From assembly GCA_004764695.1 (NCBI GenBank), contig SMSO01000032.1, positions 3,318,483 to 3,382,482 on the forward strand: a stretch of 64,000 nucleotides of DNA, read 5' to 3'. Made by a program: the position numbers and the translations under genes. This stretch comes from Schizochytrium sp. TIO01. Its lineage: Eukaryota; Protista; Bigyra: Labyrinthulomycetes. Numbering within the stretch: position 1 is the stretch's first letter; each line of letters starts with the position of its first letter. This document shows positions 1 through 64,000 of this stretch, one piece after another. Under the pieces are notes generated by a model, which saw nothing but the letters and a program-made list of their open reading frames with translations, did not search any database and was not told where the DNA came from.

Positions 1-88
1 AGCTTGCACGGGCCGCAATCGAGAGCCTTGAGAGCTCTTCTTCTGTCTCTCTCGGCCTCTGCCAATTTGAGTGCTATTCAGGTGACTT

Positions 89-94
<6 letters not shown>

Positions 95-128
<34 letters not shown>

Positions 129-190
129 TTTTACTTTCTTTCTTTCTTTCTTTTTTACTTTCTTACTTAAAGAAGAAGAAGAAGAAGAAG
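95..190. repeat. (CTTT)n followed by (GAA)n microsatellites
   Basis: Visible tttctttctttc... tract then aagaagaagaagaagaag. Confidence 0.85.
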
Positions 191-1394
191 GAGCAATGAG
201 GTTTACTTTACTTTTGCAGCAGAGCTGAGCTGCCCCCCGGAGAGGCCCTTCTACCCTTAACCCTAATAGTTCCGGGGAGCGCAGCCATCGTGACAGTGTG
301 TTGCTATGTAATACTGGCACTGCCTCTTTAGTCCTCGCAGTAGCTGGTGCTAGAGTATGCAGCACTCTAGGTACTTGCTAGCGCCTTTTAGGAGCTGCCG
401 CTAGCGAAGACTGCTAAGGTGTGGGTACGTGTCTGGGTCTCGTAGAGGTGGCTTAGAGGAAGGCCTAGGAAGGGAAGGAAGACAGGAAGGAGAAAGACAC
501 TTGAGAGTAAAGTGAGAGAAGTAGAGAGAGGGAAAGTAGAAAGGGGCCTAGTAGTGCCTACTGCCTACCTAGCTACCTCTAGCACCTCATTTTCAATTTC
601 TTTCTTCATCTTTTCATTTATCGATACAAAGAAGACTAATATGGGAAACAGGAGCGACAAAAGCCACGAAGAACTTACCAAGTTCGCTCAAAGAAGCTCG
701 AAGGAGCCTGAAGAGGCAGAGGGCCGTCGGCTTCGGTCCACTTCAGACCTCCGCAGACTCTGCGACGGTCGGCCGCCCAAAGAAATCGATCACCCAAACC
801 AACGAAGAAACTGAACCTCAGAGGAGTAAGTAAGTCCGTTCGAGCGACCTCTTCAAAGAATCTCTTCTAACTTGAAGAATCTCTTCTCATTTTGCCACAA
901 TTAGAGCTTCTCCTATGACGCTCTTATCGCCTCATATACACCACAATCAACTCATCGTCTGGTGCCGCCTATGAACCTCCTAGTGACCTCCTAACCGTTA
1001 CCGTAGGCCTCCCCGCCGTCCCTCTTTCTCCCCTTCAAGTATACCTACTAGAATTATGAAAACTCTTTCCTCGAGCTTGAGCCTAAGCAGAGGCTAGGAC
1101 CTCCTACACGAAGGTGGGGTAGGACCTGCATAGGCGACTGGTAGCACTCGGGTTCTTGTCATCAGCAGTAGGAGTCTGCTCCGTCAAAACGGGAGCGAAC
1201 GGCCTCAAGCAACGGCAGCGCAGCGATCGATCTCAGAGCAGAGAGCGATTGGTGTCGCTGTGTGGGCGGACGAGGAGGCTTGAAGCTTCGGCTTGGGCTT
1301 AAGTTGAGGGTTTATGAACACCACTTCTTTGGAATGACCAATGACCTTCATTCACAGTTATTTTTTGAGCTAGAGTAGAATTGCTCAAGTTTAT

Positions 1395-1425
1395 AAATTT
1401 ATTTATTTATTTATTTATTTATTTA
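1395..1425. repeat. (ATTT)n microsatellite
   Basis: aaatttatttatttatttatttatttattta. Confidence 0.85.
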
Positions 1426-3629
1426 ATTCACTCCTTTTTTTTAATATTTGTATTTTCAGTATGATTATAAATAAAATATACTTGTTTAAAAATTATACTC
1501 TCAACAGAAACAACTTGAACAACAGTTTTTTTTGGTTTGCTTTTTTGTTTGTTTTTTCAACTAAGTTTTAAAAACTGGTTGAAAAAACTGATACTCTTTC
1601 GGCCGCGCTCTCTCTTTTGTTTGTGAAAGAGCTCTGCGCATACAGTAATACCTGCGTCGATTGAAGGTTGAATTCAAGAGAACACGATCTGATTCGAATT
1701 TATTTACGTACCTACCTCTAGAGAGAGCAATAGCAGCCCTCAGGAAATTGTGCCTGATGAGATGAGTGTGAGGAGAAGGGGAACCTCAGTGGGGACACTT
1801 GCAGTCCATTCTGAAGAAGTCAGTACAGAGGACGCGAAGAGCAGCCGGCCACGGGGAAATACCCCCTCCTCTCGGGTTTATGAATAGGACTGTCCGGCAC
1901 AGGGGTTCTGCCGAGTCTGAATAGCTCAGTGGAGTAGAGGGCCCAAGAAACCATCGAACTCCTCTGTGAGCAGCACGATGTCTGTCGACTTAACGGGTTT
2001 ATTCACCAAACTTTGAGTAGTCCCGGCTCTGCTCTCCACTGTGTTGAATACTTTACGTTTCACCGTCACTGACATCAAATAGATGCAGTGGTGTCAGTCG
2101 AAGAGACTCCTTTTGAAGACCACCACACTGACATTTATCACGGGCCCCTGACCTAGAGTTTCCACACATTCCCAAGTCAGCCGCAAGCTACCCAGACTCA
2201 TCAATATCTTTTTTATCCTCCTCACATGAAGAATCCTTCAGCCAGTGATGAAATCTCCGAGTTTGCCTCTGATTCCAACTGTAGGTCTCTGGAGGCAGTG
2301 ACGGAGTAACCTCCATCGGTCGCCGGCTCTGAACTGCGTAGGATAGTCTACTTGCACGGTTTTAATTCTCTACTTGTGACAAGTAGGCTATTTACAGTGC
2401 AAGTAGGATATAGATGGATTGTGCCCAGTATCGCCAAGTGGCACCTGAGACGCCCATAGTGAGCGTGCGTGGGTCTCTCTGTTCGTCCCTGCTATGCCCA
2501 GTAACTACTCTTTTCCAGCTCCCTGGTCCCCTCTCGCTCCACTGCGCCTCTTCCACTGCGTATTTCCCACTGTATATCCCACGCATAACCCACTTGCCAC
2601 GGCATCCACAAGTAGACTATAGCGCCCGTGCAAGTGAAACATTTTGCAATCAGAGGCCCTTACGGTTCAAAACATGGCGGTCGAGGGCTCTGTTGAGAGG
2701 GGCCTTCACTGAGGAGCATAGGAGACAGTGTGCATGGGAGGGGGAGGTGGAAGCAAGGCGCGACTGAGGGGGAGCGTAGTGTTAGTATGAGGTACATGGC
2801 AGAACAAACAAACAGCAAACAAACAGACTTGAGACTGAGACCGACCGAGACTGCCGTCGGCTGGCCAGGCAAAGAACAGCGCAGGCCGACTGCCAGCGAG
2901 ATAGACCGGAGGAGCCTCGTCCAGGCGGCGCCACCCCTTCCCGCCCCGGCAGGCCTCTGTGCACGAGAACTTGGAGTCCGCAGGCAGGTCCCGCATCTTG
3001 CCTCGGTCGCTTTGGCGTTCCTTCTTTCTCTTCCTCTTTGTTTCAAATTCTCTTTGTTTTGCAAAATATAATTCGATATATATATATATATTGTAAGTAA
3101 GAGAGAGAGACAGACAGACAAAGAGGCGCAGCAGAACAAGAAACCCGCGACGACGACGACGACGACGTCGAGGAAGACTCTTGAGAGCTTGTTCTGCAGG
3201 AGAGGCGCTGCCGCTGCTGCTCTCTTGGTCTGCTTGCATCGCAGCGCGCGGTTCCTCGGTTACTTTCCTACTCTGATTTATTCGTTCCTTCAGTGAATCA
3301 ATCAATCAATCGCTCAGTTAATTGAATTGCCCGCTCGTTCGAAGTTCTTTCGTTCCATTGCTGCAGCACCACTCGCACCACTAGCGGGGAGGGAAACACT
3401 CGAACTTTAGCAAATTGCCTGCAAAGCCGCCGCCGCGGCGCATACAGCACCGACAAGAACAGGTGCAGCTCACAGCCTCTCGAGCAGGTCTTGGAGCAAT
3501 TCGAGCGCTCTGCGTCAGGGAGTTTTGAATAGCTGAGCATTAGGACCTCCTACACTCCTTTGCCCTTGTTTCTCCTCGTTTTCTGTTTCTTCTTTGTTAT
3601 TGTATACTCCGTGGAAACTAAGAAAGAGA

Positions 3630-3676
3630 AAACAAACAAACAAACAAACAAACAAACAAACAAACAAACAACAAAC
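3630..3676. repeat. (AAAC)n microsatellite in the probable 5' UTR of the zinc-hook-like gene
   Basis: aacaaacaaacaaacaaac... It accounts for the TNKQTNKQ stretch in the extended ORF. Confidence 0.85.
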
Positions 3677-3751
3677 TTCGAAAGGCGCGATCAAAGCTGC
3701 CCAAGAGGCGCTTGGGTTCGCTGCTTTCCAGAAGTTTTAACTTCATCCGGA

Positions 3752-4666
3752 ATGGCTCCGCCTTCATCATCCAGCGCTGCGCAGACGCTCTGTGCAGACA
3801 GCGAAAGCGTTCTTGCATGCGGCCTTGTCCTCAAGCAGCACGATCACCATCATGAGCACCTCAAAGGCCACCACCATGAGTTCCACGGACTCATGCCCGG
3901 TCTGGGTGGAGCGCGGACAGGCTGTGGAGGCCTTGTCAAGGCGCACCTGAGCGCGCTGGTTGACAGATCGCCTGAACTCAAGGAACTGCTCGAAGAGCAC
4001 GGCGACCCCGAGGACGCTCACGACCAGTATAAGACCATCCTCGACATTAAAACCGACATGGAGCGCGACATAAGCATCTTTGCAGGTGCAATTCAACTTC
4101 TCACGGACCAACATGACGATACAGAGGCAGGCACATGCTGCAGTGTGTGTCTGCGTGAGTTTGAGTCGAATGCAGACCTCCGCACCGCTCTGGCAGAGCT
4201 GGATGCTAAAATTCGCGCAACAGAAGTTGCCAGGGACAAATCTTGCGTTGTGGAAAGATATCATCTATGCAAAATTGCTCTGGAAACTGCTCAGCGCAGC
4301 GGGGGAAACTTTGAGGACGCAATGGACACTGATGATGACGATGTTGAGCGCAGCTCGCAGAACTCGTCTTGTGTTTCTGGAGGTTCTCCCCGTGGGCCCA
4401 CCGAGATGGTCATCGTGGAAGGGGACTCAGATGCCGGATCTGAGGACTCTGGACAACCTGCACTGGACATGTGCCAGCGGGTTGCATTTAATATTCGAAC
4501 AGGTCAGCTCACGGAACTTCGTAACCAGAAGGTAGAAAACCTTCAGGACCAACGGTGCTTTGCCTGCCACAGAGACTTTTCCGGAACCGGCCTCGCGGAG
4601 TACCTCCGTAATGTAGACCGCCGCGCCTACGCCATGTCGGAGCGCCTGCACCATTTTGTGAATTAA
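3752..4666 (+). CDS. Hypothetical protein (~304 aa) with a His-rich segment and two Rad50 zinc-hook-like CxxCxRxF motifs
   Basis: First ATG of ORF 3560..4666 is at 3752 (MAPPSSS); GC-rich and coding-like. Motifs: HDHHHEHLKGHHHEFH, CCSVCLREFESNADLRTALAELDAKIR (~4136-4220) and CFACHRDFSGTGLAEYLRNVDRR (~4556-4625). No Walker A/B. Confidence 0.8.
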   Translation: MAPPSSSSAAQTLCADSESVLACGLVLKQHDHHHEHLKGHHHEFHGLMPGLGGARTGCGGLVKAHLSALVDRSPELKELLEEHGDPEDAHDQYKTILDIKTDMERDISIFAGAIQLLTDQHDDTEAGTCCSVCLREFESNADLRTALAELDAKIRATEVARDKSCVVERYHLCKIALETAQRSGGNFEDAMDTDDDDVERSSQNSSCVSGGSPRGPTEMVIVEGDSDAGSEDSGQPALDMCQRVAFNIRTGQLTELRNQKVENLQDQRCFACHRDFSGTGLAEYLRNVDRRAYAMSERLHHFVN

Positions 4667-6289
4667 GCTGGAGCAGTGTGATATCGTCGTCTCCTTGACC
4701 TGGACTTTGGTGACAGCAGTGGCTCGACAACCTTTTTTACATCCTTCATTTCTTTCTTCATATCTGCATTTACATTCGGTTTTTCAATAGACCTGGGACA
4801 TTGTTTTCTTCTTTTCACCACCCAAATGACACACTGACGAGGACGCTGTGATTCTTTCTTATGTTGCTGTTGTTATCAAGTCCTCTTCCTTTGCTCACGG
4901 GAATGGTCGATCGATGTGCATAGGCCAACTTTGTTATTATTGTCGTTGTTGTTGCACTGTATGTAATGTATGCATGTCATTGAACACATATATACACGCA
5001 CGCTCGCAAAGGGATTCGGTTTCTCTCTTTTCATTTTATACCTGCACACATACTACTTTTCTGTCGAAATCCCTTTGTAGGCATGCGCATGCTGGCCTTT
5101 GCGCATGTTCGATCATCTGTTGACCCCCCTCAACCTTTTACATATCCAATTCTTTCCCGTGGTTTTGCCCCGCCTCCGTTTGGAACGTTGGTGCGGCAAA
5201 TTGTTTGATGATCTCTTTTTTTTTCATTTCATTTTCAATTCATTCGTACTTTTCTCTTTCCAGTTCCTTCCTCTTCTTGAAAAAAGCAACCAGGCCTTTT
5301 GCAAGATTTCCTCATAAAATTTGATGTATCTCTCTCTACCTTGCGTTCAAGAGGGAATCCGCTCTTGTAGTCTTTGGTAATACACAATTATTCTTTTAAA
5401 GTGACTGCTATAACTTGATACTTGCACTGGCTGGTAAGAGTGATTTTTTGATAGACAACAATGCTAGTATGTACCTTCGATCCCATGAGATATGTTTTGA
5501 TTTGAGCTTTTACCCTTTGCGAATAGTGAGAGTGCTGATGTCTGGATGTCTACTACAACTCCCAGTATTTCGACTACTTCTAGCTAACAATCTTTTAGTG
5601 AGTTAAATCCGTCACTCATTTGCCCCCGTTTATGACTACGTAGGTAGTAGAGAAAATATCACCAAAACTTCGGTTCTTGTCCCCTCTGTGTTCTCTTTAA
5701 ATGGGCAGCCGTTTTACATTTCACATACACTTCCACCTTCACATTTATTTTAAATTTGTAGTATGAATATAAGAATAATTTTTTAATTTTTTTTTAAATG
5801 GAAACAGCGTTTTATCAGTACGGATAACTACTATCAAGAACAGGCACTTTGAGATTCAATTTGCATATCGTAAAGGCTGCCTATAAATCAACCAATCCCT
5901 GGACTTAAAACTCAAGTATGACTATATGTCTTAGAATAGTAGGTATATCCTAGAAATCTAGGTACGACACGAACCTACCTTAGAAAACAAAGCAGCACTT
6001 GCGCCTGCCCAGCTAGGTCAAAACAGATTCATTATTTTGTGTTCTTTAAAAACACCTTTTCCTTTCTTCTATAATTATTTACAAATGCATGGAGCCTTCA
6101 CCTGCGTGAAGAGTCGAGCTGTTTTTTTTTTTGAATAAACAAAAGCAGAAAGGAGCCTAATCCGAGGAGAAGAAGACGGGACTCCATGTTATGAAGATAG
6201 GTTACTCAATCTCACGATGAATCAAACGAGACGGCAGCCCACTTCAAAAAGAAAAACAACTCCAATCGGTCCAAATATGAACAAATTGA

Positions 6290-8023
6290 CTAGGCTTGAG
6301 CATGGGTCCGAGCTTGCTGTGCTTCGTTATGAAGGCGGTTCATGTCATGCAATTGAGCTTTGATATACTCGTCAGTCATTTCTGACTCAGGGGCATACAC
6401 CAGGCGAGACTCCAACCCCTCGCGGCACTCTGAAGGGGCGCAGCAAATGTCTTGCAAACAAGCATTACACAACCCCCAATGACCTCGAGCAATCTCACCC
6501 AGAAGCTGAGCACGACTCCAGCCAGCATAACCAAAAAAGGCCAACACGCGGCCCTTTTCGCCTGCAGAGAGCCCCCGAATATTCGTGGACTTGGCACGGA
6601 TTGTAGCGCCGCCCATCAAGTGCACAACCCACCGACCCGAAGCTAAGTGATACCGCTCAAGAATACCGCGGCTTCCATTGTGTCGCATTGCTTTAGTTAA
6701 ACTGTGTAGCTCCACGAGCTGGCCAACAACAAGACCGTCGTGTTTTGACGATGCCCGCTTACCAGCTAAGACCATCGCATCAACAAGATCGTCAGAAAAG
6801 CTATAGCCCCCAGGTCCACCCATAACAATGCAAGCCATGGGCATATGTGGATGACAGGGCCCACCTTTATAGCACACAACAGCCACATCTGCTGCAGCTT
6901 GGAACAATAATGAGGCCTTCGCACGTGCAGCTTCGATGCATAGAGCAGCACGGTTTGGCAAAGGCGCTGCCATAGGTCTTGTGAGGTTGATCGCTTGAAT
7001 GGTATCATCGGAGCAATTCGCCGGCGCCTGAGCTACTACAGTAAATGGCAGCTCAAGTTCCGCAAGTGCAGCTTCAAGTCCCTTCTCCGTAACCCCTGGC
7101 ACCGTTTCTTCGACGTTTATCACGTATGTGCGACCTTGCATCTCGATGCTTGCTGGTTCGTCAGGAGTCGCATTTGAAATGTCCTCCCGGATCATCTCAA
7201 GCTCCTCGGGATCGTCCATTCGCATGAAAAAAAAACCATCGTCTTGCTCGACCCCGTTGATCAGATAAGCACTGCGCGCCCAATGGGCAAGAGATGTGAG
7301 CTCCATTAAAGTCGGGTCCCCTCCAGCCTCTTCCTCGAGCATGTCTGTGAACATCTTCCGTGCTGCAATAAAACGCCGAGGTGCAATTAGTGCCGCAATC
7401 TCAGCCCCCGTAAAGCTCTGCATCAGCTCCATTCGAGTGGGAGGTGGGCAGGTAAACGGACTTTTGCATACTCCGCAGATGTGATGTCTGTCATCGTCGG
7501 AATAAAACATTGGATGTGTCGGCTGACTTACAAGCACCATGCGCTGCCATCGACGAAGACATCCCATATGCACGTAGCGTTGGTCGCCTCTGCAGGCGCA
7601 AACATCCTTAACCAGCTTCTCTTTCTCGTTGCCCTCAAAGCAGAATCTGCACATTGGATCCTCATCGTCTTCGGCGCTAGTTTTGTTTCTAGCGTCAGTC
7701 TTGGCATCTGAATTGATGCTTTTTTCAACGATCTCTTCAGTGACAGAATTTGTTTCCATGTTGTTGGACTTCTCCGACCCGTTCTTTGAGTTTCGGCTGT
7801 CGCCAGTTTCTGCGTTTGCAGAATCGCCGGCAGTGTTTTCTTTCGCTCCGTCGACGTCGCTTGCAGCGCTTGGGGTCTTGGCGGCGTCAGTGAGCGGCAT
7901 CGAAGCGTCCACAGCGAGGGAGGAGGCGTGTCCCTCATCTTTCGCATTCATCGCACTTTCCTCCGCAGAAACAGCGGGACTTCGTAGTCTTGGGCGCTTG
8001 CTCGCGCTCCCCCCGTCTTCCAT
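6290..8023 (-). CDS. RING-variant (C4HC3) zinc finger fused to a DUF179/AlgH-YqgE-like domain; putative E3 ubiquitin ligase
   Basis: Likely ATG at 8023 (MEDGGSASKRPR, NLS-like). RINGv: CRFCFEG..VCACRGDQRYVHMGCLRRWQ..CGVCKSPF. DUF179 motifs: FIAA..WARSAYLI, AINLTRP, YKGGPC, FFGYAGWSRAQLLGEIARGHWG. Confidence 0.85.
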   Translation of the reverse strand: MEDGGSASKRPRLRSPAVSAEESAMNAKDEGHASSLAVDASMPLTDAAKTPSAASDVDGAKENTAGDSANAETGDSRNSKNGSEKSNNMETNSVTEEIVEKSINSDAKTDARNKTSAEDDEDPMCRFCFEGNEKEKLVKDVCACRGDQRYVHMGCLRRWQRMVLVSQPTHPMFYSDDDRHHICGVCKSPFTCPPPTRMELMQSFTGAEIAALIAPRRFIAARKMFTDMLEEEAGGDPTLMELTSLAHWARSAYLINGVEQDDGFFFMRMDDPEELEMIREDISNATPDEPASIEMQGRTYVINVEETVPGVTEKGLEAALAELELPFTVVAQAPANCSDDTIQAINLTRPMAAPLPNRAALCIEAARAKASLLFQAAADVAVVCYKGGPCHPHMPMACIVMGGPGGYSFSDDLVDAMVLAGKRASSKHDGLVVGQLVELHSLTKAMRHNGSRGILERYHLASGRWVVHLMGGATIRAKSTNIRGLSAGEKGRVLAFFGYAGWSRAQLLGEIARGHWGLCNACLQDICCAPSECREGLESRLVYAPESEMTDEYIKAQLHDMNRLHNEAQQARTHAQA

Positions 8024-8755
8024 CACCTGCGTATGATGAGATGTCCTACGAGTAGGAGCAGCTGTCAAGCAAGTTCTGCTTCTCTTGCCAAGGACACAGA
8101 ACTCGAACTGGCCAGACCTCTGAGATTTATCTTGCTTTGCTTTGGGATTTGGATTGATTCTCCACTTTGTATTGGTATTGCTATTGGTATTGGTAGTACT
8201 GCCTAGACCAGAATTTATACCTGGACTTGAGAGTAAAGACTCCCAGCAGATACTACCTAGGACTCCAAAAAGTATACTCTCTGTTTGATTGCAATGAGCG
8301 TATCGGAGGCTACTCCTGTCGATGCTTTGACTTGAGTTTGAACCTAAGTCAAAGCAACGTCTCCTTAGATTTCGTCGGGAAAACCTGACTGCTGAGGTTG
8401 ATCTCGTTTTCACATGACTGAGAGACCTGCAGGCTGGCTGTGCCTTTGAGACCTCCCGGGCCAGTGTAGTCACCAATAAGGACTGCACAACGCTTGAGCT
8501 CCTCCGGGCAACACCAAACGAGAAGGAGCTGAGCTATTTGAGTACAGTATAGAACCAGCTTACTTTGCAAATCGGTCGCCCTGCGGGCGAAGGTAGAGAG
8601 TGGTGGATTGAATGTAAATCGACTCAAGCGAACCAAGTTTTTCCGTTCAAGACTCAGCTCTTTTTAGATGGATATTGTCAGAATGCTTCAAGGTGGTTTT
8701 AAAAGACAAAAGGAAACATGTGGTAACACATTTAAAGTATGAAAGCTTCAACGGG

Positions 8756-11700
8756 TTATGCATCGTCTGTGATGTTGCAAATGTTGCTAATGACCTCATT
8801 TGCAATGCTTCGCAAACCCACAGAGTCTGAGTAAACTTGCAAATCTTCCACGCCGGCAAGCATATCACTTTTTTTGCTCACACCAATGCGAACTAAGACA
8901 AGATACACGTCGTCATCTGTTCCAATGATGCCATCTGGACCTCGGCGAATAGAAGCTGCAGCATCCTTCGCGCAACCCTTGGGGCTCTTCCGAAAACCTG
9001 CTGCGTTACAACCTGTATTTTTGTTTGGATTTCCGTCAGTTAGAAGGATCGCAACGCGTCGGTCTAAACCTGCCCGTACTGGGGTATTCCAAAAGACTTC
9101 ACTAGCGCTAATCAATGCAGGGCCTGTAGCTGTTCCCGTGTGATAGGCTTCAATTTCTGAAACTGAAGTCTGGAAAGTTTCCTGATCGATCGCTCGAGCA
9201 TCAGTAAAGTTCCACAATATGTTCACATTTGAAGCGTAATTGACAATTGCGAGACGGGAATCAGCAGCTCCAGAACCAACCTGAAAGGCGTAGCTCAATT
9301 GACGCAAAAACATGATAAGATTTGCCCACTCAGTTGAATCGATAGATCCAGAACTGTCCACAATGTACATCACATCATTTACTTTGGGTCCACACGAAGT
9401 TACCGGGGGCGGGGTCATCAGGGTTGGGCTAGGGGTCGGCGCCGAGGTCGCTTCAATGACTGATCTGCATGCCTCAGTTTTCTTACCAGCAAAAAAGTAT
9501 GCATTCGCTGTCCTCTTGGCTCCACTGTAATTTTTGCGTAAATAGCATTTCTTCTTGTTGGAAAGGTATACCCAAACCTCGCATGCGCTTGCGTCAAAAC
9601 AAGCTTCTCCGCAAGCTTTTGCAGTTCCTACCTTGGTGAGGGTTTTGAATGTTTCACCAGGGTAGTTTACGAATTGCGCAAAACATTCTGATTCGTCACT
9701 ACAGTCTTGAGATCCCGAATAGTAGCCTGACTGTCCAGTCTTTAATTTGTATCCTTTTGCCTTCAATAAGCACATGCTTGCAGCAGAATTCCAGGTGTAA
9801 CCAGTGCACATTGTAGTCTCTGTGCACCAAGAATAACAGGCCTTTGCTGAGGTGATTCCTGATGCGCTCTTGACGGTTTTGCCTCCTACATACTGGTACC
9901 CTTCAACAGCACAGTCAAACGTTGTCGGGGCAGCTGTGGAACTTGAACTTGGAGACTCCGTGTCACCTGCAACATTCGTTTGAGTGGGAGCAACTGTTGG
10001 GTTTGCAGTTGGTGAATCGGACGGGTTTGCAGTTGGCGAATCAGTCGGGTTGGCTGTTGGTGAATCAGTCGGGTTGGCTGTTGGCGAATCAGTGGGATTT
10101 GCAGTCGGCGAATCAGTCGGATTAGCAGTCGGCGAATCTGTCGGGTTGGCTGTTGGCGAATCTGTCGGGTTGGTTGTTGGTGAATCGGTCGGGTTTGCAG
10201 TCGGTGAATCAGTCGGGTTGGCTGTTGGCGAATCTGTCGGGTTGGTTGTTGGTGAATCGGTCGGGTTTGCAGTCGGCGAATCAGTCGGATTGGCAGTCGG
10301 CGAATCAGTCGGGTTGGCTGTTGGCGAATCAGTCGGGTTGGCTGTTGGCGAATCAGTCGGGTTGGCTGTTGGCGAATCAGTCGGGTTGGTTGTTGGTGAA
10401 TCGGTCGGGTTTGCAGTCGGTGTATCAGTCGGGTTGGCTGTTGGCGAATCGGTCGGGTTGGCTGTTGGCGAATCGGTCGGGTTGGCTGTTGGCGAATCAG
10501 TCGGGTTTGCAGTTGGTGAATCAGTGGGATTTGCAGTTGGCGAATTAGTGGGATTTGCAGTTGGCGAATTAGTGGGATTTGCAGTCGGCGAATTAGTGGG
10601 ATTTGCAGTCGGCGAATCAGTCGGGTTGGCTGTTGGCGAATCAGTGGGATTTGCAGTTGGCGAATCAGTGGGATTTGCAGTTGGCGAATTAGTGGGATTT
10701 GCAGTCGGCGAATCAGTCGGGTTTGCAGTTGGTGAATCAGTGGGATTTGCAGTTGGCGAATTAGTGGGATTTGCAGTTGGCGAATTAGTGGGATTTGCAG
10801 TTGGCGAATTAGTGGGATTTGCAGTCGGCGAATTAGTGGGATTTGCAGTCGGCGAATCAGTCGGGTTGGCTGTTGGCGAATCAGTCGGGTTTGCAGTTGG
10901 TGAATCAGTGGGATTTGCAGTTGGCGAGTTAGTGGGATTTGCAGTTGGCGAATCCGTCGGGTTGGCTGTTGGCGAATCTGTCGGGTTGGTTGTTGGTGAA
11001 TCGGTCGGGTTTGCAGTCGGTGTATCAGTCGGGTTGGCTGTTGGCGAATCGGTCGGGTTGGTTGTCGGCGAATCAGTCGGGTTGGCTGTTGGCGAATCTG
11101 TCGGGTTGGCTGTTGGCGAATCAGTGGGATTTGCAGTCGGCGAATCAGTCGGGTTGGCTGTTGGCGAATCGGTCGGGTTGGCTGTTGGCGAATCAGTCGG
11201 GTTTGCAGTTGGTGAATCAGTGGGATTTGCAGTTGGCGAATTAGTGGGATTTGCAGTTGGCGAATTAGTGGGATTTGCAGTCGGCGAATTAGTGGGATTT
11301 GCAGTCGGCGAATCAGTCGGGTTGGCTGTTGGCGAATCAGTGGGATTTGCAGTTGGCGAATCAGTGGGATTTGCAGTTGGCGAATTAGTGGGATTTGCAG
11401 TCGGCGAATCAGTCGGGTTTGCAGTTGGTGAATCAGTGGGATTTGCAGTTGGCGAATTAGTGGGATTTGCAGTTGGCGAATTAGTGGGATTTGCAGTTGG
11501 CGAATTAGTGGGATTTGCAGTTGGCGAATTAGTGGGATTTGCAGTCGGCGAATTAGTGGGATTTGCAGTCGGCGAATCAGTCGGGTTGGCTGTTGGCGAA
11601 TCAGTCGGGTTTGCAGTTGGTGAATCAGTGGGATTTGCAGTTGGCGAATTAGTGGGATTTGCAGTTGGCGAATTAGTGGGATTTGCAGTCGGCGAATTAG

Positions 11701-12808
11701 TGGGATTTGGAGTCGGCGAATCAGTCGGGTTGGCTGTTGGCGAATCAGTGGGATTTGCAGTTGGCGAATCAGTGGGATTTGCAGTTGGCGAATTAGTGGG
11801 ATTTGCAGTCGGCGAATCAGTCGGGTTTGCAGTTGGTGAATCAGTGGGATTTGCAGTTGGCGAATTAGTGGGATTTGCAGTTGGCGAATTAGTGGGATTT
11901 GCAGTTGGCGAATTAGTGGGATTTGCAGTCGGCGAATTAGTGGGATTTGCAGTCGGCGAATCAGTCGGGTTGGCTGTTGGCGAATCAGTGGGATTTGCAG
12001 TTGGCGAATCAGTGGGATTTGCAGTTGGCGAATTAGTGGGATTTGCAGTTGGCGAATCAGTGGGATCTGCAGTTGGCGAATCAGTGGGATTTGTAGTCGG
12101 CGAATCAGTGGGATTTGTAGTCGGCGAATCAGTCGGGTTGGCTGTTGGCGAATCAGTAGGATTCGTTGTCGGAGACTTTGTAGGGTTCGCAGTTGGCGAA
12201 TCAGTCGGGTTTGTAGTTGGCGAGTTTGTGGGGTTTGTAGTCGGCGAATTTGTAGGGTTTGTAGTTGGCGAATCAGTCGGGTTCGCAGTCGGGGGATCTG
12301 TAGGGCCTGCAGTTGGAGACTTTGTAGTTGGTGAAGACGTTGGCGCATCAGTTGAACAAGATTTATATGCAGAAATCCAGTCTCTTGAGTTTGTTACTTG
12401 ATTGATCACGGTATAGATATTACATCTATAATTGTTGTTGCCATTGTCAAAGATTGACCATCCAAGACATGTGCTCTGATTTTGACATATATCGATGCAT
12501 TGCTCTTGTGTTGTTGTATCATACGAATCAAATGTTCCGGAAAACTTTTTTGCAGACCAGCATGATGTATTAATTGTAGTCAGATGGCGAGATGGTGGAG
12601 AGGGATGAGTTTGGAGCGAAGCAAACTGCGACTCACTGTGATCATCAGATCCCAAATTCCGAGGCTTTTCATGTCCAAGTTTTCGAGCATTTGTAAATCC
12701 TGCCCATAGAATTGCTAGAACAATCGTGCAAATAAAACTATAGCGTGACGAAAGCAAGTTACTAGAGTCACGTCGAGGCACTCCTGCATTCCTCAAAGAG
12801 GATTGCAT
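8756..12808 (-). CDS. Paralogue A: signal peptide/anchor, PAN, ~790-aa (SPTANPTD/N)n stalk, PAN, PAN, VWA
   Basis: In-frame ATG at 12808. Hydrophobic YSFICTIVLAILWAGFTNA. Apple-type Cys pattern (CIDICQNQSTCLGWS..CNIY; CYSWCTETTMCTGYTW..CLLK; CGEACFDASACEVWVY..CYLR). VWA with MIDAS DVMYIVDSSGS, TGTATG, LLTDG. No C-terminal TM or GPI signal. Confidence 0.9.
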   Translation of the reverse strand: MQSSLRNAGVPRRDSSNLLSSRYSFICTIVLAILWAGFTNARKLGHEKPRNLGSDDHSESQFASLQTHPSPPSRHLTTINTSCWSAKKFSGTFDSYDTTTQEQCIDICQNQSTCLGWSIFDNGNNNYRCNIYTVINQVTNSRDWISAYKSCSTDAPTSSPTTKSPTAGPTDPPTANPTDSPTTNPTNSPTTNPTNSPTTNPTDSPTANPTKSPTTNPTDSPTANPTDSPTTNPTDSPTTNPTDSPTADPTDSPTANPTNSPTANPTDSPTANPTDSPTANPTDSPTANPTNSPTANPTNSPTANPTNSPTANPTNSPTANPTDSPTANPTDSPTANPTNSPTANPTDSPTANPTDSPTANPTDSPTPNPTNSPTANPTNSPTANPTNSPTANPTDSPTANPTDSPTANPTDSPTANPTNSPTANPTNSPTANPTNSPTANPTNSPTANPTNSPTANPTDSPTANPTDSPTANPTNSPTANPTDSPTANPTDSPTANPTDSPTANPTNSPTANPTNSPTANPTNSPTANPTDSPTANPTDSPTANPTDSPTANPTDSPTANPTDSPTANPTDSPTANPTDSPTTNPTDSPTANPTDTPTANPTDSPTTNPTDSPTANPTDSPTANPTNSPTANPTDSPTANPTDSPTANPTDSPTANPTNSPTANPTNSPTANPTNSPTANPTNSPTANPTDSPTANPTDSPTANPTNSPTANPTDSPTANPTDSPTANPTDSPTANPTNSPTANPTNSPTANPTNSPTANPTDSPTANPTDSPTANPTDSPTANPTDSPTANPTDTPTANPTDSPTTNPTDSPTANPTDSPTANPTDSPTANPTDSPTANPTDSPTANPTDSPTTNPTDSPTANPTDSPTANPTDSPTTNPTDSPTANPTDSPTANPTDSPTANPTDSPTANPTDSPTANPTDSPTANPSDSPTANPTVAPTQTNVAGDTESPSSSSTAAPTTFDCAVEGYQYVGGKTVKSASGITSAKACYSWCTETTMCTGYTWNSAASMCLLKAKGYKLKTGQSGYYSGSQDCSDESECFAQFVNYPGETFKTLTKVGTAKACGEACFDASACEVWVYLSNKKKCYLRKNYSGAKRTANAYFFAGKKTEACRSVIEATSAPTPSPTLMTPPPVTSCGPKVNDVMYIVDSSGSIDSTEWANLIMFLRQLSYAFQVGSGAADSRLAIVNYASNVNILWNFTDARAIDQETFQTSVSEIEAYHTGTATGPALISASEVFWNTPVRAGLDRRVAILLTDGNPNKNTGCNAAGFRKSPKGCAKDAAASIRRGPDGIIGTDDDVYLVLVRIGVSKKSDMLAGVEDLQVYSDSVGLRSIANEVISNICNITDDA
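9990..12345 (-). repeat. Coding 24-bp tandem repeat (SPTANPTD/N) with higher-order blocks
   Basis: Variants of gttggcgaat(c/t)agtgggatttgca repeated over ~2.3 kb. The sequence lines starting at 10381 and 10981 are identical. Confidence 0.95.
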
Positions 12809-13271
12809 TTTCAATAGAGTCAGGTCTCTATCTGCCGGGCTCGGCACGCTCTAGCTATTTTAAGGGCAATGTTCAATGTCTTACTACGTTTGTCCGGGTT
12901 TCAACAAAAGGGTTTTGATATCTCGAAGGGCAAACTTGGTCCTCTAATACTGTTCTTGCTGATACCACATAAAGTGTAGCGTTATTAAATAAAGAGACCT
13001 GATACAACAATAAGGTTTATCGAACACTTTATCATCATTCCTTTTTCCAGGAGTTTTGCTCTGCATCAGGTCCATGTTTCAGATCTTGTTTGGTGCTGAG
13101 GCGCTTTGTTACAAGGTTTAGAACACCACATCAAAGAATCTTGCAGTACCTTGTGCGATCGGTATCATCATCGATCTTGCTTATGTCCAAGTTTATCTCT
13201 ACTCAAATGACGACTAATTGAATATTCGAATGGATAATTATTTAGAATGTTAAAAACAGTTAGCAATGGTT

Positions 13272-13295
13272 AAAAAAAAAAAAAAAAAAAAAAAA
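13272..13295. repeat. Poly(A) tract
   Basis: Run of >20 A. Confidence 0.8.
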
Positions 13296-15760
13296 GAACA
13301 AAAGGAAAAAAGAGGAAAGTGGGAGGGACAAGCTAGAAATGGATTATTATTTCTTTTAAGAGGGAAAAAAAATAAATGAAGCATGGGTCTCTGACGCTTG
13401 TCTTATAGACATTCTTGTGTCGAATAGCTACACCTCGTTATCTTTTCCAGAGCTGTATTTGTTACTCAGGTTTGTCTACTGCGAGTGAAAATTGTCTTTG
13501 TGGTGGTGCCATTGTCTAATTTCGTCTCTTTCTTATTTTGTTGTTCTTTTCTTTTTTGGTTTGGTACACTCTCGCCCACATGAATCAATCAAATTGCTCA
13601 TGATATATCCCTGGGACGGGAACTTGTACTGGTACTAGCTGTTGCTAACACTACCAGCACCTCATTATTACCACATATTGCACTCACTTCTCATGCGGAA
13701 TAAGGAGAAAGCTGAACAGAGTGCCTTTAATTTTTGATGTTATGAATTGCGGACTTTGTAATTAGTTAACAAACCTTGTATTTTAGCGTTATCATCAGTC
13801 GAATTTGCAAAACAAATCCATTATGGTTTCTCCTAATTCTACACGCCATCATTCGCCCCCGTCCCTTGCCACCCTTAGCGCGACCAAATGTACTATCTAA
13901 ACTAAGCCTTTCCTGGCTCCAACCAAAGCAAAGCAAACATTGAATAATGTTTTCCCTCATCTTAAAAATGCTCACATTCATGGATCTTGATTACCAATGA
14001 GTGCACGCGCTTGGCGGGTGCAGTCTGAAGCAAGGACGTGAGTCATCAATTCTCGCATAGGAGGCTAGTGCATAGTGGAGTTGATGTTAACACAGAATAG
14101 TGATTTCTTTGTTCCAGTATTTTCCATTTTTCTCCTTTTTTCCATTTTTTTCTTTTCAAGAAGAAATGCGATGATGCCTACCCAATTGATCCGTTCATTC
14201 TTTCTTAGCGGTGCACACCTTGTAATTGGTGGATTAACCGCACAAAGCTACTTGAACCTGAAAAGGTTGATCCTGGAGCATGTCGAAGGAAGCAGACGCT
14301 GGCTAGCACCTACTACATGGCATTAAGACCATTCCCTCTTGCTACGCGTCCTAAAGAATCCTTCTTGTTGATTTCACCAAAAAATGGTTGACTTCCAGCT
14401 TCCCTGGTAATCCGATGAAAGAAGCCTCCGGAACCACGCCCCTTGCTTCTCCCTCGCCACTCAGACTTGCTCGTAGTCGTCTTTTTAATTCTCTGCCATG
14501 TGTGTCTCAAGTTGGTTGGCAGGTCGATAGAAGTATGTGCAAACAAGCATGCACCCTCGTAATCAGGCAAGCAGAGCAGCAAAAAATTAATCTGTCCCAG
14601 AGCCTGGATAGTCCAGTTGGCCCGAAACTGAGGAGCCAGCAAGCCACCCAATCATTTCCCTAAGAAAGGTGAGCAACTGAATAATAGCTAGTCAGCTTGA
14701 GCCCGTAAGACTGTGCCTCCTTTTAATTGTTCCTGTACAGCAATTTCTAATGTTGATACCATACCGCGGAAGTCTCACTGCATTGCGGTATGAACGATAT
14801 GACGGAATTTGCAAATGGATTGACGAATAGGAGTGGTCTGCCTCTACTTTGTGGCTTGTAAACAAGCAGTCAGCAACTTGCCTGCTCGGTGTCCCGAACT
14901 TTAATAAGTACCAACCGAGTCCCTTGTCATCATTAGACTGCCAATGACATATATCTCGAAGAGCTGCCGCTGGATATTCCAGTAAACTTCCATTAGACAG
15001 TTGGCTGAATTATGACCTTTCCCGCTCGGGCTCAGCAGGAAGGTGCCACTGTATTTCAAACATGCTCCAAAACTCCCTTTCTTTCTTCTTTCTTTTCGTT
15101 TCATTTCTTTTCTTTTTCATTGAATAATATTATGGGAAAAGTGTAGTTTTCATACCCTATACAAAACTTGGACAGTACAGAGTGCTGTTGTTGGAGTTTT
15201 TGTCAATGACATTATGAAAACGGTGTTGGTAGGTTGTATCGTGGATCAAGGACATTGGTGGTTAGATATTTCACCACTCTGTGAGAGCTTATTTCACTGA
15301 GAATTTATTCTTGAAGTAGTATTGCATGCTCCTTGATGTGAACTAGATGCTGACGCTTCTATTCCAAGCTCAAATATTTCTATTGCTACATGAGTTATGT
15401 AGCTCAAATTTGAATCTTTGTACATTCTTGACAACTAGTAACTTTGACTCATGTGAAATATGGAAAGAAGAGTATAGTGGTCCATCCCTGATAAGGCCTG
15501 ACTCTCACTCGAAACATGGAATGAGCTTTGAGAGGCCGCAGGTCCTTCAGGTATACAAAGCATCTAAAGACACGTAGAAAATAGAAAGATTTGGAGGAAG
15601 AACAAACTGGGGGTTAATTAGAGGCTCTTCTATATTCACAGAAGAAGTACATATTGAATTGAAATATGCTGTATCCGACTTCCCTCACTACATGATCTCA
15701 AAAGAATTTTTGAAAAATATAATGATACGCGTGTATGCTTTTTATTTTTATTTTCTACTT

Positions 15761-18079
15761 TTATCTACTCTCGTCTTCACAAATGGCGCTTATGATTGTA
15801 TCTGCAGTATCAAAGATATCATCAACGTTGGTGCTGATCAAAAGATTCTCCTTGCCCTGGAAAAGCTTCACCTGCGGTTTGTTACCCATCCGCACATAAA
15901 CAAAAAAGATATCGTCATCAGTACCAGAAACACCATCTACGCCAAGCATAAGGTCCTCACCGGCTTCTCTGGCGCACTTCAGGTTGGACTTCGGATACCC
16001 GTTTTCTTTGCAGTCCGTATTTTGGTTCGGTTTACCATCAGTCACAAAGATGACAACCCGCTTGTTAATCCCTTCGCGAACAGCCGTGTTAGCAAAAACA
16101 CCCTGGGCAGCGATCATTGCTGCTCCGATAGCTGTGCCAGTATTTGCATCATCTGAACTGGCTACCGCCAGCTGAAAAGCATCTTGGTCTGTTGCTTCAG
16201 TCGCAGTAAAATCCCATTCCAAGGTTGCAGAAGAAGAAAACCTCATGAATGCCAGACGGGAATCCGTGGCTCCTGTACCAATTGTAAATGCACTTCCGAG
16301 CTGACGTGTAAAGATCTTCATATTGTTCCACTCCTTGCTATCGGTGGAGCCAGAACCGTCCATTACAAAGAGAATATCATTAGGGGTAGTTGCGCCACAT
16401 GAAGATACCTCGGGAACTGGAGATAAAGTAGGCGCAGACGTCGACGTTCCTGCGGCATCGATACAATCCGATGCAAGACCAGCGTAGAAGTACGAGGTCT
16501 TTGATGATGAAGCCAATGACGGGTTTTCGTATAAGAAACAAACGTTTTTCTTTGAATTAAATGTCCAAGCTTCACATCCGGAGTACGAAACACAATTATC
16601 AGCACAATCTGCCGCACTGGTCACGCCGGTAAGCTTGCTCAGTTGAGTTCCAGTGTACTCTGCAAACTGAACCTCACATTCTTCACTGCGGGGACATGTG
16701 ACAGGACCAGATGTGTAACCCTCTTGGCCGTTCTTCATCTTGTACCCCTTTTTCTTGAGGAAGCACTTTCCATTATCCTGGAACGTGTACCCCTCGCACT
16801 CGTCTGCATATGCAGCGCATTCGGTTTTACACTCAGCGACGCTGCTCATACCAGTAACTGTCTTGATAGTTTTCCCGCCGTAGTATTTTTGACCAGCATA
16901 TTCACAACTTGACTCTGTGCCAGCGCCGCGGTCCTCAGTTGGGCTCTCGGTAGGGCTCAAAGTTGGGCTCTGAGTTGGGCTTTGAGTCGGGCTCTGAGTT
17001 GGGCTTTGAGTTGGGCTCTGAGTTGGGCTTTGAGTTGGGCTCTGAGTTGGGCTCTGAGTTGGGCTCTGAGTTGGGCTTTGAGTTGGGCTTTGAGTTGGGC
17101 TCTGAGTTGGGCTCTGAGTCGGGCTCTGAGTCGGGCTCTGAGTTGGGCTCTGAGTTGGGCTCTGAGTTGGGCTCTGAGTTGGGCTTTGAGTTGGGCTTTG
17201 AGTTGGGCTCTGAGTTGGGCTCTGAGTCGGGCTCTGAGTCGGGCTCTGAGTTGGGCTCTGAGTTGGGCTCTGAGTTGGGCTCTGAGTTGGGCTCTGAGTT
17301 GGGCTCTGAGTCGGGCTCTGAGTCGGGCTCTGAGTCGGGCTCTGAGTTGGGCTCGAAGTAGGGCTCTGAGTCGGGCTCTGAGTCGGGCTCTGAGTTGGGC
17401 TCTGAGTCGGGCTCTGAGTCGGGCTCTGAGTTGGGCTCGAAGTAGGGCTCGAAGTAGGGCTCTGAGTCGGGCTCGAAGTAGGGCTCGAAGTAGGAGCATC
17501 AGTCAGGTTTCTCCATTGAATGTTATCAATGGAGGCATAAGCAGGCGGGTACGCGGTCTCCGCTCCACCAACGTAAACAGGTTCAGACTCATTCACGTAC
17601 AGAAGGTAATTGTTTGACGCTGTTGTGTAGTCAATCGTGCAACCAAGGCTAGAGTCTCCATTGATAGAGAGTGTGGCCTCTTGCTCATTGCGAACTTCGA
17701 TGTCGATGTTGTACGACTGTCCAAGTTCTAACACCAGAGCTGTGTCACATCCAGAGTTAGAATTCGTGTTTGTTGAAGTACGAAAGCGGAGCTGAGCTGT
17801 CCCATCATCTACGAAGATGCCAGGTTGACGAACATACTTGCCGTTCCGTATAATGCCACCTCGCTGAAGGATACTTTGCGGGGCAGCGTCGTACGTATCA
17901 TAAATCGTCAAGTCAAAGTTCAATCCATAGTTGGACAAAAGGGTGAGCCCTTCGTCAACAATTTCTCGATTGAGAGATGGTGTCGCGGTAGGTGCTGGGG
18001 TTGCGACATCCTCCGCAATTGCTCGACACCCAAGTGCTACAACGACAGCGAGAATGGCTGGCCATCTAAACGACGTCAT
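15761..18079 (-). CDS. Paralogue B: signal peptide, ConA/LamG-like jelly-roll head, (SPTQ)n stalk, PAN, PAN, VWA
   Basis: Signal MTSFRWPAILAVVVALGCRAIA. Beta-rich head RQPGIFVDDGTAQLRFRTST..GCD..LELGQSYNIDIEV..LSING..PVYVGG..ASIDNIQW. VWA DILFVMDGSGS, TGTAIG, FVTDG. Confidence 0.9.
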   Translation of the reverse strand: MTSFRWPAILAVVVALGCRAIAEDVATPAPTATPSLNREIVDEGLTLLSNYGLNFDLTIYDTYDAAPQSILQRGGIIRNGKYVRQPGIFVDDGTAQLRFRTSTNTNSNSGCDTALVLELGQSYNIDIEVRNEQEATLSINGDSSLGCTIDYTTASNNYLLYVNESEPVYVGGAETAYPPAYASIDNIQWRNLTDAPTSSPTSSPTQSPTSSPTSSPTQSPTQSPTQSPTQSPTQSPTQSPTSSPTQSPTQSPTQSPTQSPTQSPTQSPTQSPTQSPTQSPTQSPTQSPTQSPTQSPTQSPTQSPTQSPTQSPTQSPTQSPTQSPTQSPTQSPTQSPTQSPTQSPTQSPTQSPTQSPTQSPTQSPTQSPTQSPTLSPTESPTEDRGAGTESSCEYAGQKYYGGKTIKTVTGMSSVAECKTECAAYADECEGYTFQDNGKCFLKKKGYKMKNGQEGYTSGPVTCPRSEECEVQFAEYTGTQLSKLTGVTSAADCADNCVSYSGCEAWTFNSKKNVCFLYENPSLASSSKTSYFYAGLASDCIDAAGTSTSAPTLSPVPEVSSCGATTPNDILFVMDGSGSTDSKEWNNMKIFTRQLGSAFTIGTGATDSRLAFMRFSSSATLEWDFTATEATDQDAFQLAVASSDDANTGTAIGAAMIAAQGVFANTAVREGINKRVVIFVTDGKPNQNTDCKENGYPKSNLKCAREAGEDLMLGVDGVSGTDDDIFFVYVRMGNKPQVKLFQGKENLLISTNVDDIFDTADTIISAICEDESR
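16935..17500 (-). repeat. Coding 12-bp tandem repeat (SPTQ)n
   Basis: tgag(t/c)tgggctc-type 12-mers, >40 copies. Confidence 0.95.
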
Positions 18080-19139
18080 TGTAGAGGTGACTTATCCAAG
18101 CCAAACTAAAGAGGTCGCTTCTGTCAGCCGTGCAGCAGGTAGAGTGAGAGAGTTAACAGACTCTCTCAAAGTACCAAGCCTACGATTCTAGATCACAGCA
18201 AGTACCTCTGGACTATTTTGGTTTTGCTTTTGCTTTTCTGCAAAGTTGTCTGCAGCAGCGTAAATATGAAGGAACTACTTCCTTTTTGATTTAAAAAAAG
18301 GGAAGCTGCGTCAATATGCCGAGTGTGCACGGTGACTAAGCAATAGTTATGAACCAGAAAATGTACCATAGGTACGTACGTGACAGCTCAGTTCTCTTTA
18401 TGGTCCAAGGACATAGGACCTGGCGTGGATTCGGCCCCGTCTGGGACTTTGAAAGGCCCAAGGTTGCCTATCCTGTCCTGGCCTTCAGGAGTCCGCGCCG
18501 TAGAACCCTTATGTCTTGGATGCCCGAGATTTGGGCCGCTCTCCTAGTCTCGCTACAAAGAAGTAATTTCACATACGTAGGCACTTTACTTAGGAAGTAT
18601 TGTCCACGGCTAAGAGTTTAGAAAACATTTAAATTTTATCTTCGATTTTTTTAATCAATTTAAATTAAAAATTACAAGTTTTTAAAAAAAGGACAACATG
18701 TAATTCACGCGCATGCAAATTTGTACAATAAGGTTAGTCGACACTTTGACCGTACCTTTGTAACAACCTCTGGCGCGGCCTGAGTTCATCAGCCCTAGCT
18801 CAAATAGAAGCTTTAGGGTAGCTTATCGTCAGCTGCAATCCGTGTCCCGGCGGTGGATCCGGTGAAGATCCACAACTAAAAAGGTTGTAGATGCAAATTG
18901 TAGCGCGTGCTTGCTTATGCGCTTTTTAGCATGGCTTGCAGCGCCAACCTAGAGCCAGGACAGAGCACTCTTCAAGCTGGAAGATAGAGTGTGGCTAGCT
19001 AGCTAGCTACTTGAATGCTTAAGCTCGGTGCTGGACCTTGTAAAGCTTAGATTTTTCGTCGGCACCTTGATATGATTCTAGTTCTACCCCAGTCAGCCTT
19101 TGGACATTGAAGTTCATATTGTAATCAGCCAAGTAGTGA

Positions 19140-19915
19140 AATTGATTGAAAGGGTGCTGGTAAAGTGCAGTCAGCGAGGGAACTCTGAACAATCAAAGGG
19201 TTTACTTGTCCTGAGCTCCAGTACTTCGGATATGTTCATTGGTGGCAGTATAATTTGCTTCCAATCATCATCATTGTAGGAGGTTAGCAATCATGCTGCC
19301 GCAGTCTGGAAACCAAGCAATTCTAAACTCCGGATGATGGTGGTGATGTCCCTCGTGGTTGGTTGCCAAGGGCAAGCATTGGCAAGTTGGCTAACAGCAA
19401 GAATTAAAAGCTACTCGGCAAGTCCATTTGTGAGGCATTCCCGTACGAAGCTGGTGGAGGCCTTAGTCCATCGAGTGCTTCAATCTCCATCCCCAGGCCT
19501 TTTCCCATAAACCTGAGCGTGCATGTATGCAAAAAGGACTCGAGTCATTCTTCTTCTCCTGCTCCCTCTTGGCCTCGTGCACTTGTAGCTGCTCTTGTAG
19601 CTGCTCTTGCAGCTGCTCTTGCTGCTGCTCTTGCTGCTTGTGCTATTACCCTGCAGCTTCTAGCGCTGCTTTGGCGTAGCAGCAGGTGCCTGGAAGGTGT
19701 GGGGCCGAGAAGATGGAGATCGCTCTTTTCGACCCGAACTCCTTTCCAACCATCGCACGATTCCTTACGAGAGCCAAGGCCGCTGCGACGAACTTGTTTG
19801 TCCTCGGCTCCACCCAGAAGAAGCTGCCCTCGCTAGCGCATTCCAGCCCCAAGTGAACAGGCAGTAGATGCCACAGTCGGTACCAGAAGATGATGAAAGA
19901 CTTGGACCTCCATCT
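19140..19915 (-). pseudogene. Decayed gene remnant with a Gln/Glu coiled-coil repeat
   Basis: Minus-strand frames give coding-like pieces broken by stops and frameshifts (LECASEGSFFWVEPRTNKFVAAALALVR; KQQEQQQEQLQEQLQEQLQVHEAKREQEKK; WKQIILPPMNISEVLEL). Confidence 0.3.
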
Positions 19916-19957
19916 TGGCGGCTCTAGTTCTCTCCCTCCAACAGAAAGTGTCTGTGC

Positions 19958-20238
19958 ATTAACTAATTCATGGATTCACTAATTCACTAATACATTAATG
20001 AATTAATTCATTAATTCATTAATTAGTGAATTAATGAATTATTTCATTCATTCATTCATTCATGAATTCACTCCTTCATTAATATCATGAATTCACTCCT
20101 TCATTAATTCATTAATTCACTAATTCATTCATTCACTAATTCACTAATTCATTCATTCATTCATTCATTATTTATTAATTCACTAATTAACTAACTCACT
20201 AATTAACTAATTCACTAATTCATTAACTAATTAATTCC
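19958..20238. repeat. Degenerate AT-rich (ATTC/ATTA/ACTA)n simple-repeat tract
   Basis: ~280 bp of attcattcattaattcactaatt variants. Confidence 0.9.
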
Positions 20239-21313
20239 TCACTGTCCATTCCCTGGTGTGCCCTGAACTACGTGCGCTCCTGCTGCACAGGCTCCCTAGC
20301 CAGCCCTAAACGGGCGCGGGTCTCCAGTGGGAACTGGCAGTGAGTGCCACGCAGTCGGAGGATGACCTCCTTCCATTGATGCTGATCGCTGGACTCGATC
20401 TTCATCGGCCTCGGGCGCTCGCTCGCTCGCTGTCTCTGTGATTTTCTGCTGATCGTGAAGTTGGGTTGAAATGAAAGCGCAACGACATGCCCCACAGCGG
20501 AACATGCATTGTGATTAGCCTTGATTCATCAGTTTTTAATAATATGTTTTATATCTATCTGTATGATCTAGACCTATCTATATAGGTGTGTACATACATG
20601 TAGAATAAGAAGCGTAAAAAAGTAGGGCAAGAAACACTACCTTGGTCACGCCACTGAATGGCACTTTCCAACTGTTCAAAGCAATCAGAAAAAAATCTCG
20701 AGATCAGCTGGCTACTTGGCTCTTCAAACTGCTTTTGCAAATTTTGCAAATGCCCGACGGCGAGTAGAATGGATCCCTGAGAACACAACAAAGTCCTGCG
20801 CGGGATCCTGAGGGAGCTTTCGTGTTAGATAAGTACTCTAGCAGGGTAGGCAGGGATCTAATAGTCCGGTAGGAACCTGAGGTCCTATACTTTTGACTAG
20901 CCTTATACTATCACAAATCGGATCAATTCGGTGTGGCGATGAGAAACGTCCCTTCCGCGCTGCAGTAATTTCACCTGACCTTTTCCCAGTAGCACTGATA
21001 TCGTTCTACCCAGTCAGAACTAATTTTCAATCATTTACTTTACTTCTTAAACGGGAACTAATTCTCAACTATTTGCTTCTTAAACCCCTGTAGGAATTAA
21101 TTCTCAGCTATTCGATCCTTAAAGTTCAGTCCGAATAATTTTTTCGGGTCTATCTATTCAATGCCTTAAGGCCACTCCCGTCCCTCTAGCCAATTCAATA
21201 CTCTCAACCAAAGGTAGATAGAAAAATCAACAAATTCTTGAAGAATATTTATTTATCCATCTCGCAAACTAAAAACGAAGCAGGTAGAGTAGTTTCTAGT
21301 TAGTCAGTATATT

Positions 21314-21600
21314 TCAAAGTTGCTCGCGTTCAGCTTCTGCAGAGTTCTCGAAGTCAGCTGGACTCATGACATCAGCGCGTTTGGCTAAACAGAGGTCGAT
21401 GAACATAGGTTCTCCTATGTCTTTGTGACGAAGAACATTGTTCTTGGTCAAATCACCGAGTATAGCATGGTCGTGGATTTTGGCTAGAGACTCAACAGCC
21501 TTCTCCACGAACTCGTCACTGAGAGTTGCCTCTCTTGAAACATCCTCACCTGAATAAACAGTACCATTAACACAGATCTGTTGTACACATGCAACCTCAT
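21314..21600 (-). pseudogene. Protein-kinase-like C-lobe fragment
   Basis: AVESLAKIHDHAILGDLTKNNVL..PMFIDLCLAK resembles degraded LxxxHxxGxxHGDLxxxN / IDFG motifs. The His before GD is absent, DFG reads DLC, and no N-lobe is present. Confidence 0.55.
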
Positions 21601-24123
21601 GAGTTGTTGCATAGGCGAAACGATAGTATTTGAGGAAACAGCACTTATGCGGAACGTTTACTCTGTGCTTAACTGGACACAACGAATACGAATAACCGTG
21701 TATGTTCCATCTGGCTCATGGGACCGCATCTTTGTTACGGTAGGTTTACAATGTATCCACCCACTGTTGAATATAATACAAATGATGAATATTTCTCAGG
21801 CTTCCAGTAACCGATCATGACCCTTTTAAGTAAAAATGCAGTCAGGAGTTATAGTAATATATTCCTGGATGAATGAGCTCAATTATGTGATTCTTACACT
21901 GTCTATGTATATGCAGTGTTCGCATGTGGCGCTATATTAGACAGAGTTGCACGCTGTGATATCCACCACGCATTTACACTTCATTTTCAAGAGTAGAATA
22001 AATACTCTGCCACTTACATAGCTAAAGTACTTTATGGTTGTGGAGAATTAGTTAATGACGCAGCAAAGACGTATTTATCAACCGGTCGAATCTCTTTATT
22101 ATCATACAATCAAGCATGAGAATATCCCCTGTGTCATTAAAATGGCAGAAAGGAGTATGCTCAGTAGTACGAATGCTATCTTAGCAACACTGCTTATTAC
22201 ATTGTCTATAGTTCACTGGCACTTTGTAGACGTGATTATTCTCAGGTCTTAATATTCACGAGTCCCACAAACGGAGTGAATATGTAAAACAATATAACTA
22301 ACATACATAGGGAAATTGAACAGAAACTATTAGAAAGATAGAAGAATGTCTGCAAACATGCGAAAAAAGAGTAACTCCACGTCTAGGTCATGAAGTTCTC
22401 CTGTGCCTCCCGATGTCATGTGGTCTAACATTGGCAAACAACACGTGCATTCCTGTAGCTATTTTTGGTACGTAGAGTGATACTTTATAATTTATACGAT
22501 TTGAACTTAATAGCTAAGTTTGGTTTATATCATGTAAGATCTATCTCACATCCAAGTATACATAAAACTACCTTTTTCTCTAATTTAAGAAAAGAAGTTT
22601 TAGCTTATTCATTATATTAATATTACTGTTAATATTCGTACATGATGAAGCGAAAGCACAACAATGCAAAAACATCTCATCCTAACACGAACTCTATCAC
22701 AGAACGAGCTAGCACACAAAAATAAAAAGAACACCCGCATATGTTTCATTTCTATTGATAGTAATAGGAAGTGTTACAGGAGTTGTAGTTTCTAATCATC
22801 AAACACAACGACAGGGACGGCTTAAAGTAGTACCTCGTCATCGAAGCCTTCGGATGCATCAACGGTATCAATCTCCTCCGCTTTCTCCTCAGGTGATTAC
22901 AGAACTGAGACTTACAGTAGCAGCAGCAGTAGCGATGACTTTACAAGTGAAGTTGCAACATCTGCGGCAACCCCTAAACCTACAGCAGAACTAATGAGAA
23001 GGGAAGCAGATTCAACATTACGGCATGGCTTTGCAAGGATTTAAGGAACACCTGTTTGACACTACTGGCATGGTGGCTGATGATTGACACCATGCCATAA
23101 TGGATGATACTTGACACAGCTGATGTGTGACACCACACGAAATGCACCCATACTAAGAAACGAAGGGAATAAAACAAGCATCGAGAGGATTTTGAAAAGC
23201 AAATCCGACAACAGACCCGAAATACCCCAAGCGACCCGAAGCACTTGAATCAACTCAAACACATTCAATAAGACAAGTGACAACCCTAGTCTCGATACTA
23301 ACCCACTACTACCACCATCTTAGACATATCCTCAAACACCTATAAGCAATCATAACCACGTCTCATTTACAGAATCAGCTCTCCGCTGCAGCCCACACAT
23401 TAAAGAAGCAAACGTGTTTGGTAGATTTAAGCTTCGAGACTATAGATACCTTCGAACTTTGGTCCCTGACATTAGAGATGTCACTCATATATACTCTATG
23501 AGGGAATCACCTGATAATACTATCATTAATGATGTACCTCATGTATTCACAACGAAGAAACATCGTGCAGCAGCGCCCAAACTGTAAAGGCGAGTCGCTT
23601 AGTGATCGACAGTCTAATCATGCTTCCACTATTAGGCTTATTTCGTGGATAAAATGGCCTATGATCAAACTACACATATTCCATCGAAAACAACGGTGAT
23701 TATGGGTTCAGAGGTATATACTAGCAAAAAAGAGCTCATTCGGTCCCAAAACTACTCGCACTTGCGAAGAAGGACAATACTACTTTTTTCTCTAACAAAA
23801 GCCCGGAAAGTTACTTTGCAGTAATTGGTGCAGGCAATAGAGCAGACTTCAGTCGTGAACAGTAGACAACAGTAGAGAGTGAATTTGCATGAAAGTGATA
23901 GATTCAGCATGTAGTAGCACTTAGACCTTCAAAGGAATAGATCATGATTCACCGTGAACGTCAAGTACTTACTATAGTATAAGTATGATATAAGAGGAAG
24001 TTGAATACAAACCCAAGCTATCTATATATTCTGTTGTAAATAAACCCCATGCGGAGACACTAGGAAAAATTCAAACATACCATTGACCTTCATTAATTTT
24101 TTATTAGCCAAATCTTTTCTTAT

Positions 24124-25902
24124 CTACGCTTGGAGACCGCAGATGGCGCCAATGATAGTATCTGCGGTATCAAAGATATCGTTCACGTTGGTGTTGATCA
24201 GTACATCTTCCTCGCCGTTAAATAGTTTGACTTGGGGCCTTTTTCCCATTCGCACGTAGACAAAGAAGATATCATCCTCAGTATTAAAAACCCCGTCTTC
24301 GCCGCGCATAAGGTCAAAACCAGCCTGCTTTGCACAGGTCTTCACATTGCTGGAATAACCGTTTTCTTTGCAGCTTACGTTATTGTTAGGTTTACCTTCG
24401 GCCACAAGGATAACAACTCGCTTGTTAATGCCTTCTCGGATACCTGTCTCATCGAGTAACTTCTTGGCACTAATCAGTCCGGCTCCGACCGATGTGCCCT
24501 TGTTTGTATTTTGCAACTTGCTTGCTGCGAGCTGGAATGCATTTTCATCGGTAGCTCTCTCATCATTGAAGTCCCATTCTACGCTTGCACCGGATGCGAA
24601 TAATACCACGGCAAAACGAGAATCAGTACCGTCTGTGCCAAGTGTGAAGGCACTTCCGAGCTGACGTGTATATTCTTTCATCTTGTTCCACTCTTTGCCA
24701 TCTACAGAACCAGAAGCATCAAGGACAAAAACCACATCATTGGGAATCGTTGCACCGCATGTTGTGACCGAGGGGATTGGGGCTAGTGTAGGAGCAGAAG
24801 TCGGCGTCCCAACAATATCAATGCACTTCTCTGCAGTGCCAGTGAAAAAAAATGCGCTCTTCGATGATATCATTTCACCCTCAGTTTTCAGCAGAGAACA
24901 TACGTTCTTGTTTGAATTGAATGTCCATGCCTTACACCCAGTACGCGACAAGCAATTATCTGCGCAATCTGCCGCGGTAGACACGCTTTGAATCTTCCCC
25001 ATTTCTTCTCCGGTATACGCTGCGAACTGAATCTCACATTCCGCACTGCGGGGACATTCAAGCGGGCCAGATGTGTAGCCCGACTGACCAGTCTTCATCT
25101 TATATGCCTTTGCCTTGAGCTTGCATGTTCCATTGTCATCGAAGGTGAAGCCCTTGCAGGCACCGGCGTATGCAGAACATTGAGCATAACATTCATCAAC
25201 GCTGCCCATACCGGAAAATGTTTTAATTGTGTTTCCTTTGTAGTACTGTTGACCTTCCTGATAGCAAGTTGTCTTTGTGCCTACAGACTCACTAGGAGAC
25301 GGAGTCGGGGCCCCAGTATCAGACAGGTTTTTCCACTGAATGTTATCAATGGAAGCAAAGGCAGGTGGATACGGGGTCTCTGCTCCGCCAACGTAAACCG
25401 GCATAGACTCATTTACGTACAAAAGGTAGTTGTTTGGCTCTGTTGTGTAGTCAATCGTGCAACCAAGGCTAATATCTCCATTGATTGCAATTGTCGCCTT
25501 GACCTCGTTACGCACTTCAATATCGATATTGTATGTCTGTCCAAGTTCCAGCACCAAAGACGTGTTGCAACCGGAGTTCGAATAGAAATCGGTCGAGGTT
25601 CGAAAGCGAAGCTGAGCTGTCCCATCATCTACGAAGATACCTGGTTGGCGAACATAGTTTCCATTCTTCCTAGCACCACCTCGCTGAAGGATACTTTGCG
25701 GGGCAGCCGCGTACGTATCATAGATCGTCAAGTCAAAGTTCAATCCATAGTTGGACATAAGGGTGAGCCCTTCGTCAACTATTTCTCGAATGAGAGATGG
25801 CGTCACGGTAGGTGCTGGGGTTGAGACGGCATCCTCCGCGGTTGCTTGACAGCCAAGTGCTGCAAAGATAGCAAGAATGGCTGGCCATCTGAACGACGTC
25901 AT
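24124..25902 (-). CDS. Paralogue C: signal peptide, ConA/LamG-like head, minimal linker, PAN, PAN, VWA (MIDAS TDG changed to AEG)
   Basis: Close paralogue of B with the same MTSFRWPAILA start. Linker is only DTGAPTPSPSES. VWA DVVFVLDASGS, KGTSVG, LVAEG. Confidence 0.9.
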   Translation of the reverse strand: MTSFRWPAILAIFAALGCQATAEDAVSTPAPTVTPSLIREIVDEGLTLMSNYGLNFDLTIYDTYAAAPQSILQRGGARKNGNYVRQPGIFVDDGTAQLRFRTSTDFYSNSGCNTSLVLELGQTYNIDIEVRNEVKATIAINGDISLGCTIDYTTEPNNYLLYVNESMPVYVGGAETPYPPAFASIDNIQWKNLSDTGAPTPSPSESVGTKTTCYQEGQQYYKGNTIKTFSGMGSVDECYAQCSAYAGACKGFTFDDNGTCKLKAKAYKMKTGQSGYTSGPLECPRSAECEIQFAAYTGEEMGKIQSVSTAADCADNCLSRTGCKAWTFNSNKNVCSLLKTEGEMISSKSAFFFTGTAEKCIDIVGTPTSAPTLAPIPSVTTCGATIPNDVVFVLDASGSVDGKEWNKMKEYTRQLGSAFTLGTDGTDSRFAVVLFASGASVEWDFNDERATDENAFQLAASKLQNTNKGTSVGAGLISAKKLLDETGIREGINKRVVILVAEGKPNNNVSCKENGYSSNVKTCAKQAGFDLMRGEDGVFNTEDDIFFVYVRMGKRPQVKLFNGEEDVLINTNVNDIFDTADTIIGAICGLQA

Positions 25903-28900
25903 TGTCGAGGTGCCTTATCTAAGCCAAACTGAAGTGGATACTCGTTGCAGTTCTGCGATTCAATGAGGATGCTAAAAATTTCTAGTGCGCTCTTCATCTA
26001 TTCTGGTTTTGGTTTTGCATATGCTTTGAAGTTGCTTTTAAGCAAAGCTCTTCTCGTTGCCCCACTCTTACAATTTAAAAAACAAAAACAAAACAAAAAC
26101 CATCAACTAATTTGTTCCTGTCTTCTTTTTTCTTTCTCAGGTTCTCTTATGACGTCCCTCCACTACATAACTACTTACTTAGGTGGGACTTGAAAGAAAA
26201 AAGAATGAATATTATCATGGCGAGACTATGGAAGAAGTTTTACTAATAATGAGCGCGCGCTGGCCATAAGAAAGTCATTAGTAAGCATTGATCTAAGCTT
26301 GTAGTTGTTCTTACCTTGCTCTGTTTGTTGATGGCTCGCGTACCGATTTGGTTTGCGGACTTGGGGTCCCGTGCCACTTAGTGTCAAGGGAAGATTTTTT
26401 CCCCCGGAAATCTCTTATCAACCAGCTTCTAACATGTAAGTCACCCTTTAAGACTCAACCTATGAAAAACGGTATGACTATGCACTTAAAAAAAGACAAA
26501 GAAAAAAGCCATTAAAGAGAAGAAGTCTAATCTCAATGGTGACACGAAACTATTCTTCGTTTTTTATGGAAAGCGCCCTGCCTTTACCGCGAACTAAAGC
26601 GTTCCCGGTTTTTTGAGCTCAAGCTCAAGCGCAATGTTTCGTAAAGTGTAGATGCAGCAACACAGCACTGGCTGCAGTACACGTCCCTTCAGCCTTAAAT
26701 TTATGGCGTAATCTTCAAATTACTGCTGTACCTACTACCTACTTACGTGGTTCATATTCTTGATTATTGAGGGACGTGCGAGCGTGCTTGGCACTTTATA
26801 TCCCACGTTTCTGGTTGGTGAGTGGGCCTGCTCGTGTCTATTATATTTGACTGTAGTGTGAATATCGGATCAACGCATTTATGGAGTAACCATGATAGAA
26901 ATAGGCTAGCTAAACAAAGTAATAAATAACACATTGGCTGATTCTTATTCTGCAGTTTCTGTATCTTAAGCTTTCCGCAACGAATCAGCCATTCACCTCC
27001 AGATACCTAAGCCAATCGCATTGGTGTATCCCCCTACTTCTAAGGGCTTCGAGCTGAAGTGTATACTTTCTGATACACAAAGCGCATGCGAATTCTGCCA
27101 TGCAGGATTGGTTGGTCTAAGTATGTGTTTACGGTTCCACTAAAGACTAAATATTACCTCCTCCTACTTAATATTCAATACTGCTCTTGTTGTGATGATA
27201 CCAATGTTAATGTTGAAGATTAGTAGGTACCATGGAAGAATAAATGCGATTAGGTGCCGAACTATCTTCTGCGTACCCCTACACCATCAGGCTGGAACCT
27301 CCCTCACAGACAGGATAGATCAGTTTTAGTTATTGTGTGCTTAGCTAACGAGAGCCAAGTGCTTCCAGTTATGAAACCCAATGCACTCTTCTATTCATAA
27401 ACCAATCAAACCTGCCACTATCTCCCAAATCTTCACACTTTAGGACGCCACATTTTATTTTTTTCGGTCAAGCCTTTCTCTTTTCTTTTTTTTTAGTACC
27501 TCTTGTTCTCTTTGAGTTTGTTGTACTCAACACATTATCCACGGTATTAGAGCATGTGTGGTTGTTGTCTTGGTCTCGACTACGTATCCTCAAGAAAAGG
27601 AAAAGTAGGATACATCCGCACATATGATGCGTCTAGTTGCAGCCCCCCTCCCAGCAGGATAGTGAAGGACATAAAGAGTTTTTTTGATTTTTTTTATTTT
27701 TTTTAAATAAAGAATTAAAATATAAAAGAGAGGTAAAAAAGGCATGACAGAAGTCATTTTAATTCTAAAGATTTGAAGTCAATATACAATTTAGGGATTT
27801 CAAGTTGTCGGGAAAATATATATATCTGTCTTTTTGTACCTCCTCTAAACGATAGCTTTCGGTGACTATATTCGAACATGAATCGTTTTGAACTGAGAAA
27901 GTATACAAACTCCTAAATATTGTTATAGTAAGTGTACTCTCTGCTTAGAACTTTGGAATGTTCCATGAGCTTGATAGAACGCGTTGATCACAAACATCCT
28001 TCATGTGTGTTGCTTCTGTCGTCACTCAAAAGTAGATTAATAGATACGCGCCCTAACTCATTTTTGTTTGGTTCTTACTTCTGATACGATATGAGGATTC
28101 TCTTTCTGCAAGGTAAAAGAAATAAAAAAGTGTTTTAAACAATGGAGTAACATTTTATGTATTATTTTTCCAACAATAAGCAACGAGAGTTTTTTTAACC
28201 CTCAACGCCTTAGGTGACTTAGTTTACGTTTAATACATCTTCATGTCGGTAGCTTCTTTTTTATTTGGAGGTTTGTGCTGCATGTCATCTTCCGAAGTGT
28301 ACAAAGCTATTTACTCATACTCTGTCCATCCTACATTGGGATTAATTTAAAAATAAACTTGTACCTTCATAGGTATATATATCTATGACAACAATTCTAC
28401 TTTATTCGAATCTCTATCATACCTTTGCTGGCAAAATAAGACAAGTAGCTTCAGAAGTGAATAGCAAGAGCCAGGAATATCAAATATTTTTACTTTCTGA
28501 CGTTGAGCTATGCTAGAAAGGTAAATTAGAGAGCTGGAAAGTCAACTTGTAGATTAGCATTATTTTATCCAAAGTTTTAAGAAAGTGTTCATCGAGGTTC
28601 AGAACTTTGCAAGTAAAACCTACTTGTTTCTGGTTGGCCGAGCTCACAATTTATCAATCCTGGTAGCATTGAACATCTCGGCCACAAAGTGTATGTTTCG
28701 AAAAGGGGTACGCAGAAGGTTTTTCGGCGTGAATCTCGCTTATTTTACGATGGTACTTCGGCATCAGCGTGATCACCGTCACCACCGTAGAGGGATACAG
28801 TCTATTTCTTATATTGAGCGTAAGAATAATCGCAGTGCTCACATGCTCAAGCTTAGGTTTATCTCAACGCGTACAGATCTATGCTTACCTATAATCTGTG

Positions 28901-29724
28901 CAACCGAATTTCTAGAGCATCGCACGCCGCCAAGTTACATGAAATAACTACGAGATTGGACGTCACGAGTTGCTTTATGTTATGTCCTTCTCGATTTTAA
29001 GGACCTCCTAAACCATTTCGTAGATCATTAGGACTCTCTATGAGCTTAATGATCATCTATGAGGGTGTATGGCAAGTCCTGAAACGGCAGATGTTGAATC
29101 AAGACGTTTGTTTCCAATCATGACAAGGCTGGTTTCCAGTGAATTATGCTGAGCATGCTTCTCAGATTTCCTACTATCACCTAAGTTGGTTCATCCATAC
29201 GGAGAGTTCCTATCCATCTTGGCCGTCCTGGACTTCAAGTCTCCAGCTTAGGAGCTCCCTTTTGGAGTCTCTATTCCGGACTCCAAGTCAACGATTTGCC
29301 ATCTCTCTTGTCCTTGGGGACGTTCTTGAACACGTCCTTGGGATCCTTAGCTGCCGTCCTCTTCTCTTCTTCTACCTCTCTACTCATGGATTGGTTGCTA
29401 GATTGTCGAATATGAGACCTGAAGCTCATTTTATCCGATGGGCTAAATTTTTGAAATTAATTGTTTATGCAGTGGAGATAGTATAGACAGCACGAGTAAG
29501 GCGTGTGGAGTTTTTTTAAATTTCTTCCTTTTTTTTGGCGGGGGGGATAGGGTAGTCTTAGAAAACGGAGAGAAGGTTTTATAGATATCATTTTAAAAAT
29601 GAATTTGCTCAAGTCAAATCTACTACGTATGTTATGCAGTATCACAGAAACTAAATTGTTTTATTTTTCTCCTTTACAATCTTATATCTATCAAGATTTC
29701 TGAATGTCAGATTCTGGCTAGATT

Positions 29725-32700
29725 TTAGACTTCAAGGTCGCAAACAGCAATTATTATTTCATCAGCAATGGCTTGTAGTCCGTCTGGGTTAGCACCCACT
29801 GCAAAGTCTTCAACATAGCCAAAGACATCGGTGCTGACTTTATCACCAACACGTACATACACCAGATATACATCATCGTCAGTTCCAGATATACCATCAG
29901 GGCCTTTTCGTAAAACGTCTGCTGCACTTTGGCTGCATCCCAAAGCATCCTTCGAAAATCCAGCTGCTGTACAACCACTCCGCCGATTTGGGTTACCATC
30001 CGTCATGATAATGACTACTCGACGATCCAAGTTTTCCCGCACAGGTGTAGACCAAAATAATTCTTGGGCAGCAATTAGTGCTGGGCCTGTACCAGTGCCT
30101 TTACTTGAAGCAATGAGTTCATCGACATTGTTTTGGAAGATATCTTGACTAGTCGCTGAAGGGTCTGTAAAATTCCACCAAACCCTCGCATATGAAGAAT
30201 ACTCAATCATAGCTAGACGCGAGTCGCCATCCCCGGTACCAACTTGAAACGCACGTCCAAGCTGACGAACAAACAATTTCAACTTGACCCATTCTACAGC
30301 ATCTATTGACCCGGAACTGTCAAGAATAAATGCAACATCATTTACCTTTGGTCCACAGGAAATTACCGGTGCTGGGGTAGCAATAGTTGGTACTTGAGTG
30401 GGCGTTGGAGTTGTTAAAACTGTTTCTTCGCAGGAAGCAAGGTTTGGACCCGAAAAGTACTGCGCATTTTGCGACCTCAGCTTTCCATTAAAGTTTTTGC
30501 GAAGATAACACCACTTTTTGTCACGTCTGTAAGTCCAAACTTCACAAGTAGCTTCATCATAACAGCTTTTCGCACATTTGGATATTGTGTCAATATTTTG
30601 CAAACGCGTTAGTAATTTGCCAGTCGCTTTTGCAAACTGTGCAAGGCAATCCGTATTTTCAATGCAATTTGCAGAACCAGAGTAGTAGCGACGATCACTT
30701 GTCACTCTTTTGAAGCTTCCTGACTTTAACCAGCACAGCTGACTCGTCTTCCAGGTAAATCCTTGACATTCACTATTTTGGTGACATAGGAGCTGACAGT
30801 TTTCTGCAGTCTTCACTTTTTTATACCTTGCGAGTGTATTCCCACGAACATACTTCACATTCGTCGAAAAGCATACAGTTGTTGGGGTAGCTGTAGGTGA
30901 TTCAGTTAGCAAGTAGGAAGGCATGTCCGTTGGCAACATTGTTGGAGTGATGGAAGGAGCATTTGTCAGTTCTTGCGATGGGGTTGGTGTTGTGGAACCA
31001 GGTAGAGCATCTCGAGATGTCGTTGGCACCGTTGTGGGGGAGTTTGTAACCTTCAACGTAGGTCCAATGCTAGGAACACTAGTAGGCTCCAAAGTAGTGC
31101 TGCTGGAAGGTGTTAAAGTTGAGTTTCGAAGTGGCACTTGTACTGGTGCTTCTGTTGGTGCTTCAGTGGGAATTTGTGTTGGTGTATCTGTTGGACTTGA
31201 AGTTGGGTTCAAAGTCGGATTTGAAGTCGGATTTGAAGTTGGGCTCTGAGATGGTGCATCTGTTGGAGTTTCAGTGGGAATCAAAGTCGGATTTGAAGTC
31301 GGGTTCAAAGTCGGATTTGAAGTCGGGTTCAAAGTCAGATTTGAAGTCGGATTTGAAGTCGGATTTGAAGTTGGGCTCTGAGATGGTGCATCTGTTGGAG
31401 CTTCAGTGGGGTTCAAAGTCGGATTTGAAGTTGGGTTCAAAGTCGGATTCGAAGTCGGGTTCAAAGTTGGATTTGAAGTCGGATCTGAAGTCGGATTCGA
31501 AGTTGGGTTCAAAGTAGGGCTCTGAGATGGGGCATCAGTTGGAGTTTCTGTCGGGTTCAATGTTGGGTTCAAAGTTGGACTTGAAGTCGGATTCAAAGTC
31601 GGATTCAAAGTCGGATTCGAAGTTGGACTCGAAGTCGGATTTGAAGTTGGGCTCTGAGATGGGGCACCTGTTGGGGCTTCAGTGGGAATCAATGTCGGGC
31701 TCAAAGTCGGGCTCAAAGTCGGGTTCAAAGTTGGACTTGAAGTTGGGTTCAATGTTGGGTTCAAAGTTGGACTTGAAGTAGGGCTCTGAGATGGGATATC
31801 TGTTGGAGCTTCTGTCGGGTTCAAAGTTGGATTCAAAGTTGGGTTCAAAGTTGGACTTGAAGTCGTATCTGAAGTCGGATTCAAAGTTGGACTCGAAGTC
31901 GGATTTGAAGTTGGGCTCTGAGATGGGGCACCTGTTGGGGCTTCAGTGGGAATCAATGTCGGGCTCAAAGTCGGGCTCAAAGTTGGGCTCAAAGTTGGGC
32001 TCAAAGTTGGACTTGAAGTTGGGTTCAAAGTCGGATTTGAAGTAGGGCTCTGAGATGGGACATCTGTTGGAGCTTCAGTCGGGTTCAATGTTGGGTTCAA
32101 AGTTGGACTTGAAGTTGGGCTCTGAGATGGGACATCTGTTGGAGCTTCTGTCGGGTTCAAAGTTGGATTCAAAGTTGGGTTCAAAGTTGGACTTGAAGTC
32201 GGATTTGAAGTCGGATTTGAAGTCGGATTTGAAGTCGGATTTGAAGTCGGATTTGAAGTCGGATTTGAAGTCGGATTTAAAGTCGGATTCGAAGTCGGAT
32301 TTGAAGTCGGATTTGAAGTCGGATTTGAAGTCGGATTTGAAGTCGGATTTGAAGTCGGATTTGAAGTCGGAGTTAAAGTCGGAGTTGAAGTCGGATTTGA
32401 AGTTGGGTTCAAAGTAGGGCTCTGAGATGGGGCATCAGTTGGAGTTTCTGTCGGGTTCAATGTTGGGTTCAAAGTTGGACTTGAAGTTGGATTCAAAGTC
32501 GGATTTGAAGTCGGATTTGAAGTTGGGCTCTGAGATGGGGCACCTGTTGGGGCTTCAGTGGGAATCAATGTCGGGCTCAAAGTCGGGTTCAAAGTCGGGT
32601 TCAAAGTCGGGTTCAAAGTCGGGTTCAAAGTCGGATTTGAAGTCGGATTTGAAGTCGGATTTGAAGTCGGATTTGAAGTCGGATTTGAAGTCGGAGTTAA

Positions 32701-34209
32701 AGTCGGATTTGAAGTCGGATTTGAAGTTGGGTTCAAAGTAGGGCTCTGAGATGGGGCATCAGTTGGAGTTTCTGTCGGGTTCAATGTTGGGTTCAAAGTT
32801 GGACTTGAAGTTGGATTCAAAGTCGGATTTGAAGTCGGATTTGAAGTTGGGCTCTGAGATGGTGCATCTGTTGGAGTTTCAGTGGGAATCAAAGTCGGAT
32901 TTGAAGTCGGGTTCAAAGTCGGATTTGAAGTCGGGTTCAAAGTCAGATTTGAAGTCGGATTTGAAGTCGGATTTGAAGTTGGGCTCTGAGATGGTGCATC
33001 TGTTGGAGCTTCAGTGGGGTTCAAAGTCGGATTTGAAGTTGGGTTCAAAGTCGGATTCGAAGTCGGGTTCAAAGTCGGATTCGAAGTCGGGTTCAAAGTC
33101 GGATTCGAAGTCGGGTTCAAAGTTGGATTTGAAGTCGGATCTGAAGTCGGATTCGAAGTTGGGTTCAAAGTAGGGCTCTGAGATGGGGCATCAGTTGGAG
33201 TTTCTGTCGGGTTCAATGTTGGGTTCAAAGTTGGACTTGAAGTCGGATCTGAAGTCGGATTTGAAGTTGGGTTCAAAGTAGGGCTCTGAGATGGGGCATC
33301 AGTTGGAGTTTCTGTCGGATTCAAAGTCGGATTCAAAGTCGGATTTGAAGTTGGACTCGAAGTCGGATTTGAAGTTGGGCTCTGAGATGGGGTACCTGTT
33401 GGAGCTTCAGTGGGAATCAATGTCGGGCTCAAAGTCGGGTTCAAAGTCGGGTTCAAAGTTGGGTTCAAAGTCGGATTTGAAGTCGGATTTGAAGTCGGAT
33501 TTGAAGTTGGGCTCGGAGATGGTGCATCTGTTGGAGCTTCAGTCGGGTTCAATGTTGGGTTCAAAGTTGGACTTGAAGTCGGAGTTGAAGTCGGACTCTG
33601 AGATGGAGCATCTGTGGGATCTTGAGCTGGGCTCAAAGTCAGAATCGAAGCCGGATTCAAAGTAGGGCTCTGAGAGGGCGCATTGGAGGGCATGAAAGAG
33701 CTATGATTTGGATTCTGTGTTGGAGGACCTGCTGATAAGTGTGGTGTAGGAAAATTTGTAGGTGCTGGTGTTGGTTCGAAAGTTGCTATACTACCACTCT
33801 TACAGTTAATGTATCCTGATGTCCATTTAGTGTCAGCCCCAGTTTCAGTTTGAACCTTGTCAAATAAGTGACATTGTGTTGTGTAGTTGAAGTGGTCTGC
33901 GTTAAAGAAAAAGGACCATGCTACACAGTCAGCTTCCTCTTCGCACTGAATCAAGCATTCTTGTGCTGATGCTAGATCCTTTACAGGTTTTTTAGTTGCG
34001 CGTCCGCCAAACTTAACCTCGGACTTAGAACAGAAAAGTTCAGAATTCTTAGAGGAATCTGACTTTGTATTTGCAGTCTTTTGGCCCCTTGTATGGTAGC
34101 TACGATCAGTCGAATCATGACTGTGTTCAGCATTAACTCTAGCTGATATTGAGAGCAATGAAAAGACAAAGATGATCTTCATGAATGAGCGATAGTTGTA
34201 TATGTGCAT
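29725..34209 (-). CDS. Paralogue D: signal peptide, PAN, ~950-aa (NPTS/NPTL/EAPTDAPSQSPT) stalk, PAN, PAN, VWA
   Basis: Signal KIIFVFSLLSISARVNA. PAN CLIQCEEEADCVAWSF..CHLF. VWA DVAFILDSSGS, KGTGTG, IMTDG. ATG context cctcgacaATG is shared with paralogue C. Confidence 0.9.
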   Translation of the reverse strand: MHIYNYRSFMKIIFVFSLLSISARVNAEHSHDSTDRSYHTRGQKTANTKSDSSKNSELFCSKSEVKFGGRATKKPVKDLASAQECLIQCEEEADCVAWSFFFNADHFNYTTQCHLFDKVQTETGADTKWTSGYINCKSGSIATFEPTPAPTNFPTPHLSAGPPTQNPNHSSFMPSNAPSQSPTLNPASILTLSPAQDPTDAPSQSPTSTPTSSPTLNPTLNPTEAPTDAPSPSPTSNPTSNPTSNPTLNPTLNPTLNPTLSPTLIPTEAPTGTPSQSPTSNPTSSPTSNPTLNPTLNPTETPTDAPSQSPTLNPTSNPTSDPTSSPTLNPTLNPTETPTDAPSQSPTLNPTSNPTSDPTSNPTLNPTSNPTLNPTSNPTLNPTSNPTLNPTSNPTLNPTEAPTDAPSQSPTSNPTSNPTSNLTLNPTSNPTLNPTSNPTLIPTETPTDAPSQSPTSNPTSNPTLNPTSSPTLNPTLNPTETPTDAPSQSPTLNPTSNPTSNPTLTPTSNPTSNPTSNPTSNPTSNPTLNPTLNPTLNPTLNPTLSPTLIPTEAPTGAPSQSPTSNPTSNPTLNPTSSPTLNPTLNPTETPTDAPSQSPTLNPTSNPTSTPTLTPTSNPTSNPTSNPTSNPTSNPTSNPTSNPTLNPTSNPTSNPTSNPTSNPTSNPTSNPTSSPTLNPTLNPTLNPTEAPTDVPSQSPTSSPTLNPTLNPTEAPTDVPSQSPTSNPTLNPTSSPTLSPTLSPTLSPTLSPTLIPTEAPTGAPSQSPTSNPTSSPTLNPTSDTTSSPTLNPTLNPTLNPTEAPTDIPSQSPTSSPTLNPTLNPTSSPTLNPTLSPTLSPTLIPTEAPTGAPSQSPTSNPTSSPTSNPTLNPTLNPTSSPTLNPTLNPTETPTDAPSQSPTLNPTSNPTSDPTSNPTLNPTSNPTLNPTSNPTLNPTEAPTDAPSQSPTSNPTSNPTSNLTLNPTSNPTLNPTSNPTLIPTETPTDAPSQSPTSNPTSNPTLNPTSSPTDTPTQIPTEAPTEAPVQVPLRNSTLTPSSSTTLEPTSVPSIGPTLKVTNSPTTVPTTSRDALPGSTTPTPSQELTNAPSITPTMLPTDMPSYLLTESPTATPTTVCFSTNVKYVRGNTLARYKKVKTAENCQLLCHQNSECQGFTWKTSQLCWLKSGSFKRVTSDRRYYSGSANCIENTDCLAQFAKATGKLLTRLQNIDTISKCAKSCYDEATCEVWTYRRDKKWCYLRKNFNGKLRSQNAQYFSGPNLASCEETVLTTPTPTQVPTIATPAPVISCGPKVNDVAFILDSSGSIDAVEWVKLKLFVRQLGRAFQVGTGDGDSRLAMIEYSSYARVWWNFTDPSATSQDIFQNNVDELIASSKGTGTGPALIAAQELFWSTPVRENLDRRVVIIMTDGNPNRRSGCTAAGFSKDALGCSQSAADVLRKGPDGISGTDDDVYLVYVRVGDKVSTDVFGYVEDFAVGANPDGLQAIADEIIIAVCDLEV
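31190..33675 (-). repeat. Coding 12-bp-unit tandem repeat with higher-order blocks
   Basis: tgaagtcggatt and caaagtcgggtt 12-mers punctuated by a recurring gggctctgagatgg..tgttggag cassette. Confidence 0.95.
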
Positions 34210-37200
34210 TGTCGAGGGAGAAATGTTCTAAGGCAATCACAACTGCCGAGTTTGAGGATTGTTCACCAATAAAAGGAGAATGTGAAATTCGAAGCTGCTT
34301 ATACTGAAACTATAAAATGATACACTATATATTTGCACAATCTTCCAAAGGAACAACAGATTACTAAAATCGGTGTGGTCCTACTCATTAGACATCAAGA
34401 AGTATAGTGTCCCATATAACTAAAGAATCATAGTTATGGAAGTCGTTCGAATGATTCGATGGCCCTATTGTCTGATCTTAATCTGATAACTTTTATAGCT
34501 CTCTCTCGAGAGAAGCTGGCTTTTAATCTACAAATCCAGACGAAAACTTGTCCATTTTACTTTGTGTTGTCACTGTGTTATTTGCATTTTATTTCGGCGT
34601 TTTGAGTTACCCTTGGCGGCGATTAAGTATTGGGACCGGCAGAAGAGCAACTGGGTCAGGCATGATGTCCCAAACTTACTTTATAAGAAAGCTCTCAGCT
34701 TTCCTCAACCAACCTAGGTGCTGGTCCATAGCTTTCTCTCCAAGACAGCTGGCGTTTATTCGTCTAGTTTATTGCCGTATTGAGAAATTCAGCAGCTTGA
34801 TGCATTCTTTTGTTCAGCTATGCATTCTCCCATCAACCAGGTCTGGTAGTTCACATGATATGTCATGTCCACAGCTTGAAGCACTTCAGGCAGTACATGT
34901 TAAAAAAGTCTGCCGAGGCGGACAAAGTAAAAAACCTGATGAAGTAGATAGGTGAGGAAAGAACTGATGGACTAGATTTATCTACACGAATGTCATCACG
35001 CAGGAATTAGATGGCTTATAATATTGTCTGTCATCAAACACTTCGAGTCGAACTAACCATTTTCGCACGCTTATTATTTTCAAGTCGGAAAACCTCTCGA
35101 ACTTTTGCAACTCCTCAATGCTATACTTCTTGATTCACCTACCTTAATGGATCTTATTATGCAATACTTATTTTTTTATAACATTTAAGGTGTAAAATCG
35201 TAATGGCGCTCTGATCCTCGGTAAAATATTGATTGGAGTCTAAGTTCTGAAAGTGAGTGGCAATATTGATCAAAAACGTGGCTAGACTTTGCGATAGACC
35301 CAACTTTACCAGCGAACTTCTACAACGCCATCCTTCTACAATAGGCTTGCAACCTCCATGAGTATCTTTCTAGCAAAAAACAATTGCCAGAAGCTTGATG
35401 GGGCGGTAATAAATTAACATCCATGCTATGGTGGAATGAAAAACAACATTCTTATTGAATCCTTTTTTTTTTTTTGAGCTGTGATTTTTTACTGCGGTAC
35501 GGTATCGCAGATGTAATCAGTCTTCTTCTTTCTAGAAATACCGACAACTCCTCGCCCTTCACTCTCAAATAGTGAACAAGCGCCTGGCTTTCTAGATACC
35601 ATAAACAGTTCTTCGCGTACTCTGAGATCTAAGCGCCACATTGTTCAAGGAAATTTGAAACCTTCCTTTGGTTACCTATATATGATATAGTAAGTTCTCC
35701 TACTTGATTTCCTACCAGTGATGGAAATTTCTACCCACTTGTTGAGCCTACTAATAGTAAAAAAAAGATGAAATTATCTTCTGCTGGGTTTTGACCAATA
35801 ATATTACAAACCATGACCTATTATTAGCGACGAGATAGTTCGCCGGTGTAGTCCTGTTCAAGGTTATTTGACTCAACAAATAAACAAAATCTAGTCTGCT
35901 AGTTTCATTTGGGCGTTTGTCCAGCCCGCAAGACAAAGGAAAATCGCGACTTCCAGGAAGATTGCAAGTTCTCGATTATTTCGCTTTACTTAGCATTAAT
36001 AGGGATCCATATATTACTACTTTCAGAATGAACAGATTTGTCCCCGCATTCCGATGAAAGAACTTTATCGTGAATTTCAGCAAACTATAGTACTGCCATA
36101 CCATCGTACCATCGTGGTGTTAGAAACGGGGTGACTTTATATACAGGATAGAAAAGTTGAAGTCCCCTTTTTGAAAAACTAGTACACTACAGAACCAGAT
36201 GTAAGTCCCAAAGTGTAATCTCAATTGATAAGTCTTATTTCAGTACCCATGGTCATACTAACTGCTTCCGCTTAAAGCAATCGGCCATCGATCACTTAGT
36301 AGTGCTGTAGAGCCCATGTATTGCACAAAGGGTTCCAACATCCTGTATGCGGCCTCTTTCATGCAAACATAAAAAGAAATAATAGTAGTATGCTGTGGAA
36401 TCTTTAATGTTAACCTTGATAGGGTCTCTCATACTCAAACTTGCAGAGGGGATTTTAGCAAAAGTTGAAACCAAGCAAACAAATAAACTGGAACACCAAC
36501 CAAATTTCCTGAGTACACCTTTATTTTCACTCTTTGTACCTCAGATAGGCACTCTTGTAGAGGTAGCAAACATCTTTGACGCAGCTAACGCGACCAAACG
36601 GGATATATAATTAAATGATAATTGACAGCTTTCGAAAGGAAAGAAGGGAGGAGCAACAGCAGAGGCTAAGCTTTCTTCAAGTTTGTGAAGATGATAATAT
36701 ATGCAGAGAATATCTAAGTTTAAAATATACTCACTTAGTTTAAAACCGTGCCCTGTTGGTTCCCTATCACGCAGCTCAACAGAAAGACAAAGTCACTCTT
36801 ATTCACACACGAAAGTCTACTCATTTGAAGTACAAAAGAGACAAGAAAAATATTTTTTTTGTTTTTGTGTCCAAGGTTTAGCCCTTTTAAGTGCATATCA
36901 ATGTTGCGATACACTGAGGTGAAGATACTTATTAAATATGTCTTCGCAGATAGTAAGCAGCGTCAAGTTCTCATACACTTGAACAAAGAGGGGTGTGCCA
37001 ATCAAAATGCTTAACGGGAATCCCAATAAAATGCGGATGCAATTCGTAGGGAGCGAACCCATCATAATTACACCACATGCATCGATTGCACTACTCATTG
37101 GAATACAGAATTAACCAAATTATTGAAGCCAAATTAAGCCTCCTCAGCATACACTGTTTCTAGCTTTTGAGCATGACGAAATGCTATGTTATCTCGCCCA

Positions 37201-37363
37201 CAGATATAGACCCCTCAATCTAGTATTCTAATAATAAGGACGTTTCGCGTGTATCAATGAAAAAAAAAAAAAAAAAAACTTAAAATATCGTATGTGTCAC
37301 TCCGCAGCTTTTGCATAATTGAACCACGCATGGAATTTTTAAGCTGGTTTATTCTTGCTATAT

Positions 37364-38638
37364 CTATGCACCTGCAGGGGGTTCGCTTTGAACCCTTTTG
37401 TTGAAAGGAAATCTACCTTCAGGATTAATAGCAAAACCACACACCCGTTTTTTGCCATCCTTTGGAAGGAGCTCTGTCCGCTTTAAGTTGATATCGTGAT
37501 GCCACTGGGCCCAGCAAGTAACACGTTGAGATGTCGAGTTACGGAGTTGCTTATGCAAAGCAACGGTACATATATCACAAGTCTGAGCAGTGGGCTCTCC
37601 ACACATAACGCAGCGCTTCTTCTTCCCTTGAGCAAGCGGAATGTCTCTGTGGAGGTTTGATGAAAGCCGGAGCTTTCTCAAGTCCATAGTGTTGGCTGCA
37701 TTGAGAATCCTACGGCGAGGAACTTTCTGTTGCAACCTATCGATCTCGTCATCCCCCAGAGGTCTAGACACCAAATTGTTTGTGGGTGGCAACATATCAA
37801 CGGCATCAGCTCCGTGTGGGTTTAAAGACTTGTAACCAAGCTGTATCAAGTCCAGTGCTAAGGCACTCCCAAAGGTGGAGAGTGAACCAACTTCTCTGCA
37901 GCTTTCTTCGTATTTCTGGATCCCCTTCCATCGAAAGCTTTCATCTAGCACGACCACTTGAAAAAGTCGCCATAATCGAAACGAGGTGCCTAATGCTTCG
38001 ACAATCTTCTCAACCGTTGCCTTTGCCTCAAACGTAATGTGAATATCACCACTAGAAAAACTATCAATATCAGCTTCTGAAGAAAATAAAACTCTTTTTT
38101 CATCATGAAGCCTTACAAATCCCTCTCCAAGGACCTCGCGCGATGAAGCAAAAAAATATGAATCTAGTTCACGAAATCTCGCAGCATTCTCAGCCACCGA
38201 AGCGTGACGGTGCTGTGGAGGTTCTCCCATGATTGGCTCTGAACCTCTCAGATATGCCAGCAGCTCGTCAAAACGGGACACGGTAAGCAAGTGGCTAGTT
38301 TGACCCAACCGTTTCCACGCAATATAACTTTCCAGTACCTCAAAACTCAGAGCTTTCCCTTTTCGATCAAATAAAAACCAAATGAGCATGCCTAGCCATG
38401 TTGTAAACTCCCCCTCGGATACAGGCTTAATCTGGTTGATGTCTAAGCAGTTCATATTGGTACAGCGCATACCTTGATTCATCCACTTGATCAGGGCACA
38501 GACAGCCACATTGTCGACCACAAAAAGAAAGAATTGACCTGGGCTGATTGCCTGCGGATCCGTGAAGCCCGCGACGTACAGTTTCTGTTTAAGTTTTGCG
38601 GCAGCGCGCTCAATTTGGATTTTGACCTGAGTGCTCAT
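37364..38638 (-). CDS. piggyBac transposase-derived protein with N-terminal region and C-terminal Cys-rich domain retained and catalytic core largely missing
   Basis: ISPGQFFLFVVD..WMNQ, VSEGEFTTWLGMLI and VSRFDELLAYLR match piggyBac N-terminal motifs. RCVMCGEPTAQTCDICTVALH..CWAQWH matches the piggyBac CRD. Only 424 aa, with no DNxF/Y or GGVD motifs and no TTAA-flanked TIRs seen. Confidence 0.7.
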   Translation of the reverse strand: MSTQVKIQIERAAAKLKQKLYVAGFTDPQAISPGQFFLFVVDNVAVCALIKWMNQGMRCTNMNCLDINQIKPVSEGEFTTWLGMLIWFLFDRKGKALSFEVLESYIAWKRLGQTSHLLTVSRFDELLAYLRGSEPIMGEPPQHRHASVAENAARFRELDSYFFASSREVLGEGFVRLHDEKRVLFSSEADIDSFSSGDIHITFEAKATVEKIVEALGTSFRLWRLFQVVVLDESFRWKGIQKYEESCREVGSLSTFGSALALDLIQLGYKSLNPHGADAVDMLPPTNNLVSRPLGDDEIDRLQQKVPRRRILNAANTMDLRKLRLSSNLHRDIPLAQGKKKRCVMCGEPTAQTCDICTVALHKQLRNSTSQRVTCWAQWHHDINLKRTELLPKDGKKRVCGFAINPEGRFPFNKRVQSEPPAGA

Positions 38639-39643
38639 GGTTTTTTACACAGCCTCTGGTCGCTTCTGTTCAAAGACCGTGAATATACAAAGAGTTGAAA
38701 ATCGGCAGTTTCTAGGCAGACAGCTCCAGACCGATCAAATCACCACTAGGCAATGGACTTCCCAAGTTTGCTCGAGGGTCTCAGAAGAAGGAAGCGAGCA
38801 GGTCCTGGCTAGCTCTGCTGTAGCTTGTGGGTTGAGTTGAACCCTAGGCGCTGTCCTCAGATGGCGCCTCCAGCCACAGTTCCAACGAAAGCAAGAGCGC
38901 CCTAAGCCAACGAGAGTACAACAGTCTTGGCGATCAATCTGATTTGCCCTGAAAGCAACAAGCCTTCCGAAAGGCCTCTCCCAAGCCCTGAAGACGGTAT
39001 CAAAGCCCCCGACACAGATTGTATAGTTTGCGCCGAGGGTTGTGGGTTTCTATTAAACTTAAAAAAATAGTAAGAAAGAAGGAAAAGGGAGAGGAAAAGC
39101 ATCATCAATCATTGATATATAAGTACCATCAAAAGGCAACCTCTTAAGCTAAATTATAGTAATGAGATAAACCACTACCGTGGCTGCTGGAAAAAACCAG
39201 ATTAGTACTACTGCCTATTACCTTGGTCACTTTCAGGGGGAAACGCTGAGGGCAAAATTAAGGGATTTCGTTGGGGAAATTTGCAAGAGCAATGGTTTAG
39301 AAGGCCTGGAGGAGTCTAGGTGTTGCGCAATAAAGCTGAAGGACAGGCTGGTATTGCTCGGTGTGCAGACTGAAGTGAAGTTGGGATGTGGTGGTCCTTA
39401 GCAGATGCGGTGTGAGAACAATCTCCACAACGTAAAGGTGAAATGTATTTTCAAGGGCTTCAAGGCAGGCAAGGAAACCGATGCGACGGCTGTCAACAAG
39501 AAAAATCATGTGGTTGCTCGAACAGGATTGGAGAAAAAGATTTTTTCAATTGTAAATGTCTATCTTTTGAATCTAGAACATAGGAGTACGAAAGAAAATG
39601 TGATGACAAATACTTGCTTGGTGCCGGCAAGCTACCAATTAAG

Positions 39644-41377
39644 TTAGTCCTCGATGTCACAAAGTTCACTGATAATATAGTCACCAACATCAGTAATGAC
39701 GTCAGGGTAGGTGTCAACGCGAAGGTCCTCCAAATTTCCAAAAAGGTTGGTTTTGGCCTTAGTACCGACACGAATGTACGCCAAGTAGACGTCGTCATCA
39801 GTGCCTTCAATGCCGTCAACACCCTTGCGAAGATCCTCGGCAACCGACTTGACGCACTTCTTAGCGTTAGTAGGATATCCATTAGCCTTGCATAAAGTGT
39901 TCTTGTTGGCTTTTCCATCTGTGAAAATGATGGCGATCCTCCGAAAGAGACCAGTGCGCACTGCAGTCTCCTCGAACAAATCTTGAGCTGTTATCAGAGC
40001 TGCACCAACACCTGTTCCTGAGCTCGTATCCTCGAGTGCATCGACAGCAATACTAAATTTAGAGAGGCTTGTTGCGCGCGAGTCGTCAAAGCCCCATACA
40101 AGAGTGGCATCGGAATCAAATTGAATCATAGCGAGACGAGAGTCTTCTTCGGTACTCCCAAGCTGGAAGGCGCTTCCAAGTTGCCGAACGAAGTTTTTCA
40201 CCATTTCGAATTGTTTGCTATCAATCGATCCAGAGCTGTCAAGAATGAAAACAATGTCATTGGCACGTGAAGAACATGACAAAACCGAGGCGATAGGAGA
40301 CATGGTCGGAGCAGACGTGGGGGCATCTGTTGTGGGAAGCCCATAGGAAGCACAGTCAGATTTAGTACCAGTAACATAGTATGCGTTACGTGACTTCGCT
40401 TTGGTGCTTTTTCTGCGCAGGTAGCATGTAGTGAGGTCCGTGCGGTAGGTCCAAGTGGTACAAGGCGAAAGATTATTGCACTCCTGAGCGCACTTTGCAG
40501 CTGACTCAATGTCATCCATAGTGAGCAAAGTGTCACCTCCAATGTAATCTTTGAATTGTACTTCACATTCATCATCGAGAGGACATTCGCGAGGGCCGGA
40601 CGTGAATTTGTCTTGGTTTGTCTTCATTACGTAATTGTTTTTTAGAAGCTTACATAGCCCATCTTGTCTCCATGTAAAACCTTCGCACGCTTCATAGGCA
40701 AGACACTCGTCGTGGCAATCTTCCGCATTGCCAACCTTCTTAATCGATTTCACCGTCTTGCCTCCTTTGTACATCACATCTTCAGTGATACAATATGTGC
40801 TGGAGCTTTTGTCACTTGTTGGAGCATATGTTGGGCTGTCTGTGGGAGTGTTAGTTGGCATGCTAGTGGGGGTCGATGTTGGGCTGAGCGTAGGGCTAAC
40901 TGTCGGCGACGCCGTGGGTGCTACACTCGGGTGGAGGGTGGGCGAGCTAGTTGGGCTATCCGAAGGGCTCACCGTGGGTGTCATAGTAGGGGAAAGGGTT
41001 GGCGCTTGCGTACAGTACTTCGGGCCAGACGTGCATTTGCTATAGCCAGAACCCGACTTTTCAGCTGAGATGGAGATAAAGAGTCTGCAGTAGCCAAAGA
41101 CGAGGTCAGAATTGAATGTCCAATGTTGGCACTCCGAATTGTGAACGCAGTGCTCTTGACATTGGCCAACATTGGCAAATAGTAGATCCAAAAGAGTCAA
41201 GCTCAGAATGATCTTGCTCGAGTCATCTTGCTCGTACATAGTATTCTCCTTGTAGCAGCTTGTATCAGAGGAAGTCGGATATGCTGTTGATGATGTTAAG
41301 GAGCGATCCCCGTGTACAGTCGCAAGCATTGATAAAGCTAGGATAAGACATGTAGCCTTCAAACCATGGAGGTTCAT
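39644..41377 (-). CDS. Paralogue E: signal peptide, PAN, short S/T/P stalk (~65 aa), PAN, PAN, VWA
   Basis: Signal MNLHGLKATCLILALSMLATVHG. PAN CQEHCVHNSECQHWTF..CRLF. VWA DIVFILDSSGS, SGTGVG, IFTDG, GVDGIEGTDDD. Confidence 0.9.
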   Translation of the reverse strand: MNLHGLKATCLILALSMLATVHGDRSLTSSTAYPTSSDTSCYKENTMYEQDDSSKIILSLTLLDLLFANVGQCQEHCVHNSECQHWTFNSDLVFGYCRLFISISAEKSGSGYSKCTSGPKYCTQAPTLSPTMTPTVSPSDSPTSSPTLHPSVAPTASPTVSPTLSPTSTPTSMPTNTPTDSPTYAPTSDKSSSTYCITEDVMYKGGKTVKSIKKVGNAEDCHDECLAYEACEGFTWRQDGLCKLLKNNYVMKTNQDKFTSGPRECPLDDECEVQFKDYIGGDTLLTMDDIESAAKCAQECNNLSPCTTWTYRTDLTTCYLRRKSTKAKSRNAYYVTGTKSDCASYGLPTTDAPTSAPTMSPIASVLSCSSRANDIVFILDSSGSIDSKQFEMVKNFVRQLGSAFQLGSTEEDSRLAMIQFDSDATLVWGFDDSRATSLSKFSIAVDALEDTSSGTGVGAALITAQDLFEETAVRTGLFRRIAIIFTDGKANKNTLCKANGYPTNAKKCVKSVAEDLRKGVDGIEGTDDDVYLAYIRVGTKAKTNLFGNLEDLRVDTYPDVITDVGDYIISELCDIED

Positions 41378-44300
41378 CTTGCTTTATACAAGCGAGTATA
41401 GAGGAGGGCTTGTTTAATTGGTGGTACACGGACCGTACTAAAGCTAGCTTGACAGTTGAAGATGTCGGAGGTTGGCGAAGGTGTATTATGGGTTTGGTTC
41501 AAGACGTTTTGGGCCTCTCCACAATTTTATATTCTCATTTTAAAAAAGAAATCGTTGTTTCCTTATATCTCTTATATCTCCCTCTAATTTGTGGGTGGTG
41601 GATTCTGACAGCTTATGGGCAGTAAAAGAAAGAAAACCTAATTATATTCGACTCTTTCGGGAACATCAAAACAGGGAAATTGTTAGTCAGAACAACTTTT
41701 CTCTTCATGCATCGTTTCGACGCGGGATCGTGTTAAAGAATAGCATGAGATAGTACATTACTATGTCGAGCGGCTCTCTAGACACTTGGCCTCTAGAGGC
41801 AATTGTGCTCCCTGTTGGGACATTATGTAACTGTCTTTTGGAGAGAGACTCAGCAAACACTTTTTTTAAATTAAATTTTGTATACCTCGTTTCCTTATTT
41901 TCGTTTCTTCCCAAAGTACCATATAGTATTCGAATACAAGACGCCTGGGGTTTCCTAGATTCTAGCCACCTGGCAGGTACTTTCATCACTATTTGTTTAT
42001 TTTACGGCCCGCCTGTGAGGAAAACGCAATGAGCATGTTTTAAAAAGCTTGCTTAAAAATTTGAACTAAAGAAAATCGATCTCTGTTTTCTATGTATCTA
42101 AGAAGACAGATACTCGTATTCTATTGAATTGATGAACTGATATAGTACCGCATAATGCAGTCCCGAATACAAGAGCTAACCTGTTTTGAGGGAGCACAGT
42201 TAGAATCAAACCCTTGAGGGGACGGCTGAATTCGTGGCAAGTGACATCAGCTTGTGGGCTTGCGACCCTTGAAATCCAGTTTTTGACGACACTTTTAGAC
42301 TTATCTAATGCAAGATCGTGCATCAACTGGGCTGGAGACTGACGCTGACCTAAACATGTACCATACTTTTAAAAAAGAGGTGAAGTTGTAATGCGTATTC
42401 ATTGTAGAATGGGTTCAGAGTTTTCATTCAGTGGGCACGCATCGATTTTTTTTATTTAAGTATAAACTATTTCAGACTACAAATATTTGAGGGCTCATCG
42501 AACAGGAGTTATGCGATTCAAAGAAGCGACGTGTTTACAGCAGCAACTGCGTATGTATCTGAATTCCTGTTGAGATATGGAGCTTACCCCTCAAAAAGCT
42601 AATCGTGTCGAAGGATTGGCATATTAGTTTGGGCCCTTCTACCAACTCATAGAATCTACCCCTAATTTGTTGAGAATTAGCTGCATCAGGTAATGCCAGA
42701 AGCCAAGCTTGGCATGACACGTAAAGAGTATTCTTGAATTGCACCACAAGGTTAGAAACAATATCGTGTATCCGTCGAAAAATAAAAATTTGTCCAAGAT
42801 CAAACTCTCCAAACTTTATCCAGGCTTTGTTTTGTACGGACCGAGAGGCATTAGAGATCTTACCCTGCACGCGCTTTCTCAATTATGCAGCTTATCGTTC
42901 TGCTGGCGTTCGGAGGACACAGCACATACAACTCACTTGTATAGTAACCGGTGCAAAATAAGATAAATTGAGACCGTCTCTGCAACTCCGAATTCGCTGG
43001 ATAAATTTAGTACCAAGACCACAAATACTGGTTTTGGAGGCCTTGATCCGCAAAGTCGCTGAACATTCGCTAATTCCCTTGTTTAAATGAGGAAAACCCC
43101 TCAAAATACCATACGCTGAGCTTTGTGGCATAGGCAATGTCCACGAGGCTCTACAAAGCAATTGCGTAGCCTGGAGCCTCCGTGCTGTAATAGCGGAAAT
43201 AATTCTTTTTTCAATTCTTTATTCAATTCTTTATAGCGTTGTGACTTGGTTTGTAGAACTCAGTTGTTCCATTGTCCTTTCATGATTTATTGTTTAGGTT
43301 TTCATCGCATACTTTTTTTCCAGCACTCAAAATTCTCTAAACGTTAAGGAGTACAAACTTCGTTCTGTAAAGGAAACTCAGAGAAATGATATTTGCAGGT
43401 CAGCTCGGAGGAATGCATTCAGTTACTTATACTGCGAGTACGTTTTAGACTTTCCTACAAGTCCCGAGGAGTTTCAATATAGGGTAGCAATTATTCCTTT
43501 TTAGATAGACCGTGCAATCTTCCTTCAAGTGGCATCTTTTAGGTTTAGAAGAAGCAACTCAGGGTCATTTAAGTTTTTAATTCTGAAACCTGGGAATCAG
43601 AAATTCTCAGCAGGCTTGCTGTAGACGTGACCAATCGCGCGGATCGTTGCTTTGATAGTATACTCCATCGCTCCATGATACTTTGAAGTAACCGACATGG
43701 AAAAAAGCTTCCCTCCACTGTATTTTCATCAAGTCCGTAGCTTCAGAGTGTCCCATTTCTTCAGTTTCATCGTATCTCTCATTCGTCGACATCTTTACTT
43801 CGAGCAAGATAACGCGAATCTATCTCTGTATAGGATTAATTATGCGTCTTGTTGCGGACCGCGAAAAGCTCTATGAAGCCAATACCTTAAGGAAGAACCA
43901 AGCTCTATGCTTTGATAGAATAAGGCGAAGGCAGGGGTTATTACAATAACATTGAAATGCCTTCCAAATCACGTGTTGTTTCTCAGAGAGAATGATCTCA
44001 ACGACTTCTGCCCTTTCAACACTTTTGGTTTTTGCTTACTTTGTTCATCTTTAAAATCATTTTTTTCTTTTAGTAAGAATGGCTAATAAAGTTACCTAGA
44101 TAAGAGCAAGTTGATATTGAAAGGCTTAATTACAATTGCTTCTTTCTGCTAGTAAGAGTGAATGTCAACTGTAAACAAGCAAAAGGAAATCAAAGCTATA
44201 GATTTAGGTTGTTTCGTATATTTCTTCAAACAAAGCTCGAGGTAACACGGATTCTGGTCCAACAAGTAAATAAGTCCCGTACCTAGCTAAACGTGGCAGG

Positions 44301-46432
44301 TGTACTCCAACTGATCCCTCCGTGGTGCACCTGTGAACCTTAACAAATACGTGGAAGAATCCAATAGTTCAAAGGCGGACAGCACGCGTTTGCTTTTGTT
44401 CACTGAGGCAGGTCCCAGCTCAAGTAGCCAAGGAACACCTGTGAAGTAACTAAATCGTCCAGTTGGTCAGGTGCGTCAACCCCCTCAAGTTCTGGCTACC
44501 ACGTTGGTCCAGGCTTCCTGGACCCTGGTCCTTATAAGAGACGAACGAGGAGTGAAAGCAATATGCGAGATTGACCAATGGGTTTGTGTCACGTAAGGAG
44601 TCCAGCCTTTGGAGCTTTCACGCAAGCGACGCAGTAGCACTTTGAGACGCAACCTGTCAGTTAAATATTCGAAGAAAAGGTTTTGATCCCCCCGAATAGA
44701 TTTGAAATTGTTTCTCGCTAAACTATCTCAACAGAGTTCCTTGGGAGTTGAAAGAAGTCCCATCCCACTGCCCCTGGCCGGCCTTAAATACCTCGATCAC
44801 TGGCACGGCCGAGTCTCTCACGTTTCATATTCCATCTCGGTCCGGTGCTGCATGTGCAAACAAGTGTCAATGCTTCATGACGTGTTCAGAGAGGTGATAA
44901 GCTTGAATGCAATCGAAAGTAAGCCTGGAGAACGAGACTAGGCTACGAGTCGATTAATGAGGGAGTTTCTCTTATAGTCTCATCACTAGTCCTTGTTAAT
45001 TCAATTAATTAATTAAAAGTTAGTTCTCAATCTAGCACAGTGCCATGGGCCGCTCTTGAAAAGCTGACCTATTCTGATGGTACGCTTTTTTACTGTCCCG
45101 TGGCGAAGTCCCGAAATCGGGAAAAGAAATATAGACCCAGTCAGTGGTAGGTAGTAAAGAATCGAGTAACATATCTCGCGCGTACATTGCTGGTACAGAA
45201 ATTCTATTTCACGCCACCACTAACTAAAACTAGACTAATAATACCTTGGAAATTCTGTTGTTTGACACTCGGTCTTTCATGTCTTTCAAAGAGTTGAAAT
45301 GCGGCAGATGTCTCATAGAAGGAATTCTATGGTAACACCTCTGCCTACCAATAGGTAGTGTATCCTTTTGCAATTAATTTTTTACAATAAAAATAAGGAG
45401 AGAAGGTTATATGTAGTTATTAAATTAGGACAAAGGTATTACTATAGAATCATGAGCAAATCATTACTGTTGTGCATTGACTTGAACGCCTATCTTAGTT
45501 GAGCAATTGATATGAATACTCTTACTACTATTTAGACTAGCGAGGATGAGAGGAAGCGAAGAATATAAAGTAGGTTCTAGTTTAATATCTATTACTAGTA
45601 GTTTCTGTGCTACAATTTAGCACTTCAGTGTATGTTTAGCAGTATTAATTCTTTCTTTCTTTTGGTATCATGGAAAGACAATCTCCATCTTCCTGGCTTT
45701 GCCCATTATTCACAAAACTAAAACCTCTTTCATAATTATTATAATATATTTTGATTTCTTCGTTTCCACTTGGTGAATTTTTAAGACTCAACCTGATTAT
45801 TTTTGAACTGGGCATAACTTTTTTTTGTAGAAATATTTTCACAGATAGAATCACAATGAAGACATCAGTGAATTAATCATCAGGAGATCTTACTAACTAT
45901 AATATACAATAATATAGCGGATGTTTTGAAAGTAAAGTCCGGCTTAGGACAAACTGTCCTCGGTTGATAATTAAAATAAAAGAGCTGCTCAAGATCTTTA
46001 ATGGAGTGGTTAAGATGCATGTCCATTCTATCTGCCTGCGCTGCCTATAAGTTTTGCTGAAAACTAGAGACTTTAAACATAAGTACGGTCTTCATTGGGA
46101 GAACGCCAATGAGAATAATTACACGTGTTGCACTGGATTTGAACCTCAAACTAACAAATTTATTCTTGATTCACTGTGTGAGAAAATGAACCGCTTGAGA
46201 CTCATTAGAGAATGTATGATTAGACATCGCAGTATCAGCTTGAGAGTGATTAAAGAAAGGTTGGCCCAGGCATATTTCCCAAGACCCGAGTAATTAGTCT
46301 TATAAAGTATTGATAGAGGACACTTTGAACTCTTGAAGAACAAGAAAAGCGAAATCTTCTCTAGTGTTGATCACTGCATGCCAATGCAACGTCGCAGAGT
46401 TCGATAGTTTTCAATATTAAGTTCCAGATTCT

Positions 46433-46541
46433 CTTAGGCAGACTTAATTCTGATAAAGTAGACAACTCTGTACTTAGGCAGTCCTAAAGTCGACAACTCT
46501 ATATTTAGGCAGACCTAGCTTTGATAAATAGACAACTCTAT
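46433..46541. repeat. Three imperfect tandem copies of ttaggcag...taaa(g)tagacaactct
   Basis: Visible directly; the middle copy is shorter. Lies just downstream of paralogue F. Confidence 0.7.
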
Positions 46542-46667
46542 GAAAGAAGAAAACATGAACTTAGAATTCAATGAGAAAGAAGAATCAGGGGTATCACTTC
46601 TCGGCCAAAACAAATTCGCGGTAGAATGAAGATTTTATAAAACAGTTAACCAAGAGAAGAATGATGT

Positions 46668-47738
46668 TTAAAGGTCGCAGATTGAATCAACGAGTGTGTT
46701 AGCTGTATCCTTAAGATCTGCTGCTGAAGACTGAACAAAGAGAGAAGTAGAATCGTCAAGAAACTTCTTAGTCTTGGAGGTACCGATTGAAACAAAGATC
46801 AATGTAACATCATCCTCAGTTCCTGCAACACCATCTGCACCATTCACGAGGTCCTGTGCTGCAGCAGACAAGCATTTAGCAGAGTTCGATTTGTATCCAT
46901 TGCTAGCGCAGTAACCGTTCGAGGTAGACCTGCTGGAGGAAATGAAGATAGCTGTACGCTGAACATTTTCACGAACTTGAGTTTGGGCAAATAGGTTCTG
47001 AGCATAGATGAGACCACCAGCAAAGCTGCTCTTGGACGTGCTGAACAAAGAGAGGTCATCCGTGGCATCCTGAAATTCAGTCATATCGGTTGCCTCAGAT
47101 TCTTCAAAGGTCCATTCAGTAGATGCGTCGTCAGCAAATTCGATCATAGCAAGGCGAGTGGCGTTGGAACCGAGCTGGAATGCGCTACCGAGCTGGCGGA
47201 TGTAATCCTTAGTATAAGTCCACACAGAGTTGGATTGCGATGATGCATCGACAATAAAAGCAATGTCATGGGCCTGCTCTCCACAGGAGTCAACAGGGTC
47301 AGTGTACATAGTCGGGGCCCCAGACGTGGGGGAGGGGGTCGGGGTCATAGTAGAATTAAGGAGCTCGCGACGCAAATTATCCTCAATGTCGGGGCAGTCA
47401 CGCTTTCCTGAGTAGAATCCAGGGCGGTTTTCAATCGCATAGATTTGCTCGTCTTCAAACAAGATGCAAACATCTTGTGCGCTGTCTAGAAAAGTCCAAT
47501 CAGTGCAATAAGCATTAGCATTACACAATGTGTAGCAGTAGGAGTAGGTCACATGCTCAGTTTTATCAAAGTAAAATGTTTTGAGCACGATACCTTCGTA
47601 TTGTACATTTTCCTCAAAACAAGACGAGGTCGGGGCACTTGTAGGCGCAGCGGTAATGTTGGTGCCATTTACAGATGCAGATACGCTTACCACAAGTAGG
47701 CTAGCGACAAAACCAACGAGTCGAGATGCAGTGTGCAT
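46668..47738 (-). CDS. Paralogue F: signal peptide, single PAN, short linker, VWA with degenerate MIDAS
   Basis: First in-frame ATG at 47738 (MHTASRLVGFVASLLVVSVSA). PAN CYTLCNANAYCTDWTF..CILF. VWA DIAFIVDASSQS; the MIDAS T and TDG positions read SSF and ISSS; GADGVAGTEDDV is kept. Confidence 0.88.
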   Translation of the reverse strand: MHTASRLVGFVASLLVVSVSASVNGTNITAAPTSAPTSSCFEENVQYEGIVLKTFYFDKTEHVTYSYCYTLCNANAYCTDWTFLDSAQDVCILFEDEQIYAIENRPGFYSGKRDCPDIEDNLRRELLNSTMTPTPSPTSGAPTMYTDPVDSCGEQAHDIAFIVDASSQSNSVWTYTKDYIRQLGSAFQLGSNATRLAMIEFADDASTEWTFEESEATDMTEFQDATDDLSLFSTSKSSFAGGLIYAQNLFAQTQVRENVQRTAIFISSSRSTSNGYCASNGYKSNSAKCLSAAAQDLVNGADGVAGTEDDVTLIFVSIGTSKTKKFLDDSTSLFVQSSAADLKDTANTLVDSICDL

Positions 47739-50700
47739 TTTCAATGAAAGTGAAGCTTGAGCGACGAGAAAGCTTTGTGGGTTTGTATGCCACGCACAAT
47801 GCTCACTTCGGATGTTGCGCAGGCGATGATTGGGGTTTGCTGGTGGCAATCCTGGTTTGCACTGCAACAAAAATGTTTTCTATGAATATATAGTTGTTAG
47901 GAGATTCACATAGATACTGTTATTACATTTCTTACATTTCTTTAAATGCTCATTTTAAAAAAAATAAAAAATAGAACATGAACTTGTCGTAATGCGTGTC
48001 AACATAGAAACCTCATAACAAAGTAAGAAAGTTAATCCTGGGGGTTTACCTTGATGTTTTCAATGCAATAGCACGCGACATATGCTTCCTCGTCTACGAT
48101 TTATGAGCACCATAACAGCTTGCAAGAGAAAGACACGTTCATGATTATCGTTTTTATTTTGTTCTTTATTTTAGTATTATTAAAGAAAAAAGGAGCTCCA
48201 CTAATAATAGAAGTAAACTCGAAAAGAAATAGAACTAACAAGTCTTTGTATAACGTCTAAGAGAGAAAGAAAGAGGTCCATGGGACTCGTTGCGAGTGAA
48301 CTAAGGGCTTTGATACCTTTAGCCGTTCGATTGCCTATTCTTCCACTTATCAATATTTTTGGTGAGGTTACAAGAACCCCCAAATAAAACATAATTGCAT
48401 TTTTTATTTAGTTACATCTTTTATGACTGGGATTCCTATTTCTTTTTCTTTTCATATAAGCATGCCAACTAAGTCATTAAGAAAAGGAGGAGGAAGAGGA
48501 GGAGTTTTAATTTTCACAAAGGCTCTGGAAACATGTTTTACCCCAATCTTCTTTCTAAAGGGTTTGGTCGACGGTTTTTTGTTGCCCTTGCCCTACGATT
48601 AAGCTTGCAGCATAGAGCCTCTATGCACCACATCGCATCGAACGTTTGTCTGGATACACTGATTTGTAGCGTCGTCACGTTTGGGTCGGCTCCTGCTCCT
48701 CCGTTGCAAAAGAATTGTATCCCCGCATTTTTTATTTTTTTCACTATCTCACGTCAAAAACCTCCAGCAAGCTGCATTCTCATGTAAACGAGATGAAAGA
48801 CACCCGTGTCTTTCAATCTGATAATACGTTTCAAGAAGGCAAACTAGGAGAAAGAAGCAGGAATTGTTTTCTTTTGTTTTCTTTAAAACACAAACAACAA
48901 TGAAAAAGAAAAAGAAAGAATGTATTTTAACTTGGTTCGCTTTTTTCAGGGAACACGCCATAGACTTTGTTTCAATCATACAAAGGCTACCTTAAGAAAT
49001 GAAAGAATCGGGCCTCAAGTAGCCTCTGCCAGTATATGATCTTGCCTCCTGCACTCTGTTTGATATTGTATTCTCTGACACCCCCTTCTGCTAGCATTGC
49101 TTTTTAAAGTTAGCTAGTCAGCACCTTATCCATCAAAGGTGCACAACGAGGTGTTTCATCTTCGATTGAGGATGCAAAACTTCAATTTAATGAGTTTCAA
49201 GTTATGCCTGTATGCTGCTTTTGTGCGACTTATCTCAACCACTGCTTCTAACTGCTTAGGTGCGGTTTTGCTGATGCGAGGGTAGGAACTTTTATGGGCC
49301 TCCTTCAAGCCCCAGCACGCGCATGTCTTTGCGCATTGACTTGGCTATTCCGCATACTTAGGAGTTACAGAGTGTTCTCCAACGCTATAGATCGCAGAAT
49401 GGACCTTGAAAATTACCGACCAAGTGTTGCTGCTGTTGCTGGAACTTCGTGACGTCTTGGCTCACTGTATATATTTGATAGGTCCTTGGCAGCAAAATAT
49501 CCTGGTGATCACTCCTGATCAGTTCTTTTATTGAAAATATGCCAAATCAGTAATGAATGAATTTATCTAAATGCAAATCGTCGTTTCTTTGGCAAATTTA
49601 AGATGGGCACTTCTGATGATGAAGCGGTGCTAGAAATATATTTAAAACTTTAATCACTCAAAGCTGGGCAGGCGGAGGGAGGGAGGGTAAGTTAAACTAT
49701 TTAAAGCCTGAGCATAGGAGGGCTTTCTTCGGCGTATCCCTCATACAGGCCTAGTATCGATCCCTCGCTGTGCTGACACTTCTGCTATACAGGATCTCAA
49801 TCGATGTTGATGTGGCTCCTTATCACGTCAACGATTGGCGTTGGCTGGTTTCCCATTCCCGCAATTCTTCACCAGCCCTCCTGACCGCATTAACTTGTTG
49901 ATCTCTACTGCAACATGAAGGAGGTACGTAGTGCCAACATAATTTGCACCTACGTGTATTGCTGTATTTTATTTATTTAGTGTCGAGTGTGCGTTCATGT
50001 TGAGCACTCCACGTCTGTTTCTTTTACTTCTTGTTCGTTGAGGTACTGTGCCCATATAACAATATAGCCTTGGGCCGAAAACTGACGAGCGCTCAAAGGC
50101 CCTGAAAACAACCAAATTTCTAACTAGCAACAAAGAACAGACTGCAAAATGACAGAAGTTTGGAAATAAGTTCTATGAATTCCAAACCTGGTCTTCAAAA
50201 TCATCCTGTAATACTATCACAAGCGGCGTTACCCGTCGCTCTACCTAAACTGAATCGAACTGAATCGGGATAATCCCAGCGTTTCAAAGTGAGCACAAGA
50301 AGCGAGCCCATAATTAGGATATACCATTGCGGCAACTTGCGGTCGGCCTTGCTGGTTTTCGCTGGCCAGCCGCCACCGATTCGAGGCGCAACCTCCTAGT
50401 ACTTCGCACCTCTCCTCGAACAAATTGTCCCCCTTTTGCACTGCTGGAACTACTCGTCATCGCTCCTCTCCACTTTTCAATTTAATTTTTCGTTTTTTGT
50501 TTTCCTTTTTCCTTTTCCCTGTTTTTCCTTTTTGTTTCATTTTTATTTAATAAATTAGAATCTCTAACCTATCCATGTAGATAATGTAGATAACAGGCAC
50601 GGACCGCAAGGCATAACTAGATATCCCGAGCAATGAAGTTATCATCGCATAGTAAGTTTAGACGGCCGCTAGGGTTGCAGAAACTCAAGGCAAGGTTTTG

Positions 50701-51129
50701 TCTTGTCTTGTTTTGTTTTGTCTTGTTTTGTTTTGTTTTTCAAAGTTTATTCTTCACTTCAAATAAATCTGTTTCGCTCACTTATAGTTGGTTTGTTTGT
50801 TTCCTCTTTACGTTTTTTTTCATCCTTGCTTTCGTTCTGGTTTATTGTTACAAATCTAGGCATAATCCCGTCTACGATTGTCGATATCATGCACATTGCT
50901 CTACTCCTTGAACCCCCCTTACAAGAAAGGTAAAGTCTAATCAATGTGATGGAGTGTCCAATTTGGCTTTCTGCAAGCTGAATGTTCAGATAACATTTTC
51001 ATTCGTTCTATTTTCAGTATCACAAGTCACAGCAGCTTCATTCTGTGTATTTCTATATGGTGGAAAGCCACGTGAATTCGTCGCTTGTCATAGTAGTCTT
51101 GAAATAAAAAAACTTATTAAAATGCATCC

Positions 51130-51700
51130 TCTTGGTTTACATTATGAACGAAGCATCACTTACATTCAGGCTTGGAGAGGTACCTCGTTGACGCAGTTTG
51201 CAGTGAGATATCCGTATCTTGTATCTTGTAGGTTGGTTTTGATATCTTGGGACTGATGATGATGCTCCACTTACGAAGATTCCCGGACTTGAAGTCAAGC
51301 CAACGCCTTTGGCTTGAATCTCAACGAGCTCAAGAACAGCCTGTAAAATCTTAGAAGGTTATTCACGTTTAATAAGCGTTTCACCAAAGCATGGAAGATA
51401 GAACTCGTGGCAAAGTTCATGACTTGAAATATACCGATTCATTTGAACACACAATCTCTCATGATAAATCGAAACTCTCACATTGGCAACCACCCAAAGA
51501 TGAGAGCCGTATGCCTATTACTCTTCACTGGCAACAGACATACCCTCGCCCGTTCGCTTACGAGATGTCCGGGGTCTCAGTCCTGCTTTCTGGCAATGAC
51601 CTCGGGGCCTATTTCCTATTCAGCCCCCCTCAAAAGCTTCCTACAAAAGCTATGCTCGGCAGTCACCAGGTTTTCCAAGTACTTTGTTCTAAAAAATCAT
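51130..51700 (-). pseudogene. Frameshifted protein kinase remnant
   Basis: Manual minus-strand translation across frames, in kinase order: KVLGKPG; EVIARK; HTALIFGW..FIMRDC; LVEIQAKGV, then frameshift to LDFKSGNL; YKIQDTDIS; TRYLSKPE. Confidence 0.45.
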
Positions 51701-53004
51701 CTCCTTTCCATCTATTGACTCAAGATTTAGAGCACCCAAGCATTAACACTTATGTATTCTGAGGAGCTGACATTATACTTTAGTTTCGGTTCGTCAATAT
51801 CTGTAGTTGTCGCCGATTTTACCACTGCCCACGTTATCTATAATCCTTAAACCTCTTCGAGAGGTCAACCTGTGCGTGGAGACTTTGAAATTCATTCGAT
51901 GACATCAAGAGAGAACCATATAAGTTGTAGTAGCTAGTTTTTATTATTTCTAGTATTTTCAAAGTGAAACAAGAATAATAATAAAAAGGCGTGAACTGAT
52001 CATCATGTTTTTATCATAACGAGAGCGATGTGGTTTGCGTGCCCTGAGGCCCAAGAAGTCTCAGCGTACTCCACTGTTGGCAATAATCATGGCGGCCGGC
52101 ATCCCTTGCAATCTCCATTCTCTAGCCTACTTGCTCTCTCGCCGCCATTTCATAATACATTATCTTCAAACCTATACTTTTAGTTGACCCCACGGTTGCT
52201 GGGTGGACAATCTATATCGCCCCTCCTTCAGCTCCTCTCGCTTAATTTTGGCCCTCTTACCATAATCTATTACTATAATTTTACTCATAGCGCTTCTATT
52301 TATTTACTTTCTGAAATAATTTTAAGTTATTAATAAAAAACTGATAGGCCTGAAAGCTCTTTGCTATTGCACACAATGTTATATGAAGCAGAAGAAATTA
52401 GGAGGTAGTTATTCTAAACAGTACGCCTCGGTGCGACTTAATTACTACCTAAGTGATATCCCAGGAGGGCTCTGGGTGTTTCAAAAGTATAGTTATCGTC
52501 ATGATGAAGATGAAGAAGCAGAACTTCGTGCGATGCTCAATATGCCAGCTATAGCTGAGTTTTGGGCGCTATCATATGATCAAACTGCTAGACCAAATCA
52601 AAGCTCGTCGATTGCGAAGACTGAGTGAATCACATCTTTAGTGTAATAGGTTAAGTAGTAGTTTTGTACCATGAGCGGTGACATGAGCAGTGGCATGAGC
52701 AGTGAGAGTGTTAGTGTGGAAACCTTTTGGCCTTTGGGCTATGATGTTATGAGCAGTGCACACTCGATTGTTTGCCGAGCAACCCGACACCGAGGTGTTC
52801 GACTTGTAATATTCCTTCAGTCTCTCGTATCACGAGAATTGTAAAGTTTGAAACTAAGAGTCCAAGCCAAAATACCTTTTGCATCATAGTAATTTGGCTT
52901 CTATGCTTGAGCGCTATAGGTAGGTATTATCAAAACGCCTGGACAGTAGATCAATCTTTATGGAAACTCTGGATTTTCCTAAGAGAAAATAGCAGACAGA
53001 AGTC

Positions 53005-53044
53005 GATTGATTGATTGATTGATTGATTGACTCATTGATTGATG
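53005..53044. repeat. (GATT)n microsatellite
   Basis: gattgattgattgattgattgattga. Confidence 0.85.
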
Positions 53045-55900
53045 AACCTGAATGACCTAGTCTGTGTCCGTCGTCTTCCGAGTTCTATTTCTTGGTTTAG
53101 GGAGGGGGGAGGGGGTGTGCGCTGTGTGGAAGACCATTTCTTGCCGGGGCCGACCATTTTGCCAACAGCAGTCTCCTGAGTTCTGAGTTAGCATCAGCAG
53201 CCAGCTCGAATCTCTGTCATTCGAGAATCAATTTTGGCATGTGTTTAGTATGTCAACTTTTAATTATCGGCAGAATAGTCAACTTCAAGTTTTCTCAGGA
53301 TTGTGAACTTCCACTTGCCCGCTATAGCAGCACTTGCCGCCGGGTCCATGTCGGCCAAAGCGACTGGCGGTGCTTCTGCGATCGTGATGAAGAACTTTGG
53401 AGCAGCCTTTAATCGATCTCAAGTTATTTAGCGCGCCAACGATTGATTTAGCGAAGATGGTAGTCTTCGCGACGAACATCGAGGCCATCACTTAGACTGC
53501 CTGACCAGTTCCTCTCTAGCTAGATATATTATCTTGAGACCCGACAAGTTCGACATCAAGCCCGCGTCGCTTTCGCTGAACGATTCCAACTCGAAGCGTG
53601 CTTACACGAGCACATGTTTTGGCGCAGAAGGAGGTGAAGTTGATGAATGGCATTGGCCATCGCGATCATCACCTGCGCAGGTTATCTTCTTATCTTGGCT
53701 TGCGCCAAGCCGGAGATCTCCCGGAAGCTTCGTTCACATTTGATATAGTACATACGAATGTGTGTGTCAGCGATGCAAATTGCTGCCGTAGTGCTGCCAA
53801 TGCCTGGGCCTGCTCACGACGATTGCCTCTGGCACCTTCAAGATGGCGCTCTCGTAGTTTGTACAGGATATCCATCGATACTCAAGGTGATACCAAAGTA
53901 GCTAAGGTATTGCTTTTAGACTCTGGCAAAGTTCTTCCTTTTATAGGTGATAATAAGTATAAGGCTACTCAGTTCTCCGCGAGCTGTGCTCACAGGCTAG
54001 CGCCCTGGGCAGCGTGTCGAGGCAATATATTTCCACGTGCGTGATCAATCGCCCATTTAGAGATGATCATCATGATCCACAAGCAGCTCAAAACTTGAAG
54101 AACTTCTTGAAGAACAAGAAACCCTCAAGTGCCAAGCAAGCAAGGCATTACGATGGTTTAGAATAAACAATAGGCCTATATTGTTTTGGAAATGGCCTTG
54201 CACAATTGTGAGTAGTCCCTCTATGCTTTCGTAGATATGTATGTAGGCAGTAATATATCAGTAGGATTTTTATAATAGAATACTTTGCTCAATAGTAGGA
54301 ATCACCTAATCGTTACTATTCTAATAGTTACTGGCAGCAGTTTGCTAGGGATGCACACCCCTCTCTGGCGAGAGTCAGAAACGAAGCTACTGACTATCGC
54401 GATGAACTTCGTGAAGCCTGATGAACTTGAAATATTACTAGCTGAGCAAATACCGGCGACTTCGTTTGATGAAGTACTTATATTTGCTTCATTTGGTGTC
54501 GCTACGTTAGCTTCAAGTTCGATTCAGAGTTTAAAGACAAAGTTTTCTTCGGTTCTTATTTGATCATGAGTTGAAGTAGCTTGGTCCTCGCATTCACACA
54601 TTAGTTCTTCTTTGCTTTGGACTGAGAGCTAAAGAACTTGATGCCTCAAAGCTTAGCCAATAACGATTAAATCTGGCTGGCATGGGAGTCTTGTATCGTG
54701 ATACCACCAGTTACCTGTGTTCCTACCTACCTATTACCTACTTATATCTACGGTGATTGGTGGTGGGATCGCTGGGGAAAATCTTGAAGCTACCTCTGCA
54801 CAACTTTCGTTGTGTACGCGCGTCTTTAGAGCAGGCATGAAGAAGCTCACTCGGCACGGCCTGGCCTACGAGCTGAGCCTGAGGAGTAGGCCAGACAAGG
54901 TGATTTTCCAGCATCGCCAGCAACTTGCATAAATGTCAGCTGCAAACTTAGCTGTAGCAATGGCTTCTATTCCAAGTTTCAGAGAACTGCATTATGGAGC
55001 CCTTTTCTTCATGTCACGTCATTTGCTCTTGCTTCCCATTCGATCTCCAATACCAACTTGTGCACCACAGCAAACGGCCTCTCGGTTGAACTTCAAGTTC
55101 AACTCCAAGTTCAACTCAAGTATAAGTTTATGCAGTGCACACAAATTGATATCCATAATCGTGGAAACGAATGCGCTTGCGAGCCCAAGATCTGCAGATT
55201 CCACTTCAAGCCCATGAACCCTTCGATGGTTATCTCGCAAGCACAATCTAACTTCTCAAGTGCAATCATGACGACAGTAACGATGAATGCTTCGTCCACG
55301 CCAGTGGCTTCGTATCTCCACATTCGACGTCAGCTCCAGCTCTTCCTCTTCAACTCATAGCTCCAATACACACAGCTCTTCTGCTCCACCACCACCTCCC
55401 ATTCGTGCTATTTCTATGTCTCGATGTCCTAAAAGCCTTCGTCATCTGCACCAAACGAGAGGTAATACAATCTCCCTCATCGATCTCAATCGCGTGCATT
55501 CACGGTTGTCGCTAAACCGCCCTTGTGTTTCTTTGGCCTCTTGCTCCATCTGTCCTCTTCGAAGGCCCTCGCGCCGATCGATTCGTGGACGGCCTGCCTG
55601 GCTCTTGGAGATGGGCTGTCGCAGGCTGCGTCCTCTCGTTTGTGCCTTCCGCAGTGCACTTCACTCGCTCGCGAGGGCTTAAGCCACGTCGATCGATGGT
55701 CGGCAGAACTCGAAGAGCCCAATTCATTCATTGTTGCCTCTTCGCTGAAGGTACGCACTGCTTGCTACCATGAATGAACCCAGCAACGCGAAGCAAAGCG
55801 CGGCCTCGTAAAACTCGTATCTGATCTTGCGCAGCACCTTCGTTGGCCTCCCCTGCTAAACTTGTATTAAGGCCTGGGGCGCACATTGTAATGCAGATGC

Positions 55901-55926
55901 ATGTATGTATGTATGTATGTATGTAT
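55901..55926. repeat. (ATGT)n microsatellite
   Basis: atgtatgtatgtatgtatgtatgtat. Confidence 0.85.
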
Positions 55927-58088
55927 CGCTCAGTCCCGATCGAATAAATTCATCTCCAGCGACGAAGTTGATCCATCCCCCAGCAAAATCAACGCCGCCG
56001 CGACAAGTCACACCACACGGAGTGTGTTTCGTTTTGAAGGCCAGTGCGAGGCGTCTGGAGGGAGCTATTTTCTGTGGCGCTGATTCGTGTCTTGGTATCC
56101 TTTTTTATCCTGTTTCTTCACCTTCTGAATGTTTGGTTACTTCTCTGCATCGATGCAGCGCATGAAGACGCCTGCCTCCTAGCCTAAACCGCAGCAGTGC
56201 CGGCAGTGGCGCTAGAAGTCTGCGGATAACTTCTGTGTTGACTACAAAGGCAAAGTGAGGTGAGCTTGGCTTTGACTGAGTGGTCTGTGGCGCGGAGGGT
56301 GCCTTTCCTTGAAGCTGTGGCTGCTCCTTTACTCGCTCCCCCTCTCGCGAGTGCTCTTGCGTGTCAACCTCTTCACTTTCCCGCAGGCGTCTCCAAACCT
56401 GCCTGGACCATCCTGAGTGGATTGGTTGCTCTGAGCCACCGCTCGTGAAACCAAGCGAGACAAGAATTGATTCATTTAGCCATTTATTCACCAACTTGAT
56501 TGCTATCAGAAGACTCAATAAACCTCTTCTTCGCATACAAACATATAGGAGCGACTATGCATCTCAGTAGTAGGGATATCCTCTACCAATATCTATTTTG
56601 TTGTAGTAAAAAGAATAAAACAGTGTTCACTCGAGGTTTTAGAACTTCTTCTTCTTCTTATTATTATTATTACTGTTATTATTATGTAAACAAGGGTGAA
56701 TTGAAGATAGTCAAGAGAGAATTTTGCTCCTGAGACCCCCTCATTTTCCATCATGTTAGCTCTAGGCTTTCGATTGCTTCCTCAATTCTTTACTGTTCCC
56801 TTCCAACTTCCTCTCTCGGTCGCCCTGTGAAACCAAGGCGGCAAATACTCACGACATACCCCCTTCAGGGTAGGACGCAAGCACGGGAAAGAGGGTGCAG
56901 AGGGTATGCAAGGCGGACTTGAGCCGGCCGATACTTTATGTGGGAGTCCCCACTGGAAAGAAAATTATGGCGACCCCCTCTCAGAAGACTGTGGATCCCC
57001 CGCCTTTTCCTCAGCGGTCCCCAGACGTTCTTCGATCCCGTCTCCGGGATAGCCCCTCACAAAACTGAGGCTTCCCACTTGATGACAATACATTTACCTA
57101 CGATACACACTGGAGAAGCCTCGAGGGAGACTGCACGTGCAGGATGTGAGGAGAATATATAATTTGATTGTAGTGGAGAAGGAGGGAAATGAAGTGAAAT
57201 TTAGGGGTCCACGGAGAGAGGGGGCCCACTAGGGGGGTCCCACCAGCTTTCGGTCGATCATTTTTAACACAGGAGAAAGTCAAATCAACATCGATCGACG
57301 ATCCATTGATCAATCGAAGCGTCGCCGCCTCCACTCGAGCAAAGCCACCTGCCGCTCGTGGGTGTGACCCGGGACCACTGGAAGGCTCTGCCGACACTGC
57401 TGTTCTAGAACCTTTCACGCAGGTTCCTCTTCCGCTTCCACGAGTGTGCCTCAACCGGAACAGAGGCATCGATCGCGCATTGGCGCAGGAAAGAGACATA
57501 TAAACAAAAGAGAAGAAATCAACGAAAGCCCGCGCCTGCAGCTACTCTTGGACGTGACGTGGAGTATCGAGCCCAACAAGAGGTGATAGCAAACTCTAAT
57601 TGGCAGCGGGTTGCAGACAGCAGGTACCGCTGCTTCTCGGCTGAATCTGGTGATATTGCAGTTGCACTTGATACTGCGAGTGGATCGCGGAATTGGCTGC
57701 CTTTTTGCTCTGTAATAAATTATTGCTTTGATCACAACTTCGGTGGACTAGTAGTGACCTTCTTAGGTAATTGCATAGAGTGTTAGGAGCCTACTCCTAA
57801 GCTGCAGCAGTTTCGGTTGAACGGATTGCAGTGGCTCACATCTCTGGCTACGCGCTTGTTTGTCCGGAGCACCAGCATACTCTGGGCTGGCCAGTGATTG
57901 ATTTGGCCGGGGGACCTTCTGCCTGACAGAGGGCCGGTATTTCGAACATCGTTTGAGCAAGTTGCAAGCCGCAAAGAGGGGTGGGTGATATTTCGTACCG
58001 AGTAGGGTTTCCTGCGTTGATTAAAGTTAGTTCACAGGTGGAAAACAACTACCTGATCGCTTCGAAGGTAAATAATTGAATTGGCAAG

Positions 58089-59573
58089 ATGTCTACTATC
58101 AAAGAGCAGGTGCAGCGCGCTACCAAGTCGTTCAGACTTGCGCATCTCAGCAAAGGACTCGCCGTTACTCCGCCCAGCATTCTCGAAAATGCACGCGCCG
58201 TTGTCTTCTTCAAGAAACTCACACGTGGCCGCCAAAACTCTGTGAGCAACTCGGGTGTCTTCTTCAAGCGCATCTCCAAGGAGGAATGGTCCAATCCAGT
58301 TGCCGTGACTATGAACAAAGGTGATGTATATTGGGGTCGTATCCCGCGGGTTGAGCGCTGCGACATTTTCCTGATTATTTCTGATGTAGAAGTTGTGCAT
58401 AACTTCGAACTCTATGGCCAGATGGGCTTTTCTGATGAGACAAACAAAATGAAAAAGGGCATTCTCGTCGAAAATAGCGAAGCTGGTCTAGTTCGCTTCA
58501 CTGAGGCCATTTCCGAGACTCCCGACATGCTCCGGGATGATGATAACTTTTCTTTCGGTATCTGCGACGGACATTTCTTCTCAGTACACATTGAGAACCC
58601 AATGATTCGCGTGCGGGACTCCAGCAACTCTAAATTCTATGGCGATCGTGGAGCCACTGCAGCTGCTATTCTTTCTTCAAACAAATTCACTTTTGTTGAC
58701 CAAAAGGGATACATTGAAGAGTTCCACAACTATCTTCGACTCTACTTTGATGTTGCCAAGCGCCTTCCTGCATACGTGGCCCTTGAAAGTGGCAGGAACT
58801 CCCCGTCTTCTGCACGCTCCGTAAGTTCCAATTCACCTTCGCCAGATCCGGCTGAATTCCCCGCACCTCAATTGCTCGGATCCTATAACAGCAGTGGAAG
58901 CAGTAACAGTGGTACTGATTTCCCCCCTTTCTCCACGAGCCATGCTTCCTCATCCTCTCCTCGCGGCCCTGACACTGATTCGTGGGGCTTCTCCACAAAC
59001 ACCACCGGAAGTAGCTCTCGGAGCATAAATAACGGCAACAATTACCCCTCGGCTTATGACAAAACTTACAACAACTATCGTCGTGAAGAAGTGAGTATGC
59101 TTCACAACAACTACAACAACAACAACAGTGATGATGCTTACGATAATCTTATCCAGTCTTCTGCTCCGCTGCAGCCATTTGGACGTCTTGATCCGAACCT
59201 GCTTGCCCAGACCTCGAGTCTCTCCATCTCAAATTTGTCGTCACAACGTGGTTCTAACTTCAGTGGGGCAGATTTTCGTAGCCGTGGATCGAGCTTGGGT
59301 GCCTGGGACTCCGAGGGGGAGACACCCCGTCGCCAGTCTATCGGCGAGATGGGCAGTGGTTCTAGCAATACCAGTGCCAACCCAATTTTCTCGTATTCCT
59401 CCTCTTCGTATTCCTCAGCAAACTCAACGATGGCCAGTTTCAACCAGCCCCAAGCACTGCCTAACCCGTTCGACAGCCCGAACTATGGCCAGGCCGCTGC
59501 TAAATACCCACCTAGGCCGCCCTCAGACTCGCCGCCCCCAGCCCGAGAACGAGTGAACTCCTTTGACTTTTAA
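58089..59573 (+). CDS. Divergent SYLF/Ysc84-like domain protein with a disordered Ser/Asn-rich tail
   Basis: PPSILENARAVVFF..SGVFFKR..EWSNPVAV..CDIFLII..F..GHFFSVHIENPMIRVRDSSNSKFYG..TAAAIL follows the Ysc84/SYLF pattern. The tail has NPF, PPRPP and a C-terminal FDF. Confidence 0.75.
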   Translation: MSTIKEQVQRATKSFRLAHLSKGLAVTPPSILENARAVVFFKKLTRGRQNSVSNSGVFFKRISKEEWSNPVAVTMNKGDVYWGRIPRVERCDIFLIISDVEVVHNFELYGQMGFSDETNKMKKGILVENSEAGLVRFTEAISETPDMLRDDDNFSFGICDGHFFSVHIENPMIRVRDSSNSKFYGDRGATAAAILSSNKFTFVDQKGYIEEFHNYLRLYFDVAKRLPAYVALESGRNSPSSARSVSSNSPSPDPAEFPAPQLLGSYNSSGSSNSGTDFPPFSTSHASSSSPRGPDTDSWGFSTNTTGSSSRSINNGNNYPSAYDKTYNNYRREEVSMLHNNYNNNNSDDAYDNLIQSSAPLQPFGRLDPNLLAQTSSLSISNLSSQRGSNFSGADFRSRGSSLGAWDSEGETPRRQSIGEMGSGSSNTSANPIFSYSSSSYSSANSTMASFNQPQALPNPFDSPNYGQAAAKYPPRPPSDSPPPARERVNSFDF

Positions 59574-60257
59574 AGCATCCAGTGGACTAGATTCTTTTTC
59601 TTTTCGGCGATCACTTCATGAGCAATCCATATGTTATATTCGTACAAGGATTCCATAAAGTGTATGAATTCTCATTGGAAATCAACAGCTCTTTGTACAT
59701 TTTTTCAAACGAGGACCTTTGCAACTACTATCACATTCAGTAACTCCTCCCTGAACACTCCAAGGCGCCGAGATATTCAGGTTTCTGTGTGTGAATTTCA
59801 AGAAGATAAATTATGGTGATATCACGCTCCCTTATCCATTTGTTCTTTCTAAGAATTCCTGTTGTGGCTGTAAGAAGGATGCATCAGCATTTTAAAAATC
59901 CAAGCTCCTATGACTCAACTGAAACCTTTTGCTCATGTTTCATAACTCTGATGCCCTCATCATTTGCGAGCTCGTTATGGTTTCTCTTCTCCTTCAGGAT
60001 AAATAAGCATTAAGCATTGAATATTTGATTTGAAAAATCTTGATAACGCCCTTTGGAAAAAAGAAAGCCCCAAATAAGGTGTTATTCCTCGTCCGTTGCG
60101 TAAAAATCTGAATTTGAACTCTTAATTACCACGTTTATTACAATTTCAAAAATTAGAGAGAATCGGCAATGTGTGCGTACTCAAGGATCAAAATAAACTG
60201 CGAGGATTAACGTTTTAGCTACCTTAGGGAAGGTAAAAAAGTAGGAAACATTATTTA

Positions 60258-62111
60258 CTACATGATGGCCATCATTTCAATCGTCGCAGATTCCTTTGCT
60301 GAGGAAATTTCACTCTCATGTTCATGACTCTCGTCGAATATTGTATAGGAAACTTGCTCAGTCTCTGCATCACAGACATAGACAACGGTTTTCCATTCTC
60401 TTTGGCCAATTTCAAGCGCAAAGACTCGGCCGTCAAACGTTGTGATCTGAACCAAACGAGAACGCATAGGTGAAGTGCGAAGCGGTACTGAAAGAGCGAG
60501 ACGGTCGTTGGCTACCACAACCACACAGCGACCATCTTCAACTTGAAATGCAGTGACTTCTAAGGCACACCCAGCTCCAATGCATGATTTGCGAGACCCA
60601 CGAACGTTAATACGAGTTGAACCGGGGGGTACAAAGGCCGAGAAGTGAGCCATAGCATAGTACATGGGCTGCTTGACAATTTCATTCTTGGCGGCATCAA
60701 CAAGAATTGGAGCATCAACAAAATTGTTTGCATGGTTGGGACCCCCTTGCATATCAAGAGCCAAGTTCCAATCCGTCCAGCCCGATGCGCCATTGTTCAC
60801 TTGATGCATAATATCTCGAAGGTAAGCATACCCCCGTGCCCAGGATCCTGCGTAGACGGTATTGTCCATGTAGCCATTGCAAGCCTCAGTTGCAAGCAAG
60901 AACTTGGGTGAACCTTTTCGATTCTTCATATCATAGCCTCGACTCGCCTTTGCTACCAAGCTGCTACCACCAACATAAGCCTCGACACCAGGAATAACAG
61001 GAGTGTCCTCCAAGCGTGTCTCAAGCGAACCATACCAATGGTACGCAACACCATCAATAAACATGGAAGAGGCAGCTAAATCTGCATGATCCATAATTGA
61101 AACATACTGATCATCACCAGTCATGATGCGCAAGTTCGGGTAAGCCTTGCGCATTGCCGGACCCAAGTTCTCGTTAATGAAGCGAGCTAGCTCGAGCGGA
61201 CTATAGTTGGTATTTTCAAAGGAGTTCCCTACTGGGTTACCAGAGGGTTCATTCTGTGCGGTGATGCCCCACATCTTAACTCCGGATTCTGTATAAGAGC
61301 GAATGAAGTTTACCAAGTACGCTGCGTAAGCATCACGTGCAGTCAAATCAGTATCTAGGCCTCCAAAAAAGTATGTTGGTACTTGGGGTCTTTTTAGGAG
61401 CCGTGCTAACCACGAGTCACCGCAAACATTAATTCCGAATGGGTTTGGCGGGGTCTCACAAGTTTTCCACCAGGGCGGGGCTGACCAAACCGAAGCGAAA
61501 ATTTGGAGATCAGCCCAAGCATTGGATTCGTTATTACTGCGCGTTATTTCTGCCAGGGCACTTTTAATAAAGTCTAGTTTGTAGTCTTCTCCCGGGATAC
61601 CACGATCATCTGTGAGCTTGAATGGCGCACCAACGTTTTCCATGAGCGAATACGAAGCTCTCGAAAAATCAGCACTGCCAATGTGAACACGCCCAAGGGA
61701 GTAGCGAGCCCCACTTGTACGAGAAAAGTATGATTTCACGACCTGTGCTCTTGTCTTCTCCGAAACTGTGCTGAGCACATACGCTGCAGCATCTGTAAAG
61801 GCCCCACCGAACCCGATCATGATCTGAGTGTCACCAGTGTCTTTGCCAGGGACGATGCGAACTGCAGTTGTGGATGTATTTGGAGCAACCCCAGCTTTCA
61901 CAATTGAAGGTTCCATTCTCAGCCCAGCCTCATTGCTCGTGAACACCACAGCAGTATCGAGGGAGACCTTGTCCAACTCATGTAAAGCGATTTCGTCGCA
62001 GTAAGTTTCATTGCATATACAAACGAGGCCATACTCCCTCTCTTGCACAGCACATTGGGACTGTGCGTATGCCACACCAGCAATGGCAAGCACGCCTACG
62101 ATCGACCTCAT
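60258..62111 (-). CDS. Glycoside hydrolase family 30 (glucosylceramidase-like), secreted or lysosomal
   Basis: Likely ATG at 62111 (signal MRSIVGVLAIAGVAYA). Motifs: VCICNETYCD, IGFGGAFTDAA, RVHIGSADFS, ASVWSAPPW, TAQNEP (acid/base Glu), LLATEAC (nucleophile Glu), GWTDWNLALDMQGGPN, KQPMYYAMAHFS. Confidence 0.93.
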   Translation of the reverse strand: MRSIVGVLAIAGVAYAQSQCAVQEREYGLVCICNETYCDEIALHELDKVSLDTAVVFTSNEAGLRMEPSIVKAGVAPNTSTTAVRIVPGKDTGDTQIMIGFGGAFTDAAAYVLSTVSEKTRAQVVKSYFSRTSGARYSLGRVHIGSADFSRASYSLMENVGAPFKLTDDRGIPGEDYKLDFIKSALAEITRSNNESNAWADLQIFASVWSAPPWWKTCETPPNPFGINVCGDSWLARLLKRPQVPTYFFGGLDTDLTARDAYAAYLVNFIRSYTESGVKMWGITAQNEPSGNPVGNSFENTNYSPLELARFINENLGPAMRKAYPNLRIMTGDDQYVSIMDHADLAASSMFIDGVAYHWYGSLETRLEDTPVIPGVEAYVGGSSLVAKASRGYDMKNRKGSPKFLLATEACNGYMDNTVYAGSWARGYAYLRDIMHQVNNGASGWTDWNLALDMQGGPNHANNFVDAPILVDAAKNEIVKQPMYYAMAHFSAFVPPGSTRINVRGSRKSCIGAGCALEVTAFQVEDGRCVVVVANDRLALSVPLRTSPMRSRLVQITTFDGRVFALEIGQREWKTVVYVCDAETEQVSYTIFDESHEHESEISSAKESATIEMMAIM

Positions 62112-64000
62112 GGTCCAACAAGTCTTCACGCGGCGGATCCTCAACTCGTCTCTGTGTTTGGTTAGGGCTGTGCTTCTTTGAGGCATCAGAGTTACGTAAT
62201 ACCCCTAATACATAGTGTTACTAGAAGGTAGATACGATATCTAGTAGGTGTATTTTCCCCCCAGGAAATCATGAAATCTATGTTGACCATAGCTAGTCCA
62301 TCAACTTGGCTGTCAATCTCGTAATAAATGGGACATGGTAGCCTCGAACAAGTTTTTTGTTTGTATTACTGAAGCCCAGTCGATGTTGTTATTACTGCTG
62401 TTGTCGCTCACCAGGACCCGAAGCCGGCCGATGATTTCATTACTACTTTCGATCATAAGCTCGTCCAAACTATATCCGTAGCTCTCGGTCGCTCGACTGG
62501 CTGCTTCTATTACAGAGTCGAACCGGTACATTCCGTGTTGAAGTTGGCTGCTCGCCGAATTCAAGTCATACTGATTACAAAACAAAAATCACAAACAGGC
62601 AAGAAAAAAGTATCTGATCAAATCTAGTTTACGGGACGGTTCAATTTTTCCTTCTAAAGACAATATAACCTGTTGTATTTTATTTTTAATGGAACTCACA
62701 ATGTATATGTGTCTTAAGTATCTAAAGATATACACGTCAAACTTGCAATGAAATCCCTAATCAAACTAACCTATATGCACTTCGTTAGACCGTCTATGCA
62801 ACAATTTCAAACTGTCATAAATAATATCCCTCATCTCATGAATTATTGGGAAGCATATCCGGCATGAAACGCAGTTTTGCATACTGGTAACGTCGCGTAC
62901 ACAAATAAGAAGTCACGCTTGCTCGAATTTGATAACCGTTTGATGCGGCCGACGTCTACGTCTAGCCCTCGTTGAATTAACCCTGTCGTAATAAAGCAAG
63001 AAATGCATGAATTGATGCTTGTTTAAATGAAGAGGAGCAGCAAACAGGGCTTCTGTACAAGTGGACCAATGGTACATCACTGTAAGAGCTGACCACGAAA
63101 GATTTGGGCACGTAGGTCAAGTTTGTACTTGCTACTTCCCAACTTGATCGATTTGCATTACAAAAGAACCAAATAGAATTCAGTTAGACAACTTTAGAAC
63201 TAATGGTTGGGGACCTACATTAGATCCTTATTCTTGAAATCCATATTTCTTGAAATCTTGGAATCCTTATTGTTTTAGACACCTCAGGGTGTACTCCCTG
63301 GACTTTCTATATTCAGAAGCCAAAGCGTCCCTCGATGAATTATATCTAACGTCAACAGATCATTCAATTATAAATATCCAATCTTTCTTCTCTTAATCTT
63401 TCGTTTGAAATTGATCTTTGATCTGTTATAGAGCGCCAAGCTTCTATCCCTCTGTAATAAGACACGGCCTTTTGTTTTGTGATACCGCACATTGGCTACC
63501 AAATTTTGTATCGCAACTAATTACACACCGGCTAAGGCAAAAGCAAAAAATTTGATGTTTTCTCTTAACAATAATTGCATGGATTCTATGATTTCACACG
63601 ATGAAAATCATCGTATGCACGTTTACAGGAGTAGTGAAGTATGAATTGTTCATCATTTGGGTCCATGACACTTTTTCCTGGCTGTACGTTTATAGAATTT
63701 TCACGAAGGGCTTGAAACTTCACAGAAGAAAAGAATTGTGAAAAAAAAAGAAAAGAAAAGAAAAACTCGTTTAAACTACATTGTTTTTCTAAATATCAAT
63801 TTTTAATTTAAAAAACCTTTTTTTTAATCATTATTTTCAATTAAATTAAAAGTACATGATATAAAAGAATAAAAGAAGTATAAAAGGAAGGTGAAATCTT
63901 TTTCTTTTTTTTAATATCACTTTTTTTTAAATTAGAAAAAGAGAGTTTGTAACAGAGTAGGTTAGCTGTAAGTCAAAGACAATTTATGCGCTGTTTCCCA

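Follow-up and report, generated by a model that had tools for sequence, protein, structure and literature searches.

What six neighbouring, similarly built genes of Schizochytrium sp. TIO01 encode, and whether their products could serve adhesion or the extracellular matrix, is the question that this locus raises. Labyrinthulomycetes are major marine decomposers and producers of DHA, and to our knowledge next to no molecule has yet been assigned to the way they attach or to their scale wall and ectoplasmic net. A 2025 proteome study went no further than naming candidates (PMC12221091). In the present cluster, the candidates are well-delimited genes that are free of introns, show transcription, and encode binding modules open to testing; it offers also a natural series of stalk lengths, head types, and intact versus degenerate MIDAS motifs.

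In the window (the whole stretch of 64,000 nucleotides that was analysed), six intronless open reading frames on the minus strand, here A to F, occupy positions 8756-47738, and all end in a common C-terminal Apple/PAN-PAN-VWA cassette. The initial annotation had described six co-oriented paralogues with such a tail, and both the reading frames and Pfam agree with it. The features are as follows:

8756-12808, minus: gene A, 1350 aa counted from the first ATG
12686-12808, minus: A, signal-peptide-like N-terminus
12314-12562, minus: A, divergent PAN head
9944-12313, minus: A, PT stalk, 790 aa
9698-9928 and 9467-9694, minus: A, PAN1 and PAN2, then a PT linker
8768-9400, minus: A, VWA, MIDAS intact
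15761-18079, minus: gene B, 772 aa, putative signal peptide
17501-17983, minus: B, laminin-G-like head
16931-17500, minus: B, (SPTQ)n stalk, 190 aa
16691-16921 and 16463-16687, minus: B, PAN1 and PAN2
15770-16402, minus: B, VWA, MIDAS intact
24124-25902, minus: gene C, 592 aa, putative signal peptide
25321-25803, minus: C, laminin-G-like head, then a 13-aa linker
25051-25281 and 24823-25047, minus: C, PAN1 and PAN2
24130-24765, minus: C, VWA, AEG in place of the MIDAS TDG
29725-34209, minus: gene D, 1494 aa, putative signal peptide
33802-34038, minus: D, PAN head
30886-33801, minus: D, compound PT stalk, 972 aa
30661-30882 and 30430-30657, minus: D, PAN1 and PAN2
29731-30363, minus: D, VWA, MIDAS intact
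37364-38638, minus: non-family reading frame between D and E, 424 aa
39644-41377, minus: gene E, 577 aa, putative signal peptide
41009-41266, minus: E, PAN head
40808-41008, minus: E, PT stalk, 67 aa
40580-40804 and 40352-40576, minus: E, PAN1 and PAN2
39647-40279, minus: E, VWA, MIDAS intact
46668-47738, minus: gene F, 356 aa, putative signal peptide
47391-47630, minus: F, single PAN (PAN2-equivalent), then a linker
46671-47288, minus: F, VWA, MIDAS lost (DASSQ, no GT, no TDG)

Four more copies of the family, carrying a third type of head, lie elsewhere in the genome (the G copies); these are near-identical, with open frames of 1046-1111 aa that differ in length and stalk.

The identity of the tail domains is clear. 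In Pfam, VWA (PF00092) was found in all six proteins (E 1.2e-14 to 9.1e-20, 55-72 bits against a cut-off of 23.8 bits), and the cassette PANs of A to E score above the gathering threshold as PAN_1 and/or PAN_4, so that the PAN and VWA assignments made from the sequence are upheld. For F, which had been said to carry one PAN only, this count was confirmed; its lone PAN reaches just E 1.3e-3 with the Pfam PAN_4 model and E 1.3e-26 with a PAN2 family HMM of its paralogues, with whose PAN2 it aligns, all six cysteines being kept. Here, the six PAN2 cysteines are invariant in 8/8 alignment rows, as are those of PAN1 in the seven rows that have this domain. The invariant pattern further includes SCG ahead of the VWA and ICD at its C-terminus. 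The A1 and A3 domains of VWF are held by an N-to-C disulfide clamp, and the placement of these cysteines just before and at the end of the VWA suggests, by analogy, a clamp of the same kind. Moreover, the MIDAS signature (DxSxS...GT...TDG) is complete in the alignment in A, B, D, E, and the G copies, while TDG is replaced by AEG in C, and F reads DASSQ, KS, and SSS at the three positions. With the motif degenerate in F and C, not all members can be metal-dependent binders, and no uniform mechanism holds for all six.

Structural comparisons place the tail among known adhesion and matrix modules. An AF2 model of the cassette (pLDDT 78; 76-94 by block in the VWA part) gave TgMIC2, PfTRAP, mussel byssus PTMP1, VWF A1/A3, and integrin I domains as its best Foldseek matches, and the modelled VWA superposes on VWF A1, TRAP, and integrin I with TM scores to the target of 0.79-0.83 (E down to 4e-13). 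In a profile search against PDB sequences, the VWA matched collagen VI alpha3 (E 4e-46), PTMP1 (8.6e-20), and MIC2 (about 2e-11), and the tandem PAN pair matched the two-apple structure of MIC4 (PDB ID: 4a5v) over its full length (E 3e-13), as well as SML-2 (2yil) and EtMIC5 (1hky).

As regards the heads, a PAN domain had been proposed for A, D, and E and a ConA/LamG-like domain for B and C, and both proposals held, at differing strengths. Of the PAN heads, that of D is clear (27.3 bits with Pfam PAN_1). In E, the PAN_4 score of 23.5 bits stays below the threshold, and the match in A is weak (Pfam E 0.2; 5.6e-4 with the family HMM); the three share a common Cys/Trp pattern. The head of B meets the Pfam Laminin_G model at E 0.006 and 17.5 bits, under the cut-off of 22.9, and that of C gives no Pfam Laminin_G match. 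However, the AlphaFold model of the B/C head (pLDDT 91.7) aligns in VIA-align with LG5 of laminin alpha2 (Z 14.1, rmsd 2.9 Å over 144 residues) and with agrin G2 (Z 13.7), and in Foldseek it matches the ConA-like superfamily (E 3e-6), with CBM40 and pentraxins also among the fold matches. By its modelled fold, the B/C head is thus laminin-G/ConA-like.

Between head and tail, the stalks measure 790 (A), 190 (B), 13 (C), 972 (D), and 67 (E) residues, a range that accords with the roughly 10 to 950 residues estimated at the outset, and 62-76% of their residues are Pro, Thr, or Ser. The PT repeat (PF04886) is recognised by Pfam in A (E 4e-118) and D (E 2.5e-55), and the stalk DNA contains tandem arrays of a 24-nt unit in A (95.5 copies) and a 12-nt unit in B (45.8 copies). 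By a Kyte-Doolittle heuristic, hydrophobic 19-residue windows exceed the threshold solely at the N-terminus, in A, B, E, F, and G, and nowhere in C and D; by eye, the N-terminal hydrophobic stretches have small residues at the likely cleavage site. The n-region of A is unusually long (23 residues). The same scan revealed no transmembrane or GPI-like hydrophobic tail at the C-terminus of the family proteins, as the initial annotation had stated. From these features we infer that the proteins would be secreted, and probably heavily O-glycosylated.

The genes are under purifying selection, with dN/dS at about 0.2 for B versus C and 0.13 among the G copies; the open frames together with an omega of about 0.2 rule out pseudogenes. 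Expression, on which the initial annotation had made its reading depend, was found for three genes. The product of E agrees at about 99% of positions (five differences, counted by eye) with the equally long product of a full-length transcript in MMETSP0958, which we take to be Aurantiochytrium limacinum; the taxid in its header, 87120, belongs to a fungus and looks like 87102, that of A. limacinum, with two digits exchanged. Contigs from four RNA-like runs of four studies, guessed to be RNA, cover C and D and leave the 3.2-kb spacer between them uncovered. Genes C, D, and E are transcribed, for C and D insofar as these runs are RNA.

Elsewhere in the genome (sequence taken from 3.5-kb pieces), VWA, PAN, LamG-like, and PT modules recur in other orders at many loci, including VWA-PAN-LamGx3 on C6, PAN-PAN-stalk-VWA on C31 at 5.2 Mb, and VWA-VWA-PAN on C30. 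Among the matches listed, the B/C head domain reappears in reading frames on C6, C3, C30, and C31 with 37-48% identity; on C4 and C34 the identity is 31-34%. The VWAs of the other-order loci score about 30 bits against the family VWA model, compared with about 330 for family members, and a tree sets the family apart from these loci with 90/88 support. The cluster is one subfamily of a large, recombined VWA/PAN/LamG-like/PT repertoire. This tree resolves B+C and the monophyly of the family only, and F and a Hondaea protein join it as long branches, for which reason we do not claim their orthology. The earlier statement that the architecture is no described family stands insofar as we found no published description, but the architecture is not unique in this genome, where the same modules are reordered at many loci.

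Beyond this genome, PAN and VWA were combined only in same-species proteins and the one Hondaea protein among the best 150 of 7393 HMMER matches, most of which are multi-VWA or multi-PAN proteins. The Hondaea relative has lost MIDAS residues; its NCBI name, 'Collagen alpha-1(XX) chain', reflects the VWA alone. In a search of 1.8 billion proteins, the best non-self PAN matches among those listed were PAN proteins of Toxoplasma, Neospora, and Besnoitia. A word-indexed protein search returned no match with C (C itself included), same-species fragments only with the cassette profile, and only an unrelated VWA protein with a long G-type protein; since B, C, D, G, and full-length A are evidently missing from this database, the failure to find relatives elsewhere carries little weight. 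The ESM Atlas gave no cluster with the PAN-mucin-VWA architecture.

Several known systems share parts of this anatomy. The tandem Apple pairs of the coccidian lectins MIC4 and SML-2 bind galactose. The PAN1-PAN2 pair of A to E resembles those of MIC4, SML-2, and Eimeria MIC5, also in having six cysteines per domain, but here it forms one protein with a VWA and a mucin stalk and lacks a microneme context or escorter partner. TRAP and MIC2 have a like MIDAS VWA (TgMIC2 and PfTRAP being the closest Foldseek matches) and an extracellular nature, here inferred; in contrast, their VWA is N-terminal and that of A to F C-terminal, and A to F are without thrombospondin repeats (Pfam), transmembrane helix, or cytoplasmic tail. 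Membership in the TRAP/MIC2 family was ruled out, there being no thrombospondin repeat in Pfam and no hydrophobic segment past the N-terminus. The best sequence matches of the VWA are to collagen VI, matrilins, VWF A1/A3, and PTMP1, though A to F lack the collagen triple helix, coiled coil, EGF, and D domains of metazoan matrix proteins; membership in collagen VI/XX was likewise ruled out, with no collagen domain in Pfam and no Gly-X-Y region visible in the sequences. Among stramenopiles, the oomycete CBEL and the mucin-like zoospore and cyst adhesives are secreted and adhere by means of PAN/Apple modules or PT-rich repeats, but A to F have neither a CBM1 nor an array of thrombospondin repeats (Pfam), and we know of no VWA in CBEL. 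With mucin-type glycoproteins, the long-stalked members share extended Pro/Thr/Ser tandem repeats. The cluster illustrates how PAN, VWA, LamG, and mucin modules came together in adhesin-like proteins through a shuffling separate from that in animals and apicomplexans.

Taken as a whole, A to F have the look of extracellular proteins of adhesion or of the wall matrix that are particular to this lineage, though assembled from common and well-known domains. Our preferred reading, at a probability of roughly 0.55, is that they are secreted two-ended lectin/MIDAS linkers for adhesion or for cross-linking the matrix of the wall, coat, or ectoplasmic net, and a cross-linker with two ends would fit the protein anatomy. 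A thraustochytrid cell of the Aurantiochytrium type would release them as soluble, anchor-free modular proteins, each with an N-terminal head of lectin type, either Apple/PAN or laminin-G-like, a Pro/Thr spacer of gene-specific length, and the constant tail. The Apple and LamG modules may bind glycans, such as those of the wall scales, rich in sulfated galactose and xylose, or polysaccharides of the substrate, while the MIDAS VWA would use a divalent cation to attach to an acidic ligand on some protein or surface. If extended, the stalk would set the reach, which would grow from a few nm in C to roughly 200 nm in A and D. Lacking MIDAS residues, F, the Hondaea protein, and in part C would need no metal for binding, or would serve as caps or competitors. 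In favour of this reading, a MIC4-like PAN protein goes up during settlement of A. limacinum (PMC12221091), although it is probably none of the six: the settlement candidate A0A6S8AHQ2 has NA as its domain annotation and only weak similarity to MIC4. Against it, the six cluster proteins were not found among the supplement entries covered (PMC12221091).

Thraustochytrids have a wall of sulfated galactose/xylose polysaccharide (PMC11642839), which fits such a linker; as a galactose-rich polymer and possible Apple ligand, it would also suit a purely structural role. In that case, the proteins would be wall or scale glycoproteins, matrix parts of the non-cellulosic wall comparable to plant extensin and algal hydroxyproline-rich glycoproteins, and would take no part in attaching cells to foreign surfaces. 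The PT-rich stalks do resemble wall glycoproteins, the proteins have no membrane anchor, and a VWA like that of collagen VI or PTMP1 is a matrix-assembly module; yet the variable heads and extreme range of stalks suit outward recognition better than a uniform building block, and we consider a purely structural role unlikely. Should it nonetheless prove correct, the broader significance would be modest. Variable heads could also belong to secreted capture proteins or agglutinins for feeding or defence, which would bind bacteria, detritus polysaccharides, or viruses and either hold substrate near the ectoplasmic net or form a mucin-like decoy barrier. Lectin-type heads, both Apple-type and LamG-like (the latter with CBM40 and pentraxins among its fold matches), a tandem expansion with diversified heads as is typical of recognition families, and the large genome-wide repertoire speak for capture, whereas the omega of about 0.2 gives no sign of diversifying selection at the whole-domain level, and we find this role quite doubtful. 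Least probable, in our judgement, are factors for recognition or aggregation among the organism's own cells, as cues for zoospore settlement, in the cohesion of a sorus or colony, or in mating: two predicted binding ends and a spacer could bridge two cells, and the near-identical G copies vary in frame length (1046-1111 aa) and stalk, but no membrane-bound partner is known.

The two-ended linker reading can be taken further, to thraustochytrid-specific graded tethers in which a galactan-binding Apple pair and MIDAS docking hold the proteins on the scale wall or net and swappable lectin heads make up a layered, multi-specific adhesive coat. This is speculative, and we rate it as unlikely in its full form. 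Stalk repeat number would here evolve rapidly and set the distance of the head, at about 3 to about 240 nm, and the coat would serve settlement and substrate capture; if true, thraustochytrids would possess an anchor-free equivalent of the MIC/TRAP toolkit outside the apicomplexans, and one through which the biology of ectoplasmic net and wall could be approached at the molecular level.

Between the genes, the intergenic DNA is without repeats, the only ones being the coding stalk repeats, and the reading frame at 37364-38638 is single-copy, which rules out a transposon-driven duplication of A to F. This reading frame has no Pfam match; towards its C-terminus it is rich in Cys, and two relatives of that part occur at other places in the genome. 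Upstream of the genes, the common motif is only a weak one, a TTTTTTAA(A) element.

Six paralogous reading frames on the minus strand, genes A to F, had been claimed in the initial annotation, and all were found at the positions assigned to them. Each frame is open, and throughout the window, which is eukaryotic, long intronless ORFs of 46–53% G+C are separated by AT-rich spacers.

Genes of the cluster, with the stalk (Pro/Thr-rich spacer) where listed
8756–12808, minus strand: gene A, 1350 residues; stalk of 790 residues (24-nt unit, 95.5 copies)
15761–18079, minus strand: gene B, 772 residues; stalk of 190 residues (12-nt unit, 45.8 copies)
24124–25902, minus strand: gene C, 592 residues; stalk of 13 residues, no repeats
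29725–34209, minus strand: gene D, 1494 residues; stalk of 972 residues (compound 12/24/108/132-nt periods)
39644–41377, minus strand: gene E, 577 residues; stalk of 67 residues
46668–47738, minus strand: gene F, 356 residues

Alignment of the C-terminal ~385 residues revealed a single conserved unit, hereafter the cassette, in the order PAN1, PAN2, short PT linker and VWA, with pairwise identities of 33–60%. With Pfam, the VWA domain was detected in all six proteins (E 1.2e-14 to 9.1e-20), PAN_1/PAN_4 exceeded the gathering score in A–E, and the PT-repeat matches were very strong in A and D. Gene F lacks PAN1; the one PAN domain it has corresponds to PAN2 and retains all six cysteines. Modeled with AlphaFold, the cassette reaches an overall pLDDT of 78, with higher values in the domains, and the best structural matches of the model are extracellular adhesive VWAs, these being Toxoplasma MIC2, Plasmodium TRAP, mussel byssus PTMP1, VWF A1/A3 and integrin I domains. 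PDB sequences searched with a profile gave a consistent picture: the VWA part found collagen VI alpha3 (4e-46), PTMP1 (8.6e-20) and MIC2 (about 2e-11). Moreover, the PAN pair, taken as one unit, finds Toxoplasma MIC4 in its two-apple structure (4a5v; E 3e-13, profile positions 4–131), with further matches to Sarcocystis SML-2 and Eimeria MIC5. The Apple domains of these three apicomplexan proteins are galactose-binding lectins. Here, A, B, D and E carry the full MIDAS (DxSxS...GT...TDG), C has AEG in place of TDG, and F has lost all three elements. Four cysteines in and around the VWA are invariant in the cassette alignment. One pair lies in SCG just before the domain and ICD at its very end, and would resemble the N-to-C clamp of VWF A1/A3; the other is in CxxNGYxxxxxxC, after the TDG strand. 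An acidic loop, GxDGxxGT(D/E)DD, is likewise conserved.

The N-terminal domains, or heads, are of different types. A PAN head is clear in D, sub-threshold in E and divergent in A, all three having a C..C..C..W..C..C pattern in common. For the B/C head, the sole Pfam signal was a Laminin_G match in B that stayed below threshold. A model built with 14 paralogous domain copies taken from elsewhere in the genome is confident (pLDDT 91.7) and forms a beta-sandwich of the laminin-G/LNS/pentraxin type, with VIA-align Z scores of 14.1 for laminin alpha2 LG5, 13.7 for agrin G2 and 13.5 for perlecan LG3, and a Foldseek match to the ConA-like superfamily (E about 3e-6). At the level of the fold, these matches bear out the earlier description of this head as ConA/LamG-like. 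Pro, Thr and Ser make up 62–76% of the stalks. In a Kyte-Doolittle scan, the only hydrophobic windows were N-terminal, with no hydrophobic tail at the C-terminus; the proteins are predicted to be secreted.

The cluster architecture had thus been correctly and well described. From this anatomy, we consider the products to be secreted extracellular binding proteins with a probability of roughly 80%. They would be soluble and two-ended, with a lectin-type head set against a constant tail of Apple pair and MIDAS-VWA, the two being separated by a mucin-like spacer whose length is fixed and specific to each gene. That they serve specifically in adhesion or matrix cross-linking is only somewhat favored over the rival readings, by which they would be purely structural wall glycoproteins, agglutinins for capture or defense, or cell-cell recognition factors. 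Since the scales that make up the thraustochytrid wall are a sulfated galactose/xylose polysaccharide (PMC11642839), it is an attractive idea that the Apple pair might dock on the cell's own wall or net while head and VWA would point outward, or the reverse. The cluster is of value mainly for the concrete candidates that it offers to studies of adhesion and the cell wall in labyrinthulomycetes.

The architecture appears to be lineage-specific and is assembled from ordinary domains. When 1.84 billion representatives were searched exhaustively with the profile, 7393 matches were obtained, and among the best 150 of these, PAN and VWA occurred together only in same-species sequences and in GBG29635.1 of Hondaea fermentalgiana, a 343-residue protein automatically named "Collagen alpha-1(XX) chain", with F-type architecture and a likewise degenerate MIDAS. 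Among the matches listed, the top source-named PAN-only proteins are coccidian PAN proteins and the VWA-only ones are collagen VI-like proteins of amphioxus and Hydra. The narrow distribution is provisional, as the searched databases lack B, C, D and the G-type members (below) even for this species. In the literature, we found no VWA or PAN-VWA family described from thraustochytrids or labyrinthulomycetes. A settlement proteome study (PMC12221091) puts forward as an ectoplasmic-net candidate a MIC4-like PAN protein, which is probably not among these six.

In the genome (64 Mb, 37 contigs), we counted ten full family members, the six of the cluster and four G-type copies (C13:116080, C19:26358, C3:2294844 and C31:3220894, given as contig and position, the last being 97 kb upstream of the cluster). 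The G-type copies are near-identical (98% between two cassettes compared), have open frames of 1046–1111 residues with stalks that also vary, and sit within segmental duplications of at least 10 kb and 93–99% identity. Their head is a third type, two copies of a ~150-residue domain for which Pfam gave no match and the Atlas no lead. Satellite-like arrays adjoin these duplications, with array copies recurring at about 385-bp offsets. Across the genome, VWA matches number at least 35 and PAN candidates at least 104, and four loci carry VWA, PAN, LamG-like and PT modules reordered (C6:1392399–1411562, C30:202528–205153, C31:5186198–5223656 and C30:711296–712516). Their orders include VWA-PAN-LamGx3 (C6), VWA-VWA-PAN (C30), PAN-PAN-stalk-VWA (C31, 5.2 Mb) and PAN followed by LamGx3. 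The VWAs of these loci score ~30 bits on the family VWA model versus ~330 for members, and a tree splits the two (support 90/88). Judged by sequence, the PAN-PAN-VWA family is distinct from these other loci, and it is one of many modular families of this kind in the genome.

With cassettes 33–47% identical and synonymous sites saturated, the cluster paralogs are old, and comparison of their flanks gave no similarity. Genes B and C are exceptional, having cassettes 60% identical and heads closer still (84% amino-acid identity; dS 0.51 versus 1.46 in the cassette). Their similarity begins about 50 nt upstream of the ATG, and from there through the LamG head (17480–18130 versus 25303–25950) DNA identity is 76–91%, compared with 58–74% in the cassette. 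Because heads and upstream sequence are closer than the cassettes, we suggest that a 5' gene conversion or an exchange of heads took place later. Values of dN/dS are 0.20 for the B/C cassettes, 0.19 for the B/C heads and 0.13 between G-type copies. An TTTTTTAA(A) element is common to B, C, E and F, 170–224 nt upstream of the ATGs (0 of 200 mononucleotide shuffles), which in AT-rich surroundings is weak evidence.

Along its entire length of 577 residues, the E protein shares ~99% identity with one predicted from an MMETSP0958 transcript, which confirms both the intronless model and transcription. Together with the Hondaea relative, this match assigns the genome to the Thraustochytriidae, most probably to Aurantiochytrium limacinum or a closely related strain. 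In four RNA-like runs from four studies (run type guessed, and contigs denoting presence, not expression level), contigs lie on C at 24900–25638 and 25830–25974 and on D at 29719–30880 and 29425–29769, with none in the C-D spacer (about 26000–29400). Between 39000 and 48000, 46–65% of sampled words are present in RNA-like runs, though E and F coding sequence occupies only ~31% of this stretch, and extra transcribed units may lie between the two genes.

Between D and E, a minus-strand ORF of 424 residues (37364–38638) has no Pfam match, and its Cys-rich C-terminal residues 293–397 are related to two long ORFs at C13:4231087 and C6:2387090. The B-C spacer contains, at 19964–20237, an 8-nt tandem array (TAATTCAT, about 35 copies) that also reads as a 69-nt inverted repeat.

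Other ORFs of the window
6290–8488, minus strand: 732 residues, RING-variant (RINGv) domain and C-terminal AlgH-like DUF179
58089–59573, plus strand: Ysc84 actin-regulator domain with a long Ser/Asn-rich tail
60258–62186, minus strand: glycoside hydrolase of family GH30 (Glyco_hydro_30, E 6e-63), hydrophobic segment at the N-terminus
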